DNA of 64,000 nt from a virus (taxonomy: Duplodnaviria > Caudoviricetes), in the IMG/VR virus record IMGVR_UViG_3300027578_000006, positions 190 to 64,189 of that record. The stretch is one strand, 5' to 3'. Both the position numbers and the translations under genes were made by a program. The notes under the pieces are model-generated. The model was not told the DNA's origin. It saw nothing but the letters and a program-made list of their open reading frames with translations, and did not search any database. Shown here piece after piece: positions 1 through 64,000 of this stretch (position 1 is the first letter of the stretch; each line of letters begins with the position of its first letter).

Positions 1-3
1 ATT

Positions 4-345
4 ATGGACAAAGTAAAAATGCGAATTGTTGGGTACGACGACATCAGCCACTCGCTGGTAGTTTGTTTTGCCTCGGACACAACCAAGAGCCAAGACCCGA
101 TGGACTACCCAACCTATGCTTTTCAGCCACTGACCATGTGGCCTGACGTGACAGACCCTAACGAGGTCAAAAAGCGTATTGCTATGACCGGGATTCACCA
201 TGCCCAAATGCAGGAAGCCAAGGAGAAGTTTGTGGCTGACCCCCAACGCGTCAACGCATTCAAGCAAATGGTAGGGCAAGTGCATGAGTTCACAGTCAAC
301 GAGTTGACCGTCGTGGCGCACGATACGCCATTTCAGGTGGTGTGA
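4..345 (+). CDS. hypothetical protein, possibly tail-fibre associated
   Basis: 113-aa ORF coupled to the next gene; no recognised motif. Confidence 0.6.
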   Translation: MDKVKMRIVGYDDISHSLVVCFASDTTKSQDPMDYPTYAFQPLTMWPDVTDPNEVKKRIAMTGIHHAQMQEAKEKFVADPQRVNAFKQMVGQVHEFTVNELTVVAHDTPFQVV

Positions 346-818
346 TGAGACGCAAACCCTACGCTGCATTTGGCCGCGTTCTGTACGCAAACTACTACGA
401 CAAGGATGATGTGGTTGAGGTGCAGACCAACGCTTCCAGCCGGATCGTATTGTTTTTTAGCGAAGGCAACTTTACGGCGCGTGATAAATACACGGGCGAA
501 ATGCAGCTACAGTGCAACACCGGGTGGTTCTCTTACGGCAACCATGAAGATCGTTTGATGCTGTGTACCGCCAATGAGCCGACTGTGTGCTGGTGCTATG
601 ACCCGGAGATTAATCAAGGGTATGTGCCGCCAATTAGCGTCTTTCATATGAAACAAGGGCAGGAGATGTTTCTGGACTCTGGCACTAATTTGTTTCTGTG
701 CAAGGGCACCATGCTGGTTAACGAGCGCCAGTACATGGGGCCGTATCAGTTGGCGGTGCGTACTAACGGCAACAAAGCTGTGGCAATAACCGATGTCAAC
801 GCACTACTGTTTAGATGA
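342..818 (+). CDS. hypothetical protein, possibly cupin-like beta fold
   Basis: 158-aa beta-rich ORF overlapping neighbours by 4 nt (true start may be ATG 345). Confidence 0.55.
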   Translation: MMRRKPYAAFGRVLYANYYDKDDVVEVQTNASSRIVLFFSEGNFTARDKYTGEMQLQCNTGWFSYGNHEDRLMLCTANEPTVCWCYDPEINQGYVPPISVFHMKQGQEMFLDSGTNLFLCKGTMLVNERQYMGPYQLAVRTNGNKAVAITDVNALLFR

Positions 819-1345
819 AACATGCGACGAAGCTGCCGATCAGTATTGATCTGTCCCCGTTCAGGGAAGAGCTTCTTACGCCCCATCAAAAGTATTATCG
901 TGTTCAGAAGTACGCCCGCAACTTAGACGGCACTTCTATCCCCTATACCGAGACACTGAGGGTATTAAATGAAGCAGAATTTGTGGCGCAGTTACCAGAA
1001 GCGTTGGTTGCTATTGAGTGGCCCAACGTGTTCTTGCTTGAACTCCCTGCCTTGGATGCGCAAGACCCCGTGCTCCCTGCACACGTAGACATCAACAAGA
1101 CCTGCGGCATCAACGTCTATCTGGATACGCATGGTGAAGTAACTAAGTTTTACCGTTGGGGGCGAGATAGCCGACAGTCCGAGTATGTGGAAGAGTTCTG
1201 CGCGGATACGGGAGATGTGTGGTTGATGGATACGTCGGTGCCGCATTCGGTGGACATGCTGCCTAATAAGTCGCGCAGGATGCTGACATTCTCGTTTACC
1301 AAGGCCAAGTATGCGGAGGTGTTGTCGTGCTTCGCAACCAATTGA
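815..1345 (+). CDS. 2OG-Fe(II) dioxygenase-like (DSBH) protein
   Basis: H-x-D (PAHVD), distal His (VPHSV), terminal R (RRMLTFSF). Confidence 0.65.
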   Translation: MKHATKLPISIDLSPFREELLTPHQKYYRVQKYARNLDGTSIPYTETLRVLNEAEFVAQLPEALVAIEWPNVFLLELPALDAQDPVLPAHVDINKTCGINVYLDTHGEVTKFYRWGRDSRQSEYVEEFCADTGDVWLMDTSVPHSVDMLPNKSRRMLTFSFTKAKYAEVLSCFATN

Positions 1346-1887
1346 TTCGGGATGTTCAGGTAGATAACGGCAGAAGTTTGCAGGTCTATGACAACGTTTT
1401 GGATTTTGAGTTTCGCAATCGGGTGTACAACTTTGCGCAAAGCTCCTTGTTCCAGATAGGTTGGGCAGATGGATGCATCGTAGAGAATATGCAGCATAAG
1501 TTCCTGCACTCGGTGTACTCGGACGAGGACTTAGCCCGGTTGGGGATACTTGAAAAGTTAGCGGCAACGCCCGTAGCGCAAGAGGTGGTGGGGTATCGAC
1601 GGACTAAATGCATATTGAACCTGTCCACCCCGGCGGATGCCAACTTTGTGCATTCGCATCCAGAAGAAAAGATTTTGCTGTACTACGTCAATCTGGAATG
1701 GAAGGACGGATGGCATGGCGAGACGCTGTTCTTTGATGAGTCGTGCAAGGATGTTGTATATACGAGTCCATACACACCGGGGCGCATTATTGCTTTTGAC
1801 GGGCGGACGCCACATACCATCAGACCACAGTCGTTTTTGTCGCCATTTTACCGGTTTACCTTGACGTTGATTTACACAAAATGCTGA
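1327..1887 (+). CDS. 2OG-Fe(II) dioxygenase, prolyl-hydroxylase-like
   Basis: LYYVNLEW..GWHGETLFF, PGRIIAFDGRTPHTIRP, RFTL; first metal motif reads H-S-H. Confidence 0.75.
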   Translation: MLRNQLIRDVQVDNGRSLQVYDNVLDFEFRNRVYNFAQSSLFQIGWADGCIVENMQHKFLHSVYSDEDLARLGILEKLAATPVAQEVVGYRRTKCILNLSTPADANFVHSHPEEKILLYYVNLEWKDGWHGETLFFDESCKDVVYTSPYTPGRIIAFDGRTPHTIRPQSFLSPFYRFTLTLIYTKC

Positions 1888-2366
1888 TCGTTATTGATGA
1901 TGTGCTGGATGAAGAGCGACGGTTGGCGGTTGTCGGGTTCTTTTCCCAAAGCGACGAAGCAAGAAAGATGAAATGGGAACGTGGCGGGGTGGATAGTTTG
2001 CGGGGCAATAAGTCTCCAATGGCGTTGCTGTTGACCCGAGCGTCTCAGTTCTTTGATTTGTCGGACATGGCTGGCAGCGAATACTGGGCGCACCACGGAA
2101 CGCGGCCCGATTGGCATATTGATAAAGACGAGAAGCTGTATGAGATGTCAGGCAATACGGAGTGCCCGATTTGCAGCATCGTGTATTACGCCGACGTAGA
2201 TGTGGTGGGCGGTAACTTTGTAACGGAGACAGTATCTGTGCAGCCAGTAACGAACAGGATGGTTGTGTTTTCCCCCGGCTTGATGCACGGGGTAGAGAAA
2301 TACACAGGTACCCGGCTGTCTGTGGCTGTTAATCCTTGGGCACGTAAACCTTTGGGGTACGTATGA
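1881..2366 (+). CDS. 2OG-Fe(II) dioxygenase
   Basis: WHIDKDE, SIVYY..GGNF, NRMVVFSPGLMHGV, RLSVAVN. Confidence 0.8.
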   Translation: MLIVIDDVLDEERRLAVVGFFSQSDEARKMKWERGGVDSLRGNKSPMALLLTRASQFFDLSDMAGSEYWAHHGTRPDWHIDKDEKLYEMSGNTECPICSIVYYADVDVVGGNFVTETVSVQPVTNRMVVFSPGLMHGVEKYTGTRLSVAVNPWARKPLGYV

Positions 2367-2962
2367 TTATTGCAATACCGCCGCGTTTGAGTTACGGGCA
2401 AGACGAAGTCGCCTTCTGGGACGGCTTTCTGACGGAGGAAGAGATCAACTTTCTGCTTGCACAGCCTGAGTGGGTGCAGCGTGAGGCGGGCTGTGTTGGG
2501 GGTTCTGATGGTGCGGTGGTTGACCCGAGTATTCGGGAGACAAGTGTTGGCTGGATAGGGCCAAAGCCTGAGATGGAAGCTCTGTGGAACAAGCTCTCCC
2601 GAGTGGTGGCAGAAGTCAACCGACGCTACTTCCATTTTGATCTGACCGGCTTCCACGAGCCTATGCAGCTAGGGGTTTACACGGGGGATACAGGTGGGCA
2701 TTATGGCTGGCATACGGACTCTTCTTCGCAGGATTCTGGGGTGCCGCGCAAGCTGTCGATGGTGTTGCTTTTATCGGAGCCATCTGAGTTTGAAGGTGGG
2801 GAATTTCAGGTAAAGACAACGAGTGACGAGGCCAAGACACTGGAGTCAAAGCGCGGCAGGGCGTGGTTCTTTCCGTCCTACACGCTGCATCGGGTGACCC
2901 CTGTGACCAAAGGCGTTCGGCGTTCGTTGGTGTTATGGGTCGGTGGCCCACCGTTTAAATAG
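2363..2962 (+). CDS. PKHD/YbiX-type 2OG-Fe(II) dioxygenase
   Basis: WHTD, RKLSMVLLLSEPSEFEGGEF, FPSYTLHRVTPVTKGVRRSLVLW. Confidence 0.9.
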   Translation: MIIAIPPRLSYGQDEVAFWDGFLTEEEINFLLAQPEWVQREAGCVGGSDGAVVDPSIRETSVGWIGPKPEMEALWNKLSRVVAEVNRRYFHFDLTGFHEPMQLGVYTGDTGGHYGWHTDSSSQDSGVPRKLSMVLLLSEPSEFEGGEFQVKTTSDEAKTLESKRGRAWFFPSYTLHRVTPVTKGVRRSLVLWVGGPPFK

Positions 2963-2969
2963 GTCAACT

Positions 2970-4877
2970 ATGCCATTACAGAAACTACAATTTCGCCCCG
3001 GCGTAAACCGCGAAGGCACAACGCTTGCCAACGAGGGCGGCTGGTACGACTGCGACAAGATTCGATTTCGCTCTGGTTACCCTGAGAAGATCGGCGGCTG
3101 GGCTGCGCTGTCGTACAACACCTTCCTTGGTGTGTGTCGGTCATTGTGGAATTGGGTGACGCTTCGGCAGTACAACCTGTTGGGTGTTGGCACAAACCTG
3201 AAGTTTTATGTGGAAGACGGCGGTGACTATTACGACATCACGCCCTTGCGTGAGATAAACGGCAACACGCCTTCTGCCGGGCCACCCGTAGTTAACGCAT
3301 CTACTATTACGCTTACTGCTAGTGGTACGACTTTAACCATTTCTGACAGTGCAGCGGACAGCTTACAGGCTAATGACTTCGTAACTATTGCTGGTGCCGG
3401 TACGATTGGCGGTGTGAACGTTAATGGTGAGTATCAGATTACTGAGGTTCTCACAGGCACCACCTACACGGTGACATTAGCTACCGCAACAACAGGGTCT
3501 AACGCTGCCGCAACAATTACGCTTGCCTATCAGATAAATACGGGCTTCCCTATTTACACCATCGGCACGGGTTGGGGCACTGGTCCTTGGAGCCGTCTTG
3601 GTTGGGGGTCAGGCTTTACAACTGGTTTCGGTTTGCAGTTGCGCCTTTGGAGTCAGTCTAATTTTGGCGAAGACCTGCTGTTCTCTCCACGTGGCGGCGC
3701 ACTTTACATTTGGCAACCCGGCTCGGGTGCAACGCCAGCCTACAATACTCGTGGCGCGTTAGTTTCTGGTACAGATGTGCCTTCCCAGATTAACCAGATT
3801 ATGGTGTCGGACACTTCACGGATTGTGATTGCGTTTGGGTGCAATGACTACGGCGCTTACGGTACAACTACCCAAGACCCACTGCTTATTCGTTGGACAG
3901 AGCAAGAGAGTTATACAAACTGGACCCCTGCTATAACAAACCAAGCAGGTAGCTATCGGCTTTCACACGGCTCAGAAATTGTGGGCGCCATGCAGACTCG
4001 TCAAGAAATCGTTGTGTGGACGGACGCTGCTATTTACTCGATGCAGTATCTTGGACCACCGTTTGTTTATGGCTTCACACTTCTCGCCGACAACATCTCC
4101 ATCGTCTCCCCCAACGCTATGGCAACCGCTGCCGGTGTGGTGTACTGGATGGGTGTTGATAAGTTTTATATCTACTCTGGCCGGGTGGAGACACTCCCCT
4201 GCTCGGTGCGTCAGTTTATTTTCAACGACATTAATCGTGACCAAGAGGCGCAGTTCAACGCTGGCACCAACGAAGGCTACTCGGAAGTTTGGTGGAATTA
4301 CTGTTCCAAGAACTCGACTGTCGTAGACCGCTACGTCATATTTAATTATCTGGATCGGGTGTGGTATTACGGTACGTTAGATCGTACGGCTTGGCTGGAC
4401 TCGCCCTTGCGTCAGTTCCCGATGGGGGCAACGGCTGGAAATATTATTGTGTTTCACGAAGCGGCGGTGGACGACGGCAGCACTAATCCTCCAAGCCCGA
4501 TCAATGCGTACATACAGTCGTCAGACTTTGATATTAGTGACGGGCATAACTACGGGTTTGTCTGGCGGATTATTCCTGATATTACATTTGACGGATCAGA
4601 CACCACCGGCGCTACGAGCGATAAGCCGTTTGTCACCTTTACAGTAAGGCCGAAACAAAACCCCGGCGCTGCATACGGTACAGCGGCAACCCCCGATGTG
4701 ACCTCAGCGCAGAGCTACGCTGGGCAGACCACTTACAACGTGCAGCAGTTCACAGAGATCGTGTATAGCCGGGTGCGTGGCAGACAAATGGCATTTAAAG
4801 TGGCATCAAATAATATTGGTACACAGTGGCAGTTGGGTGTGCCCCGTATTGATGTGCGACCAGACGGTAGAAACTAA
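2970..4877 (+). CDS. virion tail/nozzle (packaged-DNA stabilisation-like) protein
   Basis: MPLQKLQFRPGVNREG start, beta-propeller-like repeats, position before internal virion genes. Confidence 0.7.
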   Translation: MPLQKLQFRPGVNREGTTLANEGGWYDCDKIRFRSGYPEKIGGWAALSYNTFLGVCRSLWNWVTLRQYNLLGVGTNLKFYVEDGGDYYDITPLREINGNTPSAGPPVVNASTITLTASGTTLTISDSAADSLQANDFVTIAGAGTIGGVNVNGEYQITEVLTGTTYTVTLATATTGSNAAATITLAYQINTGFPIYTIGTGWGTGPWSRLGWGSGFTTGFGLQLRLWSQSNFGEDLLFSPRGGALYIWQPGSGATPAYNTRGALVSGTDVPSQINQIMVSDTSRIVIAFGCNDYGAYGTTTQDPLLIRWTEQESYTNWTPAITNQAGSYRLSHGSEIVGAMQTRQEIVVWTDAAIYSMQYLGPPFVYGFTLLADNISIVSPNAMATAAGVVYWMGVDKFYIYSGRVETLPCSVRQFIFNDINRDQEAQFNAGTNEGYSEVWWNYCSKNSTVVDRYVIFNYLDRVWYYGTLDRTAWLDSPLRQFPMGATAGNIIVFHEAAVDDGSTNPPSPINAYIQSSDFDISDGHNYGFVWRIIPDITFDGSDTTGATSDKPFVTFTVRPKQNPGAAYGTAATPDVTSAQSYAGQTTYNVQQFTEIVYSRVRGRQMAFKVASNNIGTQWQLGVPRIDVRPDGRN

Positions 4878-5176
4878 TGACTATAAAAGCTCCATTACTG
4901 CCTTTTGCCCCCGTGCAATATGACCGGGCGTACCAAGATACGCTCAACAACATTTTGCGGCAGTACTTTGCCCAGCTAAATAACCCCGGCGCTATTGCCG
5001 GGTCAGCGGAAGGGGTAGGCACTACCAATGTGATTGCGGCGTTAAACTTTAGCCGCCCAGATGGCTCAGGTGGCACTGTTTATAGTTTCCCCACACAGGC
5101 AGACCTAGCTAACTTGCGGGTTGGGGATGTGTACGTAGACACTTCGGCCAGTAATGTTCTAAAGATGAAAATATAA
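4877..5176 (+). CDS. small virion-associated hypothetical protein
   Basis: 99-aa ORF coupled to the upstream gene (TAATG). Confidence 0.6.
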   Translation: MTIKAPLLPFAPVQYDRAYQDTLNNILRQYFAQLNNPGAIAGSAEGVGTTNVIAALNFSRPDGSGGTVYSFPTQADLANLRVGDVYVDTSASNVLKMKI

Positions 5177-5200
5177 AATATGGCCCGAATAAAGCCATAA

Positions 5201-5216
5201 ATGATAAACTTTGACA
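5201..5216 (+). promoter_or_regulatory. extended -10-like element overlapping a partial 16-bp operator
   Basis: ATGATAAACTTTGACA contains TGn-TAAACT; last 12 nt equal the reverse complement of the 42832 site. Confidence 0.4.
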
Positions 5217-5238
5217 AATTTTTCAGGATGAGGTAACG

Positions 5239-7521
5239 ATGAGCCTCCACGATTCAGCCAGCCAAGTACAATCCGCCGGACGCGGTGAAGACAAAGTCCT
5301 CGTCCACATGACCCCCGGCGAGGTCAGCGGACTTCAATCCCTTGCGATGGCGCATGGCGGCTCCCTCACGATCAACCCAACAACGGGTCTGCCTGAAGCA
5401 GGCATTCTGTCTTCGTTGCTCCCCACACTGATTGGTTTTGGTCTGGCCCCACTTACCGGCGGTTTGTCTGCTGCGCTCATTACTGGTGCTGGATACACTG
5501 CGGCTACTGGCAGCTTAAAGAAAGGCATCATGGCGGGTCTTGGTGCTTATGGTGGCGCTGGCTTGGCAGGCGGGTTAAATGCTATGGGAGCGCAGAGTGC
5601 GGCGGCGGGGACAGTTGATGATATTGCTTTAGCTAGTAAAAACGCTGCGGCTAATTCGCAGATTGGTGCCGGGTATAACACTATCGCACCTCAAACACAA
5701 GTTTTTGGTCAACCCGCTGTGAGCGCTACTAGCGCAGCAACCACAACAGCACCTAATATGGGGCTTTCAGCGTACACCTCACCAAAACCGCTTTACCCAG
5801 ATGTAAATTTTGCGAGTGGAATGCAAACGCCTACAGCTGTAACATCATCAGTTCCAACAGGAACCGATAGGTTTGTGCGTCTTGGCGACCCCATGAACTA
5901 TCCCGCTCCCAACCAGACTGTTTCGCAAAGAATAGCGGCGGGTAAAACAAACGCTTTTAGTTCCCCAATCGACCAAGGTTCGCAATACTATAAAGACATT
6001 AGCGGTAAGATTAAAACGCTAGAACCTAGATCGGAGCTTGCACAAAAATTAACATACGACGGAGCAAAAACTTATCCTGATCTTTCAACTTTAGAATATG
6101 GTGGCGGGTACGGAACGGCTCCGGGCGGGCGGTATTTTATTGAGAACCCATTAAAGGGATCGGCGGCTTCTTCAACAGGGGCACCGATAGTAAACCGAAG
6201 CGGGATGCAAACAGTATTGGAAAAACCGGTTGTCAGGTCTGAGATACTCCCCGGCGATCCCGCATTAGCGCAACCCCAATCAATTACTGGGCCATACCGG
6301 GGGTACATGTCACAGGTAGGCCAAGGCGCTAAAAATGTATACGCTGGGGGTATGCAAGGACTGAAGGATCTGTACGCAGCATCGGAAGCTGCCGCGCCAT
6401 ATTCAGGTTTAGCTGGGTTGGGTAGTACGGCGTACAGTTATTACGATGAAAAGCGTGAAGAAGCGGAAGAAGAAATGCGCCGTCAAGCCGACAAATCTCC
6501 CGGCATGATCCGCCCTTATGAGTTTAGCTATAGCCCCACCAGCACAGCTTTTGAACCGTACTCTGGCAGCGCAGAGCGCACATATTTTCAGCCGTCATAT
6601 ACCGCGCTTACTCCTTACGAAGCGCCGGGGCCTGAATACAAGAAAGCAGCCGAGGGCGGCTTGATGGGGTTGGCTGTGGGCGGGCCTATTGAGCAGATGG
6701 CCGCAATGAATTCAGTGGGGGCAAACACAGGATACCCAATGGCAGACATTAACACGTCGTTGTACAGCAACCCTACAATGCAGCGCCCTGAAGCAACAAA
6801 TGTCATCGCACCATCAGCCGATGCAGGTGTGGGCGCTTATTCTGGCGAAGCTCGGTTTGCAAAAGGTGGTGGTACAGTAGACCCACAAAACAAAAGTAGC
6901 GGGTATGAGTACTCGTACGACCCAAAGACAATGCAGTTTACGCAAACTGGTGGGCCGTCAGCAGCAGCGCCAAAAGGTTACGCTGGGTTTGGAAATTTAA
7001 TACCAAGTCTTTTAGCGCAAATGCCGCAGCAAACTGCGACACCAGATAGTGCAGTATCCGGTGGTATTGCTCAACCCGTAATGCAACCAGCAGCCCCAGC
7101 ACAACCGCTTATTCCTAACATTGACATCCCTGCTTACCAAACACCTGAGCAGCAGCTTGGTTTGGGTGGGTTTTATGACTACATGAACCAGCAGATGGGT
7201 GGTTACGGTGGTTACGCTGCGGGTGGTGGTGTGTCGCACTTGGGCGACTACTCTGATGGTGGGCGACTCTTGAAAGGACCCGGCGATGGAGTTTCGGATT
7301 CTATCCCTGCTTCTATTGGTAACAGGCAACCTGCTCGTCTTGCTGATGGTGAGTTTGTGGTACCCGCACGTATTGTGTCCGAAATCGGAAACGGTTCAAC
7401 CGAAGCAGGTGCCCGTAAGCTCTACGCGATGATGGATCGTGTGCAGAAAGCCCGACGCAAAACCGTAGGTGAAAATCAAGTAGCACGTAATACCAAGGCA
7501 GAGAAACTTCTGCCCGCATGA
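5239..7521 (+). CDS. internal virion/ejection protein with multiple xAxGG motifs
   Basis: 760 aa; N-term GRGEDKVLVHMTPGE..NPTTGLPE; C-term GPGDGVSDSIPA..LADGEFVV; low-complexity centre. Confidence 0.6.
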   Translation: MSLHDSASQVQSAGRGEDKVLVHMTPGEVSGLQSLAMAHGGSLTINPTTGLPEAGILSSLLPTLIGFGLAPLTGGLSAALITGAGYTAATGSLKKGIMAGLGAYGGAGLAGGLNAMGAQSAAAGTVDDIALASKNAAANSQIGAGYNTIAPQTQVFGQPAVSATSAATTTAPNMGLSAYTSPKPLYPDVNFASGMQTPTAVTSSVPTGTDRFVRLGDPMNYPAPNQTVSQRIAAGKTNAFSSPIDQGSQYYKDISGKIKTLEPRSELAQKLTYDGAKTYPDLSTLEYGGGYGTAPGGRYFIENPLKGSAASSTGAPIVNRSGMQTVLEKPVVRSEILPGDPALAQPQSITGPYRGYMSQVGQGAKNVYAGGMQGLKDLYAASEAAAPYSGLAGLGSTAYSYYDEKREEAEEEMRRQADKSPGMIRPYEFSYSPTSTAFEPYSGSAERTYFQPSYTALTPYEAPGPEYKKAAEGGLMGLAVGGPIEQMAAMNSVGANTGYPMADINTSLYSNPTMQRPEATNVIAPSADAGVGAYSGEARFAKGGGTVDPQNKSSGYEYSYDPKTMQFTQTGGPSAAAPKGYAGFGNLIPSLLAQMPQQTATPDSAVSGGIAQPVMQPAAPAQPLIPNIDIPAYQTPEQQLGLGGFYDYMNQQMGGYGGYAAGGGVSHLGDYSDGGRLLKGPGDGVSDSIPASIGNRQPARLADGEFVVPARIVSEIGNGSTEAGARKLYAMMDRVQKARRKTVGENQVARNTKAEKLLPA

Positions 7522-7979
7522 GTTATACGTTTCATCTTGGTGGGTTCAAAGAAACCTACGCTGAACTTGAACCGCTGTATCGCCAGCACTACGCGGAGAT
7601 GACGGAGCGTTTGGAAGCAGAGGGCATACCGTGTTCTCCGTACAACCCGCGACTGGATGAATATATAAAAGCGGGTGATGGTGGTTGGTTGTTGACGTTC
7701 ATTCTGCGGTTGGATGAAAAGGCGGTGGGGTACAGCAACGTATATCTTACCAACGACATGCACAACGGCGATTTAATTGCGCAAGAAGATACAATTTTTG
7801 TACTAAAGGAACACCGAAATGGTGTTGGTAAGAAGCTGGTAAAAGTTATTCTGGAAGAGTTAAAAGAGCGCGGGGTTAAACGGGTATCGGTTTCCGCGCT
7901 TACTGATTTGAGGGTCGCCAAACTTTGGAAGCGAATGGGTTTTAAAGAAGCGGCAGTTCAAATGTTATATACATTCTGA
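7518..7979 (+). CDS. GNAT-family N-acetyltransferase
   Basis: acetyl-CoA motif A IFVLKEHRNGVGKKL and LWKRMGF. Confidence 0.8.
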   Translation: MSYTFHLGGFKETYAELEPLYRQHYAEMTERLEAEGIPCSPYNPRLDEYIKAGDGGWLLTFILRLDEKAVGYSNVYLTNDMHNGDLIAQEDTIFVLKEHRNGVGKKLVKVILEELKERGVKRVSVSALTDLRVAKLWKRMGFKEAAVQMLYTF

Positions 7980-7986
7980 GGTCATT

Positions 7987-8988
7987 ATGTGCGCACCATC
8001 ACAACCTTCACAACCAACTAATACAACTCAGACGACCACGTCGATTCCAGAATACGCCAAGCCGTATGTGGAGAAGATGCTGGGTAAAACCGAGGCGCTG
8101 AGTAATGCGCCGTATCAGGCTTATGGCGGAGAAAGAATCGCTGGGTTTACCCCGATGCAACAGCAAGCGCAGCAATCAGCGGCTAACTTAGGGCCAGCGC
8201 AGCAGTTGGGTGTTGGTACGCAGATGGCAGGACTTGCCGGGCTGGGTGCGATGGGAGCAGGTCAGCAGTATCAACAGATGGCTACCAACCCCTATGCTAT
8301 GCAAGCGTACATGTCGCCGTACGTAGAAAATGCACTGCAACCGCAGATGCGAGAAGTGGCAAGACAGTCCGCTATGGTAGGGCAGCAGAATCAGGCGCAG
8401 GCTGTACAGCAAGGTGCCTTTGGTGGTTCGCGTTCTGCTATCGTAGAAGCCGAGCGCCAGCGCAATTTAGGCCAACAGCAAGCAGATATTTATGGCAGGG
8501 GTATGCAGTCTGCCTTTGAACAGGCACGTCAGGCGCAGCAGTTTGGTTCTACACTTGGGTTGCAAGGTATGCAAACCGCAGGGCAGATGGCGGGTACTTT
8601 AGGCCAGTTGGGGCAAACGCAATTCGGTCAACAGCAACAAGCTCTGCAAACTCAAGCACAGATGGGTGGACAGCAACAAGCGTTGGAGCAACAGCGTTTG
8701 GCGCAGCAGTATCAGGACTTTGCAAATCAGCGTCAGCATCCGTATCAGCAGTTGGCGTTTATGTCCGACATGTTGCGTGGCTTGCCATTGTCCCAAACAG
8801 CACAGACAATGTACCAAGCACCCCCATCTACGCTGTCACAGCTTGGCGGTTTAGGGCTTGCAGCCTACGGTATGTTCGGTAATCCATACGGCCAGTCACA
8901 AGGCAAAAAAGAAGGCGGTGCAATTAAAGAGTCGGACTCACCCGCTGGGCTGTCTGAGTTGCTGCTCTACGACATGGAGAAGGCATAA
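7987..8988 (+). CDS. internal virion (DNA ejection/pilot-like) protein
   Basis: Gln/Gly/Ala-rich helical protein with GAFGGSR motif. Confidence 0.65.
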   Translation: MCAPSQPSQPTNTTQTTTSIPEYAKPYVEKMLGKTEALSNAPYQAYGGERIAGFTPMQQQAQQSAANLGPAQQLGVGTQMAGLAGLGAMGAGQQYQQMATNPYAMQAYMSPYVENALQPQMREVARQSAMVGQQNQAQAVQQGAFGGSRSAIVEAERQRNLGQQQADIYGRGMQSAFEQARQAQQFGSTLGLQGMQTAGQMAGTLGQLGQTQFGQQQQALQTQAQMGGQQQALEQQRLAQQYQDFANQRQHPYQQLAFMSDMLRGLPLSQTAQTMYQAPPSTLSQLGGLGLAAYGMFGNPYGQSQGKKEGGAIKESDSPAGLSELLLYDMEKA

Positions 8989-8990
8989 TC

Positions 8991-10862
8991 ATGCTGAACG
9001 TAATCGATATTACCTCCCGTCTGGCCAAAATGTCAGACCCTCAGTTGCGTCAGTACGCGCAGATACACAAGGACGATCCTTACACACTGGCGCTGGCTGC
9101 GGCTGAAAATAAACGTCGTGTTCAACTACGAGCTTCAGGGCAACAGCAAGCTGCCCAACAGCCTACCGTAGCAGACCAAGCGATTGCACAAATGGGCGCA
9201 CCAGCGCCGATGCCTCAACAGGCTATGGCTCCACAACCCCAACTACCAGAACAGCAAGGCATCGGCATGTTGCCTGCACAAAACGTCGCGGGCATGGCTG
9301 ACGGCGGCATCGCCGGATACGGTGATTCGTACGCAGATGAGTACGCAAATGGCGGGATTGTGGCGTTTAAAGATAAAGGGTTTGTTGACACCGCAACGGA
9401 ATATCTAGCGGACAAATTTTCAAACCTGCCCACACTTCCGGGGTGGAATATGGTGGCGCAACCGATGTTTAAGGGCGCTACGTATGGGGAAGAGGCGCGT
9501 CGTTCATTGGAATCTCCAGACACTTCTTCAGCTACTGGTCGAATTTTTGCGCCTATCAGAAAAACAGTTAGTGATTTTCTTAGCACTCCAAGCCTTGACC
9601 CCGCTACGCAACAACAGTTGGAAAATCTGGATAAACAAGCTCGTGCTTTGTCGGCGCGTCGTAAAGCCCTGACAGGTACTTTTGGGTTTCAGCAACAAAA
9701 TCCTGCGCAACAAGCAGAAGTAGCGCAAATTGATAAACAAATGAACGATTTACGGCAACAAGGCGAAGCATTAAAAAATAAAACGGAAAAAGCTGCTGCA
9801 TCGCCCGAACAAGGCCAACCTAAACCAGCAACTCCGGCAGAAACGTACAGCAGCATTACTGCACCACAGCCAAAACCGGCAGCACAAACACAGACCTCAA
9901 AAGCGCAGATCGGTACAAAAACCACCCTTGGCACAGGCACTACCAAAGACGGAAAAGCAGCCGCCGTTATTGAAAAAGCACCTGACTTTACCCCAAGCCA
10001 GCCGGGCGATTTAGACAAGGAGCTTAAGCGGCTTCAAAAAATGAGTCCGGGCACCAAGGCTTATGACGATCTGAGCGCCAAGATTAAACAAGGCTATACT
10101 GATTTGGAAAAAGCCAGAGAAGAAGGCCGACCCAAGGATAAAGCCTTTGCTGGGCTAGAAGCACTGCTGGGTAAGGAAGAAGATAAAGCCAAAGGCAAGG
10201 AAGCGCGTAACTTCAACATGGCACTGGTCAATGCTGGTTTAGCTATTGCAGGAGGCAAGTCCCAGTATGCACTTCAGAATATTGCAGAAGGTGCGCAGGT
10301 GGGTACCAAACAGTATCAGGAAGGTTTGGAAAAACTGGAAGCGGCTGCGTTGGAACGCCGCAAACAGGCCGCTATGATTGAAGAAGCCCGCCGTGCAGAA
10401 GCTCGTGGTGATTGGAAAGAAGCCCAGCAGTTTAAGCAAAAAGCGTTTGAAGCAGACCTTGGCGTTAAGCAAGCGCAGATTGCTGCTGTGCAAGACTTAT
10501 ACAAGACCGACCTTAAAACGGCTGCGGACATTGTTAACAATCAAAACACGCTGGCTTCCGCAGATCGCCGGTCTATGTTTGAACAGCAACAGCAAACTCT
10601 ACGAGCGCGTGAACAAAACGTAGCGCATCTCCAAGGGCAGAGAATTATGGCTTCGGCTTATGGTGCCCGTGCAGATCAGCGTGGTCAGATTACTCCTGCA
10701 CTGATGCTTAAAGAGTACAACGACTTGATTTCTGCAAACCCACTGGCTAAAAAACAATACCCAACATTTGAATCGTATATGGTTGCAATTCAGCAGGCGT
10801 CACAAGGGGGTAAAGACCCGTACGCTGGTTGGGGTAATCTGCAAGTAACATCGCCTAAATAA
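8991..10862 (+). CDS. internal virion protein
   Basis: 623 aa coiled-coil rich, MADGG and YANGG motifs, lies in the ejection module. Confidence 0.6.
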   Translation: MLNVIDITSRLAKMSDPQLRQYAQIHKDDPYTLALAAAENKRRVQLRASGQQQAAQQPTVADQAIAQMGAPAPMPQQAMAPQPQLPEQQGIGMLPAQNVAGMADGGIAGYGDSYADEYANGGIVAFKDKGFVDTATEYLADKFSNLPTLPGWNMVAQPMFKGATYGEEARRSLESPDTSSATGRIFAPIRKTVSDFLSTPSLDPATQQQLENLDKQARALSARRKALTGTFGFQQQNPAQQAEVAQIDKQMNDLRQQGEALKNKTEKAAASPEQGQPKPATPAETYSSITAPQPKPAAQTQTSKAQIGTKTTLGTGTTKDGKAAAVIEKAPDFTPSQPGDLDKELKRLQKMSPGTKAYDDLSAKIKQGYTDLEKAREEGRPKDKAFAGLEALLGKEEDKAKGKEARNFNMALVNAGLAIAGGKSQYALQNIAEGAQVGTKQYQEGLEKLEAAALERRKQAAMIEEARRAEARGDWKEAQQFKQKAFEADLGVKQAQIAAVQDLYKTDLKTAADIVNNQNTLASADRRSMFEQQQQTLRAREQNVAHLQGQRIMASAYGARADQRGQITPALMLKEYNDLISANPLAKKQYPTFESYMVAIQQASQGGKDPYAGWGNLQVTSPK

Positions 10863-10873
10863 CAGGAATAGCT

Positions 10874-13800
10874 ATGCCAACGTACAGCATTCAAGGGCCA
10901 GACGGTAAAACATATTCTATCGATGGCCCGCCAAATGCCACGCGAGAGCAAATTATTGGTGCTATTCAAGCGCGGATGCAACAGCAGCAAGCACAAGCCG
11001 CAGCCAAACCAAGAGAGCCGGGCATTATTGAAAGCGGTATTGGCGGAGCCAAGAAGCTGCTGTCTTCCCAACGCACGGCGTTGGAGTCCTTTGCAAGTCC
11101 GGAAGAAGCCGCGCAGGCGGGGTTGGCTCGTGCCCGTGCGCTGGAAGAAAAAACCCCCACTGCACTAAGTCTGGAAAAGGTCAAAGATAAGTACGCACAG
11201 GAAGGCTTTTTCCCTGCTGCTGGGGAAGTGCTGCGTCAGGCTCCGAGTTTTATTGCAGAGCAGCTTCCACAACTGGGAACTGCTTTTGCGGGTGGGCGGT
11301 TGGGGGCTATGGCTGGCGCTCCTTTAGGTCTGCCCGGTGTGATAGGTGGCGGTATTGCGGGTGCCCTTACGCCTTTGGCTTTGCAAGCCTACGGTACGGG
11401 CGCTGAACGTCGCGCTGCTGAAGGACTCCCACAAGACCCCGGTAAAACAGCCGTGTCTGCGTTAGGTCAAGCAGGTCTGGAAACCGCCGCTATGGTGATT
11501 CCGTTTGGCGGCAAGCTGATGGGCCGCCTACTGGGCGTGGGAGAAAAAGAAGGTGTTCAGGCACTGGTGTCCCCCGCAGCCCGCAAGCTGGCTGAAGAAC
11601 GTCTGGCCACATCGATCGCCAAAGGTACCGGTAAAGGTTTGTTGGCTGAAATCCCCACCGAAGTTGGGCAGCAGATGCTGGAGCGTTGGCAAGCCAACTT
11701 GCCGTTGATGGACGACAATGCATTGAAGGAATACAGCGAAGCTGCCTATGGCGCTACGCTTTTTGGCGGTCCATTTGGTGGTGTTGGCCGCAGGGTGCAA
11801 GTTGGTCAGGCAAAAGAAGACGTTGCCCGAGGCGATGCGCTTGAAGCCACAAAGAAAGCCAAAGAACTGCGCGAAGCAGAAGCGGCAGAAAAAGCCAAGC
11901 CTGAATACGCGCTGCGTATTGGCGATCAGTTTGAAGCCCTACAACAGCAAGAAAAAGCTTTGCTTGCAGCGCGGGGTAAGAAGCTGGGCAAAGACGCAAC
12001 TGATGAGCAGAAAGACCTGTTTGCACAGCAGACAGAAGAACTGCAAGGCTTGCGCAACCAACTGAAAGAGCTTGCTCCTGCGTACAAAGAAGTTAAAGCC
12101 AAGCTTCCCAGCTTGAGAGAAGAGCGCCGCATCGCTGGTATGTCTGAACAAGACTATTACTACGAGCAGATGGGCATGAAGTCGGACGCGCAGCTTGCCG
12201 CCGAACAAGCCGCAAAAGAAAAAACCGCGCCGCCAAAAGACGAGATGCAGGCTTGGATGGATCAGACTGCTGCGCAGGCAAAAGCCGTTCCTGCTTCACA
12301 ACTGCAAAAAGAATTGGATACGGCGCTGGGTGGTTTGCGTCACTGGGGTTCGGTTACGCCTACGGATGTAGCAGAAGTGTTGGCAGATAATCCCGTGCTA
12401 ATGCTTAAAGTATACAAGGGCGAGATTCGCATTCCTGAATTTAAAGCCAAAGATACACAGACGCTTAAGAGCATTCTTGAGTTGCAAATGAGCAACTTGG
12501 CTGGCCAGATGGCACAGGGGCGTGTTGCTGCTGAAAAAACAAGTGCGCAGATTGAAGAAGAAAAAGCAGCACTGCAACGCATAAGCGAAGCCCCCCTACC
12601 CGAATCTAAAGCAGCTACACAGCTTGGTCTACTGAATGAACTTGAGGGCTACGCCGGAGAAATGAAACCGGGCGTCTCAGTTGAACCCGGACTGCAAAAG
12701 CAAAACTACAGAGCTAAAGCACGAGAGTTCCAAGAGACCGCAGATGATGCACTGGTTAAAATTCAGGAAAGTCTGGATAAGATTGCCAGAGGTGAGACGC
12801 TGGACAGCTCTCGCCCTGATGCACGTAAGTTTGCATCTGCTACCTCAGACATTATTCGTCAGCAGGCAGAGCAAGCCAAACCGGAATACATTGACGCGGT
12901 TATGAACCGTGTGGCAAACGAACGTGCGGCGGAGGGGCAACAGCCTATTACGACCGACCAAGCTGCAAAAGCTGCGGTTCAGATGAACGCTGCACTTGAT
13001 GCGTTTATAAATAGGCAGGCCACTGAAGAGGCTTTGCTCAGACAGCTTGATGTGCTCCGCGCCAGATTGCTGGTGGCGCGTCCCGAAGTGCAGAAACAAG
13101 GGCTTCCAACAGAGGGTCCGTTGTCCGCGCAGAGTAGCTACCGCGAAGCGCAACGCGTTGCCGAGGAGCGTGGTGAAACTGCCCAGACACTGGAAGGTCA
13201 ACTGCGCCGTCAGCGCGACTACGTTGGTGGTTTGCTTGAGCGCGTCATACCTACCGGCACCATTCCACGTAATACACGGGCGCTGTTGCAGCAGACACAG
13301 ACTGCGATTGAAGATGGTATCGCCACACGTGAGGTGTTAGACCTTGCCGAAGATATTGCGACTCGTGTACAGCGTGGTCAGAATACACAAGCAGAATTGC
13401 CCAAGCTCAATGATGCGTTGCGTTCCATGCAGCAGGCACAGGCTCCCGGTATTGAGGGCGGTCAGCAGTCGTTGTTTGGCGCTGAAGATTTAGGCGTTGT
13501 TCGCGCTACCGCTGCAAACTTCCGTAAGTTCCTTGGCTCAAAACAAGTGCAGGCACTGCGGGCACTGCTGCCTAAAGTTGAAGCGGTTGTTGAGAAAGAG
13601 CGCACTGTTCGTACCGGAGAAGGTCGTCCGGGGGTTGATATTGGGTTTTACGACAAGCGTATCGACACGCTAGAAACACGGATTAACGAAGCTAAAGATT
13701 CATTGGAAGATGTGGGCGGCGCAAGCTGGGAATCCATAATGGAGACCCGCGCTGTATTGCCTGAAGAGGTCCGTGTTGCTCGTCAAAAGCTTGTTGCTCT

Positions 13801-16800
13801 GCTGCAAGAGCAGAACAAGTTGGAGATGGAAAGAGAAGCATCGCTTAAGCAGAAGCCCAAAAGCAACCGTGCGCCCTACGCCGCAGTACAGGCCGAAGCT
13901 AAAGCCGCCAAGCTTAAAGACCAGATCAAGGACAAGGAAGTTAGCATCCTGCAATCTATCCGCGATCTGGCAGCACAGATTCGTGAGCAGCGCGGTCAGG
14001 CTTTGTACGGCCCCATCATCCAGAAGTTTGAGCAGCAAGCACAGTTGTTTGAAGCAAGGCTGGCTGAGTTGGAAGGCTCTATGCCAGAAGGCGGGCGCAT
14101 GTCGCCTGACTTGGACGCACTGTTTACTGAAGCCGAAGACCTGAAAGAAGAAATTGCAAAAGCCCGCGCTGCTGTTAAAGAAGCCCGAGACAGACAAGAA
14201 CGTACCGAAGACAACTCAGGTCTGCTGGCTGCGGCGGATGAGCGCATCGTCAAAGACAAACAGCGTCTGGCCGAACTGGAAAAGAAACTTGCCAACATAG
14301 ATTTTGTTGGAGAAGAGCGCCGTGCTGCGCAGGTTGAAGCTGGCAAACTGCGTCGTGATACTGCCGTAGCAGACAGCAAGCTGCGTGAAGCCAAAGAACT
14401 TCAGAGCAAGCAGACTGAAGAACGCAAGCGCCGTATTTCTACAGGCGAAGGTACGCAGAAGTTAACTCGCCAAGTTGTACCGGTTGAGCGTGTCACGCCA
14501 TCAGGCAAGCGTATTGTCATGAAAGAAAAAGGCACTGGCCTGCCCGTGCAGCAGAAGAAAACTACCGGCGCATACGCTGAACGGGAGCCGGTTAAAGGTC
14601 TTGACTGGAAGACAACCAAAGAATCTAAGCCACGCATTGCACCAACAGCAGAAGCGGTTGAAGAAACCACGCCTAAAGCACAACGCGTGGGCGCGGCGGA
14701 GAATTTTAAAGACATTGCAAAAACAGCAGGCACACTTGCACGGCAGGCCAATGTTACTGACGTAACGCCCAAGCCAAAGAGAGCCGAACCGTTGCGTGTT
14801 GGCAGTCAAGAAGCCAGAGAAGAAAAGATCACGAAGAAGCAAACACTTGCACAGAGACGCAAGCTTGCACGAGATACTGCCGAAGGCGTTGTTTCTGAAT
14901 ACGATGACGACGCAGGTCTTGCGTTTCGCACAGCCAAAGCACCAGCTACGCCGGTTGACGCAGCAGAAGCAAAGAAGTTGATAGTAGAGACCCTCTCTAA
15001 GCTACCCAAAGGCGTGAAGCTGACTTACGTCCCCACGCTTGAGGGTATGGACCCTGCGTTGTTGAAACGTCTGGTTGAGCAAGGGTACAAAGAAGGTGAA
15101 GCGTTTAAAGGTGTAGTGCTGCCAGATGACGGCACCATCGTTGTGGTGGGCGACCAGCACGGTAGTGTTAAGGACTTGGAAGAGACGCTGTTCCACGAGA
15201 TGGTGGGCCACTACGGCATTGACACCGTGATTGGCATGGACCGGTTGAAGAAGTACGCCCATGCAACAGACCTTGAGAAGCTGGCCGCGAAGCTGGGCGG
15301 TGACCAGTTGTGGACACACGCTGTTGATGCTATGCGGTTTGCCAACGAGCAAAAAGGTGATACAGAACTTGCCGCACTGCGCGAGATTATTGCTTACACA
15401 GCCCAGCAACGCATCACTGAGAATTTTAAACAGAAGGCTGGACGCTGGTTGCAAGAGCTTGTGGGTATGGTGCGCTCTGCACTACGTCAGATGGGCTTTA
15501 AGAACATGGCAGAGATGTCTACGTCTGATGTGTTCTACGCCATCAAGTTGGCTAATAAAGCTTTCAATGAGCGCACTGTCGGCCCTTATCGTGCAGAAGG
15601 CGGTGTGATGGCGTTCCGTACCAAGCGTGAGCCAAGCCGTTACGGTAGCTCTTTTGTTGGTAGCCAGAAAGGTGTTGTCGATAACCTGCGCGGCAACTTC
15701 CTTGGGTTGTCTGGGCGTGTGCAGTTCGTTGACCAGTACGCGGCGCTCGATGCGGCTATGAAGAAGGGGCTGGATGCAGGCGTTATCTCTGACTTGGAAG
15801 CCGAGCAGGCTGGGTACTACCTGCGCTTTGGTCAGCAGGCTAACGCTTTTGCTACACAGGCGCTGACTAATGGCCCACTGGCACTGGTTAAGCAGATGAC
15901 TAAACGCGGCATGGAGTTTGTTTACAAGAGCGCACCGGGTGCCAACATGGTCAAGGTTGCTCAGGCGCTGGAGAAATCCGGCATCAAAAACAGCACTGAG
16001 TTGGAGCACATGTTTACCATCTACGCGGCAGGTAAACGCGCCAAGCAGGTGGGCTGGAAGAAGCTGAACTTTGATAACCCCGACGCTGTTGAGCAGGACT
16101 ACAACAGACTGATGGAAGAGCTTAAGGGCAACGCCAAAGCCCGCGCTGCGTTTGAAGAAGCCGCCAAGATTTACAAAGAGTATAACAACGGGCTGGTTGA
16201 TTTTGCTGCGCAGACAGGCTACTTGTCTCAACAGAAAGCAGCAGAGTTGAAGGCAACGGACTACGTACCGTTCTATCGTGTGCAGGGCGGCGAGTTGCAG
16301 TTGATGGTGGACAAAGAGCGTCCTATCCGTATTGCCAACATGAAAGACGAGCCGATGTTGCACGAGCTTGTTGGCGACAACACACAGATTCTCCCGATCT
16401 TTACAAGCTCGGCGCAGAACGCGTTTGTTCTGACCCGCATGGGTCTGCGTAACCAAATGATGAAAGACAACGTGATGTTGTTGGGCCGTCTGGGTATTGC
16501 AAGCAAGATTGGTAAAGGCGCTGGTCCACAAGGTCCGAACACGGTTCGCTACAAGGTTAAGGGCGAAGACAACTTTGCCGTCATCGACTCCGATATGTAC
16601 GGCATCCCAGCAGACTTAATCGTCAAGGGTATGGAAGGTATCAAAACCACCATCCCGATGGCCATCAAGATCATGGGTATGCCAGCCAATGTGTTGAGAA
16701 AGTTTGTCACCCGCAACCCAGCTTACGCTGTGCGTCAGGCTATTCGTGACCCGCTGACTGCTTGGTTCACTACTGGCACGGATGGTGTGCCTGTGCTTAA

Positions 16801-18181
16801 TTCTTTTAAAGAGTTAGGCAAGATGGTGGCCGGGCGCAGCAAAGAAGAGATCGAGTTGATGCAAGCAGGCGCTATCTCCAGCAACGTCATGACAGGCGAC
16901 GAGCAGGATATGGCCAAAGCTTTGCGTGATATGAGTCTTGGTCGTTCGGGCTGGACTAAGCTGATGATGAAAGCTGACGCGCTGGCGATGCAGGGCGATG
17001 CTGCAACCCGCGCTGTGATCTACAAGGACTCGCTGGCCAAGGGTATGTCTGAGATGCAGGCATATATGCGCACACTAGAGTCGATGAACTTTAGCCGTCG
17101 CGGTTTGTCGCCTTCGATGCAGATGCTCTCGACAGTCATCCCGTTCTTCAACGCTCAGATCCAAGGTCTGGATGTGCTGTATCGGGCGTTTACAGGCAAG
17201 ATGCCGTACAGCGAACAGTTGAAGATTCGCCAGAAGCTTTACACTCGCGGCTTGCTGTTGGCTGCGGGCACACTGGCTTACGCTGCGGCGATGGAGGATG
17301 ACGAAGCGTACAAACGCGCCAAGCCTGAAGAGCGTCTGGGCAATTGGTTTGTGTACACGCCGTTCTCGGATGAGCCAATGAAAGTGCCTATCCCGTTTGA
17401 ACTGGGCTACCTGTTTAAGGCGTTGCCAGAAGCGGTGTTCAATACGGCAGCAGAAGACGAACGTGCTGACGACATTACCAAGGGTATGGGCAAGCTGGTG
17501 GCGCTATCTAATCCGTTTGCTCTGCCAGCGGCGATCAAACCTGCAACTGAAGTCATCCTTGGCCGTTCGTTCTTCGGCGGGGACATCGAGTCCAAGCGTG
17601 AGTTGACCACCATGATGCCGGGTGAGCGGTATCGTGACACGACGACTGAATTTGCCAAGATGCTGGGTAGCGTCACAGGCGATGCGGGGTTGACTCCGAT
17701 CAAGATCGACTACCTGATCCGTGGCTACACAGGCGCTCTGGGCGTTGCGATTGCATCACTGGCTAATCCTATCCTGAACACGGAAGCCAGTGCAGTTGAG
17801 CAGCCGACCATGAAGACCAGCAAGATGCCGTTCATCGGCGGGTTGTTCCAGCCGGTTGAAGGTAGAGGAACGCTTGACGCTGCGTATGAGCGCATACTGG
17901 AGATTCAGCAGGTACAAGGTACGTACAAGCGACTGCTGGAGGAAGGTAAGGATAAAGAGGCTGACGCTTTCTTAGACAAGTATGAGAACAAACTTGTTAG
18001 TGTTAACTTCTCTGGGCGGGTTCGAGAGCAGCTTGGCAAGCTGGCCACCATGCGCCGCAACGTGGTTGCAGCCGACCTTACCCGAGCAGAGAAAGACGAG
18101 ATGCTCAAAGAAATTGATGAGCAGCAAGTCTTAATCGCACGGGAGTTCTTGTCTTTTACAGGTGAAACCAGACCCCGATAA
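10874..18181 (+). CDS. giant polyvalent virion protein (zincin metallopeptidase plus LPD38-like C-terminus)
   Basis: 2435 aa; LFHEMVGHYG zincin motif; C-terminal PFFNAQIQG and VPIPFELGYLFKALPE segments resembling LPD38. Confidence 0.7.
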   Translation: MPTYSIQGPDGKTYSIDGPPNATREQIIGAIQARMQQQQAQAAAKPREPGIIESGIGGAKKLLSSQRTALESFASPEEAAQAGLARARALEEKTPTALSLEKVKDKYAQEGFFPAAGEVLRQAPSFIAEQLPQLGTAFAGGRLGAMAGAPLGLPGVIGGGIAGALTPLALQAYGTGAERRAAEGLPQDPGKTAVSALGQAGLETAAMVIPFGGKLMGRLLGVGEKEGVQALVSPAARKLAEERLATSIAKGTGKGLLAEIPTEVGQQMLERWQANLPLMDDNALKEYSEAAYGATLFGGPFGGVGRRVQVGQAKEDVARGDALEATKKAKELREAEAAEKAKPEYALRIGDQFEALQQQEKALLAARGKKLGKDATDEQKDLFAQQTEELQGLRNQLKELAPAYKEVKAKLPSLREERRIAGMSEQDYYYEQMGMKSDAQLAAEQAAKEKTAPPKDEMQAWMDQTAAQAKAVPASQLQKELDTALGGLRHWGSVTPTDVAEVLADNPVLMLKVYKGEIRIPEFKAKDTQTLKSILELQMSNLAGQMAQGRVAAEKTSAQIEEEKAALQRISEAPLPESKAATQLGLLNELEGYAGEMKPGVSVEPGLQKQNYRAKAREFQETADDALVKIQESLDKIARGETLDSSRPDARKFASATSDIIRQQAEQAKPEYIDAVMNRVANERAAEGQQPITTDQAAKAAVQMNAALDAFINRQATEEALLRQLDVLRARLLVARPEVQKQGLPTEGPLSAQSSYREAQRVAEERGETAQTLEGQLRRQRDYVGGLLERVIPTGTIPRNTRALLQQTQTAIEDGIATREVLDLAEDIATRVQRGQNTQAELPKLNDALRSMQQAQAPGIEGGQQSLFGAEDLGVVRATAANFRKFLGSKQVQALRALLPKVEAVVEKERTVRTGEGRPGVDIGFYDKRIDTLETRINEAKDSLEDVGGASWESIMETRAVLPEEVRVARQKLVALLQEQNKLEMEREASLKQKPKSNRAPYAAVQAEAKAAKLKDQIKDKEVSILQSIRDLAAQIREQRGQALYGPIIQKFEQQAQLFEARLAELEGSMPEGGRMSPDLDALFTEAEDLKEEIAKARAAVKEARDRQERTEDNSGLLAAADERIVKDKQRLAELEKKLANIDFVGEERRAAQVEAGKLRRDTAVADSKLREAKELQSKQTEERKRRISTGEGTQKLTRQVVPVERVTPSGKRIVMKEKGTGLPVQQKKTTGAYAEREPVKGLDWKTTKESKPRIAPTAEAVEETTPKAQRVGAAENFKDIAKTAGTLARQANVTDVTPKPKRAEPLRVGSQEAREEKITKKQTLAQRRKLARDTAEGVVSEYDDDAGLAFRTAKAPATPVDAAEAKKLIVETLSKLPKGVKLTYVPTLEGMDPALLKRLVEQGYKEGEAFKGVVLPDDGTIVVVGDQHGSVKDLEETLFHEMVGHYGIDTVIGMDRLKKYAHATDLEKLAAKLGGDQLWTHAVDAMRFANEQKGDTELAALREIIAYTAQQRITENFKQKAGRWLQELVGMVRSALRQMGFKNMAEMSTSDVFYAIKLANKAFNERTVGPYRAEGGVMAFRTKREPSRYGSSFVGSQKGVVDNLRGNFLGLSGRVQFVDQYAALDAAMKKGLDAGVISDLEAEQAGYYLRFGQQANAFATQALTNGPLALVKQMTKRGMEFVYKSAPGANMVKVAQALEKSGIKNSTELEHMFTIYAAGKRAKQVGWKKLNFDNPDAVEQDYNRLMEELKGNAKARAAFEEAAKIYKEYNNGLVDFAAQTGYLSQQKAAELKATDYVPFYRVQGGELQLMVDKERPIRIANMKDEPMLHELVGDNTQILPIFTSSAQNAFVLTRMGLRNQMMKDNVMLLGRLGIASKIGKGAGPQGPNTVRYKVKGEDNFAVIDSDMYGIPADLIVKGMEGIKTTIPMAIKIMGMPANVLRKFVTRNPAYAVRQAIRDPLTAWFTTGTDGVPVLNSFKELGKMVAGRSKEEIELMQAGAISSNVMTGDEQDMAKALRDMSLGRSGWTKLMMKADALAMQGDAATRAVIYKDSLAKGMSEMQAYMRTLESMNFSRRGLSPSMQMLSTVIPFFNAQIQGLDVLYRAFTGKMPYSEQLKIRQKLYTRGLLLAAGTLAYAAAMEDDEAYKRAKPEERLGNWFVYTPFSDEPMKVPIPFELGYLFKALPEAVFNTAAEDERADDITKGMGKLVALSNPFALPAAIKPATEVILGRSFFGGDIESKRELTTMMPGERYRDTTTEFAKMLGSVTGDAGLTPIKIDYLIRGYTGALGVAIASLANPILNTEASAVEQPTMKTSKMPFIGGLFQPVEGRGTLDAAYERILEIQQVQGTYKRLLEEGKDKEADAFLDKYENKLVSVNFSGRVREQLGKLATMRRNVVAADLTRAEKDEMLKEIDEQQVLIAREFLSFTGETRPR

Positions 18182-18347
18182 GACCGCGCTTAACCCCAAC
18201 GCTGGCCTTGGCGTGGAAGATGCGGTGAGCTAAAGCTTTGCGGAGGCCGTCTTGTATGACGGCCTCCGTATCCAAACAAGGGACAAAGAACCCCTGCCCA
18301 CGCTTAAGCTGCGACCAAGGGTACGTTACCTGTAAAGTCTTCTTCAT
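18156..18347 (-). CDS. small hypothetical protein, possibly DNA-binding
   Basis: 63 aa, YPWSQLKRGQGFFVP; last gene of the minus arm. Confidence 0.55.
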   Translation of the reverse strand: MKKTLQVTYPWSQLKRGQGFFVPCLDTEAVIQDGLRKALAHRIFHAKASVGVKRGLIGVWFHL

Positions 18348-21270
18348 CGGAACGTCTGGTTATCTTCATGACGGACACACGCATCGGTGGTCCTTTGGTT
18401 TTGGCGGTCATGTCTTTCTTGGGCATATACGACACCATGAACTGCTCTTCCAGATACTTCTTGAAGTCGGCGTAACCGAAGCTCATGGTGGAGCAAAACG
18501 CTTTTAATAATCGCTCCTCGATGTAGTAGTCCGTGAACCCGACAGTTGCGCCATGCTCAACCCTCCCCATAATTTTAGTTCGTGTGGTTGACGCATCAAT
18601 CGCCCCGCCGTTACCCAACTCAGCCAGAACACCATCCAAGCCATTGAAGCGCACGATGATGAAGCTGCCGTAGTACTCCTGAGTAAACGAGTTCAGTACA
18701 TCTTCAGCAGAGCGTGTGCCGGTGTTGATGGCATTGCGCATGTACCGCACGGCATTGCCGAACGTATCCAACACAGGCTGCATCGGGATGTTGATTGCAC
18801 CGCAATGCTCATCGGAAAACAGAATGCCTGAAGCAACCGCAGCGCCAATAGCAGCCATCCAGAAACGCTCGTCATTGGTAGCACGGTACTCGCCGTACAT
18901 ACGGCGCACTACTTGCGGAACCAGCTCTTTAATCTTGTCCAGATTCTGGACCATATACTCGACGAGCATGTGCCCTGCGACTGCATAGTTATCCGCCAGC
19001 GACTTAATGATCTCAATCTCATGTGGTTCCCATGTAAGTACATCGTTCATTGCAAACTCAAGCACACGCCGCAGTTCGCCTTCCGCAGAATGGGATTGAG
19101 CGCCTGTGAAGTAGTCCACCACGTACGTGTTGGAAGACATGATGGCCGTGTCCATCCACGTGGATAAGTTCATGCGCTCCTTGTTGGAGCCAGACTCCAT
19201 ACGCTCCTTGCCCCGCCCGTTGGTCATGTCCAGTACGAACTCGGAGAACCACCCAAAGTCTTTCCGGTTCTTCGCCGTGATCTCATCCGTTATCAGGGGG
19301 ATGCTGTGCAAGAGACCAAGGCGCTGTTGCATGGCCACAGGAGACGTACCTTTACTGGTACGGTAGTGCACCGGGTGCCCCCAGACAGAAGCCGCAGCTT
19401 CCAGCGCCAACGATTTACCTGTACCGGAGTTGGTTGAGCCGCAGTGGAACGTCATGCCGTAAATGCCTGTGAAGCGCATAAGCGGCCCCCCTGCCCCGGC
19501 CAGCATGATGCACACGTGCTGCCACATCTTCTTCTGGATGAACAGGTTGATGACCGCCCGCCACTGCTCGATTGAGCCGGTGGGTTTGGTGTTGGCAACG
19601 ATATTCTCCAGCCCTTCCATGGGCACTTCGATCTGGCCAGTGGGCGTATAGATTTTCCCGGCAAAGACGAACGTATCATCCGCTTGCCAGCCGTAGCTGG
19701 TGGGCACACTGACTGTGCGCTTCTCAACGCTGACCTTCTCCACACAGGCACGGACGTAGTCGTACAGGTTCTTGTCGTTACCTGAGCCGAAGGACGCCAG
19801 AATGTTCTGGTTGGCAAGGTGCTTCATGGTCTCATCCTTACTGACAACGCTCTTCTGGGGAATGGTGATGGTGCTTGGGTTGCCGTTCCTGATCGCCATC
19901 ATGTGTACCGTGTGTTCGCCCCCGGAGTTCAGGATGTCCACAGGGAACAAGTCGTAGGGAATGAGCATGATCTGGCGCTTGATCTTGTTGCCGTTAGCGT
20001 CCTCGTCATCCTTCTCGATGAATACCCCGCCCTGCTTGCCGTAGGCATAACCCTTGGGTGGTTCAGGACGCAGCACCTTGCGGGCATACGCCTCGTTCTC
20101 CACCTGCACATCGATCTCTTTGGGCGCTACCTCAACCGCATACTCGCGCCCCAGTGCCAGCGGGTTTGTGATCTTGCCCCAGTGTACACATTGTGTACAC
20201 ACGCCGGGATTCTCGGAATCGAACTTAGTGCAGGGATACGGACCTTTGATCTCCCGCAGCTTGGTGTTCATCCGGTCTTCGTCATACGGGTGAAGCTGAG
20301 ACAGCCAGATGACGGCCTTGGGCGCTTCCTCACACTTCTGCGCTATCGACAGCAGCCCGCGCCACAGCGGCTCCATGCCATCCTGCTCGGCGTTCTCCAT
20401 GTAGTACGCAAGCTGACCGCAGCCCGTGCCCTGCTTGGTGCGATCAAATATCTTGCGAAACTTAGTCACCGAGTTCTCGAACAGCTTGACGCTGGTGCCT
20501 GTGGTTTCCGTATTGGCAGGTAGCGTTGGGCGTTGACCGGGAAGCTCGACCACGTTGGCCGGGGGTGTGGGCTTGGACTCGTAGGGTGTACCGGCCAGAT
20601 GCTTGGTGACCAGCGCCTTGATGTCCTCAATATCAAAGAAGTCGCCCTCGTTCATGAAGCGCACGTTGGTGACGCCTCTGACCTTCTTGCCGCTCTTGAC
20701 TCCGTTATTGATCGTGCCCGGCACCCGCAGGATACGTGATGGGTCACCCGTTACAGTCGCGTCAATAGCCAGCTTCTTGGAGAAGCACAGCCGCTTGAAC
20801 TGCTCGGCCACCGGCTTCCACGCCGACTTGGGCATCGCTTCTTTCAGCGGCCAGTATGCGTGTACCCCACCGCCCGAATGGACGAACCAAGGCTGGCCAA
20901 GACCTGACAGCCCGACCTCATCGATGAACGCCATGACGGCTTCGAACCCCGCCTTGGGAGACGCGTACGCTTTCTGTTTGATTACGCCGCTTGCATCCGG
21001 CAAGTCCAGCGGGTGATTACAGTCCACATCAATAGCGATGCACTTGACCATCTCCACATTGGGCGCTGACCTGTCATCGGGCTTTTTAAATGTGCCCAGT
21101 GCAAAGTACGTGTCATACCCATTCAGCTTGCAACTTTCAATCGTCTGCTCAAGTTCCTCCAGTGTCTCCTTGTACACGTGCTCTTTGTACTTCGATGTCA
21201 GTTCAACCACGCAGTAGTACCCGTTACCCGGTGGTGGGAGAACCGCCGCCATAAAATCAAGCGGGTTCAT
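18304..21270 (-). CDS. primase-helicase (AEP/RepB-like primase, Cys cluster, DUF927-like and P-loop helicase domains)
   Basis: AIDVD, SGGGVHAYW, RILRVPGT, PYPC..C..C, Walker A SGTGKS. Confidence 0.85.
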   Translation of the reverse strand: MNPLDFMAAVLPPPGNGYYCVVELTSKYKEHVYKETLEELEQTIESCKLNGYDTYFALGTFKKPDDRSAPNVEMVKCIAIDVDCNHPLDLPDASGVIKQKAYASPKAGFEAVMAFIDEVGLSGLGQPWFVHSGGGVHAYWPLKEAMPKSAWKPVAEQFKRLCFSKKLAIDATVTGDPSRILRVPGTINNGVKSGKKVRGVTNVRFMNEGDFFDIEDIKALVTKHLAGTPYESKPTPPANVVELPGQRPTLPANTETTGTSVKLFENSVTKFRKIFDRTKQGTGCGQLAYYMENAEQDGMEPLWRGLLSIAQKCEEAPKAVIWLSQLHPYDEDRMNTKLREIKGPYPCTKFDSENPGVCTQCVHWGKITNPLALGREYAVEVAPKEIDVQVENEAYARKVLRPEPPKGYAYGKQGGVFIEKDDEDANGNKIKRQIMLIPYDLFPVDILNSGGEHTVHMMAIRNGNPSTITIPQKSVVSKDETMKHLANQNILASFGSGNDKNLYDYVRACVEKVSVEKRTVSVPTSYGWQADDTFVFAGKIYTPTGQIEVPMEGLENIVANTKPTGSIEQWRAVINLFIQKKMWQHVCIMLAGAGGPLMRFTGIYGMTFHCGSTNSGTGKSLALEAAASVWGHPVHYRTSKGTSPVAMQQRLGLLHSIPLITDEITAKNRKDFGWFSEFVLDMTNGRGKERMESGSNKERMNLSTWMDTAIMSSNTYVVDYFTGAQSHSAEGELRRVLEFAMNDVLTWEPHEIEIIKSLADNYAVAGHMLVEYMVQNLDKIKELVPQVVRRMYGEYRATNDERFWMAAIGAAVASGILFSDEHCGAINIPMQPVLDTFGNAVRYMRNAINTGTRSAEDVLNSFTQEYYGSFIIVRFNGLDGVLAELGNGGAIDASTTRTKIMGRVEHGATVGFTDYYIEERLLKAFCSTMSFGYADFKKYLEEQFMVSYMPKKDMTAKTKGPPMRVSVMKITRRSDEEDFTGNVPLVAA

Positions 21271-21287
21271 AGTTATCCTTTATTGTT

Positions 21288-21500
21288 TTAATCGAACAAC
21301 GGAAGTTGGTTTGGGTCTGATGTTTTGTAGTCGGTTGCGCGTATCTGTGCCGCTTCAACAAACGTAGCCAAGCGGCGAATAAGTTCTTTCTGAAAGTCGA
21401 TGGGCATACCGACATCGGGTTCAAACATCAAGAGCGATGCGCTCAGGAGTTCTTTGTCGGTTAAGGCTTTAGGTTGTATTCTTTGCATATTCTTCTCCAT
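21288..21500 (-). CDS. hypothetical protein with C-terminal QLPLF (possible sliding-clamp-binding motif)
   Basis: ends NQLPLFD, resembling QL[SD]LF. Confidence 0.55.
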   Translation of the reverse strand: MEKNMQRIQPKALTDKELLSASLLMFEPDVGMPIDFQKELIRRLATFVEAAQIRATDYKTSDPNQLPLFD

Positions 21501-21742
21501 GCTTCGTCAGCGGTTTTAGATGACTGCATAATCTTTAGCATCAGTTCGACACGGTCTTGGTAGCCGACAAACACTTCGGTCTTACCCATCATCCAGTTAT
21601 AAACAGTCTGTCGTGTCACACCAAGCACGTATGCAATCTTGGTTACAGGAAATTCCAGATAGATAGCCCAACGCCCAAGCTGGTTGCCCGGTGTCTTAGG
21701 CGCTGCTGCAACGGCATCTATAATTTTTTGAGAGTAGGCCAT
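21461..21742 (-). CDS. helix-turn-helix DNA-binding protein (Cro/XRE-like)
   Basis: VTKIAYVLGVTRQTVYNWMMG. Confidence 0.8.
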   Translation of the reverse strand: MAYSQKIIDAVAAAPKTPGNQLGRWAIYLEFPVTKIAYVLGVTRQTVYNWMMGKTEVFVGYQDRVELMLKIMQSSKTADEAWRRICKEYNLKP

Positions 21743-21762
21743 GTGGTTTATGTGTGGTTAGA

Positions 21763-21848
21763 AGTGCGGGGTCACTGAGCTATGACTAGTTCCGAAAGGA
21801 TACCCAGCCCCCGCTGCCGGTGTTATTAGCGCCACCTCCGGCTGGGCT
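21763..21848 (-). ncRNA. putative structured RNA B (alternative stems/pseudoknot) upstream of the HTH gene
   Basis: GCCGG/CCGGC, GCCCAGCC/GGCUGGGU, GCGGGG/CCCCGC and CUGGGU/GCUCAG complementarities. Confidence 0.45.
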
Positions 21849-21855
21849 ATTGGGT

Positions 21856-21969
21856 GGGGTACTCGCTGCGTCTGTCGCCTTGCTTGGCTCAGGGCGCCTG
21901 ATTGATCCTGAACAGGTGTGCCTACTCAACCCACTTAACAATCAGTACTCACAGCATCCGCTTTCCCCC
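21856..21969 (-). ncRNA. putative structured RNA A with loop-E (bulged-G) motif
   Basis: GGGG-GAA-AGCGGAUGCUGU...ACAGACGCAGCG-AGUA-CCCC. Confidence 0.5.
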
Positions 21970-21975
21970 GTAGCT

Positions 21976-22929
21976 TTACTCGTCGTCCCAGTCAGCCACG
22001 ATGTCGGCCAGCTTGCCCTTCTTCTCAGGCACAGCGGATGGCTTCGAAGATTCCTTGCGAACTTCTGGCTCGGACTCATCTTCTTCAACGACTTCGGCTT
22101 TCTTCTTGGTGGTCTTGGCCTTGGGTGCTGGTGCTTCCTCTTCGGCCTCAACGACAGGTGCTTTACCCGGCAGAGCAGGGGCGGCGTTTGATTTCACGCC
22201 ATCTGTCTGCGCCACAGTCATCACGACTGCACGTTGTGCGTCTGTGCTGTCAGCTTGCGTCTTGACCACGGCGTACTCGTCATTGGTCAACCAACGGATC
22301 GGAGCAAAGAACAGCTTGGGTGACTCCGCTTTGGTATCGAACTTCATGCGGGTAACGATCTGCTCTGGGTTGATCGGTGGGTTGGACAAGGCTAGATGAC
22401 GCGCAAATGCCTGAAGCGGGCGCTTGTCGCCGTCTTCCTTACCGAACACCGATGTCGCTGGCAACGTCAACTGCATGACATCACCACCGGGGTTATTCTC
22501 CAACACCACAGCCAGACGCTGCTGATAACGGCAAGCGCGGCTATTACCCTGACCCGAACCGGCTTGGTTCTGTGGGCACGACAGGCATGTCTGCGCTTGT
22601 TTGTTTCTCGCACCAGCATCAGGCTTCTCGCCATCGTTAGACCAGCAGTCAGGTGCAGCAGCGGCAGCATCTTTGTCGTATGCACCAGCGTAAAAAATAC
22701 GGCTGACCTTGGGTGCGGCCTTGACGATAATCACATCGAGGTGACGGTCTTCGATGGCAGCAATCTCTTTACCACCCGACACCAGACGGAACACGCCGCC
22801 TTTGATCGAGATGCGCTTGACGCTACCACCAGTGCCACCACCGGTCAGAGCCAGTGCGGTTTCAGACAGTTCGTTGTTACGTGCGAAGTCGGGTACTTGT
22901 GCGGGATTGAATACAGTTAGATCGGACAT
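21976..22929 (-). CDS. single-stranded DNA-binding-like protein
   Basis: beta-rich core with Cys cluster and acidic/aromatic tail (DIVADWDDE), in the replication module. Confidence 0.6.
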   Translation of the reverse strand: MSDLTVFNPAQVPDFARNNELSETALALTGGGTGGSVKRISIKGGVFRLVSGGKEIAAIEDRHLDVIIVKAAPKVSRIFYAGAYDKDAAAAAPDCWSNDGEKPDAGARNKQAQTCLSCPQNQAGSGQGNSRACRYQQRLAVVLENNPGGDVMQLTLPATSVFGKEDGDKRPLQAFARHLALSNPPINPEQIVTRMKFDTKAESPKLFFAPIRWLTNDEYAVVKTQADSTDAQRAVVMTVAQTDGVKSNAAPALPGKAPVVEAEEEAPAPKAKTTKKKAEVVEEDESEPEVRKESSKPSAVPEKKGKLADIVADWDDE

Positions 22930-22937
22930 ATAGATTC

Positions 22938-23342
22938 TCACTTAGTAGGTTTAGTCACACGAACTTCGAAGTCCGTGTATGCGTTTAATCCGGGCGGTAC
23001 AAGTGCCGGATTTTCTTCAAGGAACCGCGCCATATTGGATTGCGCAATCCGTTTCTCCAACAGGTCTACGACATCGTGCTCGATGATGAACTTCTTGAAC
23101 GAGTCCCAGTCCTGTGTGTTGTAACGGGTTTTGTTTACCAATGACACGGTACCGAAGGTGGTGTTGACCGACTTGACGCCAAGCGCTTTCATCTGGTCTT
23201 TCATTGCGAAACGGAGTTCGTCTTGCTGTGCTTTGAGTGCTTCCAATTTGGTGTCGTACTCTTGCGTAAGCGTGTCGATCTCTGTCTTGATCTTGCGATA
23301 AATTTTCGCAAGCTTATCCAGCGGAATGATCTCGTCACTCAT
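22938..23342 (-). CDS. coiled-coil protein, Gam/Gp157-like
   Basis: N-terminal coiled coil, then FGTVS..DWDSF pattern. Confidence 0.5.
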   Translation of the reverse strand: MSDEIIPLDKLAKIYRKIKTEIDTLTQEYDTKLEALKAQQDELRFAMKDQMKALGVKSVNTTFGTVSLVNKTRYNTQDWDSFKKFIIEHDVVDLLEKRIAQSNMARFLEENPALVPPGLNAYTDFEVRVTKPTK

Positions 23343-23361
23343 TTGCTTCTCCTATTGTTTT

Positions 23362-23377
23362 TGTCTAGCGTTTGACA
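23362..23377. promoter_or_regulatory. 16-bp operator-like palindrome
   Basis: TGTCTAGCGTTTGACA directly downstream of a -10 box. Confidence 0.6.
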
Positions 23378-23405
23378 GATTACTGCGGTTTGGTTTTGAT
23401 TGCAA
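23377..23405 (-). promoter_or_regulatory. sigma70-like promoter
   Basis: TTGCAA-17 nt-TAATCT, then AGGAG RBS and ATG 23342. Confidence 0.6.
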
Positions 23406-23412
23406 CCCCCTT

Positions 23413-24975
23413 TCACGTTTTTATTTCAGCGTTGAACATCTCAGTTAGTAGAGTGTTATCTGTGACTTTGCCCTCCAGCGCTTTGAACATACGCTTCTCA
23501 ATCGGACTGCCTTGAATATGAATAACGGTCACTTTGTCTGAGTTCTGCCCCTTGCGGTCAGCCCGTGCGATGCACTGGATATATTGTTCAACAGACATCA
23601 ACGGACCGAAGAACACCACCGTGTCCGCCGCAGTCAGAGTGATACCGTGTGCAGTTGCTTGAGGCTGCATGACAAGTACTCGTGGGTCTTTCTCTGTTTG
23701 GAAACGTCGAATAATGTCTGCGCGTTTGGGCGGTGTGATGTCACCGTGGATGACCTCGGCAGTGATGTTTCTCTTGAGCAAGTGCGTGTGTATGGTGCTG
23801 ATGGTGCTGCGGAACAGCGCGAAGATGATGACCTTGCGTGAGGTCTCTTCCAGTATTTCCTCCAGCACCGACAGGCGTGGGGCAGCATCGAACTCGATGA
23901 CTTCCTTGTCGTCTGTGTATGCTGCACCGCATGATATTTGCAAGAGCTTAGATACCCCGGCAGCAGCATTCACAGCGGTGATGGTCTCACCTGCTGCTTG
24001 CACCATCATGCGTTCCTTCAGCAGGTTGTAGTACTTGGCTTGCTGTGGTGTCAGTGGTACCTCTCGCGTCATGGTGAGTACTGGTGGTAAGTCAAGGCAC
24101 TGCTCTTTGGTGTAGCGTATGGCCGGTTGCAAGGCTTCATGAACATCCTCCGCTGCGCTGGCCTTGGGCACCCACTTAAACTGGGTGACTTTGTTCATAA
24201 CCTTATCGCGCCAGCCTGTGAAGAACTTAGGCACACCATCAGGGTTGACCAGACGCGCCAAGCCGTACGCATCCGCAGGGGACTGCGATGCGGGAGTACC
24301 CGTCATCATCCACAGGTGGGTGTTGGGTCCGACGATAGACTTTAGCGCCTTCCAACGCTTGGTGGTCATGGTCTTGTATGCGTTGGCTTCATCGACAATG
24401 ATTAGATCGAAGCGTCCGTCATTAGCAATCTCATCTGCAATCAGATTCAAGCCATCGTAGTTAGCAATCACGAACTCGTAGTCTTGCTGAACCATCTCGA
24501 TACGGCGACTAGCTTGCGCGTGGTGCGCGATAACGGCAGAGCGATGAATGATGCTGTTGTTCAAGTCGCCCAGCCATGCTGACTGCATGATGGAGAGCGG
24601 GCACAGAATGAGACAGCGCCGCACATCCCCACGTTGCATCAAGTAGTCCGCAGCCCATAGTGCCGAAAGAGTCTTTCCAGTGCCCGGCTCCGAAAACACG
24701 AACGCTTTCTTATGCATAGTGAGAAACGCTGCCGTTTCAATCTGGTGCGCCATCGGTTTGTATTTACCCGGCCAGTTGTACCGCCTAGTGATTGGCGAAG
24801 GAACATCTTTGACACCAAGGTTTTTGAGGACACGCGCTTCATCAAGTCCCCAATAAACTGCGATCTCCGCTGTACCATCTGCGCTCCTATTGAGAACTTT
24901 GTGTTTAGGAATTACCCGATACTTATCGGGGTTGCGAGTGCGAAAGAGCAACGCTTTGTTATCGACAATCTGCAT
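23413..24975 (-). CDS. SNF2-family helicase
   Basis: EPGTGKT, IIVDEA, MTGTP, AHGITLT, QCIARADRKGQ. Confidence 0.9.
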   Translation of the reverse strand: MQIVDNKALLFRTRNPDKYRVIPKHKVLNRSADGTAEIAVYWGLDEARVLKNLGVKDVPSPITRRYNWPGKYKPMAHQIETAAFLTMHKKAFVFSEPGTGKTLSALWAADYLMQRGDVRRCLILCPLSIMQSAWLGDLNNSIIHRSAVIAHHAQASRRIEMVQQDYEFVIANYDGLNLIADEIANDGRFDLIIVDEANAYKTMTTKRWKALKSIVGPNTHLWMMTGTPASQSPADAYGLARLVNPDGVPKFFTGWRDKVMNKVTQFKWVPKASAAEDVHEALQPAIRYTKEQCLDLPPVLTMTREVPLTPQQAKYYNLLKERMMVQAAGETITAVNAAAGVSKLLQISCGAAYTDDKEVIEFDAAPRLSVLEEILEETSRKVIIFALFRSTISTIHTHLLKRNITAEVIHGDITPPKRADIIRRFQTEKDPRVLVMQPQATAHGITLTAADTVVFFGPLMSVEQYIQCIARADRKGQNSDKVTVIHIQGSPIEKRMFKALEGKVTDNTLLTEMFNAEIKT

Positions 24976-24984
24976 TTACTTCCC

Positions 24985-25218
24985 CTATTTATTATCACTT
25001 CTGTTTGCTGACTTGCTGCGAACTCTGAGGTTGCTCTTTGTGGTTGTGCCGCCTGAACGCAGTGGCTTCTTGTGGTCTACGTCTTTGCCGTCACCTTTAG
25101 TAACAGCGCCAGTCTTCTCCATCATGCGTCTAGCTTTAACTCGCTCGGCACGGTTTTTAATTTGCTCTGGTTGAGCGTGGTAGTTGTTGTACTCAGCTTT
25201 GTAGTTGCGCGTTGCCAT
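24985..25218 (-). CDS. minimal HNH endonuclease
   Basis: DVDHKKPLRSGG...SNLRV....NR. Confidence 0.75.
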   Translation of the reverse strand: MATRNYKAEYNNYHAQPEQIKNRAERVKARRMMEKTGAVTKGDGKDVDHKKPLRSGGTTTKSNLRVRSKSANRSDNK

Positions 25219-25513
25219 GATCTTTCCTTTGCTTAACCAAGTTTTTAAGAGAGTCCACCACACGCGGTGGGTGTGCTTTAGTGCTCACTCGCATTACGTC
25301 GTTTGCCAAGCGAAGCATTAACACCGTGGCACATTCAGGATGCATCCATATCGTGACGTACCCTTCTTTGATGCCGGGGTCTTCTGATCGTACTGACTGC
25401 CCATGCCCGCTGTGTTCAACAGCGTTTTCTTGCTCTGTTATTTCTTTAAAGCACACATGACATTTGCAAGGGGTCATGTAAAAATCATTTGGGTTGTGTA
25501 GCGACATAATCAA
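25193..25513 (-). CDS. hypothetical Zn-finger-like protein
   Basis: CHVC...HPEC. Confidence 0.55.
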   Translation of the reverse strand: MIMSLHNPNDFYMTPCKCHVCFKEITEQENAVEHSGHGQSVRSEDPGIKEGYVTIWMHPECATVLMLRLANDVMRVSTKAHPPRVVDSLKNLVKQRKDHGNAQLQS

Positions 25514-26178
25514 CTCCTTGGGTGGTTAGCACAGGTGGTTACAGGACACCACGGGCATAGTGGAGAAGGTCTTGGGTTCCACACGCCTGTTGCATGAGCC
25601 TGCTCGATACGAGCGATGCGCTCTCTGTAATCCCACCACGCGGGTTCTGCTTCGTCCACGGTCATACTCAGCTTGACCATGTCATTCTTCACTACGAATA
25701 ACAGCGCAGCATTCACTTTGCGAATGTGCGGGAAGTGCGCAAACACCATCATGGCCATGAGCTTTAACTGTTCACGGTCTGGGTATTTGTTGTTGCCTGT
25801 CTTGTAGTCCACAATCCAAGCGGTTAGGTTATCGTCATCAATAATCAAAAGGTCTGCGATACCTCTGACCCACACAGCCGCATCCTTCCAGCCGCATGGG
25901 GTTAGGTCAATGGTCAGCGCCATCTGGTGTTCGCATAGCTTCCTGCCCGGCTTGGCAACCAGTGCATCGAGCGTGTCCTTGACGAAGGCGAACTGCTCTG
26001 GGATGGGTGTGCCATCCCGCACGTAGTCCTCTGCTGCCTTGTGAAGTTCGGTGCCGTACTTGGTGGCCTCTGTCTCTTTGAACTGGTAGTTCTTCAAGAC
26101 CCTTACCTCTTGGTAACGCTTGGCACAGCCCTCGTAATCCTTCAAGGCACTGTGCGACCAGACGACTTTATTTTTCAT
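25510..26178 (-). CDS. PD-(D/E)XK exonuclease, Cas4/RecB-like
   Basis: RGIADL..IVDYKTG, QLKLMA, one N-terminal Cys plus CPWCPVTTC. Confidence 0.85.
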   Translation of the reverse strand: MKNKVVWSHSALKDYEGCAKRYQEVRVLKNYQFKETEATKYGTELHKAAEDYVRDGTPIPEQFAFVKDTLDALVAKPGRKLCEHQMALTIDLTPCGWKDAAVWVRGIADLLIIDDDNLTAWIVDYKTGNNKYPDREQLKLMAMMVFAHFPHIRKVNAALLFVVKNDMVKLSMTVDEAEPAWWDYRERIARIEQAHATGVWNPRPSPLCPWCPVTTCANHPRS

Positions 26179-26410
26179 CGGTATCTCTCAAGGGTTCTTG
26201 GCAACGGATAACCGCGAGTCCTGCATGACCCATGTACCCACCGCAGACGGATGACCAGCTTTGCGTGAAGCAGGAAACCTCGCCCTTGTGCGGGCAGTCT
26301 TTAGTGTGTAATGGGAAAGCACCCTCGGTGCTGTTGGGGTACGGCTTAATTGCAACCGCCCTATACGTTTCCATTCTTATTTTTCCATCGTAGTAAATTT
26401 CAGTAATCAT
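26168..26410 (-). CDS. hypothetical protein
   Basis: 80-aa Cys-containing ORF overlapping both neighbours. Confidence 0.5.
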   Translation of the reverse strand: MITEIYYDGKIRMETYRAVAIKPYPNSTEGAFPLHTKDCPHKGEVSCFTQSWSSVCGGYMGHAGLAVIRCQEPLRDTDEK

Positions 26411-26736
26411 TCAAACCTCGCAGAGTCAATGGCTTCGGACAGCCGGTGGGCAAACTCGGTAACGAACTTCTCGTTGCGGTTAAGTCGATGCTCATCCATG
26501 TCATACAGGATGGCATGTACCAACTCATGCCAGAACGAATCGTTCATTTCTTTTCTTGAGTAGCGCCGACCAGTGACGCCACTCTTCTTACCGACTTCAA
26601 TACGGTTGCGCTCGTAATACACCCGAGCCATATCACCGCTCTGCAACATCGTCTCCAGTATGTCGATGGTGTACATCTTCTTACCGACTCTGATCTTGCG
26701 TGGCAACTCTAACTTCTTCTTTCTGGTTTTATCCAA
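26407..26736 (-). CDS. small zincin-like metallopeptidase
   Basis: FWHELVHAIL (HExxH) followed by NEKFV. Confidence 0.7.
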   Translation of the reverse strand: MDKTRKKKLELPRKIRVGKKMYTIDILETMLQSGDMARVYYERNRIEVGKKSGVTGRRYSRKEMNDSFWHELVHAILYDMDEHRLNRNEKFVTEFAHRLSEAIDSARFE

Positions 26737-26750
26737 TTGCTTCTCCTTTA

Positions 26751-28739
26751 TTAACCTTTTGCAAGGCCGTAACGTCTGTGATACCCAACATCAGAATTCA
26801 ATGGGATGCCCGGCATATACCGTGGCTCCATAGTCATCTGCTCCCAAACCCACTTCTTGGCGGTCTCGGCTTCCTCTTCTGGCGCAAGCGACCACAACTC
26901 ATCGTGCACTGTTCCAACCACAGGATACCTTTTCGATACCCGCAGCATTCCATCAGTCATGACGATACGCGCAACACCCTGTGTTACGTTGTTCGTGATC
27001 TTCCCTGCGTACAGCTTGGTAGCGTCTGGCCCGTATACATACTGGCTCCTACCCTTCTCGTCTTTTTCGCGTCGTAAGTCTGGATAAAGCAGTTTCATCC
27101 CGTTGGGCAATTCGATCTCGCCCTTGCGGAAGATTAGACATTTATACCGGAACTCTCTGCCGCCGTAAAGTGCCGTCTCCAACAACCCCGAACACATTTC
27201 CCAAAAGGAAACAACTGGGTGGGCTGTCGCCCGGTAGATGTCGATGATCTTCTTGGATGCTGCTGCATGTATTAAGAGTTCCTTGGTGGTGCAGGTGTGG
27301 GGGATTTCCTCAAGCTTCTTGACGTTCTCATCCCACGACAGAAACTTCTCGATGTACTCCTTGGTTACCCCCAGCTTCTTGGCGAACGCCATGTCATACC
27401 GCACAGGTGGTGCCCCCAGAAAGCCGGTCAGCAACTGCGTTGCAAACGATGCCCACCCAAGCCCATACCCTGCACCCAAGAGCGCCGACTTGGCCGATTG
27501 ACGTAGGTCAGGATGGCTCTTCTTGGTCATGCCGGGGATGTTGAACATCTGTGAACCGAACTGAGCGTATGCGTCCTCGCCTGATCGGAAGATATTCAAC
27601 AGGTCATCGTAGTCCGACAGCCAACCCAGTACACGCGGCTCGATCTGCGACAAGTCACCGGCCACCACAACGTAACCTTCGGGTGCCATGATGGCTTCAC
27701 GCAACAGCGAACGCTTCTCTTCGGATGCGCGCTTTAAGTTCTGCATATTGATCGCACTGCCCCGCGATGCAGTCCAACGTCCAGTACCGGCACCGTAGTA
27801 AGCAAGCGGCACAGGCAGTGGACCACGGCTTGAGATGTCTAAGAATCTTTGCGCTCGTGTGCGCTCAGTCGTAGATTTAACTCGCAGTCGTGCTTCGCAT
27901 ACGAGTCGGACATCTTCTTTCTCTCCGTTGAGTAGCGCTTGGAAGAGAGCGTCATTCTTAGCAAGTGCAAGCGTTTGCTTACCTGTCGTCTTACTCTTCT
28001 TGTATGGAACGTCACATCCCAACGAAACCAATACATCCGCGAACTTAGGGTTACTCGCCAGCGTTGCATCGTCCACGTTAAGTCGCGCCAAAAGTTCTTC
28101 ACGTGTTGTCCTTTCTTCTTCAATAGCTTGGAATAAAAGCGTCTGATCTAAGATCAGCCGCGGCTTGGTGTACATCTTTAGCGTCATGTCGATCAGGCGT
28201 AGTTCTGATGCAGGGTAGCCATCGACTAAACGCTTAAAGATTTCTTCGCACAGGTACACATCATGGCGGCAGTAATCCGCCAACTCCTGCTCAACATGGA
28301 ACGGTAGCTCGTCAAGGTAGTTCTCTGACGAAGCCAGCCCCTGACCCTTGGCCTCAAGACCGAAGTCTTCTGCCATCTTCTTCAAGCTGTTGCCAGCCTC
28401 GACACCACGCACGGCACGACCCATGGACAGCGTGTCAAAGATAAACGCAGGGTGGTGGTTGTATATCCACGCCAGTATGGACACATCGAACAGCGCGTTC
28501 TGAGCGATGACTGCGGTTTTGCTCCAGTCAAAATCTTTCGCCCAGTCTGCGATGTCTTTGCCGCGTATCCATGTGGCAGGTAACGGGTCACCATAGTCCT
28601 TCCAACACAAGCCCCATGCTTTGAAGCGTGGGTCACGCAAGTACTCTTCGTTCGTCTGGCACGAGAACCCCAGCTTGACACCTCTCCCCCATGCCGACTC
28701 TACATCCAAAACAATAAGACGCTCATACGGCTTAGTCAT
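26751..28739 (-). CDS. polA: DNA polymerase, family A, with 3'-5' exonuclease
   Basis: Exo I LDVES, YCRHDV, motif A DLSQIEPR, motif B RQSAKSALLGAGYG, motif C TVHDE. Confidence 0.95.
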   Translation of the reverse strand: MTKPYERLIVLDVESAWGRGVKLGFSCQTNEEYLRDPRFKAWGLCWKDYGDPLPATWIRGKDIADWAKDFDWSKTAVIAQNALFDVSILAWIYNHHPAFIFDTLSMGRAVRGVEAGNSLKKMAEDFGLEAKGQGLASSENYLDELPFHVEQELADYCRHDVYLCEEIFKRLVDGYPASELRLIDMTLKMYTKPRLILDQTLLFQAIEEERTTREELLARLNVDDATLASNPKFADVLVSLGCDVPYKKSKTTGKQTLALAKNDALFQALLNGEKEDVRLVCEARLRVKSTTERTRAQRFLDISSRGPLPVPLAYYGAGTGRWTASRGSAINMQNLKRASEEKRSLLREAIMAPEGYVVVAGDLSQIEPRVLGWLSDYDDLLNIFRSGEDAYAQFGSQMFNIPGMTKKSHPDLRQSAKSALLGAGYGLGWASFATQLLTGFLGAPPVRYDMAFAKKLGVTKEYIEKFLSWDENVKKLEEIPHTCTTKELLIHAAASKKIIDIYRATAHPVVSFWEMCSGLLETALYGGREFRYKCLIFRKGEIELPNGMKLLYPDLRREKDEKGRSQYVYGPDATKLYAGKITNNVTQGVARIVMTDGMLRVSKRYPVVGTVHDELWSLAPEEEAETAKKWVWEQMTMEPRYMPGIPLNSDVGYHRRYGLAKG

Positions 28740-29208
28740 TTTTGCCTTTCAAAAAATTACGAACGATTTGCTCACGCTCAGACGACAACTCAAACCAACG
28801 AAGGTTGCCTCTATCTTTAGCGCGTACTTGGTTAATCATGTGTGCTGCCGTCGAGGTTTTAATCCCCAACATACCCGCAAGTAGCCAGCTCTTTGTGCTG
28901 GCGTATGGTCGGTTACGTGCCTGAGTTTCGCGTGTTGCCCAACGGCAGTTTGATGGCGTGTAGTTCTTGTTTGTGTTTATGCGGTCTAGCGTGTGCTTGT
29001 CGGACGGCCTGCGCCCCATGTTTTGCAAGAAAGCAGCAAACGACTCCCGCCATTTTTTACACACGCTAATACCACGACCGCCGTAATACGCGTAGTCTCT
29101 TGCTTTCGGGTTATGGCAGCGGTTTTTCATCATTTGCCACGACCGATACTCCGGCGTGGCTTGCCGTTTGCCATCGACTAAACGTACTTCACCTGCTGGT
29201 TTTTTCAT
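28732..29208 (-). CDS. free-standing HNH homing endonuclease
   Basis: SWQMMKNRC..YGGRGISVC..TLDRINTNKNYTPSNCRWAT..Q.RN. Confidence 0.85.
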   Translation of the reverse strand: MKKPAGEVRLVDGKRQATPEYRSWQMMKNRCHNPKARDYAYYGGRGISVCKKWRESFAAFLQNMGRRPSDKHTLDRINTNKNYTPSNCRWATRETQARNRPYASTKSWLLAGMLGIKTSTAAHMINQVRAKDRGNLRWFELSSEREQIVRNFLKGKND

Positions 29209-29248
29209 TTGATTCCCCAATATAGTGGAAAATCAACAATATACCACA
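29209..29248 (-). promoter_or_regulatory. extended -10 promoter and RBS-sequestering hairpin of the HNH gene
   Basis: TGG-TATATT; 11-bp stem UUGAUUUUCCA/UGGGGAAUCAA ends at the AUG. Confidence 0.55.
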
Positions 29249-29265
29249 GGGTTCGTATGGTTTAC

Positions 29266-29586
29266 TCACTTGATCTCCCTTGCTTTCATCATTGCATCGG
29301 CTATACAGTAGGACTCTTCAGCGTAGTACTGCGCCCATGTGTATCTAGTTCCGTGCTCATCACTTCCAAGATCAATTTCTGAATTGACTCCACAAACAAT
29401 GGCGTATTCAAAGTCGTAGCTCTCAAAAAAACTAGGCTCTTGGTTGTCAGAGGTGGTTTTAAGCAACGCACTATTTTGAATCATGGCTTGCATTGCCTTG
29501 GCTGCAAAGTAATCACGCAAGTCCATGCCGTCTTGGTTTTGTGAATGGCCGTTGTCTGCTAATGTTGGAAAGGCTTTCGTATTCAA
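29266..29586 (-). CDS. hypothetical protein, AFP..GMDLRDYFA family (paralog 1)
   Basis: KAFP...GMDLRDYFAAKAM...ADAMMKAR. Confidence 0.7.
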   Translation of the reverse strand: MNTKAFPTLADNGHSQNQDGMDLRDYFAAKAMQAMIQNSALLKTTSDNQEPSFFESYDFEYAIVCGVNSEIDLGSDEHGTRYTWAQYYAEESYCIADAMMKAREIK

Positions 29587-29855
29587 TTGAATTTCTCCTT
29601 TGGTGGTGCATCTAGTGTGTTTATAAACACAAAATAATCTTCTATTGATTTAATTAAATTGTGCGTCTCCATATCTGTTGCGTTCAGCGATATGACTTCA
29701 TTCACGGGACTATTTGGCAGCGAAATAATCACCACTCCCTGCGCTGCATTCTTGCCGTAGCAACGCGACAGTAACTCAATTACATTGCGGAAGTGTTCTT
29801 TATCTTCCTCCGCCATTTCTTCTAATCGTTTGGCAAAAGCTCTTGGATCAGACAT
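29583..29855 (-). CDS. hypothetical protein
   Basis: 90-aa ORF in the operon. Confidence 0.6.
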   Translation of the reverse strand: MSDPRAFAKRLEEMAEEDKEHFRNVIELLSRCYGKNAAQGVVIISLPNSPVNEVISLNATDMETHNLIKSIEDYFVFINTLDAPPKEKFN

Positions 29856-30130
29856 AACAGTAACCTCCTTAGTTCTTCCACGTTGTCTTCGCGGGCAACG
29901 AATGTAAAGCCGCCAGCTTTAATTATTTTTTCTATTTCTCTTTCTTGTAGTACGGTAAGCACTCCTTTACCTGCCTTGCATTCGATGGCTACGAACAGAC
30001 CCATGAAGCACCCAACAATATCTGGCACTCCAGACCTGCCGTAGCCATGCGTAGCAGGGAAAAAATAATAGATGTAAAGCTCATCAAGCAGCTTCCTCAC
30101 CTTCGCTTTGACTTTCGCCTCTAAGGTCAT
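29822..30130 (-). CDS. VRR-NUC domain nuclease
   Basis: E..V, GRSGVPDI, AIECKAGKG, Q. Confidence 0.85.
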   Translation of the reverse strand: MTLEAKVKAKVRKLLDELYIYYFFPATHGYGRSGVPDIVGCFMGLFVAIECKAGKGVLTVLQEREIEKIIKAGGFTFVAREDNVEELRRLLLCLIQELLPND

Positions 30131-30311
30131 CGAGTGTTTGCTTTCTTCGTAGTTCTTGGACTTCTTCTAACTCATCTTCGGACATGTACTGCTCAAGCGT
30201 ATAGAAGCGTTCATTACAGTTTGTGCATTTACGCTTTCGCACTACCTTGTCCTCGACGCGCCGTGTGTCGTAGGTGTGAATTTTTGTGCTGTCACAAGCT
30301 GGACACTTCAT
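30084..30311 (-). CDS. NrdR-like zinc-ribbon protein
   Basis: MKCPAC...DTR...RKRKCTNCNERFYTLE. Confidence 0.75.
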   Translation of the reverse strand: MKCPACDSTKIHTYDTRRVEDKVVRKRKCTNCNERFYTLEQYMSEDELEEVQELRRKQTLDDLRGESQSEGEEAA

Positions 30312-30607
30312 TAAAACTCCTTGTTGGCTTCAGCTTCAAGCCACATTAAAAATGTAATGCAACACATAGCGTGAGCCAAGTGCGGCATCCCTGTCTCTGG
30401 GTCATCCATCTCCCCACGCCACCAAGCATCCATATGTCGCATGGCAGCGTCGTAATACCGTGTTGTCGCTTGGGGTACGTGCTTCCAGTTGTTTGGCGCG
30501 TACTTAACTGCGCCGTATTCCAACACCTTGATATATTCCTCCATCACACCCTCCGGCACAAGAGACCAGCGCACTTTGTTTGTGTCGTACTTGACTCCGG
30601 TTTTCAT
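30311..30607 (-). CDS. dATP/dGTP diphosphohydrolase-domain protein (DUF5664-like)
   Basis: KYD..K.RWSLVP, YGAVKY..NNW, AAMRH, DPETGMPHLAHA. Confidence 0.8.
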   Translation of the reverse strand: MKTGVKYDTNKVRWSLVPEGVMEEYIKVLEYGAVKYAPNNWKHVPQATTRYYDAAMRHMDAWWRGEMDDPETGMPHLAHAMCCITFLMWLEAEANKEF

Positions 30608-30780
30608 AATTTATGTCCTCTCGTTTGTCTGCACTGCTCCCGCTGATTGTGGTCAAAGTCTGGGCTGATCTCCGACACACCACAGGGGAGTTTCACAGGT
30701 TGGTTTAGCGCAGCGTATCCCCAGTAGACCGAGAACAACGCCACGCACATATAAAACGCTACCGCTAATTTCTCACTCAC
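30604..30780 (-). CDS. small membrane protein, 58 aa (not in ORF track)
   Basis: GTG start, N-terminal TM segment, then CGVSEISPDF..REQCR; fills the gap and overlaps both neighbours. Confidence 0.6.
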   Translation of the reverse strand: MSEKLAVAFYMCVALFSVYWGYAALNQPVKLPCGVSEISPDFDHNQREQCRQTRGHKL

Positions 30781-31330
30781 TTGTTTCTCCTTTTGTTTGT
30801 GCTGGGGTATCGTAATGACTACGCCCGTTTAGTTTTAAGTAGTCTTTGTCTGTGGCGGTATAAGTCACGCGCCCGTTTTGCTTTTCTTTTATTAACGAAC
30901 CGAACCCAATCATTTTTAGTAACGTGCTGGCGGTCATGTTGATGAACCCTGCTTCCATAAGCTGCCGTTGTGTGGCAGAACCGTGTTCACGTAGCCACTG
31001 TTGCGCTAAAAATGCACGGGTGGGTTTACTTTCATTTTTTAATCTCTCGCTTTTTATTACTTTGTTTTTTTCTACAACTTTCTGTACGCCTGCCCACCAT
31101 TCCCGCATTTTTTCTGGGTCATACCATGTGCGTTTGCTGCGGCTGTGCTCAAAATAACCTGATACGAATACTGGACGCGGGCCTTCATAGTGATTGACGT
31201 AACCTATCAGTGTTTGCTTAGTTACGCCAAACTCCGCAGCCATTTCTTTAAGTGTGCGCAACGGTTTGCGTGGTGGGTTTGATGCGTTATATTTACGCTG
31301 CTCCCCTAAACTTGTCCCAAAGTTTTTCAT
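30773..31330 (-). CDS. putative DNA-binding protein (HTH plus winged-helix-like)
   Basis: TLKEMAAEFGVTKQTL. Confidence 0.55.
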   Translation of the reverse strand: MKNFGTSLGEQRKYNASNPPRKPLRTLKEMAAEFGVTKQTLIGYVNHYEGPRPVFVSGYFEHSRSKRTWYDPEKMREWWAGVQKVVEKNKVIKSERLKNESKPTRAFLAQQWLREHGSATQRQLMEAGFINMTASTLLKMIGFGSLIKEKQNGRVTYTATDKDYLKLNGRSHYDTPAQTKGETSE

Positions 31331-31530
31331 TCTGTCTTCCCCTTTATCAAGTCGATCATCTCGCAGTAAGCGGCCTTGCTGTGCTCATGCGTCTTGGCTG
31401 TCACCATCTCATGCGCCACCTTGAACAGTGCAGAGAACTTGCGCAGGGCTGCGGCTGCTTCGTTGTCCAACTCGCTGCGGGCATTGTCTTCGAGATAGTC
31501 GGCCAACTCCTTTAGTGTGTTGCGCATCAT
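31327..31530 (-). CDS. hypothetical protein
   Basis: 67-aa coupled ORF. Confidence 0.55.
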   Translation of the reverse strand: MMRNTLKELADYLEDNARSELDNEAAAALRKFSALFKVAHEMVTAKTHEHSKAAYCEMIDLIKGKTE

Positions 31531-32156
31531 GCCTCTCCAACCATAGCCTTGATGCGTTTGTACAGCGCCATGACCTGCGAGAAAGAAAGTGTTGATAGTA
31601 GTTGCTCTGGGTCAAACGGGGTAGCGGTAGGGGCTGGCTCTGTGCGTCTCTGTAAGACCACCAGCTTCTTGGTCACAGCATCCTGCGTGTCCAGCGCGGC
31701 AATGCCTTCCTTCTCGGCTTTCTTCTTGGTTGCAGGTACAGCGACTTTTTTCTTTGGCTTGACGCGCTTGCTTGCCTTGATCGGTGTGTACTCCGGTTGC
31801 AGTGCAGTGTAGCGCCCTATGTCATCTCTCGTTATCATCCCGCAGTTCGTCATCTGCGTAAGCAGGGAGCCTATAGAGGCTTCGTTGAACCCACGGTTAG
31901 CCAGCATCCGGCACAAGTCTTTGTATTGCAGCCGTGGGTTGTCGCGCACTGCATTGAACGTCTCACGGCTGACGTTGTTGGTGGGCTTGAATGCGTGGGG
32001 CAGCGCGGTTCTTGCATCATCACGTGGGTCGTCTTTTGCCCACTGGTCAATGATTTGTTTTACGCTATCTGGTGTTGTTGTACGTGTTTGCATTTGATTC
32101 TCCTGTTGTAGTTTGTTTTCAATTGCTCTTTGTAATGCAGTGGTCAAGTCGGGCAT
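31527..32156 (-). CDS. hypothetical protein, possible winged helix
   Basis: start taken at MPDLTTAL after GAGG RBS. Confidence 0.55.
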   Translation of the reverse strand: MPDLTTALQRAIENKLQQENQMQTRTTTPDSVKQIIDQWAKDDPRDDARTALPHAFKPTNNVSRETFNAVRDNPRLQYKDLCRMLANRGFNEASIGSLLTQMTNCGMITRDDIGRYTALQPEYTPIKASKRVKPKKKVAVPATKKKAEKEGIAALDTQDAVTKKLVVLQRRTEPAPTATPFDPEQLLSTLSFSQVMALYKRIKAMVGEA

Positions 32157-32158
32157 GA

Positions 32159-32410
32159 TTACCTCAGCATAAGTGAAACACCAAGTATATAAATGATGAT
32201 GCCCCCTAAAGCCAAAGCAACCATCTGCCAATTTGTTTTAACTGTTGCTGCCGGTCTCCACTTGCCGCCAAGCAATGCGTCTTGCAGCGCGATCTCATCT
32301 TCGTCTTGCGCTGGGCGTGGTGGTTCGTAGTACACGCCGATCTTGATCTTGCCTGTGTCGTATGGCGTGATGCGTGGTTGATCGAAATTGTCTAAAGTTT
32401 TGTCGTGCAT
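32159..32410 (-). CDS. hypothetical membrane-anchored protein
   Basis: TPYDTGKIKIG motif and C-terminal TM segment. Confidence 0.6.
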   Translation of the reverse strand: MHDKTLDNFDQPRITPYDTGKIKIGVYYEPPRPAQDEDEIALQDALLGGKWRPAATVKTNWQMVALALGGIIIYILGVSLMLR

Positions 32411-32440
32411 GATCCCTCCGAATAGGGTTAAGGAAAGTTA

Positions 32441-32469
32441 AAGGTAAAGTACTACGGGTAGAGTGTCAA
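32441..32469 (-). promoter_or_regulatory. sigma70-like promoter
   Basis: TTGACA-17 nt-TACCTT upstream of GGAGG RBS. Confidence 0.55.
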
Positions 32470-32489
32470 TAGGTTAGTACATACTTCGC

Positions 32490-32588
32490 CTACAAGATAC
32501 CTATGAACACGAGAACTAAAATAGCAACAAGCCCTACAATGCAGAAAATTGTCACAGGCAGATCAGCGTCCCAGTCATTGTCATCCAT
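32490..32588 (-). CDS. possible 32-aa membrane peptide (not in ORF track)
   Basis: MDDNDWDADLPV followed by a hydrophobic helix; overlaps upstream stop. Confidence 0.4.
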   Translation of the reverse strand: MDDNDWDADLPVTIFCIVGLVAILVLVFIGIL

Positions 32589-32802
32589 GGTTTTCCTCCC
32601 TTGCTTTCATCATTGCGTCTGCAAAGCAATACGCTACGTCTGCTATGTGTTCACAATCGTCTTCGTAATTCCATTCATACTCCTTGTGGTAGATAGCGTG
32701 TACTTCTTTGACCATATTGAACGCCACAGGCAACGCTGCTGTCGCAAAGTAATCACGCAGGTCCATGCCCTGTTGGTTTGTCATGTTGGGAAATGCTTTC
32801 AT
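32581..32802 (-). CDS. hypothetical protein, AFP..GMDLRDYFA family (paralog 2)
   Basis: MKAFP..GMDLRDYFA...ADAMMKAR. Confidence 0.7.
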   Translation of the reverse strand: MKAFPNMTNQQGMDLRDYFATAALPVAFNMVKEVHAIYHKEYEWNYEDDCEHIADVAYCFADAMMKAREENHG

Positions 32803-32804
32803 GT

Positions 32805-32990
32805 TTAACTCCCTACTCGTTGGTCTGGTGGTAATGTGGATTGGTAATCATCCCACGCCTCTTCGAGCAGCATCGCTGCTTTCATCAGCATAGCAACTAA
32901 CGCTTCATGCCTATCTTCGTCCAATCCCTCGGCATACCCGCGCAATTTGTAGGACGTTGTGTAGTACTGTAGTTTTCTTGCGTCGATCAT
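32805..32990 (-). CDS. hypothetical protein
   Basis: 61-aa coupled ORF. Confidence 0.55.
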   Translation of the reverse strand: MIDARKLQYYTTSYKLRGYAEGLDEDRHEALVAMLMKAAMLLEEAWDDYQSTLPPDQRVGS

Positions 32991-33220
32991 GTGTTCTTCT
33001 CCTTTATCAAGTCCAAGTACGTCCCGTTTTTATAAACAAACCGCACTCCGATAAGATTCTCTTTATCGTCGTAGTAACAGCAGAGTATGTTGTCATCAAC
33101 CCACGGCGCTTTGCAATGTAGCGTGGTTGCCTTGCGTTCCGGCATCGCGTAACTAACTGTCCACTGAACTCGCGGGTTATGCGGCTCTCGCTGGTAGTCG
33201 TATAGTTTTATGTCAGGCAC
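32987..33220 (-). CDS. hypothetical protein
   Basis: 77-aa coupled ORF. Confidence 0.55.
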   Translation of the reverse strand: MPDIKLYDYQREPHNPRVQWTVSYAMPERKATTLHCKAPWVDDNILCCYYDDKENLIGVRFVYKNGTYLDLIKEKNT

Positions 33221-33476
33221 TGTTCTTCTCCTTTAGCTTGGCTTCGATCTTGTCAATCAACTCGCGTGTGTAACCTTTGATCGGTGCCCCGCCCCACGGC
33301 CCGATAATTTCTTTGATCTCCTCATCCGTCAGCCCTTGCCATTCGCGCTCCCCCTGCCGATTCAGTGTGTTTATCACTCGCTGTATCAGCGCGTTTGCTA
33401 TCTCAGGCTTCTCCATCGCCGTGGTCAATATCTCAACCAGCCTTTTATTTGTGACAGTCATCCGTTTTTCTCTCAT
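33213..33476 (-). CDS. hypothetical protein with REWQGLTDEEI..IEAKLKEKN module
   Basis: coupled ORF with a module I recall from other phage small genes. Confidence 0.6.
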   Translation of the reverse strand: MREKRMTVTNKRLVEILTTAMEKPEIANALIQRVINTLNRQGEREWQGLTDEEIKEIIGPWGGAPIKGYTRELIDKIEAKLKEKNSA

Positions 33477-33739
33477 TTCAAAAACTCCTTCACCTGTTCG
33501 TACACGCCGTTCCTTGCGCTGTTGTCAGACTCGTACTTAGTCCATCCGGCATAGCGCATCTCGTTCTCGCAGCGTTCAAGCAACTCAATCATCCGTTGCA
33601 CCTGCGTCTCTGTATATAAGCCCTCGTCATCTGGTTCAGGTTTCAAACCAAGATTAGTTTGCCAGTCGTCTTTGCCGTGTTGTGCTACGGCTTTCATGTA
33701 CGACAACTCGCGTATCTTTATCCACGCCACAGGTTTCAT
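33473..33739 (-). CDS. hypothetical protein (PVAW module)
   Basis: start MKPVAW with 4-nt overlap. Confidence 0.55.
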   Translation of the reverse strand: MKPVAWIKIRELSYMKAVAQHGKDDWQTNLGLKPEPDDEGLYTETQVQRMIELLERCENEMRYAGWTKYESDNSARNGVYEQVKEFLK

Positions 33740-33951
33740 AACCCACCTCGCAACGCCCACTCTTTCGCCTTCTCTGTCATCCACAAAGCATCCATGCGAC
33801 TCATTTTCGATGAGCGTATAACTAACTCACCCTCATTGTCGTACCCAATAATCAATACATCAGTAAGCGACTCGTTCAAAGCAGACTGCAACGCCTGTTC
33901 TGGTGTGTAGTTTATTGATGCTGGTAGTGCGATTACGTTTTGATTGTTCAT
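33736..33951 (-). CDS. hypothetical protein
   Basis: 71 aa, DVLIIGYDNEGELVIRSS. Confidence 0.6.
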   Translation of the reverse strand: MNNQNVIALPASINYTPEQALQSALNESLTDVLIIGYDNEGELVIRSSKMSRMDALWMTEKAKEWALRGGL

Positions 33952-34283
33952 ATCTCAAGGCTTTCGATAATGTGGGCAAGGTCATCAATGACGGCTGTTG
34001 TTTGCTGTCGGTATTGATTGATGGACAAGCCAAGCGGTGAAGCCACTGGCGGCAAGTCATGATCTGCTGTACGCATCGGTGCATCTGCTATTACTGGCTT
34101 GAGGCGCATCCGTAGCGTTTCAACTGTGGCTTTCAGCAAGTCTAGCGTGCACTGCATCTCAACACATTGGCGCTCGATCTGGCTTTTGTAGTGCTCAATG
34201 TCTTGCTTTTGGGTAATATTGTGTTTTTCGCCAATGATGGCTTTGCCGTATGTAAATTGGTTCATGTTGTGATCTCCACTCAT
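33948..34283 (-). CDS. hypothetical coiled-coil protein
   Basis: start MSGDHNMNQ after AAGGA RBS. Confidence 0.55.
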   Translation of the reverse strand: MSGDHNMNQFTYGKAIIGEKHNITQKQDIEHYKSQIERQCVEMQCTLDLLKATVETLRMRLKPVIADAPMRTADHDLPPVASPLGLSINQYRQQTTAVIDDLAHIIESLEI

Positions 34284-34284
34284 A

Positions 34285-34569
34285 TCAATCCTTTCCAAAG
34301 CCTGAAACATACGGTTGCCCTTGCGCTTCCATCCATTTATCACGCGCTTCGTGATACTCATTGAGCAACACATGAACTTCTTGCCAATATGAGTCTAAGG
34401 TAACTGCATTTGTGCTGACCATACATTCCAGCAAAATCGCAAAGCGGTGACAGAAATGTAAGGAAGGATCGCTTTCAAGCATTTCTATGTGAGATGCCCA
34501 TTCATCCAGATCATCAGCGCAAACAGATTGCGGCATCATCTTGCGTAGTCTGGTAGCTAGTTCAGTCAT
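34285..34569 (-). CDS. hypothetical protein
   Basis: coupled ORF starting MTELATRL. Confidence 0.55.
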   Translation of the reverse strand: MTELATRLRKMMPQSVCADDLDEWASHIEMLESDPSLHFCHRFAILLECMVSTNAVTLDSYWQEVHVLLNEYHEARDKWMEAQGQPYVSGFGKD

Positions 34570-34817
34570 GCGCCCTCCCACTTCCAGCCGAAGATCAAAT
34601 TCATAAAGTACCTGTGATGCCAGCGGGGAACAGAGTAAGTCGGGAATTTGGTGTAACCAGCAATAGGATCACCGTTGGGAACAACCCAATAGCCGACGGT
34701 GGGCGGGGGTAAGTAAAAACTCAGATGGGTATGCGAAAGGATTTCCTGTGGCGGCATGGTGTACATATAGCTGACATTCTCTTGGTCACGCTGGTATTGG
34801 TTTTGGTCTCCGCTCAT
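34566..34817 (-). CDS. hypothetical protein
   Basis: starts MSGDQNQYQ; coupled. Confidence 0.55.
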   Translation of the reverse strand: MSGDQNQYQRDQENVSYMYTMPPQEILSHTHLSFYLPPPTVGYWVVPNGDPIAGYTKFPTYSVPRWHHRYFMNLIFGWKWEGA

Positions 34818-35059
34818 TCCTGCCCCCTTGCGCGGATAACCAACGCTGCCACTGTGTAGTAATTGGTCAACTTGTCCTTCGCTGCCATCTCATCAAGCAC
34901 CTTCGCACACGCCTCGCGCTCCTCTGCTACTGCTTTGTTTACCATACCGTACGCATCCAGCAGTCTCATCACCAGTATTCGGCGACCATCGCTATCGTCG
35001 TAAATAGTTTCGTACATGCACTGCTCTCGTACAAACTTTTCAAAGTCTTCATAAGTCAT
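34814..35059 (-). CDS. hypothetical protein (EREACAKV..IRARG module)
   Basis: coupled ORF with a module I recall from other phage small genes. Confidence 0.6.
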   Translation of the reverse strand: MTYEDFEKFVREQCMYETIYDDSDGRRILVMRLLDAYGMVNKAVAEEREACAKVLDEMAAKDKLTNYYTVAALVIRARGQE

Positions 35060-35238
35060 GGCGCACCTCTCTCGCGGATAACTAAATGGTCTGCGGGTTT
35101 AACTACCACCTCGAACTTGCCCTGCTGCGTTTTTAATGGCGCTGTTTGCTCCTCCTCTGCGTCTAAAAAATGTGAGTCATACATATCATCTAACCGCGCC
35201 TCTTCTTTGCGGTCGAATCTTTTTTCTTCGTTAGTCAT
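35056..35238 (-). CDS. hypothetical protein
   Basis: 60-aa coupled ORF. Confidence 0.5.
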   Translation of the reverse strand: MTNEEKRFDRKEEARLDDMYDSHFLDAEEEQTAPLKTQQGKFEVVVKPADHLVIRERGAP

Positions 35239-35543
35239 TTTGATTCTCCTTTTGCTTTAGTAATTGCTGCTCGTGCGTTGGCTACGGCCTTGACTGTTTC
35301 GTCGTCTATTTCAAGGTCGTAGCAGACATCTAACAGGTCAACCAGAGCGTTTAATAAATCAGGTGCAGCGCAAATTAACATAGCGTTTGCACGTTTCTCT
35401 GTGTCTGGAATAGAACGGCAGTTTTTAATGGCTGCAATCGTAACTGAGTGTTGACCGGGCTTTCTACACGTAACAGAGTACGGGTTGGTTTTCCATTCCC
35501 ACCGAGTGTTGTCATTGAAGCGCCATTTTTCTTTTGTATACAT
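35235..35543 (-). CDS. hypothetical protein (ANAxLIxAAPDLL module)
   Basis: RANAMLICAAPDLLNAL...ARAAITKAKGE. Confidence 0.65.
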   Translation of the reverse strand: MYTKEKWRFNDNTRWEWKTNPYSVTCRKPGQHSVTIAAIKNCRSIPDTEKRANAMLICAAPDLLNALVDLLDVCYDLEIDDETVKAVANARAAITKAKGESK

Positions 35544-35589
35544 TTACTTCTCCTTTCAAAAAAGGGGTCAACGTGACCCCATTACACAC

Positions 35590-36687
35590 TCATGCAAAGT
35601 GCAGTTCATCGAACAGCGAGTCAAGTATCAAGTCCACATCCTCGCCATGCTCAAGACACTCAAGCGCCCAGTCAAGTGACGCTGGTGGTAACTGCTTGAA
35701 GTTCATGTGCCGTAGCGCCAGCCCTGTATCGTCAGGCCAGATAGACTCCGCAACCATCTGCGCTAACCCATCGTAGTGACCATACTGCGCATCGAGCACC
35801 GCATCGATAGCATCCTCGCGTCTGTAGTCTGGCTCGTCATTGGCAGGGTCGTACTTGGTGTACGTCTTGTACTCTTGCCACCATGAACCTGTGCCGTAGG
35901 ACACAGGCTCAACCACCGAAGGGTCACGGTCAACCGGCAACGCATCCCAGTCAACGGTCAGCACAGCGGCAGCAAGGTGCTGATAATACACAAGGTCAAG
36001 GCTCTCCTCCTGCGTGTGCTCACGCGCATACCCTACGCTGATGTTGGTGCACTCGGGGATGATGTCAATGAACTCTGCGGTATCCGTATACACACCGGTG
36101 TCATCGTTCAACATCATCAGGTTGTCGTTGCCGTCCATCAATGCGTCAGCTAGTGCAGAGCCGAACGTATCGGAGCAGCACCTACCCCACCCCTGATGCG
36201 TAATGACTGAGTCAATACCCCTACGATCAAACGCAATGGCACGATCAAACTCGCTTAATAACTTCTCCTGTTTCTCCGCCAGATACCTTGCGCCTACACC
36301 ACCGCGTTCTTCTCCTTGAGTAAACACGTAGTACCCACGCACACCACCCCAGATCATATGCATCAGCAGCGCAACACCTGCGCCGTCATCCGCACCCAGT
36401 ACGTCACCCTTAGCGCGCCAGTGTGTCTTGGTCTTGGTGATCTTGTTCTTGCCCTCGTTGCGGTGGACAGTATCCACGTGTGCTACGAATAGCGTCTTGT
36501 GTGTGGCTTTGCTTCTGTTGTCCACGTGTAGGTTGCCAGCGCCATCGTAAAAAGAACCCTTCTGTAAATCAAACGGCAAATTATCTTTCAACCACGCAGT
36601 GAACTTGACGTTAGTCTTTGACCCGTGTGGGCGCTTGGTTGAGAGGGCAGTGTTGAGTATCTTGCCCAGTACGTTAGTTGCTCTCAT
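35590..36687 (-). CDS. M28/M20-like zinc peptidase
   Basis: AHVDTVH, LGADDGAG, QGEERGGVG, AFDRRG, YTDTAEF, HT..E. Confidence 0.8.
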   Translation of the reverse strand: MRATNVLGKILNTALSTKRPHGSKTNVKFTAWLKDNLPFDLQKGSFYDGAGNLHVDNRSKATHKTLFVAHVDTVHRNEGKNKITKTKTHWRAKGDVLGADDGAGVALLMHMIWGGVRGYYVFTQGEERGGVGARYLAEKQEKLLSEFDRAIAFDRRGIDSVITHQGWGRCCSDTFGSALADALMDGNDNLMMLNDDTGVYTDTAEFIDIIPECTNISVGYAREHTQEESLDLVYYQHLAAAVLTVDWDALPVDRDPSVVEPVSYGTGSWWQEYKTYTKYDPANDEPDYRREDAIDAVLDAQYGHYDGLAQMVAESIWPDDTGLALRHMNFKQLPPASLDWALECLEHGEDVDLILDSLFDELHFA

Positions 36688-36689
36688 GA

Positions 36690-38132
36690 TTAGTTCTCCT
36701 CTGTGTTGGTTATATATTCATCTGCGTGCTTGGCGTGTACTGTCTTGCCGCAGGGTGTCTCGATGGAAGGCTCATCATTCAGGTAGTACGCATCGTCATG
36801 CTCACACTTCCATGCATTAGCCTCCAGCGCCCAGTCGCCATTCTCTAACTGCACACAGTCATCTACGTGCTCATACGTACCGGTGTGATCGCAATACACT
36901 ACGCAGTCATCATCCGACAGCACCCACACCTCGCGGTACTCCAGATACACCGCATTGTCTGTGTGCTCGTAGTCACCGCAGTCAAGCTCAACGATGTCAT
37001 AGCGGCTCAGGTACTCACGGTCGTAGTGATTGCCGGTTGACTCAACGTACACTGCGTCACTGTCTGGTACGTAATACTCGCAACCATTGCGGCCAAGCAC
37101 ATACGTATAGCTGTCGATGCAGCAGCTTCCAACATGATCGTCACCGTGATACCCGATGCTAGTCAGATCGTCTTCGCCTACACGCTCACCGCAGTCACCG
37201 CAGGTACAGCGTGATGACTCACTTGCATGGCCATCGGTACGGTCACACTCGTAATCCCCCTCACTGCTAATCAACAAGTGTGTACCGCAGTCCTCGACAT
37301 ACTTGCAACCACCGTCAAGGTAGGGTGCCCAGAAGTCATCACTGTACCTGCCTGTTGTGATGCGCTTGAGCTTGAGTTGTCCCCAGTCGCAGGTCTTCTT
37401 GAACCCTTGGTCACGCAGCCACACCTCGATAGCCTCGTCACTGTGTGAGTACTCGCCATCCTTGCGGGTGTAAGACCGAACGAATGACATCTCCTCGATA
37501 TTGACCAAGCACCGCGCTGTGATGATGCCGTCGTCGATGCGTACTGCTGCGCGCCAGCCATACTCAGGGTCATACACCTCATAGGGGTGAGCATCATCAC
37601 AGTCGGACTCATTCCACCGCATACATGAGTGCGGCCCGTCTTGTACTGAGTTGACGATCTGCTCAGTGGTATCCCATAACTCGAACCGACTAGCCCCGTG
37701 ACGCATGACGATGTCGCGTATCTGATGATCGCGCAGGGTAGGAAAGTGTCGCGTCAAGTACTTGCCAACTGAAGTTACCGTCTGCCTGTCAGCGTAGCCA
37801 TGCTCGTCGCTGCGTGTGTATGCAACACGGCTCGGGTCATTGTCTGATGCGTGGGGATGCTCAAGCACGAGCAAGTGCCAGTTTGCAGGGGATGCAAGCA
37901 TGACTGCTTGCTTGATCGCTGGGTGCATCGGAGCACTGTCTGCCTCACGCTTGAACCACGTGCGGTATTGCTTGTGGTCACGCTCGGGGTAGTTGGGTTT
38001 GTAGCTCTCGGGCAGATCGTCCCAGCCGTAGCGCTCGATATGAAGCCCGACGCTAGCGCGGTCAAGCAGTGCGTTTTGGAGTAGGCATATCCAGTCCCAC
38101 TTGGCGATGCCGCAATAGTCTGCGTGTGTCAT
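36690..38132 (-). CDS. acidic Cys-rich hypothetical protein
   Basis: 480 aa; SCM and PYLD motifs, then repeated Cys-containing acidic hairpins. Confidence 0.7.
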   Translation of the reverse strand: MTHADYCGIAKWDWICLLQNALLDRASVGLHIERYGWDDLPESYKPNYPERDHKQYRTWFKREADSAPMHPAIKQAVMLASPANWHLLVLEHPHASDNDPSRVAYTRSDEHGYADRQTVTSVGKYLTRHFPTLRDHQIRDIVMRHGASRFELWDTTEQIVNSVQDGPHSCMRWNESDCDDAHPYEVYDPEYGWRAAVRIDDGIITARCLVNIEEMSFVRSYTRKDGEYSHSDEAIEVWLRDQGFKKTCDWGQLKLKRITTGRYSDDFWAPYLDGGCKYVEDCGTHLLISSEGDYECDRTDGHASESSRCTCGDCGERVGEDDLTSIGYHGDDHVGSCCIDSYTYVLGRNGCEYYVPDSDAVYVESTGNHYDREYLSRYDIVELDCGDYEHTDNAVYLEYREVWVLSDDDCVVYCDHTGTYEHVDDCVQLENGDWALEANAWKCEHDDAYYLNDEPSIETPCGKTVHAKHADEYITNTEEN

Positions 38133-38202
38133 GGTAAATCCTTTCGGGTTGTGTTGCGTTAAGTAAGTGGCCTGAATAACGGGTCAGGCCGACCCGTTTT
38201 TA

Positions 38203-38457
38203 TTAACTGCTTTGCTCCATCTCTGCATCGAGCCTTACTTCTTTGGGTATGAACTTCTCAAACAGATGACCGAACGCATCGAGCAGGATGCGTTGGTTCC
38301 CCAAGTCAGCGAGGAAGAACGCACTTGCTATGGCTGCTGCGAAACTGCCGCCGATCTTCCTCATCTCATGCGCTGCTGCGTAGAGTTCGTTCTGTGAGTA
38401 CTTGTCTACTATGCGGACGGGGCGTGGCATAGCGTGGATGTTGTTGGTTGTAGTCAT
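38203..38457 (-). CDS. hypothetical protein
   Basis: GGSFAAAIASAFFLAD..N...L..AF; AAGGAG RBS. Confidence 0.65.
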   Translation of the reverse strand: MTTTNNIHAMPRPVRIVDKYSQNELYAAAHEMRKIGGSFAAAIASAFFLADLGNQRILLDAFGHLFEKFIPKEVRLDAEMEQSS

Positions 38458-38469
38458 TGTGTTTCTCCT

Positions 38470-38829
38470 TTATGAGTAGTGCGGTCTTTCTTCTGGGTAG
38501 TACGGTGCTGGCATACCCTCGTTGACGATGGCGTGATAGCGCCCCTCGGATAAGACGCTGCTCACCTCGGGTCTGCCTTCGTTCCATTGGGATATCAAGC
38601 CTTGGTTCAGGGCATCGGCGTAGTCGAACGCATCTTCTTCCTTGTCAAACCCTCGCAGGAAGTTTGCTGCCCGTGGTTCCATGCATAGCTCGGCGGTGTC
38701 GTAGTACCACCCGCCTTCCTCGTGTCCGCCGTATGCCCTGTCTTCCATGTAGATGGCCACGGTGTAGAACTTGCGGGTTTGTGCTGCTTCCTCTTGGTAC
38801 TGCGCTATTAGCTTCTCTGCTTCATTCAT
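38470..38829 (-). CDS. hypothetical protein (AYGGxEEGGWYY motif)
   Basis: strong RBS, acidic 119 aa. Confidence 0.7.
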   Translation of the reverse strand: MNEAEKLIAQYQEEAAQTRKFYTVAIYMEDRAYGGHEEGGWYYDTAELCMEPRAANFLRGFDKEEDAFDYADALNQGLISQWNEGRPEVSSVLSEGRYHAIVNEGMPAPYYPEERPHYS

Positions 38830-38856
38830 GTTGTTGCTCCTTTCGGTGGGTTGTAA

Positions 38857-39114
38857 TTAAAGAACAGCGATGTACTTCTTCAGGACTTCGAAGTCCTCCT
38901 TCGGGATTTCCTGTACCGCGCCCGCCCAGATCAGGGTGCAGTCAGACCAGTACGCATCGTGTTCCTTGTCCCAGTCTGCGCGGGTACAGCCGCGCCACTC
39001 CATTGCTACCTTGTCGGCGTACTTGTCTGGGTTGCCCTTGGTTGTGAACAGGAAGCGGTCGTTGTACTCCATGCCGCCGTTGCTTTCTTCGATCTTGCCA
39101 ATGTAGTGCTTCAT
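38857..39114 (-). CDS. hypothetical protein
   Basis: strong RBS; flanked by identical 23-bp repeats. Confidence 0.65.
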   Translation of the reverse strand: MKHYIGKIEESNGGMEYNDRFLFTTKGNPDKYADKVAMEWRGCTRADWDKEHDAYWSDCTLIWAGAVQEIPKEDFEVLKKYIAVL

Positions 39115-39177
39115 GTTGTTGCTCCTTTCGGTTGGTTGATTTCGGGTCAGGTTGACCCGTTTATTACTACATCTAGA

Positions 39178-39933
39178 TTATACTACATCTAGTTCTGGTT
39201 TCTCAAATTTGTACAGGCCATGCCACGTGTGCGGTACGGCTTCGCTTGGCTTCATCTCACGCATACGGTCTAAGGCTTGGCGCATCTGGTTGTACTTCAG
39301 GCGTATGGTTTGGTTTGTCGGTGCAATGTCTAATTCTTGTTTCACATAGGCGATCTCCTTTTCGGTTCGTTTGATGAGTCGGGTCAACGCGGGGTTGTCC
39401 TTGATCGGGCGTTGGGTTCTCTGAAACGGTATCTTGCGCTTGGCCTTGGGCGTGTGGGGTATCGCATCGAACAGTGCCAGTGCTTTTAACTTCACACCGG
39501 CAGGAACCCAGTCTGTCCAGTGGATGCCGTTATTCGGTATCTGCCGCTTGCCTTTGGCGTTGACCCAGCGTGAGTAGTTGCTTGGTGTTGGCTTGGGTAC
39601 GTCTGGGTTGGCCTGTGCTGCCTCAATCTCATCCCTGACCCTCTCTACTATCAACAAGTAGGCTTCGAAGGCGAGTAGTCTTTCGGGCTGTGTCTGGGTC
39701 TTGGCATACTTCAGCCCTTGCCGGACGTTGTTGTGCTCGTAGTTCAGGTCACGCAGCAGTGCTGCCCAGAGTCTTTTGCGGTGTGTTGCCGTGATCTTCT
39801 CGGCTCGGCGTTGGCTCTTGACGGAGCGTATCTCTGATCTCAGGCTATTTCTTAACCCGTGTTGGTCGGGGAATTGTCTGAGCAGTGCGCTGTCGATCTT
39901 GCGCTGGGTCGCGGTGTACATCCATTTGTGCAT
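39178..39933 (-). CDS. basic hypothetical protein next to the putative origin
   Basis: 251 aa, HWTDWVP and VPHTWHGL motifs. Confidence 0.65.
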   Translation of the reverse strand: MHKWMYTATQRKIDSALLRQFPDQHGLRNSLRSEIRSVKSQRRAEKITATHRKRLWAALLRDLNYEHNNVRQGLKYAKTQTQPERLLAFEAYLLIVERVRDEIEAAQANPDVPKPTPSNYSRWVNAKGKRQIPNNGIHWTDWVPAGVKLKALALFDAIPHTPKAKRKIPFQRTQRPIKDNPALTRLIKRTEKEIAYVKQELDIAPTNQTIRLKYNQMRQALDRMREMKPSEAVPHTWHGLYKFEKPELDVV

Positions 39934-39955
39934 GATTACTACCCTTTCTGACGTT

Positions 39956-40300
39956 GGTATCCAAGACGGTATCCAAGATTACCACAAGTGGACTAGTTTT
40001 TGGACAATGCTTTGGTAGTGTGGGTGCGGGATAACAGAAAACTGGCGCGTTTATTTATCTGTTTTAAATAACACACTTACCCCTCAAAACAAAAAAGTCA
40101 AAGCAAAAGAAAAAGACGGACGTACATACAAATACTCTCCTATATATATATATATATTTAAATAGATTAATAAATGTGCCTGTTTTTAGGATACGCCTTG
40201 ATGGCACTGCGTTTTCGCTGTCTTTTTTCTTGTCCAGTTGTAGTAGTCTTGGATACCTTGATTGAAAAGTCAAATCCCCCCCTTTTTTGTAGTAGTCTTG
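39956..40300. other. candidate replication origin: 29-bp inverted repeats flanking an AT-rich core
   Basis: 39968-39996 versus reverse complement of 40229-40257 (25/29 identical); (TA)n tract from 40141. Confidence 0.5.
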
Positions 40301-40331
40301 AAGAAACGGGTCATCGTGACCCGTTTTTGGG

Positions 40332-40601
40332 TTAGATGGATGTGACACGCAGGTAGTTCTCTGCTTGATCTTCGTAGGGCATGACGAAAGCGCAGATGGC
40401 TGCGCCCTTGAAGTCGTACCGTGCCATGTCCCCGTAGTTGCCGTTGAGTTTGGTTGAGTAGCCCATCTCGCGGCTGACCTTGCGGATTGCGCCTCTGAAG
40501 GTGGTGGCATGGACTTTGAAGCGATGTACCCAGCAGTAGTTGGCATCGCCTGCGTAGGTGTCGGTGACTTCGACAAAGAAGATGGATTGTGTGGCTTTCA
40601 T
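40332..40601 (-). CDS. hypothetical protein (VTDTYAGDANYCWV motif)
   Basis: start MKATQ after GAAAGGA RBS. Confidence 0.7.
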   Translation of the reverse strand: MKATQSIFFVEVTDTYAGDANYCWVHRFKVHATTFRGAIRKVSREMGYSTKLNGNYGDMARYDFKGAAICAFVMPYEDQAENYLRVTSI

Positions 40602-40653
40602 GGGTTGGTTCCTTTCAGGGGTGGATAAACGGGTCAGGTTGACCCGCTTTTGG

Positions 40654-40845
40654 TTATGCATACAGGTTGCGGTAGGCAAGGTTGCTGTTACGCAGTTCGC
40701 CCAGTATCTTGCCCAGTTCAGCGGCTCGGCTCTTGTTGCCCGTCATCCATGCAATGGACTGCGCTTCTTGCATCTCGCGGAACTCTCGGACTTCATCGGC
40801 TGTCAGGCGCTTGAAGCAATGGCGGGTGTATTTTTGGTATTCCAT
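40654..40845 (-). CDS. hypothetical protein
   Basis: 63 aa with GAAAGGA RBS. Confidence 0.6.
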   Translation of the reverse strand: MEYQKYTRHCFKRLTADEVREFREMQEAQSIAWMTGNKSRAAELGKILGELRNSNLAYRNLYA

Positions 40846-40866
40846 GGTGATTCCTTTCGGTGGTGG

Positions 40867-41067
40867 TTATTTGATCCAGTTTTGCGCTGTTGCGAATGCT
40901 TCATCCCATGACAGGCCGTGCTTCTCCCGCCACAGGCACACCCCTAAACCGCTGTCGTGCCAAGTGAACACGGAAAACCCGTCTTCGTCTGTGCGGTAGT
41001 CGATGGTGTCGGTGCTACGGATTTCGGCTTTGTAGCCGGTTGGGTTTGACCCAGTGAAGTTTTGCAT
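40867..41067 (-). CDS. hypothetical protein
   Basis: 66 aa; flanked by identical 19-bp repeats. Confidence 0.6.
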   Translation of the reverse strand: MQNFTGSNPTGYKAEIRSTDTIDYRTDEDGFSVFTWHDSGLGVCLWREKHGLSWDEAFATAQNWIK

Positions 41068-41166
41068 TTCAGTTCCTTTCGGTGGTGGTTAGACAAGAAA
41101 CGGAACACCGGCCAGACCTCACGCCGATGCCCCGTGGAAAAAAACGGGTCAGGTTGACCCGAAAAA

Positions 41167-41544
41167 TCATGCCAGCGCCTTGATGACAGCGCGCTGCTGC
41201 TTGGCGTCCAGCTTGTTGAAGGCTTTGATGATCGCGTCTACGGGGTCAGCCTTGCCAGATGACGCGCTGCGCGTCTCGCCTTTGAGAGCATTCATCACAT
41301 CACGGACACGGGTCTTCAGGAACTCATAGCGGGCATGGCTGGTATCAAGCATGACCTTGCCCGTGGATGATTCATTCCAGCCTTTGCCCGCAGTGAGCGC
41401 CTCGCACACTGCCTTGATGACGTAGGGGCGTTGAAGCTGGGGCGTATCAAGCCCAAGCGAGTGCATACCGATGAGCAGGTCATCCTGCTGCGTGAGGAAC
41501 TTGGATACAATGGTGTTGACTTGCTTTTGAGTTGCGTCTTTCAT
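41167..41544 (-). CDS. hypothetical protein
   Basis: 125 aa with GAAAGGA RBS, between two palindromes. Confidence 0.65.
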   Translation of the reverse strand: MKDATQKQVNTIVSKFLTQQDDLLIGMHSLGLDTPQLQRPYVIKAVCEALTAGKGWNESSTGKVMLDTSHARYEFLKTRVRDVMNALKGETRSASSGKADPVDAIIKAFNKLDAKQQRAVIKALA

Positions 41545-41604
41545 GGTATTTCCTTTCGAGTGGATTAAAAAAACGGGTCAGGTTGACCCGAAAACTACGG
41601 TGAA

Positions 41605-41748
41605 TTACAGGTTGTCGAGGATTGCGTACAGTTCGTCTGCTGCATCTGTACCGGAACAGTCTGCTCCGCATTCATCCCAGACGGTTGATTCGTCAGGCAT
41701 CCAGCAGATCAGGCTGATGAAGAAGTGTGCTCGTTCCTGTTCGGTCAT
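41605..41748 (-). CDS. 47-aa acidic protein, first gene of the early arm (not in ORF track)
   Basis: AGGAG RBS; MTEQERAHFFISLICWMPDESTVWDECGADCSGTDAADELYAILDNL. Confidence 0.6.
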   Translation of the reverse strand: MTEQERAHFFISLICWMPDESTVWDECGADCSGTDAADELYAILDNL

Positions 41749-41989
41749 ATCGTTCTCCTAGTAAGCGGCAGCACAGCGCTACCGATGTAATCTATTATCC
41801 AGTTTTTGCATTCCGTTATTATTTTGGCAATACCCTATATCTCGACCCCACCGTACCCCCATGACCCCTTTTTGACGTAACGTGGGCGCTCCGCATATAA
41901 CACTGTTTCGTAACCATCCCCAGCATTTCAGTTATTCACTTGGCAACACACTACCCAAAAAACGAAAGTAGCCAGCAAAGTGCGTTTTT

Positions 41990-42074
41990 GCCACTGCAAA
42001 CTTAAACCCCGCCACTGCAAACTTAAACCCCGCCACTGACAACTTATTCCCAACCGACTGCAAACTTAAACCCC
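41990..42074 (+). repeat. tandem 21-bp repeats GCCACTGCAAACTTAAACCCC
   Basis: two exact copies 41990-42010 and 42011-42031, plus two degenerate copies. Confidence 0.85.
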
Positions 42075-42104
42075 ACCCCATTATTAAAAAATTGACAATA
42101 TACT

Positions 42105-42120
42105 TGTCTAACGTTGGACA
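42105..42120. promoter_or_regulatory. 16-bp operator-like palindrome
   Basis: TGTCTAACGTTGGACA. Confidence 0.55.
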
Positions 42121-42130
42121 AATACAGGCG

Positions 42131-42159
42131 AAAAAAAGCCCCGCACGGGGGTACGGGGC
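42131..42159 (-). terminator. possible intrinsic terminator
   Basis: GCCCCG/CGGGGC stem followed by U7 on the minus strand. Confidence 0.45.
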
Positions 42160-42204
42160 AAAAGTGCTCTACGAGCAGGAGAAGCAAATGCAAAGCGTTG
42201 CCAC

Positions 42205-42233
42205 TTGCACACTTGCAGCACACAATATACACT
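42205..42233 (+). promoter_or_regulatory. sigma70-like promoter of the packaging/late arm
   Basis: TTGCAC-17 nt-TACACT upstream of ATG 42265. Confidence 0.5.
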
Positions 42234-42264
42234 CCGGCCAACGAGGTACGCAAGGGACCTGCGC

Positions 42265-42870
42265 ATGTTGGATCACTTAATAGAATTTACCCCCGATGTG
42301 GACGACGACTCCGCTGGCTTTGTCGCGTTTGAAAAAATGCAACCAACGGATCTGGTGGACGCTCAGGTAGATACTGCCGAGTGGCTTAAGAGTTTGGGGG
42401 CAGCAGGCGATGAAGTCTCTGACGAACTGGAAGCGCAAGCAGCCAGAACGGCCTTTACCAACATCGTCACCGCCCAGCCCGACGAACACTCCCGCGCTGC
42501 CTTGGCTGAGATCAAAACCCCCGCTGCTGTACAGCATCTTGTCGGTATGCTAACGGCTTATGACTGGGAGTTCATCAATCAGGCCAAAGAGATTCGCGGC
42601 TACGCTGTTGCCCAACTGCTGGAAGAAACCAAACACCCGACGGCATCCGTCAGATTAAAGGCGCTTGCCCTTTTGGGCAAAGTCACCGAGATTGGTTTAT
42701 TTACCGAGAAGATAGAAATTAAGAAGGCCGAACTCTCCGACGCCGAACTGGAAGCCCGGATTAAAGAGAAGCTTAATAAGTTTGCCAAGATTGTGGATAT
42801 TACGGATGTCAGAGAAGTTGAAGAAATAGAATGTCAAAGTTTAGACAATGAAGCCGACACTGAGTCCTGA
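42265..42870 (+). CDS. terS: putative terminase small subunit
   Basis: directly upstream of terL; RLKALALLGK helix and LSDAELEARI tail. Confidence 0.65.
   Translation: MLDHLIEFTPDVDDDSAGFVAFEKMQPTDLVDAQVDTAEWLKSLGAAGDEVSDELEAQAARTAFTNIVTAQPDEHSRAALAEIKTPAAVQHLVGMLTAYDWEFINQAKEIRGYAVAQLLEETKHPTASVRLKALALLGKVTEIGLFTEKIEIKKAELSDAELEARIKEKLNKFAKIVDITDVREVEEIECQSLDNEADTES
42832..42847. promoter_or_regulatory. 16-bp operator-like palindrome abutting the terL start
   Basis: TGTCAAAGTTTAGACA followed by ATG. Confidence 0.55.
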
Positions 42871-44377
42871 AGAGATACAGGCACTAAATAAGATACTTCC
42901 CACACTTTCAGCGCGGGAAAAGGCGGAACTGCTGGCCGACTTGGAAGAACGCGCCGCCCGCGCCAGTAAGGTCATCGGACGGGACTCCATGCTGGGGTTT
43001 GCCACCCACGTCTATCCGGGATTCAAGATCGGCCCCCACCACAGGAAACTTTCGAAAATCTTCGAAGACGTTATTAGCGGCAAGAAAAAGCGGGTCATCA
43101 TCAATATTGCCCCCCGCCACGGTAAGTCCGAGTTCTCGTCCTATTTGTTTCCTGCGTACTTCCTTGGGAAATATCCTGATAAAAAGATCATCATGGGAAC
43201 CCACACGGCGGGTCTGTCTGAAGACTACGGTCGGCGGGTGCGGAACTTGATTGAGTCCGAAGAATACCAAGAGCTTTATCCCGATACGCGGATTGCAGAT
43301 GACCAGAAAGCAGCAGGCAAGTGGAGTACTGGCGCAGGCGGGCAATATTATGCGGCGGGTGTTGGAGGCGCTTTAGCTGGTCGCGGTGCTGACTTATTTG
43401 TTATTGATGACCCCCACAGCGAACAAGACGCAAAAGCAAACTCCAGACTTGCCTTTGATACCGCATGGTCGTGGTTCCAAACAGGCCCGTTGCAGCGTCT
43501 GATGCCGGGTGGGGCGATCATTGTAATTATGACTCGCTGGTCACTACTTGACCTAACAGGTAGACTTATAGACTACCAGACAAGAAACCCTGAAGCCGAG
43601 CCGTGGGAGATCGTAGAACTTCCGGCCATCCTGCACGAGAACACCGACAAAGAGAAAAGCCTGTGGCCAGAACAGTGGCCGCTGGAGCAGTTAAAAAAAG
43701 CCAAAGCATCTCTCGACCCCCGGTACTGGAACGCCCAGTACATGCAGAACCCCACCTCCGAGAACTCCGCCATCATCTCGCGCAAACACTGGCGCATATG
43801 GGACCACGACGACCCCCCACAGTGCGAGTACATCATCCAGTCTTGGGATACGGCGTTTGAGACCAAGAACAACTCGGACTATTCCGCCTGTACAACATGG
43901 GGAGTTTTTTACAACGAAGAGGAAAACGACAGCCCGCAAGTAATTCTGTTGGATGCGTTCAAGGAACGAATGGCGTTTCCAGATTTGAAACAAGCAGCGC
44001 TTAAGCACTACAAGGAGTGGGAGCCAGATGCGTTCATTGTGGAGAAAAAGGCAGCAGGTGCCCCGCTTATTCAGGAACTTCGGGCAATGGGTATTCCAGT
44101 TCAAGAGTTCTCCCCAAGCCGAGGCAACGACAAACACGTCCGACTCAACGCGGTTGCAGACCTCTTTACCAGCGGAAGAATCTGGGCACCCGACACACGG
44201 TGGGCTAGAGAAGTTATCGAAGAAGTAGCAGCCTTCCCGGTTGGCGAACACGATGACTTCGTAGATACTACGTCGCAAGCACTGCTGCGCTTTAGGCAAG
44301 GGGGGTTCATTACCCTTGACTCGGACGAAAAAGACGAACCCATATACCACCGCGCCAGAAAAGCGGCGTACTACTAA
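42848..44377 (+). CDS. terL: terminase large subunit
   Basis: APRHGKS, FVIDDP, MTRW, QSWDTA, HDDFVD. Confidence 0.95.
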   Translation: MKPTLSPEEIQALNKILPTLSAREKAELLADLEERAARASKVIGRDSMLGFATHVYPGFKIGPHHRKLSKIFEDVISGKKKRVIINIAPRHGKSEFSSYLFPAYFLGKYPDKKIIMGTHTAGLSEDYGRRVRNLIESEEYQELYPDTRIADDQKAAGKWSTGAGGQYYAAGVGGALAGRGADLFVIDDPHSEQDAKANSRLAFDTAWSWFQTGPLQRLMPGGAIIVIMTRWSLLDLTGRLIDYQTRNPEAEPWEIVELPAILHENTDKEKSLWPEQWPLEQLKKAKASLDPRYWNAQYMQNPTSENSAIISRKHWRIWDHDDPPQCEYIIQSWDTAFETKNNSDYSACTTWGVFYNEEENDSPQVILLDAFKERMAFPDLKQAALKHYKEWEPDAFIVEKKAAGAPLIQELRAMGIPVQEFSPSRGNDKHVRLNAVADLFTSGRIWAPDTRWAREVIEEVAAFPVGEHDDFVDTTSQALLRFRQGGFITLDSDEKDEPIYHRARKAAYY

Positions 44378-44386
44378 GGACAGAAC

Positions 44387-46837
44387 ATGCCAATCGACAA
44401 GTCAATAAACCAAGCCCCCGCCGGGTTGGACGAACTGGAGACAGAAGACGCCGAGCCAGCGTTGGAGATCGAGATTGTTGACCCCGAAGCGGTCAGCATC
44501 AAGGGTCCGGGCTTTGAGTTGGACGTTATTAAAGCCGAGGTTGAGGATGACTTTGACAGTAATCTTGCCGAAGAACTTGACGAAGGTGCCTTGGCTTCGC
44601 TGGCGGAAGAACTTGCAGGCGACATTGAGAACGACAAACACTCCCGCAAGGAGTGGGAGAAGGCGTACGTCGAAGGCATTAAGCTCTTGGGTCTTCAGAT
44701 AGAAGAAAGAACAGAACCATGGTCAGGCGCGTGTGGCGTGTTCCACCCGATGCTCTCCGAAGCAGTTGTACGCTTTCAGTCTGAAACCATATCCGAGACA
44801 TTCCCAGCGCAGGGTCCTGTGCGTACCAAGATAATTGGTAAAGAAACGCCGGAGATTAAAGAAGCGGCACAGCGCGTGGAAGAAGATATGAACTTCGAGT
44901 TGACCGAAGTGATGTCGGAGTACCGCCCTGAACACGAGAGAATGCTCTGGAGCCTGCCAGCAACTGGCTCGGCATTTAAGAAAGTCTACTACGACCCCAG
45001 TCTTGGCCGTCAAGTGTCGATGTTTGTGCCAGCAGAAGACGGCATCCTGCCGTACGGTGCAACAGATATGGACACTTGCCATAGGTTTACGCACGTGATG
45101 CGCAAAACCAAGAACGAGATCGTCAAACTACAGCAGGCAGGGTTTTATCGTGACGTTGACTTGGGCGATCCAGACCGGCATGTAGACAATATTCAGAAGG
45201 CTAAGGATAAAGAGACAGGCTTTTCGGATTTAAACGACGACCGCTACACACTGTATGAGTGCCATGCTGACTTATATATTGAGGATGATGTGCATGCGGA
45301 CGTAGATGAGGACAAAGAGCACACAGAGATTGCGCTGCCATACGTCGTTACTTTGGTCAGGGGTACCAATGAGGTGCTGGCCATTCGTAGAAACTGGAGA
45401 TACGAAGACCCCTTGCGTCTAAAGCGGCAGCACTTTGTGCATTACCAGTACATCCCCGGCTTTGGGGCGTATGGCTTTGGTCTTTTTCATCTGATCGGTG
45501 GCTTTGCCAAGAACGCGACTTCCCTGATGCGTCAGTTGGTTGATGCGGGCACTCTTTCTAATCTGCCGGGGGGTTTGAAATCCAGAGGACTCAGGATCAA
45601 GGGAGATGACACACCGATTGCTCCGGGTGAGTGGCGTGATGTGGACGTAGCATCAGGCAACATCCGCGACAGTATTCTCCCCCTCCCCTACAAGGAACCG
45701 TCGCAAGTTCTCTATGCCTTGCTGGGCAACATCGTCGATGAGGGCAGAAGGTTTGCAGCAACTGCGGATATGAAAGTATCCGATATGTCCGCGCAAGCAC
45801 CGGTTGGAACAACGTTAGCACTGCTGGAACGTCAGCTTAAAGTCATGACCGCAGTACAAGCGCGTGTGCACTACACACTAAAGCGCGAGTTCAAGCTGCT
45901 TAAGGAAATTATTCGTGACTACACTGACGCAGACTACGAGTACACACCAGAGCACGGCACAAAGAAAGCCAAGCGTGAGGACTACGACAAAGTAGACCTG
46001 ATCCCGGTCAGTGATCCGAATGCAGCAACAATGTCGCAACGTGTTGTTCAGTACCAAGCCGTCATTCAGATGGCGCAGATGGCTCCGGATATTTATGACC
46101 TGCCGTTTCTGCACCGTCAGATGTTATCTGTGCTGGGTATTAAGAATGCAGAAAAGCTTGTGCCATTGGAAGACGATCAGAAACCACGTGATCCGGTTGC
46201 AGAGAACATGGCCGTACTAAAAGGTAAGCCAGTCAAAGCGTTCTTCTACCAAGATCATCAGTCGCATATTCAGGTGCACATGTCGGCAATGAATGATCCG
46301 TTAATTCAACAGATTATTGGTCAAAACCCACGGGCACCGCAGATTCAAGCCGCAATGATGGCGCACATTACTGAACACGTAGCCTACGCTTATCGTCAGA
46401 AGATTGAACAGCAGATGGGTGTTGCATTGCCGCCAGAAGATGAGAAGTTGCCGCCACAGATTGAGGTTGCGTTGTCTTCCATGATGGCGCAAGCGGCACA
46501 ACAAGTACTGCAAGAAAGCCAAGCGCAAACAGCACAACAACAAGCGCAACAGCAGGCACAAGACCCTGTCATTCAAATGCAGCAACAAGAACTGGCAATC
46601 AAACAGAAAGAAGTTGATCTGAAAGAGAAAAAGTTTGCCACCGACGCCGCAGCTAAAGCGGATGAGTTGGAGTTGAAGAAACAAGAGTTGGAAGCACGTA
46701 TGGAACTTGACGGCTTTAAAGCAGCAACTACGATGCAACAACAGAAAGAAGCTATTGAGGCACAACAAGAACGTGAAGGTGCTCGTATGGGTATCGACAT
46801 TGCCAAGGCTAAAGCACAGGAGAGAAAAATCAAATGA
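44387..46837 (+). CDS. portal protein (P22-like, long C-terminal coil)
   Basis: 816 aa after terL; GSAFKKVYYD; Gln-rich coiled-coil tail. Confidence 0.85.
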   Translation: MPIDKSINQAPAGLDELETEDAEPALEIEIVDPEAVSIKGPGFELDVIKAEVEDDFDSNLAEELDEGALASLAEELAGDIENDKHSRKEWEKAYVEGIKLLGLQIEERTEPWSGACGVFHPMLSEAVVRFQSETISETFPAQGPVRTKIIGKETPEIKEAAQRVEEDMNFELTEVMSEYRPEHERMLWSLPATGSAFKKVYYDPSLGRQVSMFVPAEDGILPYGATDMDTCHRFTHVMRKTKNEIVKLQQAGFYRDVDLGDPDRHVDNIQKAKDKETGFSDLNDDRYTLYECHADLYIEDDVHADVDEDKEHTEIALPYVVTLVRGTNEVLAIRRNWRYEDPLRLKRQHFVHYQYIPGFGAYGFGLFHLIGGFAKNATSLMRQLVDAGTLSNLPGGLKSRGLRIKGDDTPIAPGEWRDVDVASGNIRDSILPLPYKEPSQVLYALLGNIVDEGRRFAATADMKVSDMSAQAPVGTTLALLERQLKVMTAVQARVHYTLKREFKLLKEIIRDYTDADYEYTPEHGTKKAKREDYDKVDLIPVSDPNAATMSQRVVQYQAVIQMAQMAPDIYDLPFLHRQMLSVLGIKNAEKLVPLEDDQKPRDPVAENMAVLKGKPVKAFFYQDHQSHIQVHMSAMNDPLIQQIIGQNPRAPQIQAAMMAHITEHVAYAYRQKIEQQMGVALPPEDEKLPPQIEVALSSMMAQAAQQVLQESQAQTAQQQAQQQAQDPVIQMQQQELAIKQKEVDLKEKKFATDAAAKADELELKKQELEARMELDGFKAATTMQQQKEAIEAQQEREGARMGIDIAKAKAQERKIK

Positions 46838-47115
46838 TGGATAGCTTCGCAAGCGTATTGCGCGACAAAATACGCAAAGACATGAACGACTACACGGACG
46901 ACATGGCAAATGGCATTTGCATGGACTTCGCTGCTTATCAAAAACTGTGCGGGGTAATTCAGGGTCTTGCCCTCGCGGAGCGACACTTACTTGACCTTGT
47001 AGAAGCAGCAACTAAAGAGGATGAAGACGATGAGCGAACTGATGCTACCTCCGGGTATTCAAATGCCGGAGCCAATACAACCAGTCGAAGAGCCAACCGA
47101 GGAAATCCCTATTGA
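46834..47115 (+). CDS. small hypothetical head-module protein
   Basis: DFAAYQKLCGVIQGL motif. Confidence 0.6.
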   Translation: MMDSFASVLRDKIRKDMNDYTDDMANGICMDFAAYQKLCGVIQGLALAERHLLDLVEAATKEDEDDERTDATSGYSNAGANTTSRRANRGNPY

Positions 47116-47458
47116 AGACCGTGGGCGCATGTTACCCACGCCAACAGGATGGAAAATTCTTTGTGGTGTTCCCGATGTATCAGACAAGTTTGAAAACTCC
47201 AGTCTTGTAAAAGCGGAGTCGGTTATGCGTCAGGAAGAGCACTCAACCACTATTTTGTTTGTGCTGGCTGTTGGACCCGATGCGTACAAAGACACCGCCA
47301 AGTTCCCCAATGGACCTTGGTGTAAAGAAGGCGACTTCGTGTTAGTGCGTACTTACTCCGGTACTCGGTTCAAGATTTACAACAAAGAGTTCCGTTTGTT
47401 AAATGACGACCAGATTGATGCGGTCGTGGACGATCCACGCGGTATTACCCGTGCTTAA
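47030..47458 (+). CDS. groES: GroES-like co-chaperonin
   Basis: PTGWKIL, VLAVGPDAY, KEGDFVL..YSGT, RLLNDDQIDAVV. Confidence 0.85.
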   Translation: MSELMLPPGIQMPEPIQPVEEPTEEIPIEDRGRMLPTPTGWKILCGVPDVSDKFENSSLVKAESVMRQEEHSTTILFVLAVGPDAYKDTAKFPNGPWCKEGDFVLVRTYSGTRFKIYNKEFRLLNDDQIDAVVDDPRGITRA

Positions 47459-47470
47459 TAGGAGTGTTAT

Positions 47471-48454
47471 ATGTTAAACAAGTTTAATTTTCCGGATGAG
47501 GATGACGACAGAAAAGTCGTTGCCCAAGAAGAAGACGATTCCGTAGTCATTCAGGCTGATGCCGAAGGTGATGTCGAAATTGAGATATTTGATGATACCC
47601 CTGTAAAAGACCGTGGCCGCAAGCCATTGGACAAAGAGGTGTCAGACCCGACTGACGACGAAATCGAAAACTATTCGGATAAAGTGCAAGCTCGTATCAA
47701 AGAGCTAACACATGCCCGTCACGACGAGCGCCGAATGAAAGAGTCCCTCTTGCGAGAAAAGCAAGAAATGGACAAACTCATGGCGTACCTGTCTGAAGAG
47801 AATAAAAAACTCAAGCAGACAGTTAATTACGGGCAAGAGGTATATATCTCTACCGCGACAGATGCTGCTGAAGCCCAGTTGCAAGCTGCCCGCCGTCAAC
47901 TTAAAGATGCCCAAGAGTCTTACGACACCGACGCCATTATTGAAGCCCAAGAAGCTTTGATGGAGGCAAAGGTTAGAGTATCGCAGGTAAAAAACTTTAA
48001 ACCGACCCCTTTACAAGAAGAAGAAACCGCGGTACAAAGAGAACCATCTCAACCCCAACAAGTTGCACCGGACGAGAAGACGCTGCGCTGGCAGGCAAAA
48101 AACCAGTGGTACGGTCAACCGGGGTTCGAAGAATACACCAGCTATGCACTAGGGCTGCACCACAAACTAGTCAACTCGGGGGTAGACCCTCGTGACGATG
48201 AATACTTCGCCCAAATAGATGGGCGCATGCAAAAGACGTTCCCCGAATTATTTGGCGGGAATGCTGAGAAAAAGCCTGAATCTTCACAGGTTCAATCCGA
48301 GGCTCCAAAAAAACCTGCGGCTGTGGTTGCTCCAGCGTCTCGTTCGTCTGGAACAAAGAAAATCCAACTTTCTACTCGGCAACTTGCCTTGGCTAAGAAA
48401 TACGGACTAACCCCGCAGCAGTATGCTGCTGAAGTAGCTAAATTGGAGGTTTAA
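47471..48454 (+). CDS. capsid scaffolding-like protein
   Basis: acidic coiled coil upstream of capsid genes. Confidence 0.65.
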   Translation: MLNKFNFPDEDDDRKVVAQEEDDSVVIQADAEGDVEIEIFDDTPVKDRGRKPLDKEVSDPTDDEIENYSDKVQARIKELTHARHDERRMKESLLREKQEMDKLMAYLSEENKKLKQTVNYGQEVYISTATDAAEAQLQAARRQLKDAQESYDTDAIIEAQEALMEAKVRVSQVKNFKPTPLQEEETAVQREPSQPQQVAPDEKTLRWQAKNQWYGQPGFEEYTSYALGLHHKLVNSGVDPRDDEYFAQIDGRMQKTFPELFGGNAEKKPESSQVQSEAPKKPAAVVAPASRSSGTKKIQLSTRQLALAKKYGLTPQQYAAEVAKLEV

Positions 48455-48455
48455 G

Positions 48456-48890
48456 ATGGCTGACACTCGCACTCCTCGTGATCTCATTTCACGCGATAAA
48501 ACCGCACGTGCTGTTTATGTACCACCTTCAGCACTGCCTGATCCGACTCCCGAACCGGGATGGTCTTACCGATGGGTAGCTACCCATGTTAACGGTCAGA
48601 TTGCACCGACGTTCTCCATGCGTATGCGTGAAGGCTGGGTGCCGGTCAAAGCGGAAGATCACCCGGAACTCATGCTTCCGCCAAATGAAAAAGGTGAAGT
48701 CGCCCACGGCGGTTTGTTGTTGTGCAAGATGCCTACGGAGCAAGCGCAGTTACGTAATGCGCACTACCAAAAGCAGTCTGAAGACAATATCGAAGCTGTG
48801 GACAATACATTTATGCGCCAAAACGATGCTCGTATGCCTTTGTTTAATGAACGTAAGTCAACGACATCTTTTGGTAAAGGCAATAAGTAG
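48456..48890 (+). CDS. conserved head-module protein
   Basis: YRWV...REGWVPV...GGLLLCKMP. Confidence 0.65.
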   Translation: MADTRTPRDLISRDKTARAVYVPPSALPDPTPEPGWSYRWVATHVNGQIAPTFSMRMREGWVPVKAEDHPELMLPPNEKGEVAHGGLLLCKMPTEQAQLRNAHYQKQSEDNIEAVDNTFMRQNDARMPLFNERKSTTSFGKGNK

Positions 48891-48914
48891 TTCTTTTATT
48901 AACTAGGAGTAACC

Positions 48915-49523
48915 ATGGCCTATCCGACTGTATCAGCCCCTTACGGGCTAAAACCGGTCAATTTGATCGGTGGTCAGGTATTCGCAGGATCAACTCGTCT
49001 AATGGAAATTGCAAGTGGTTACGCCACTAATATTTTTTACGGCGATTTGGTAAAGCGCGTATCTGATGGAACTATTGAAAAAGACACCGGCACCACTACT
49101 GCCACGCCGTGCGGTGTGTTTTTGGGTGTTCAATTTACCAACGCTGCTACTGGGCAAGTGCAAAATCAGCAATATTATCCAGCAAGTCAGGCGATTAAGT
49201 CTGGTACGCAGATTTTTGCTGTGGTTGCAGATGACCCTGACACACTGTTTCAAGTAGCTTCTTGTTCTGGCACTACTGTTATTGCTGCAATGGGCAAATC
49301 CGCCATTGGTAATAATATTGCACTAATTCAAAACGCCGGCTCTACCAATACTGGTAATTCCGCCGTGGCGATTGACGAAGGAACACAGGCAACTACAAAC
49401 ACTCTCCCCATCCGTATTATTGATGTGGTTAGAGATACGGCAACAGGCGCTGACGCTTTTGTTGAGTTTATTGTTAAAATAAACGCAACTATGCACCAGT
49501 ACAACAATTCAACTGGCGTATAA
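48915..49523 (+). CDS. capsid decoration/minor head protein
   Basis: PYGLKPV, IFYGDLV; immediately before the MCP. Confidence 0.6.
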   Translation: MAYPTVSAPYGLKPVNLIGGQVFAGSTRLMEIASGYATNIFYGDLVKRVSDGTIEKDTGTTTATPCGVFLGVQFTNAATGQVQNQQYYPASQAIKSGTQIFAVVADDPDTLFQVASCSGTTVIAAMGKSAIGNNIALIQNAGSTNTGNSAVAIDEGTQATTNTLPIRIIDVVRDTATGADAFVEFIVKINATMHQYNNSTGV

Positions 49524-49535
49524 GGGAGCTAAATC

Positions 49536-50447
49536 ATGGCTATTTCACGCGCACAACTACTGAAAGAGCTGCTCCCCGGCCTGAACGCCTTGTTCGGTCT
49601 GGAGTATGCACGTTACGGCGAAGAGCACAAAGAGATCTACGAAACAGAGACCTCCGAGCGTTCTTTCGAAGAGGAAACCAAGCTGTCTGGCTTCTCGGCT
49701 GCTCCAGTCAAGAACGAAGGCTCTGCGATTGCTTATGACAATGCGCAGGAAGCTTGGACTGCTCGATACAACCACGAAACCATTGCCCAAGGTTTCTCGA
49801 TCACTGAAGAAGCGATTGAAGATAACCTGTACGACAGCCTGTCTGGCCGTTATACCAAGGCTTTGGCTCGTTCAATGGCCTACACTAAGCAGGTTAAAGC
49901 GGCTGCAATTCTGAACAACGGCTTCACTGGCGGTCAATACGCTGGCGGTGACGGCGTGGCTCTGTTTGCAAACAACCACCCACTCGTTTCTGGCGGCACT
50001 AACTCGAATATCCCTTCGACCCCCGCTGACCTGAACGAAACTTCGCTGGAAAACGCTGTGATTCAAATCGCTGCGTGGACTGACGAACGTGGTCTGCTGA
50101 TCGCTGCCCGTCCTCGTAAACTGATTGTTCCGCCGAGCCTGCAATTCGTTGCAACTCGTCTGCTCGAAACCAGTTTGCGTGCCGGTACCAACGATAACGA
50201 CATCAACGCGATCAAGAACAACGGTTCGATCCCAGAGGGTTATACAATTAACCACTGGCTGACCGACACCAATGCTTGGTTCCTGACCACCGACGTTCCA
50301 AACGGCATGAAGCATTTTATTCGTGCATCGCTGGATACAAAAATGGATGGTGATTTCGATACGGGCAACGTGAGATACAAAGCACGTGAGCGTTACTCTT
50401 TTGGCTTCTCAGACCCTCTGGGTATGTACGGCAGCCAAGGCGCGTAA
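49536..50447 (+). CDS. major capsid protein (Mu gpT-like family)
   Basis: MAISRAQLLKELLPGLNALFG...RYKARERYSFG; followed by a terminator. Confidence 0.9.
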   Translation: MAISRAQLLKELLPGLNALFGLEYARYGEEHKEIYETETSERSFEEETKLSGFSAAPVKNEGSAIAYDNAQEAWTARYNHETIAQGFSITEEAIEDNLYDSLSGRYTKALARSMAYTKQVKAAAILNNGFTGGQYAGGDGVALFANNHPLVSGGTNSNIPSTPADLNETSLENAVIQIAAWTDERGLLIAARPRKLIVPPSLQFVATRLLETSLRAGTNDNDINAIKNNGSIPEGYTINHWLTDTNAWFLTTDVPNGMKHFIRASLDTKMDGDFDTGNVRYKARERYSFGFSDPLGMYGSQGA

Positions 50448-50449
50448 GG

Positions 50450-50477
50450 AAATGGGGGGCTTTCGCCCCCCATTTTT
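50450..50477 (+). terminator. intrinsic terminator
   Basis: AAATGGGGGGC-TTTC-GCCCCCCATTTTT. Confidence 0.85.
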
Positions 50478-50498
50478 GTATGGTATAAAGCAGTAAAT

Positions 50499-50575
50499 CC
50501 GGGAATACCGGTGCGAACGAATGGCTCCCGGCCAACTTTTATGCAGATCGTCGCACTAAACTCGCATAAAGAGGA
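50499..50575 (+). ncRNA. pseudoknotted RNA downstream of the MCP, candidate Mu-gpT-DE-like motif
   Basis: CCGGGA/UCCCGG, GUGCGAACGA/UCGUCGCAC, UUUAUGC/GCAUAAA next to the GAGGA RBS. Confidence 0.55.
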
Positions 50576-50583
50576 CAATTCAA

Positions 50584-51087
50584 ATGGCACTTTCTACTAC
50601 CCAAAGCATCTGGCGTTCGGGCGGCGGCGATCAAACTCGCACCGCATATTGTGGTTCCGGCGTTATGGCTGCTAAGTTCTACATTGACCCTTCCGCTGTC
50701 GATACTACTACCGTTAAAGTTTCTTCTGCTACTGGTGCTCCAGCCGTAGTCCTTCCTGCTGGCGCAGTTATTGTCGAAATTCAAGCTAACGCTGCCGGTA
50801 CTGGCGGTACCACTCCTACATTTGATATGGGCTGGATTGGCTACACTGACCCCACCGCTCTTGATGCAAATGGTCTGTTGAGCGCCGCTGATGCTGACGC
50901 AGGTAAGCAAGTATTTAACTGGGCTTCCGCTACAGCGGGCGACGACATGGGTGTTGCTATGTCCCTGACTCAGATGGTTACGCTTACAGGCGGTGCAACT
51001 ACTGGCGACGGCCCAACGGGCGGCTCAATCACCGGCACAATCCTGTATTACGTCACCGATCCGCTGGTTGGTCAGCAAAACGTCTAA
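50584..51087 (+). CDS. virion structural protein (capsid accessory-like)
   Basis: LPAGAVI motif, beta-rich. Confidence 0.6.
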   Translation: MALSTTQSIWRSGGGDQTRTAYCGSGVMAAKFYIDPSAVDTTTVKVSSATGAPAVVLPAGAVIVEIQANAAGTGGTTPTFDMGWIGYTDPTALDANGLLSAADADAGKQVFNWASATAGDDMGVAMSLTQMVTLTGGATTGDGPTGGSITGTILYYVTDPLVGQQNV

Positions 51088-51103
51088 GTAAAGGAGCATC
51101 ATC

Positions 51104-51388
51104 ATGATGCAGACAGACGTTCAATCAGCAGCATGTGCTGCGGGGGCTAGCACTACGGCATTTGCAGACCGTACTCGCGTACGCGCTATTGCGATTAGCC
51201 ACGGTGCTACCCCCGGCTCTGTCACGATTAAGGACGGTGGTACAAGCGGTTCTGTGGTGTTTTCTTACACTACACCTGCTGTGGCGGAGGGCGTGTATAT
51301 GCTTTTTCCGGGCGAAGGTATTCTTTGCGCCACCGACGTTTACGTGACTACACCTGCTGGTGCAACTGCAACGGTGTTCTATGGCTAG
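51104..51388 (+). CDS. small virion structural protein
   Basis: beta-rich 94 aa, FPGEGIL. Confidence 0.6.
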   Translation: MMQTDVQSAACAAGASTTAFADRTRVRAIAISHGATPGSVTIKDGGTSGSVVFSYTTPAVAEGVYMLFPGEGILCATDVYVTTPAGATATVFYG

Positions 51389-52166
51389 TACCTTATCGTC
51401 TATAACCCGTTTTGGTTTGTATGAACCGTTCGACCTTCAGGTTGCGCGGGGGCAGATCACGGGCCACAAGTCACTGTTTAAGTTTGGCAATAACCCAGAC
51501 ATCAATGGCTCACTTGAGACGATCTGGTCACACGGCGGGTTGTATGTTTACCCAACGTCAGCCATTCAGATGAAGGTATCTTCGTCTAGCGCAGATGATA
51601 CTGCGCTGGGTACAGGCGCTCGGACGGTGTCTGTGCAGGGTCTGGATCAAGACTACAACGAAGTAGCGGAAACCGTTACTTTAACTGGGCAGACAGCAGT
51701 ACTCACAACCACCACTTTTATTCGGGTGTTTCGTGCCTTTGTCATTACGGCGGGATCAGGTGGAACTGCTGCGGGTACGATCTATGTTGGCACGGGTACA
51801 GTAACTGCGGGCGTTCCAGCAACCGTCTATGCCGATATTCCTGTAGGGGAAAATCAAACGCTAATGGCGATATGGACGGTACCGGCTGGGTACACGTTTT
51901 ATATGTACAGAGGCACTTTTAGCGCAGCATCGAACAATGCTGCTCAGTATATTTTGGGTAAGTTTATGATCCGCCCTTTTGGTGGCGTATTTCGTAATGC
52001 TGCCGATGTCACGTCAAACAGTAATCTAATACCGTATGACTTTGAAATCCCATTAGCAGTACCGGAAAAGGCGGATATTGAAGCACGGGCAATCGCGTTG
52101 TCGGGAACAAATTTCTATTCGACCGCCTCGTTTGAGGGCGTATATATCAAGAATAGCGGGACATAA
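51381..52166 (+). CDS. virion structural protein
   Basis: KFGNNPD..ETIW, GTGARTV..QGLD, YTVPAG-like motif (WTVPAG). Confidence 0.6.
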   Translation: MASTLSSITRFGLYEPFDLQVARGQITGHKSLFKFGNNPDINGSLETIWSHGGLYVYPTSAIQMKVSSSSADDTALGTGARTVSVQGLDQDYNEVAETVTLTGQTAVLTTTTFIRVFRAFVITAGSGGTAAGTIYVGTGTVTAGVPATVYADIPVGENQTLMAIWTVPAGYTFYMYRGTFSAASNNAAQYILGKFMIRPFGGVFRNAADVTSNSNLIPYDFEIPLAVPEKADIEARAIALSGTNFYSTASFEGVYIKNSGT

Positions 52167-52168
52167 TC

Positions 52169-52423
52169 ATGGCTAAATCACCAGCATGGCAGCGCAAAGA
52201 AGGTAAGTCCGAAAAGGGCGGTTTGAACGCCAAAGGACGGGCTTCGTATAACGCAGCGAATCCGGGGAAACCCGGTCTGAAAGCCCCCCAGCCGGAAGGC
52301 GGCGCAAGGAAAAAGTCATTTTGCGCCCGGATGTCTGGGATGAAAAAGAAACTGACTTCTTCGAAGACTGCCAATGACCCGAACAGCCGTATTAACAAAT
52401 CTTTGAGAGCATGGAAGTGTTGA
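52169..52423 (+). CDS. small basic protein
   Basis: AWQRKEGK..GGLN..GR, RKKSFCARM, SRINKSLRAWKC. Confidence 0.7.
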   Translation: MAKSPAWQRKEGKSEKGGLNAKGRASYNAANPGKPGLKAPQPEGGARKKSFCARMSGMKKKLTSSKTANDPNSRINKSLRAWKC

Positions 52424-52425
52424 AC

Positions 52426-52668
52426 ATGGCAACTCCAGAAATTGAAACAGCGCGTGAGCTTGCAACCCACGCCAACGATATTAAGCATCTGCAAGATGAC
52501 ATGGATGCCATGCGTGAAGACGTTGCGGCTATTCGTAAATCGCTGGAAGAAATCAGCAGAAAGCTGGCTTCTGCCGAAGGCGGTTGGAAAATACTCATTG
52601 GGGTGGGTAGTTTTGCTGGCGGTATCGTTGGCACAGTCCTTGGATTTTTTGGTAGTAAAGCAAGCTGA
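52426..52668 (+). CDS. coiled-coil plus C-terminal TM protein
   Basis: heptad pattern followed by a hydrophobic helix. Confidence 0.6.
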   Translation: MATPEIETARELATHANDIKHLQDDMDAMREDVAAIRKSLEEISRKLASAEGGWKILIGVGSFAGGIVGTVLGFFGSKAS

Positions 52669-53003
52669 TGCCTACCGTATCTAAAAAGCAGGAAAAGTTT
52701 ATGCAGGCAGTTGCCCACAACCCTGCGTTTGCTAAAAAGGCCGGTGTGCCGCAATCAGTGGGTAAGGAATTTACTAAATCAGGAGGCGGTATGGCAACGA
52801 AAATGAATGCAGGTTTCATGGCAATGATGAAGAAAAAAGCTCCAGCCAAGAAGATGGCCGGTGGTGGTGTAGCCGCATCAAAGATGGGCGCTGTTAAAAC
52901 TGCTGCTCCTAGCAAAGACGGTGTTGCTATTAAAGGCAAAACCAAGGGCAAGCAAATCGTCATGGCCGGTGGCAAGGGCATGAAAAAAGGCGGCTACTGC
53001 TAA
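52668..53003 (+). CDS. small Lys-rich protein with MAGGG and MKKGG motifs
   Basis: SKKQEKFM..AHNPAFAKKAGVPQSVGKEF N-terminus. Confidence 0.7.
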   Translation: MPTVSKKQEKFMQAVAHNPAFAKKAGVPQSVGKEFTKSGGGMATKMNAGFMAMMKKKAPAKKMAGGGVAASKMGAVKTAAPSKDGVAIKGKTKGKQIVMAGGKGMKKGGYC

Positions 53004-53015
53004 TAGGAGGCCATC

Positions 53016-53300
53016 ATGGCTGATAAAAGTACCGGAGCAAAACGTATTGGCCGAGACACAATGCGGTCAATGGGTCTTGACCCAGATAAAGACTATGTAG
53101 AAGCAGCCAAAAGCAAAGCTTCTGAACTTGCTGCTGACGCAGGTGTGGGTATGCGCAACGCTGGCCGACTGTACGGTAAGAGCATCGGTATGGATGTTAG
53201 CCCGTACGAGAAAGAGCGCGGTATGAAGTCAGGCGGCAAAGTTAAGTCTGCCTCCGCCCGTGCCGATGGCTGCGCTATTCGCGGTAAAACAAGAGCATGA
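53016..53300 (+). CDS. small basic protein with MKSGG motif
   Basis: C-term MKSGGKVKSASARADGCAIRGKTRA; AGGAGG RBS. Confidence 0.7.
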   Translation: MADKSTGAKRIGRDTMRSMGLDPDKDYVEAAKSKASELAADAGVGMRNAGRLYGKSIGMDVSPYEKERGMKSGGKVKSASARADGCAIRGKTRA

Positions 53301-53572
53301 TGGCCTCACGCGGTATGGGTGCAATTAGCCCTTCCAAGATGCCCGGCGGGAAGAAGAAAGCCCGTCGGGATGACACCGACTTTACGCAGTACAAAGAAGG
53401 TGGGAAGGTTAATGCTGCTGGTAACTACACCAAGCCCGAACTTCGCAAGAAGATCGTGTCGCAGGTAAAGTCCGCAGCAACTCATGGCACGGGTGCAGGT
53501 CAGTGGTCAGCCCGCAAAGCGCAGCTTGTGGCTAAGAAGTACAAGGCTGCTGGTGGTGGGTACAGAGATTAA
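53297..53572 (+). CDS. small basic protein, YKEGG followed by a DUF5872-like N-half
   Basis: NYTKPELR...GQWSARKAQL...YK..GGGY. Confidence 0.65.
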   Translation: MMASRGMGAISPSKMPGGKKKARRDDTDFTQYKEGGKVNAAGNYTKPELRKKIVSQVKSAATHGTGAGQWSARKAQLVAKKYKAAGGGYRD

Positions 53573-54226
53573 ATGAGTGTGCTGCAAATCCGTCCTGACT
53601 TGATGTTTGTGGGTCAGGTACACGGCAAAGGCGTAGCGGTACCGCCAGAAGTTAAAGCTGCTATTGGTAAGTACGGAGCTTGGTACGAGGGTAACGGTGA
53701 TGATCGACTGCCGGGAATTAAGTACCAAGGGTCGTGGGACGACGCTCTTGCAAAAGACGTAAAGGGTTACCCGAAAGAGTTTTTGTTTGTTATTTTTACA
53801 AACACGGCGGTCAACGAGCAGAAAGAAATATTGGTAGGTGCAGGTACTATTTTTGACAGATTGCTTAAAACGCAAGGGCAGTACGGTTATTTTAAGAAGC
53901 GCAGGTTTGGTGCTGATACGCTGACCGAGTTTTTAAAAGCGATGGGCGGTACGTATTTAAAAAACAGTCAAGCCGAAGCAACCAAAGAAAATGTGGCGGC
54001 TTTTATAAGTAGCGGTGAAAAGGACATGTGGGAGTCTGGTAGTACACCAGCAAAGAAGATGGCAGACAAGGCAAACAACCGCCGGGATATGTGGCTTTTA
54101 TCGCAACCCAAAGGTGTTTATTTTGTTGGGTCAGATCACCTACAAGACTTAAAATTGCTGCACTCGGGTAAAAGTTCTGGTGTCGAAAAAAGTGATGTAA
54201 ACCGGAAAAATACTAAGCTAATATGA
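53573..54226 (+). CDS. hypothetical protein, candidate TraB/TIKI/EreA-superfamily metallohydrolase
   Basis: FVGQVHG, WYEG, RRDMWL, VYFVGSDHL in the expected order. Confidence 0.45.
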   Translation: MSVLQIRPDLMFVGQVHGKGVAVPPEVKAAIGKYGAWYEGNGDDRLPGIKYQGSWDDALAKDVKGYPKEFLFVIFTNTAVNEQKEILVGAGTIFDRLLKTQGQYGYFKKRRFGADTLTEFLKAMGGTYLKNSQAEATKENVAAFISSGEKDMWESGSTPAKKMADKANNRRDMWLLSQPKGVYFVGSDHLQDLKLLHSGKSSGVEKSDVNRKNTKLI

Positions 54227-54456
54227 AAGCGCCACAGCAAAGCCTTAAAAACTGGGGAGACCAGAAATGGCGAACCAAAAGCGGAAAGCCGTCGTCAAAG
54301 ACCGGGGAGCGTTACCTCCCGGAAAAGGCAATCAAGGCACTAAGCCCAGCCGAGTATGCCGCTACAACGAAGGCAAAGCGGGCGGGTAAGAAAGCAGGAA
54401 AGCAGTTCGTAGCGCAGCCTAAAGGCATTGCAAAGAAAACAGCAGGGTTTAGATAA
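54223..54456 (+). CDS. small basic protein, DUF5872-like C-half
   Basis: QQSLKNW..QKWRTKSG...GERYLPEKAI. Confidence 0.65.
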   Translation: MKAPQQSLKNWGDQKWRTKSGKPSSKTGERYLPEKAIKALSPAEYAATTKAKRAGKKAGKQFVAQPKGIAKKTAGFR

Positions 54457-55403
54457 TGACCACATCCGGTACAGCCAGCTTTAATCTTGACCTCAACGAA
54501 ATGGTTGAGGAGGCGTTCGAACGCGCCGGGAGTCAGTTGCGTACCGGCTACGATCTGCGTACAGCCCGGAGGTCTTTGAACCTCCTTTTTGCCGATTGGG
54601 CAAACCGTGGCGTGAACATGTGGACGTTCGAGCAGAACACGATTACTTTGACACAGGGGCAACCAACGTATGCACTTCCTGACGATACTGTTGATCTGCT
54701 TGACCATGTTATTCGTACTAACGCCAACCAGACAAACAACCAAGCTGACCTGACGATCACCCGCATCTCAGTTTCAACTTATGCCACCATCCCTAACAAG
54801 CTAATTCAAGGCCGTCCAATTCAGGTTTGGGTGCAGCGTCTGTCGGGTAGTGAGTCCTTACTTGTTGGTACGTTACAAGCGGGCATTTCAGCGGCAGCAA
54901 CCACTATTCCTGTAACTTCGCTGGCGGGCATCCCCACCGCCGGGTTTATTCGTATCGGCACAGAACTGATCGGGTTTAACCAGACCCAACCTGCGGAAAA
55001 CGGCAACCCAGCGTACCTGCTTAACTGCACACGCGGGCAGGACAACACAACGGCAGCAGCGCACTTGGTAAGTGCAGCCATGTATGCCGTACAAAAGCAG
55101 AGCATTACCGTCTGGCCAACCCCAGACAGCGCCTATACTTACCAGTTCGTTTACTGGCGTATGCGCCGTATTCAAGATGCAGGTGCAGGCGGCACCAAAA
55201 CCATGGATGTGCCGTTTCGTTTTGTCCCTTGCTTGGCCGCAGGGCTGGCGTACTACATTGCGTTGAAAGTACCGGAAGGACTGTCGCGGTTAGACATCCT
55301 TAAAGCTCAGTATGACGAGGCGTGGAACAACGCAGCAAATGAAGATCAGGATCGGGCGGCGGTACGGTTTGTCCCAAGACAGTACTTTATTGGTGGTGGC
55401 TGA
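54456..55403 (+). CDS. head-tail adaptor-like virion protein
   Basis: EEAFERAG..TGYDLRTARRSLN..WANRG.N.W; VWPTPD. Confidence 0.65.
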   Translation: MTTSGTASFNLDLNEMVEEAFERAGSQLRTGYDLRTARRSLNLLFADWANRGVNMWTFEQNTITLTQGQPTYALPDDTVDLLDHVIRTNANQTNNQADLTITRISVSTYATIPNKLIQGRPIQVWVQRLSGSESLLVGTLQAGISAAATTIPVTSLAGIPTAGFIRIGTELIGFNQTQPAENGNPAYLLNCTRGQDNTTAAAHLVSAAMYAVQKQSITVWPTPDSAYTYQFVYWRMRRIQDAGAGGTKTMDVPFRFVPCLAAGLAYYIALKVPEGLSRLDILKAQYDEAWNNAANEDQDRAAVRFVPRQYFIGGG

Positions 55404-55405
55404 TT

Positions 55406-55828
55406 GTGGGTAACAGGTTTGCTTCCGGTAAATTCGCAATTGCGGAGTGCGACCGGTGCGGGCAGCGGTATAAGCTCAAGGAACTGAAGAAGCAGGTCTT
55501 AAAGACCAAGACGTACAATCTGCTGGTGTGCCCCACTTGTTGGGACCCAGATCAGCCACAGCTTCAGTTGGGCATGTATCCAGTGGACGACCCGCAAGGT
55601 TTGCGCGATCCCCGGCCTGATTTGAGCTACTACCAAGCGGGCTACACAGGGTTGCAGTTGACAGAGACGGTAGGTACCGGCATAAATCAAAATGGTGATC
55701 CGTCAGGCGGTAGCCGGGTGTTTCAGTGGGGCTGGAGGCCGGTGGGCGGCTCCAGTGCTAATGATGCGGGGCTGACACCAAACTACTTGGTATCTGCCGG
55801 AGTTGTGGGTACAGTAACGATTACTTAG
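55406..55828 (+). CDS. zinc-finger protein
   Basis: CDRCG...VCPTCWD..PQ. Confidence 0.7.
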   Translation: MGNRFASGKFAIAECDRCGQRYKLKELKKQVLKTKTYNLLVCPTCWDPDQPQLQLGMYPVDDPQGLRDPRPDLSYYQAGYTGLQLTETVGTGINQNGDPSGGSRVFQWGWRPVGGSSANDAGLTPNYLVSAGVVGTVTIT

Positions 55829-55837
55829 GAGTAAGAC

Positions 55838-56011
55838 ATGAAACATTCAGATATTAAGAAAGACAAGCCGATCATGGAAAAGATTGCTAAGAAAGCAGTC
55901 AAAGGCCACGAGAAGCGTATGCACAAGATGGCCAAAGGCGGTGTGACTTCAGAACAAATGAAGAGCATGGGCCGCAATCTGGCACGTGTTGCCAACCAAA
56001 AATCGGGCTAA
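55838..56011 (+). CDS. 57-aa basic protein with MAKGG motif (not in ORF track)
   Basis: AGGAG RBS; MKHSDIKKDK...HEKRMHKMAKGGVT...GRNLARVANQKSG. Confidence 0.7.
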   Translation: MKHSDIKKDKPIMEKIAKKAVKGHEKRMHKMAKGGVTSEQMKSMGRNLARVANQKSG

Positions 56012-56013
56012 TC

Positions 56014-56274
56014 ATGGCTAAATTTTCTCAAAAGCAGGGCGGCAAAGAAGTAGGCCAAGCTGCTGTTTACGCGGAGCCACATACTATGGACGGTAAAGCA
56101 ATTAAGGCAATGCCTTCGCAGGGCGAGTCTGGTGCCAAGTGCATGGACAAGATGAATATCTCTGTGGGCGGTATCAGCAAGGGCAACTACAAAGAGACCA
56201 AAACCTCGGGCATTAAAACTCGCGGTAATGGCGCTGCTACTAAAGGCACGATGGCTCGTGGTCCGATGGGTTAA
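56014..56274 (+). CDS. small basic protein
   Basis: C-term GIKTRGNGAATKGTMARGPMG. Confidence 0.7.
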   Translation: MAKFSQKQGGKEVGQAAVYAEPHTMDGKAIKAMPSQGESGAKCMDKMNISVGGISKGNYKETKTSGIKTRGNGAATKGTMARGPMG

Positions 56275-56276
56275 TC

Positions 56277-56996
56277 ATGACGTACAACGAACTGTTCATT
56301 GCGGTTAAGAACTACCTTCAAAACGATTTCCCCACAAATACGTGGACGAACGTAGCAGGTACAGGCACGACCACGTCTGACGGCACTGAACAGATCAACT
56401 TGTTTATTTCGCAAGCGGAAGAGCGCATCTATAACACGGTGCAGATTCCCGCCCTGCGCAAGAACGTCACAGGTTTAACAACCAACGGCAACAAGTATCT
56501 CTCCTGCCCCGGCGACTTCTTGTCGGTGTTCTCGATGGCGGTGATTGACGCTACCGGCAACTATGAGTATTTGCTGAACAAAGATGTGAACTTCATCCGC
56601 GCAGCGTACCCCAACCCCACCGAGTCAGGCATCCCACGGTATTACGCCTTGTTTGGTCCCACTGTTGTGACCAGCGTTATTACGGACGAGTTGAGCTTCA
56701 TCCTTGGACCTACGCCTGACGCTGCGTATACGATAGAGTTGCATTACAACTACTACCCTGAGTCAATCACGGTGGCGGCTGACGGACGTACGTGGCTGGG
56801 CGACAACTACTCGCCGGTTCTGCTGTATGGCGCGATGCTGGAAGCTTACATCTTCTTGAAGGGCGAAGTTGACATGATGGCGACTTACAAAGGTAAGTAC
56901 GACGAAGCTCTGTCTCAGTTGAACCGTCTGGGTACAGGTCTTGAGCGTGGTGATGCGTACCGTGATGGTCAGGCTAAGATTAAGGTCAACCCATGA
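56277..56996 (+). CDS. adaptor/tail tubular A-like virion protein
   Basis: MTYNEL...FISQAEERI...PRYY..GPTPD..LLYG. Confidence 0.7.
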   Translation: MTYNELFIAVKNYLQNDFPTNTWTNVAGTGTTTSDGTEQINLFISQAEERIYNTVQIPALRKNVTGLTTNGNKYLSCPGDFLSVFSMAVIDATGNYEYLLNKDVNFIRAAYPNPTESGIPRYYALFGPTVVTSVITDELSFILGPTPDAAYTIELHYNYYPESITVAADGRTWLGDNYSPVLLYGAMLEAYIFLKGEVDMMATYKGKYDEALSQLNRLGTGLERGDAYRDGQAKIKVNP

Positions 56997-57427
56997 GTAT
57001 TCAGCAAGGTCTGACGAACAGTTTCAAACAAGAGATGCTCCAAGCGGGGCAGAACTTGGCGACCGACACGTTGAAGATGGCGTTGTATACGGCGTTCTCT
57101 GATATTGGGCAGTTGACTACGGTGTATACAACAACGAACGAAGTTACCGGTACGGGCTACACAGCGGGTGGGGTTGCGGTCACGGGAGCAACGATCAGTA
57201 CACAAACGACTGGCCCCAACGCCGGCACGGTGTACGTAGATTTTGCCAATGTGTCGTGGCCGGGAGCCAACTTTACCGCCCGTGGGGCGTTGATCTACAA
57301 CGTGACTCGCAGCAACAAGTCGGTAGCTGTATTGGACTTTGGTTCGGATAAAACTTTTAGCAGTGTGAGCAATACCGTTACGATGCCAGCAAACACGGCA
57401 ACGACGGCACTAATTCGTTTTCCTTGA
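56993..57427 (+). CDS. virion structural protein
   Basis: SFKQEML..KMALYT..NEVTGTGYTAGG..ARGALIYN..VLDFG. Confidence 0.7.
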   Translation: MSIQQGLTNSFKQEMLQAGQNLATDTLKMALYTAFSDIGQLTTVYTTTNEVTGTGYTAGGVAVTGATISTQTTGPNAGTVYVDFANVSWPGANFTARGALIYNVTRSNKSVAVLDFGSDKTFSSVSNTVTMPANTATTALIRFP

Positions 57428-57437
57428 GGAGCTAGGT

Positions 57438-58010
57438 ATGAACAACGTAAAAGCAATTGCGGGCGACAGTGTTGATGCCGCAGTAATCAGACCCACCGCA
57501 GGATTTGAACAAGTTCATGCTGGCGGCGTATTCCACATTCTTTGCTACGACAAAGACGGTAACCTGAAGTGGGAAGAAAAAGGCCCCAACCTTGTGGTAA
57601 ACACAGGTCTGCAATACATGGTCTCTACCTCGCTGGATGCCGCTGCGCAGACGACTGTGTGGTATCTGGGTTTGATTAGCACTCTGACTTCAATCGTTGG
57701 TGGCGATACCATGGCTTCACACGCCGGTTGGACTGAAGATACTACTTATTCGCAAGCAAACCGTCCGACAGCAACATTTGGTACAGCAACAACTGCGAAC
57801 CCATCGGTGCTTGATAACTCTGCATCGGTAGCTGTGTTCTCTATTAACGGCACAACCACCATCAACGGCGCGTTTCTAACCAGCAACAACACCAAAGGCG
57901 GCAGCACAGGCACGTTGTTTTCAGCCAAAGCATTTACTGGCGGCGCTCGTTCAGTGATAAGTGGTGACACTCTGAATGTGACTTACACCTTCAGCTTGAC
58001 CGGTACCTAA
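57438..58010 (+). CDS. virion structural protein
   Basis: NLVVNTG...WYLGL...GTLFS...GDTLNVTYT. Confidence 0.7.
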   Translation: MNNVKAIAGDSVDAAVIRPTAGFEQVHAGGVFHILCYDKDGNLKWEEKGPNLVVNTGLQYMVSTSLDAAAQTTVWYLGLISTLTSIVGGDTMASHAGWTEDTTYSQANRPTATFGTATTANPSVLDNSASVAVFSINGTTTINGAFLTSNNTKGGSTGTLFSAKAFTGGARSVISGDTLNVTYTFSLTGT

Positions 58011-58012
58011 TC

Positions 58013-58201
58013 ATGAAGATTGATTTTTTCTTTGACACTCAGTACGGCAAGTTCTGCGATGCCTTGCATCTGCCGGATGACCACACACTTACTGACGAAG
58101 AAATCCAAGCGATGAAACAACAACGGTTAGACAACTGGATAGCCGTTGTTTCATACGTCCCCACGGAAGAAGAAGTAGTGCAAGAACCACCGGTGGAGTG
58201 A
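58013..58201 (+). CDS. small acidic protein, possible fibre chaperone
   Basis: 62 aa directly before the fibre gene. Confidence 0.55.
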   Translation: MKIDFFFDTQYGKFCDALHLPDDHTLTDEEIQAMKQQRLDNWIAVVSYVPTEEEVVQEPPVE

Positions 58202-58204
58202 TGA

Positions 58205-60577
58205 ATGGCAGATCGCTATTGGGTTGGTGGCACAGGTACATGGAGTAGCAGTAACACAGGTAACTGGTCTACTTCCTCTGGCGGTGCTGGCGGCGCTTCT
58301 GTTCCTACGGCTGCTGATAATGTCTTCTTTGATGCTAACTCAAATATATTAGCTACTGCGTTTACTGTCACGATGGCAAACTCACCACGGGTTTGCAACG
58401 ACATTACAATCAGCGGTCTTGATGGAACAATGACCCTAGCAGGTGCTGCTATTGGCTTGACCGTTAGCGGTAGTTTATCTTTTCCTGCGACAAATTTCAC
58501 CCGTACTTACGCTGGTACAACGACATTTAATGCTACTACTACAGGCAAGACCATAACAACAAACGGTGTTGCTTTTGGTGGTGCTGTTACGTTTAATGGT
58601 GTTGGTGGTGCATGGACACTTCAAGATGCGTTTACAACGTCGTCTGCATCAACAATAACGCTAACAGCCGGAACACTTAATTTAAATGACAAAACATTAA
58701 CCGGTGGCATATTTAGTTCAAGCAACACAAACACACGCTCTATAGATTTTGGAACTACTGGCTCAATCGTTCTTACCACAACCACAGCCGGATCAACAGT
58801 TCTGTCGATGGCAGATGCTACAAACTTCACGTTTACTGGCACATCAAATATATCAACAGCAATGTCTGTTACAAGGACATTTGCTTTCGGTACAACCGGA
58901 ACCATCCTGTTCGCGTCTAGACTTAACCTTAATTTGACATCAGGCGCATCTACACCTACGTTTACCATTAACTCTTCGTTCAGACAAATTAACTTTACCG
59001 GGTCAACTTGTAATCCCGGCCTACAAGGTATTCAATGTCACGGTTTTACATTAGCCTCTGGGGGTACTTATACCAGCACTGATTTTATAATGGTAGGTAC
59101 GGGCACGTTAACCCATACGGGCAAAGCAATTAACACACTAAGTATTAGCACAGCCGGAATTACAACAACACTCGTTGATGCGGGGCAAGCTGTTACATTA
59201 GGGTTAACCAATGGAACAATAAATTTAGCAGGTTTTACGTTTACCGCTACCTCTACCGCCGCGACAGCTTCTGGTACAAAGAATTTGACGTTTAACGGTG
59301 GAACTTTAGTTTGTTCAGCCGCAAGTGCAACCGCTTGGAATAATGCCAACCCAACAGGGTTCACCACTACAGCAGGTACTGGCACAGGCACGATCTCAAT
59401 GACTGCTGTTACCGCCAAGACGTTTGTGGGCGGTGGTTCTACTTACAACTGCACATTGAACCAAGGCGGTGCTGGAACGCTGACAATTACTGGCGCAAAT
59501 ACGTTTAACGATATTACAGAAACAGTACCAACTGCTAATCAGATAACGTTCCCTGCAAGTACAACGACAACGGTAAATAACTTCACCTTGTCCGGTTCTG
59601 CTGGTAACTTAGTTTCAATCCGTAGCTCTACTGGAGGCACACGGTTCACGCTATCTAAGTCTTCTGGTACTGTAAACGTATCTTATGTTGATATACGAGA
59701 CAGTAACGCAACTGGCGGTGCTACTTGGAATGCTTCCCCAGCAAACGGCAATGTTGATAGTGGGAATAACACGGGGTGGCTTTTTGGCGCTTTGTACGCA
59801 GTCAGTATAGATGAGGCCGCTACTGGCGCGGATGCTATTACGTTACTCTTAATTCGGGTTGGCTCAGTCTCAGAAACAGCCACGGGTGCTGATACAACAG
59901 CAAGTCAATTAAATGCAGTAGGAGCCATTTCTGAAACAGCCACAGGCGCAGACGAACTCACCAATACTGCGTCACTACAACTGTTTGTAGCCGAAACAGC
60001 CACAGGCGCCGATGCTTTCCAAGGCAACATAGAAACTACTTCGGCAGTCTCAGAAACAGCCACAGGTGCAGATATAACAGCTACAGCATTAACCCGAGTA
60101 GGTGCGGTGTCAGAAACAGCGACGGGCACAGACGCCGCGCAAGGTAATATAGAAACTACTTCAGCCGTCGCAGAAACAGCCACAGGTGCAGATACCGAAG
60201 CCGCTACGCTCACAAGAGTTGGCGCAGTAGACGAGACCGCGACAGGCGCAGATACGACCGATACACAGCTTGACGCATTTGGTGGTATTGACGAAACAGC
60301 CACAGCAGCAGATGCGCTGACCACCCAACTGGACGGGGTTGCAACTATTGACGAGGCCGCAATAGCCGAAGCGTTAGCGGTTGGCAACATCATAACTACT
60401 TTACAAATTGCTGAAGGTGCGACTATTCTGGATGAGTCGTTGGCACGGCTTTTGTGGGAACTGATCAACGACAATCAGTTACCGGGATGGCAACTTATAC
60501 AGAACCCGCAAGGTACGGGCTGGACGGTGATTAACACCAACACAGGAACGAGTTGGAATGATATTGATACGGTATGA
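58205..60577 (+). CDS. fibre/adhesin protein (beta-solenoid domain, 20-aa repeat shaft, Trp-repeat C-terminus)
   Basis: Thr/Gly-rich; ADRYWVGGTGTW start; ETATGAD repeats. Confidence 0.7.
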   Translation: MADRYWVGGTGTWSSSNTGNWSTSSGGAGGASVPTAADNVFFDANSNILATAFTVTMANSPRVCNDITISGLDGTMTLAGAAIGLTVSGSLSFPATNFTRTYAGTTTFNATTTGKTITTNGVAFGGAVTFNGVGGAWTLQDAFTTSSASTITLTAGTLNLNDKTLTGGIFSSSNTNTRSIDFGTTGSIVLTTTTAGSTVLSMADATNFTFTGTSNISTAMSVTRTFAFGTTGTILFASRLNLNLTSGASTPTFTINSSFRQINFTGSTCNPGLQGIQCHGFTLASGGTYTSTDFIMVGTGTLTHTGKAINTLSISTAGITTTLVDAGQAVTLGLTNGTINLAGFTFTATSTAATASGTKNLTFNGGTLVCSAASATAWNNANPTGFTTTAGTGTGTISMTAVTAKTFVGGGSTYNCTLNQGGAGTLTITGANTFNDITETVPTANQITFPASTTTTVNNFTLSGSAGNLVSIRSSTGGTRFTLSKSSGTVNVSYVDIRDSNATGGATWNASPANGNVDSGNNTGWLFGALYAVSIDEAATGADAITLLLIRVGSVSETATGADTTASQLNAVGAISETATGADELTNTASLQLFVAETATGADAFQGNIETTSAVSETATGADITATALTRVGAVSETATGTDAAQGNIETTSAVAETATGADTEAATLTRVGAVDETATGADTTDTQLDAFGGIDETATAADALTTQLDGVATIDEAAIAEALAVGNIITTLQIAEGATILDESLARLLWELINDNQLPGWQLIQNPQGTGWTVINTNTGTSWNDIDTV
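59801..60460 (+). repeat. about 11 intragenic 60-bp (20-aa) tandem repeats
   Basis: GAAACAGCCACAGG recurring every 60 nt. Confidence 0.85.
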
Positions 60578-61191
60578 TTGATCCTTTGACAATTGGACTA
60601 GCAGTTGCGGGTGTTAAGGCGGTTGTCACAGGTATTAAAGAGGCAGCTACCTTAGCCCGTGAAGCGTTTGATGAGATCAACGGCGCAGTGGAGTCGGGTA
60701 AGACGCTGGCTGATTCGATGTCGGGGGTCACCAAGTTCTTCTCAGCGGCGGGCAAGTACGAGACCAAGCGCAGTCAGCTTGAAGAGGCCAAGGTAGCGCA
60801 AGAAGCAGCCGTTGCTAAAGGCGAACCTGTGCCGGACTATGTGTCTGATGCCGAGTACGTCATGGAGCTGATGATTATTGATCGGCAGATCAAACAGTAC
60901 TACGACGACATCAAGCATATTTTTACCTACCACTTCCAAGAAGCAGGGATGTGGGATGAGTTCTGGCAGCGCATGGGTAAGTTGCGTTCCGACCGGGAAG
61001 CGAAAGCAGAAGCCCAGCGCCTAGCGGAAACGGAAAAGCGGCTGCATGAAAAAGCCGAAGCAATGAAAAAGCGCCGTAAGCGGCAGCAGGTGAGAGACAA
61101 GATTGAAATGGTGGGTGCGGGCATTGTGATTGTGGGCATCGTCTTTGTTTTCTTCTGGATGATGTGGTGGATGTTCCAACAAGGAGGTTGA
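60574..61191 (+). CDS. membrane-anchored coiled-coil protein
   Basis: MIDPLT start, C-terminal TM segment; precedes the holin. Confidence 0.6.
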   Translation: MIDPLTIGLAVAGVKAVVTGIKEAATLAREAFDEINGAVESGKTLADSMSGVTKFFSAAGKYETKRSQLEEAKVAQEAAVAKGEPVPDYVSDAEYVMELMIIDRQIKQYYDDIKHIFTYHFQEAGMWDEFWQRMGKLRSDREAKAEAQRLAETEKRLHEKAEAMKKRRKRQQVRDKIEMVGAGIVIVGIVFVFFWMMWWMFQQGG

Positions 61192-61192
61192 C

Positions 61193-61603
61193 ATGCTAGG
61201 ACTTGACGCGCTGCTGGGTATCGGCGGCAAACTGATCGACAAACTGATTCCTGACCCTGAACAGAAGGCCAAGGCGCAGTTAGAACTTGCCAAGATGGCG
61301 CAGGATGGTGAGCTTGCCAAGATGGCGAATGAAACGGACTTGTACAAGTCTGAGCAGAACAACCTGACTGAGCGCCTAAAAGCCGACATGGCAAGCGATA
61401 GCTGGTTGTCCAAGAACATCCGTCCGTTGACGCTGGTATATATCTTGGTGGCCTACATGGCACTCGCCATTCTTGACGCTGCGCTGGTTGACATTGCTGA
61501 CTCGTTCGTAGAGCTGCTGGGTCAATGGGGAATGCTTGTGATGTCGTTTTACTTTGGCGGCAGAACGCTTGAGAAGATCATTGATATGCGGGCAAAGAAA
61601 TGA
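61193..61603 (+). CDS. holin (3TM/GTA-holin-like)
   Basis: IDKLIPDP..KAKAQLEL, SWLSKNIRP, FYFGGRT. Confidence 0.75.
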   Translation: MLGLDALLGIGGKLIDKLIPDPEQKAKAQLELAKMAQDGELAKMANETDLYKSEQNNLTERLKADMASDSWLSKNIRPLTLVYILVAYMALAILDAALVDIADSFVELLGQWGMLVMSFYFGGRTLEKIIDMRAKK

Positions 61604-62112
61604 AAGAGAACTTTGATGAGGCGCTCAAGGCCATCCTGAAGCACGAGGGTGGCTTCGTAAATCACCCCAAAGACCCCGGCGGCATGACCAATCTGGGCGT
61701 GACCAAAAAGGTGTGGGAAGAGTGGGTAGGCCATGCTGTTGACGAAAAAACAATGCGCGCTCTGACACCCGAGGTAGTGGGTCCTATGTACAAGAAGAAG
61801 TACTGGGATGCGGTCAAGGCTGACGATTTGCCAGATGGTCTGGACTACCTGATGTTTGATTTTGCGGTCAACGCTGGTCCCGGTCGTGCAATCAAGACGA
61901 TGCAAAAAGCCATCGGTACCACGCCTGACGGCGCGATTGGCCCCAAGACCATGCAGTCATTAAAAGCTGCCAATCAGAGTGAATTAGTGGCAAAATTCAG
62001 TGCAGAAAAGGAAGCGTTTTACCGCAGTCTGCCTACGTTTGGCACGTTCGGTAAAGGGTGGCTGCGCCGGGTGGCAGAAGCCAAGACCCACGCTGAATCC
62101 ATGCTGGCTTAA
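61600..62112 (+). CDS. endolysin, glycoside hydrolase family 108
   Basis: HEGGFVNHPKDPGGMTNLGVT, FDFAVNAG, FGKGWLRR. Confidence 0.9.
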   Translation: MKENFDEALKAILKHEGGFVNHPKDPGGMTNLGVTKKVWEEWVGHAVDEKTMRALTPEVVGPMYKKKYWDAVKADDLPDGLDYLMFDFAVNAGPGRAIKTMQKAIGTTPDGAIGPKTMQSLKAANQSELVAKFSAEKEAFYRSLPTFGTFGKGWLRRVAEAKTHAESMLA

Positions 62113-62124
62113 TAAGGAACTACG

Positions 62125-62601
62125 ATGTTGGAAAAAGATGCGCTTTGTGAACTGTTCGAATACCGTGACGGGGAGTTATATTGGGCCGTCAATAAAGGGC
62201 GCATTCGTGCTGGGACCATAGCGGGCACGGTGAATAGCACCGGGAGAAAACAAGTTGCAATTAATTGCAAGCTGTACAAAGTGCATCGAATTATATACGC
62301 CATGCACCATGGCATTGTGCCGCCTTGCATCGACCACATAGATGGTAATCCGCTAAATAACAGAATAGAAAATTTACGTGCCGCCACGCATTCAGAAAAT
62401 ATGTACAACTTGGGGGCAAAATCAAACAATAAAACTGGCGAAAAAGGCGTTTTCTGGGACGGCATAAACCAACGCTGGGGGGCGTATTGCTATGTAAAAG
62501 GCAAAAAAATATACGCTGGGTATCATAAAAAATTTGAGTCCGCAGTTGATGCGGTTCGTGAACTTAGAGCGCGGCTGCATGGCAGCTTTGCCCGCAACTA
62601 A
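62125..62601 (+). CDS. HNH homing endonuclease with AP2-like C-terminus
   Basis: VHRII..IDHIDGNPLNNRIENLR..N, TGEKGVFW. Confidence 0.85.
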   Translation: MLEKDALCELFEYRDGELYWAVNKGRIRAGTIAGTVNSTGRKQVAINCKLYKVHRIIYAMHHGIVPPCIDHIDGNPLNNRIENLRAATHSENMYNLGAKSNNKTGEKGVFWDGINQRWGAYCYVKGKKIYAGYHKKFESAVDAVRELRARLHGSFARN

Positions 62602-62613
62602 ACGGAGGACGCT

Positions 62614-63348
62614 TTGCCTTCAACATACTCCCCCGATCTACGGATCGAACTCATTGCCAACGGTGAAAAATCCGGTACGTGGGGCACGATCACCAACGAC
62701 AACCTCGGGGTCATTATCGAGGACGCTATCTCGGGTTTGGCATCGGTCTCAGTCCTTTCCGCAAACCAAGCACTGACCGCTCAGAATGGCGCAGTAGACC
62801 AAGCGCGGTGTGCAGCGGTTAGCCTGACTACAACGACTACCGCCCCATTCAACGTCTACGTTCCCCCGGTCACCAAGCTGTACTTAGTTACCAACCCATC
62901 AGGATATACGGCAACGATCTACTGCTCAACCGTCCTTGGTAATACCACGGCAGCAGGTACAGGTGTAGCGATTCCCACAGGCAAGTCAGTCTTGCTTCGT
63001 GCAGACGGCACCAACGTGGTGGAGCAGCTAAACCACATCACGGGCAACCTGTCGATTGGCGGTGCGGCTTCTGTGGGCAGCACTCTGGCCGTCACAGGCG
63101 CTGTGACTGGTGGTAGCTTTGCGGGTCCTCTGACGGGCAATGTCACAGGCAATGTGGCAGGTAACGTGACGGGTAATCTGACAGGCAACGTAGCCGCAGG
63201 TGCGGGGACAATTGCGACAACTAACTTCACCTTTACTGAGGTGGGTGGTGTGCTGTATCTGAAGAATGGCGCAACCAATATTTTGAAGATTGACTCGCTG
63301 GGCAATGTCACTGCTCTGGCTAACCTGACCGCCTACGGCACGGTGTAA
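62614..63348 (+). CDS. tail fibre protein
   Basis: STYSPDLRIEL..GE.SGTWG..TN N-terminus; GNVT repeats. Confidence 0.7.
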   Translation: MPSTYSPDLRIELIANGEKSGTWGTITNDNLGVIIEDAISGLASVSVLSANQALTAQNGAVDQARCAAVSLTTTTTAPFNVYVPPVTKLYLVTNPSGYTATIYCSTVLGNTTAAGTGVAIPTGKSVLLRADGTNVVEQLNHITGNLSIGGAASVGSTLAVTGAVTGGSFAGPLTGNVTGNVAGNVTGNLTGNVAAGAGTIATTNFTFTEVGGVLYLKNGATNILKIDSLGNVTALANLTAYGTV

Positions 63349-63350
63349 AT

Positions 63351-64000
63351 ATGGCGCTGCCCTCGTCTGGTCCGCTGGCGTTTACCAACATCCAAACTGA
63401 GTTTGGTGGCACGAATCCTATTGGTCTAAACGAGTACTACCGGGGTGGCCCTTTCGTGCCGGTCAGCACAAGCACGGCGACAATCCCATCATCAGGCACG
63501 ATTGCTGCAAACAACTTCTATGGCACGGCAAAACGCGTCAACGTGCCTCTGACTATTGGGTCGCCTACGTATAACTATGATGTGTACACACAAGCATCTT
63601 CAGCGCCGGGCTATGTGGCGGGTATTTCCGATGTGGCGTTGACAGTCTCTCCCGGCGTACAGGTAGGCAGCACTTCAACGGGCGCATACGCCATGCTGGT
63701 GCCAAGCTCATTTAGCCCCGGCGATATAGTCACCATTACCAATAACGGCGTGATCCAAGGCATGGGCGGCGCTGGTGGGCCGGGTCAATTTGGGGCAACT
63801 AATGGTAATCCCGGTGGCGGCGGGGGTAACGCACTGTATGTCAACCGTCCTGTGACCATTACGAATAATAGCGTCATTGCTGGTGGTGGCGGTGGTGGCG
63901 GTGCAGGTGCAGGTTACACACCAAACAAAGGTGGTTCTGATTGGGGTGGCGGTGGTGGAGGTGGTGCAGGATATAACGGCGGCGCTGGCGGTGGTGGGGG
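63351..64000 (+). CDS. glycine-rich receptor-binding adhesin, T-even gp38-like (truncated by window end)
   Basis: MALPSSGPL..IQTEFGGTNPI.LNEYY; IQGMGGAGG, ITNNSVIAGGGGGGG; open to the window end. Confidence 0.7.
   Translation, partial: MALPSSGPLAFTNIQTEFGGTNPIGLNEYYRGGPFVPVSTSTATIPSSGTIAANNFYGTAKRVNVPLTIGSPTYNYDVYTQASSAPGYVAGISDVALTVSPGVQVGSTSTGAYAMLVPSSFSPGDIVTITNNGVIQGMGGAGGPGQFGATNGNPGGGGGNALYVNRPVTITNNSVIAGGGGGGGAGAGYTPNKGGSDWGGGGGGGAGYNGGAGGGG

Follow-up and report, generated by a model that had tools for sequence, protein, structure and literature searches.

The 64,000-nucleotide stretch of an aquatic tailed phage analysed here (the window; Caudoviricetes, IMG/VR record IMGVR_UViG_3300027578_000006) raises the question of why otherwise different late proteins carry the same short peptide ending in two glycines. 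An earlier note had listed 14 such pentapeptides and read them as a possible phage-wide code for cleavage or capsid targeting of head-internal cargo. The pentapeptide tag is truly shared among late proteins of this phage and its relatives, both injected and small basic ones, in which it is conserved; it resembles a peptide for docking or co-assembly more than a site of protease cleavage.

A pentapeptide shared by late proteins

All 14 pentapeptides translate as listed at their coordinates, and the carriers are, as the earlier note had them, three large proteins and four small basic ones. The first, a tape-measure-like ejection protein of 760 aa (translated from 5239..7521, + strand), contains MAHGG (5347), AAEGG (6646), LAVGG (6670), FAKGG (6856), YAAGG (7213) and YSDGG (7249), together with predicted membrane-type helices at aa 55-123 (pLDDT ~80) and a hypervariable middle; its homologue in DSL-LC04 is annotated as a tail tape measure protein. 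The Gln-rich ejection protein (333 aa; 7987..8988, + strand) matches phrog_4287, "DNA ejection protein" (E 2.6e-19), and has a tag-like KKEGG (8905) about 25 residues before its C-terminus, while the internal protein of 623 aa (8991..10862, + strand) holds MADGG (9294) and YANGG (9342) in a conserved block at aa 86-122.

The four small basic proteins (pI 9.9-10.5) are assumed, from gene position, to reside in the virion. The 111-aa protein (52668..53003, + strand; pI 10.5) carries MAGGG (52854) and a C-terminal MKKGG-YC (52980), and its first 39 aa match phrog_16759 as well as the N-termini of two PHROGs named "virion structural protein". In the 94-aa protein (53016..53300, + strand), MKSGG (53223) is followed by DGCAIRGKTRA. 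YKEGG (53390) joins a variable leader to the conserved C-terminal domain of the 91-aa protein (53297..53572, + strand), exactly where the match to phrog_17747 (aa 32-90) starts; this boundary stands, and the former description of that half as DUF5872-like found no Pfam match at E ≤ 5. A central MAKGG (55928) marks the 57-aa protein (55838..56011, + strand; pI 10.5).

Tested as [MFYL][AKS]xGG, the pattern fits 12 of the 14 listed sites; the misfits, AAEGG and KKEGG, correspond in relatives to Y-A-A-x-G-G and F/M-A-x-G-G (more inclusively F/M/K-A-x-G-G), respectively. A crude set of 88 ORFs, with the + strand taken as late and the - strand as early, yields 15 matches, 14 late and one early. The late matches at 59051 and 63049, absent from the earlier list, belong to tail-like proteins and appear to be chance matches. 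Whole-protein shuffles of the late ORFs gave 4.28 ± 2.04 matches, with 0 of 2000 reaching 14, and shuffles within 20-residue blocks gave 4.7 ± 2.1, with 1 of 300 reaching 14, while the early ORFs show 1 match against 1.14 in whole-protein shuffles. The comparison of late and early proteins under a composition-matched null, proposed with the original claim, came out in favor of the tag (late 14 vs ~4.7, early flat).

The tag is also specific in register. In the window's late proteins, no enrichment was found for the pattern of the same composition when reversed (0 vs 4.8), with its first two positions swapped (6 vs 4.8) or shifted in register (8 vs 5.0), and the P4-type pattern [MLI]xGG is likewise not enriched in the window (18 vs 17.4). 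Codon usage at the 14 sites varies synonymously, so the tag is not a DNA repeat. Shuffles, flat controls and orthologues thus establish it as a real, non-random, protein-level feature common to different late proteins; composition as the sole cause fails against the shuffles and same-composition controls, and the loss in orthologues that would have spoken against the tag is not seen. In extended form it reads hydrophobic/aromatic, Ala or Lys, any residue, Gly-Gly, any residue, Val/Ile/Leu, then often Gly/Ala and Phe/Tyr, and it is found at N- or C-termini and at the junctions between domains in cargo-like proteins unrelated to one another.

Conservation, copy number and the tape measure module

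All sites are retained in orthologues, with hypervariable flanks that are predicted to be disordered. The motifs form islands of conservation within variable, indel-rich, low-pLDDT sequence and hold orthologous positions across proteins otherwise <30% identical. Ala and Lys may be exchanged at one orthologous site (MAKGG/MKKGG, YKEGG/YASGG), and the residues preceding Gly-Gly are more conserved than those after. Between two and six copies occur in 41 of 41 orthologues of the 760-aa protein, whose AF2 model has a mean pLDDT of 53; segments below 50 hold AAEGG, LAVGG, FAKGG, YAAGG and most of YSDGG, and MAHGG lies within a 10-residue block averaging 57. For the 623-aa family (alignment A4, 16 sequences), eight of the nine invariant columns of the whole protein fall in the motif block at aa 86-107. 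A DNA pattern for M-A-[DE]-G-G-I-V-A-F matched 53 IMG/VR stretches, and all 52 of these that were examined lie within the GIGxLPAxNMxxMAEGGIVAF block of this family. In some relatives, the 333-aa and 623-aa proteins are fused (770-1024 aa), with further copies at the junction. Among the small proteins, 14 of the 15 distinct members of the 111-aa family retain the C-terminal M-x-x-G-G...C (the fifteenth is a short ORF), and 13 of 13 distinct members of the 57-aa family have M[AK]KGG; the 91-aa family has [YF][KA]xGG in every row among the matches listed, with variable-length insertions after it, and relatives of the 94-aa protein are longer and often have an N-terminal M-K-R-K-x-K-R-F/Y-x-x-G-G.

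Applied to 84 further proteins, the cluster representatives of the 760-aa family (their last 95 aa trimmed off), the pattern derived from the window shows a five- to seven-fold enrichment: 267 matches were counted against 53.6 in local shuffles (0 of 300 reach this number) and 36.2 in whole-protein shuffles (0 of 500). At least one copy is present in 84 of 84 representatives, whereas the controls with a reversed, swapped or shifted pattern stay flat and [MLI]xGG shows no enrichment (152 vs 172.6). Arrays occur in very basic proteins of relatives, with 12 copies in L066, 10 in L068/L069 and 9 in L064, and the invariant columns of these proteins fall on the motifs. Successive copies are ≤12 residues apart in 33% of pairs, against 2% in shuffles, with peaks at 8-9 residues. 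Some copies occupy extreme ends, such as MKKGGYC and YMDGGRV directly before the stop (2-3 residues from the C-terminus) and the N-terminal MKRKxKRFxxGG.

Genome-wide enrichment was found in DSL-LC04 (P 0.014), 023Pt_psg01 (P 0.002) and MW202675 (0 of 500 shuffles). The carriers are heterogeneous, Gly- and Ala-rich and all encoded in morphogenesis operons. One of them, in DSL-LC04, is an 825-aa PcfJ-like protein whose N-terminal part has three copies. In MW202675, the genes between portal and GroES include carriers annotated as peptidase M15, "type I restriction enzyme" and yenB. L070 contributes a portal homologue that is extended at its C-terminus, and Pag-Yong1 a 268-aa homologue with the tag at its C-terminus. 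The term phage-wide nevertheless proved too broad: no excess exists in the genomes of CRP-901 (1 vs 4.35 expected) and Alcaligenes phage QDWS535 (4 vs 3.6), and the P22 ejection proteins gp7, gp20 and gp16 contain no pattern match. Pag-Yong1 (7 vs 6.2) and the RLK stretch (2 vs 2) possess the C-terminal module described below, with no overall enrichment.

This conserved C-terminal module of the 760-aa protein (7213..7518, + strand; alignment A5, 29 sequences, mean column identity 74%) runs from YAAGG and YSDGG through GPGDGVSDSIPA and DGEFVVPA to two helices and an LPA end. YSDGG forms the first part of a ~45-residue module that is also present in tape measure proteins of many siphophages. A profile of the module retrieved 12,835 cluster representatives at E ≤ 1e-3, with the tag ≤30 aa upstream of GPGDG in 149 of 150 representatives, and tblastn returned 399 phage records, mostly tape measure proteins; a Pfam search of the module matched no family. 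The profile also matched the Douge tape measure protein 8zdo_S in two copies (E 0.0083); in the Douge structure only gp16 residues 1658-1699 are modelled and the module is not resolved (PMC13033339). In Urkel, the tape measure protein has the tag directly ahead of an NlpC/P60-like segment, and the tag core also occurs in tape measure proteins of Actinobacteria siphophages.

Docking, cleavage and other readings

The preferred reading, plausible if still short of probable, is that the tag is a short linear motif for docking or co-assembly, carried by proteins whose exit from the virion is through the tail channel. The pentapeptide would be the core of this motif, which would lie in intrinsically disordered regions of ejection proteins (tape-measure-like and others), of cargo proteins that carry enzymes and of small basic proteins. 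The motif would stay uncut and may form a small beta-hairpin around the Gly-Gly turn, docking either onto one shared partner or onto further copies of the motif, with tandem or multiple copies adding avidity; its role could be recruitment into the virion, holding proteins together for ejection, or both. The only strands drawn in the AF2 model of an array protein flank a Gly-Gly (E347-350/E353-356, low confidence), which is a weak structural hint of such a hairpin. A tandem spacing of 8-9 residues agrees with multivalent docking or a beta-meander and would be unusual for cleavage sites. Capsid targeting by the tag is possible, but the YSDGG-type module belongs to tape measure proteins, which are components of tails and not heads, and a pure capsid-targeting role therefore cannot be general. 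Moreover, CRP-901 and Alcaligenes QDWS535 have the same capsid, scaffold, GroES and GNAT genes yet lack the tag, so a partner among the conserved head proteins is not obviously required.

Junction positions and natural fusions fit a cleavage site equally well. Under this alternative, which we consider unlikely, a host or unrecognised phage protease would cut after or between the glycines, freeing modules from polyprotein-like ejection proteins and removing leaders from small basic proteins. The tag does often lie at domain junctions, as first noted, both at module junctions in relatives and at the start of the phrog_17747 match; the fusion of the 333-aa and 623-aa proteins, the core-extension boundary of the L070 portal and the Urkel NlpC/P60-like segment all place it so. 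Basic N-terminal leaders of relatives end in F/Y-x-x-G-G, and the better conservation before Gly-Gly than after would also agree with cutting.

The window's head-assembly genes offer no obvious enzyme. Downstream of the portal gene (44387-46837, PHROG match), the + strand encodes a GroES-like protein (47021-47458, PHROG match), a 327-aa protein that is probably the scaffold, judging by its acidic N-terminus, predicted helical middle and basic C-terminus (47471-48454), two proteins of no assigned function and the major capsid protein (49536-50447, PHROG match). No prohead protease was recognised in this region (47021..50447), where Pfam and NCBIfam gave nothing protease-like, nor was any protease family recognised among the proteins searched, a subset of the ORFs. 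The only protease-like matches among them, an early SprT-like zincin (E 0.056) and Peptidase_M76 (E 0.14), are both weak. HExxH occurs only in the early SprT-like ORF, and the zincin formerly placed in the 2435-aa protein at 10874 is not confirmed, as that protein lacks HExxH and has only the Peptidase_M76 match. Since the P22 record has the host protease OpdA trimming ejection protein gp7, a missing phage protease is compatible with cutting. However, adenain/PLpro-type cleavage sites have a hydrophobic residue at P4, whereas the tag has it at P5 and [MLI]xGG is flat; cutting at C-terminal copies or within 5-9-residue tandems would release pointless fragments, and the YSDGG copy sits inside a contiguous, extremely conserved module. 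The analogy with the Gly-Gly proteases of adenovirus and ASFV is accordingly not upheld.

It is also doubtful that the tag is a partner-less turn or "sticker" of Gly/Ala-rich disordered proteins, in which a beta-turn with a hydrophobic anchor would promote self-association or else condensation with DNA or membranes, or might be no more than the lineage's preferred flexible-linker design, spread via common descent and duplication. Aromatic or Met residues with Gly-rich spacers resemble sticker-spacer sequences, an analogy that might extend to the tag; all carriers are low-confidence or disordered in AF2 and rich in Gly and Ala, the arrays lie in very basic proteins and the distribution among lineages is patchy. 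Three observations nevertheless argue for a specific constraint over a generic linker habit: register is strict and position 2 prefers Ala or Lys, set against flat controls of the same composition; orthologous positions are kept across <30%-identical proteins; and the core recurs in tape measure proteins of Actinobacteria siphophages.

Mimicry of the GroES mobile loop, by which the tag would bind host GroEL, either for the folding of its large disordered carriers or for an action of these carriers on GroEL after injection, is highly improbable. A GroES homologue is encoded beside the scaffold gene, and the loop of relatives' GroES (K-T-x-G-G-I/V-I/V/L-L) has x-G-G-hydrophobic-hydrophobic in common with GGIVAF-type copies; the window's own GroES-like protein lacks this loop. 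The tag, however, requires hydrophobicity at the third position ahead of the first Gly, where GroES has Lys/Glu-Thr, many copies continue with Lys, Ser or Gly after Gly-Gly (MKSGGKV, MAKGGVT, MKKGGYC), and phages with a GroES gene but no tag exist. The least credible reading, a coincidence of composition and after-the-fact searching, can point to a pattern defined post hoc on this genome, to the chance-like early match and the two in tail-like proteins, and to several relatives with no genome-wide excess, but it is already contradicted by the enrichment in 84 other proteins and three other genomes, the flat controls and the conservation of every site.

Comparison with known systems

The T4 capsid targeting sequence is a single N-terminal leader removed by the prohead protease. 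As in the T4 internal proteins, a short peptide is common here to otherwise unrelated proteins that are packaged and then injected; in contrast, the tag may be internal, C-terminal or N-terminal and frequently comes in multiple or tandem copies, its core recurs in tail tape measure proteins and the search recognised no prohead protease. Encapsulin cargo-loading peptides, which dock uncut on the inner face of an HK97-fold shell, are likewise short, contain Gly and hydrophobic residues and sit on disordered termini of diverse cargo. Their sequence pattern differs, docking to the capsid protein in the window's phage is putative, and the tag is missing from phages whose capsid protein is 49-57% identical.

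The sites of the adenovirus protease, ASFV pS273R and coronavirus PLpro also combine a hydrophobic residue with two glycines in several virion-internal or core proteins, but the hydrophobic residue of the tag stands one position further away, the P4-type pattern is flat, no clan CE protease was found here, and extreme C-terminal copies and 8-residue tandems occur. P22 gp7, gp20 and gp16 are podovirus conduit proteins that are packaged in the head and ejected, a function echoed by the "DNA ejection protein" match of the 333-aa protein, although they carry no copy of the pattern.

A further counterpart is the unnamed GPGxGxSDxIPA ... GE[FY]V module of tape measure proteins, which matches the YSDGG site and the residues after it and is present in mycobacteriophage Douge gp16 (two copies), JBD88a, Urkel, Caulobacter RLK and ~400 phage records. 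The tag core, hydrophobic-A-x-G-G, precedes GPG in each case examined; in the window's lineage, unlike in those phages, the core by itself has come to occupy numerous other positions and proteins.

Genomic setting and enrichment of the tag

The pentapeptide tag [MFYL][AKS]xGG recurs in the late proteins of a phage whose 64,189-bp single-contig genome is covered almost entirely by the window. Late genes lie on the plus strand (1-18181 and 42205-64000) and early genes on the minus strand. PHROG matches identify the large terminase, portal, GroES-like protein, major capsid protein and GNAT acetyltransferase; the 333-aa ORF (7987-8988) corresponds to the PHROG 'DNA ejection protein', and a 2435-aa protein carries an LPD38 domain. 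The terminase shares approximately 50% identity with those of Pelagibacter phages HTVC023P/027P, of 023Pt_psg01 and DSL-LC04, and of Planktothrix phage Pag-Yong1, and for the capsid protein identity is 74% with Pag-Yong1 and 39% with Caulobacter phage RLK. Protein Data Bank sequence searches with the 760-aa (5239-7521), 623-aa (8991-10862), capsid, portal and 217-aa proteins gave no useful match, and an ESM Atlas look-up of the small basic 94-aa protein returned only unnamed viral clusters. The GroES-like protein (47021-47458) has E-N-S-S-L-V-K in place of the canonical x-G-G-I/V-I/V/L loop, which is present in 11 of 13 aligned relatives. A Gly-rich ORF (63351-64000) exits the end of the window and seemingly resumes across the contig ends at 1-345; GGN codons are abundant in the first 189 bases and the last bases of the contig, consistent with a circularly permuted assembly.

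All 14 pentapeptides that the earlier note had listed between 5347 and 55942 were located by translation, in the 760-, 333- and 623-aa proteins and in four small basic proteins of 111, 94, 91 and 57 aa. The pattern it had drawn from them fits 12, while the other two depart from it. Among the ORFs of the window, which as in the other genomes were crudely called as the longest ORFs, the pattern matches 14 times in late proteins and once in early ones. Against a composition-matched null the suspected enrichment held: whole-protein shuffles of the late proteins yield 4.28 ± 2.04 matches, with 14 reached in none of 2000, and shuffles within 20-residue blocks yield 4.7 ± 2.1, with 14 reached in 1 of 300. 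Re-ordered patterns of the same composition are flat (0 vs 4.8 when reversed, 6 vs 4.8 when swapped and 8 vs 5.0 when shifted), and codons vary synonymously across the tag sites.

The second residue after Gly-Gly is mostly Val, Leu or Ala, and more distant relatives display the form hydrophobic-K-x-G-G-R-[VI]-G-[FY]. Copies are clustered, with 33% of successive pairs at most 12 residues apart, compared with 2% after shuffling, and with spacing peaks at 8-9 residues. Array proteins of relatives are very basic, contain 12, 10 and 9 copies and have their invariant columns on the motifs.

Conservation and structural context

The comparison covered 97 related loci retrieved through two window proteins and 41 more through a third. 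In line with the earlier suggestion of a shared signal, the six tag sites of the 760-aa family form conserved islands amid indel-rich, otherwise unalignable sequence; two to six copies occur in 41 of 41 orthologues, and the last site, YSDGG, is retained in 40. In the 623-aa family (16 sequences), eight of nine invariant columns fall at residues 86-107, the motif block, and the C-terminal site of the 333-aa family reads F/M/K-A-x-G-G. Among the small proteins, M[AK]KGG is found in 13/13 members of the 57-aa family, a C-terminal M-x-x-G-G...Cys in 14/15 of the 111-aa family, and [YF][KA]xGG in all rows of the 91-aa family among the matches listed; these alignments indicate that Ala and Lys interchange at one and the same tag site. 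Several relatives, including loci L036, L042, L047 and L052, have one ORF of 770-1024 aa in place of the 333- and 623-aa genes (7987-10862), reflecting either fission or fusion. Such single-polypeptide relatives carry extra tag copies at the junction.

An independent test set was drawn from 150 representatives of 50%-identity clusters collected with a profile of the C-terminal module of the 760-aa protein (7213-7518). After 66 likely fragments had been dropped, 84 representatives (at least 400 aa, Met start) were kept and their last 95 residues removed. The remaining sequences contain 267 tag copies, compared with 36.2 ± 6.2 in whole-protein shuffles and 53.6 ± 7.3 in local shuffles, neither of which ever reached 267. 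At least one copy is present in 84 of 84, and control patterns are flat in this set.

The distribution of the tag in other phages is uneven. DSL-LC04 has nine copies (3.98 expected): three at the N-terminus of a PcfJ-like 825-aa protein whose gene lies between those of the terminase and the portal, and others on the 760- and 623-aa homologues and on two small proteins. Counts are likewise raised in 023Pt_psg01 (13 vs 5.4) and MW202675 (12 vs 4.5), where the carriers are large proteins with genes next to that of the portal, among them an annotated peptidase M15 and a 'type I restriction enzyme'. A portal homologue at related locus L070 has a single copy that divides the core from a C-terminal extension; this protein (L070:7949-11185) is 1079 aa long, with approximately 310 residues following the tag. 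Pag-Yong1 carries copies at equivalent places and two at the C-terminus of a 268-aa homologue; a genome-wide excess is absent, and in its ORF set an overlapping ORF displaced one carrier gene. No significant excess was detected in HTVC023P or HTVC027P. The tag is missing from two phages that have the genes for capsid, scaffold-like protein, GroES and GNAT in common with the window: CRP-901 (1 match, 4.35 expected) and Alcaligenes phage QDWS535 (4 matches, 3.6 expected). The window's GNAT gene (7518-7979) is located within the ejection-protein operon, and these two phages have a GNAT gene in a comparable neighbourhood. P22 gp7, gp20 and gp16 contain no tag match.

Most tag sites of the 760-aa protein fall in segments predicted to be disordered. 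In AlphaFold2 (AF2) models, pLDDT is below 50 at four of six sites and over most of a fifth, while the block around the N-terminal MAHGG site (5347) averages 57. Mean pLDDT is 53 for the 760-aa protein and 40.6 for a 433-aa array protein, which is predicted to be disordered and whose only drawn strands, at low confidence, flank a Gly-Gly; neither model yields a usable fold. Overall, the tag has features of a short linear motif: a conserved island in variable, disordered sequence, with variable copy number and unrelated carriers. A complex prediction combining the capsid protein, the scaffold-like protein and residues 80-135 of the 623-aa protein scored 0.09 and 0.07 relative to a mark of 0.32, a result that weighs neither way.

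The C-terminal module and tape measure proteins

The 760-aa protein ends in 106 residues with 74% mean identity across 29 orthologues; they form a module that opens with two tag copies (YAAGG, 7213; YSDGG, 7249) followed by GPGDG. A tag lies within 30 residues upstream of GPGDG in 149 of 150 representatives, and two copies do so in 143. The module profile retrieves 12,835 cluster representatives with an E-value of at most 1e-3. In the Protein Data Bank it matches two stretches of the mycobacteriophage Douge tape measure protein gp16 (E 0.0083). In the accessible portion of the structural report, residues 1658-1699 alone of Douge gp16 are modelled and the module is not resolved (PMC13033339). 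A tblastn search with 77 residues recovered 399 phage records; most carry a tape measure annotation and come from phages of Mycobacterium, Pseudomonas, Vibrio and Burkholderia. A hydrophobic-A-x-G-G core immediately precedes GPG in JBD88a, Urkel, RLK and Douge, and Urkel has a second copy immediately before an NlpC/P60-like segment. The whole-module match to the tape-measure GPGxGxSDxIPA-GE[FY]V type is limited to 7213-7518 and excludes the other 12 sites. Pfam and NCBIfam scans assigned neither the tag carriers nor the module to a family.

Residues 55-123 of the 760-aa protein (5401-5607) are confidently predicted as helices (pLDDT ~80), rich in Gly, Ala and Leu and hydrophobic, and are likely membrane-inserting segments. 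Given the tape-measure match and these predicted membrane-type helices, the 760-aa protein is read as the counterpart, in a podovirus, of a tape measure or ejection protein. The tag also connects podovirus ejection proteins with an uncharacterised siphophage tape measure module. Motif density and the module correlate imperfectly: Pag-Yong1 and RLK have the module yet carry the tag only a few times, and the 50 kb of MW202675 that was covered shows no module. A self-cleaving Ser protease resembling LexA or signal peptidase was also considered for the module and dropped, since the conserved part comprises just ~45-75 residues, is predicted as coil plus two helices and matches no peptidase profile.

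Possible roles of the tag and other shared elements

It is proposed that the tag stays uncut and acts as a multivalent peptide for docking or co-assembly with a putative partner. This reading, judged slightly short of an even chance, is preferred because it accounts for every tag position and for the arrays. It must also cover tape measure proteins, which reside in tails, and the shared trait is therefore worded as leaving through the tail channel rather than as head cargo. Proteolytic cutting at the tag, which appears unlikely, would be consistent with sites at junctions and in natural fusions, with the N-terminal basic leaders of relatives that end in a tag, and with the trimming of P22 gp7 by a host protease (P22 record annotation). 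However, some copies stop 2-3 residues short of a C-terminus, tandems recur every 5-9 residues, and one copy sits inside a contiguous, near-invariant module. The analogy that the earlier note drew with the Gly-Gly proteases of adenovirus and ASFV also fails in register: the consensus of adenain, pS273R and PLpro places hydrophobic M/L/I at P4 ([MLI]-x-G-G), whereas the conserved hydrophobic of the tag is at P5, and [MLI]xGG is not enriched (window, 18 vs 17.4; 84 representatives, 152 vs 172.6). No peptidase family was recognised in Pfam, PHROG and NCBIfam scans covering about half of the ORFs, the rest being mostly early. As for the candidate enzymes named earlier, the 'zincin' in the 2435-aa protein lacks HExxH; the early 109-aa ORF on the minus strand (26407-26736) does hold the only HExxH in the proteome, but its SprT-like match is weak (E 0.056).

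Peptides that address cargo to virions or shells are already known. The T4 capsid targeting sequence occurs once, as an N-terminal leader that is cleaved off by the prohead protease; tag copies in the window are instead internal or C-terminal, and no prohead protease was recognised between the portal and capsid genes. Encapsulin cargo-loading peptides are uncleaved, terminal, common to diverse cargo and dock on the inner surface of an HK97-fold shell; the tag is present on diverse carriers, is at times terminal and may stay uncleaved. The GroES mobile loop has x-G-G followed by three hydrophobic residues within a GroES fold and binds GroEL, whereas only some tag copies have two hydrophobics after Gly-Gly and the carriers are not GroES-like. 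With its function putative, the tag would be distinct from known addressing peptides in sequence, position rule and multiplicity. The literature searched yielded one genome paper for the relatives and none that deals with either the motif or the module.

Beyond the preferred docking reading, it is tentatively suggested, as a distinctly more doubtful possibility, that a large and abundant aquatic phage lineage uses a modular uncleaved peptide code for particle loading and tail-channel export, with the siphophage tape-measure module as its ancestral form. Its core would be hydrophobic-[A/K]-x-G-G-x-[V/I], occurring as one copy, as tandems or as arrays, and the code would be the phage equivalent of the cargo-loading peptides of encapsulins or of secretion-system signals. 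To our knowledge, the choice, storage and ejection of internal proteins by podoviruses are poorly understood beyond T4, T7 and P22. A portable conserved tag that is common to ejection proteins, to cargo bearing enzymes and to small basic proteins points out residues to mutate, bait peptides and likely injected proteins. If it were a loading or export signal, phage particles could deliver chosen proteins in laboratory systems, and under the peptide-code reading adding the tag could send arbitrary proteins to the virion for injection.

The small basic late proteins share further elements, and several have an invariant C-terminal Cys. The 111-aa family (52992-53000 in the window) ends in G-G-x(1-6)-C in 14/15 members, an array family (L066:2840-2842 at a related locus) ends in C in 4/4, and an 84-aa DUF6321 protein (52418-52420) has a W-K/N-C end in all full-length rows. 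A second element, D-G-[CV]-A-I-[RK]-G-K-T-[RK], follows the tag in the 111-aa (52914-52952) and 94-aa (53262-53297) proteins and is conserved across the 111-aa family. Over its N-terminal 39 residues (52668-52784), the 111-aa protein matches phrog_16759 and the N-termini of two 'virion structural protein' PHROGs (263 and 845 profile positions), so that this segment may be another portable module.
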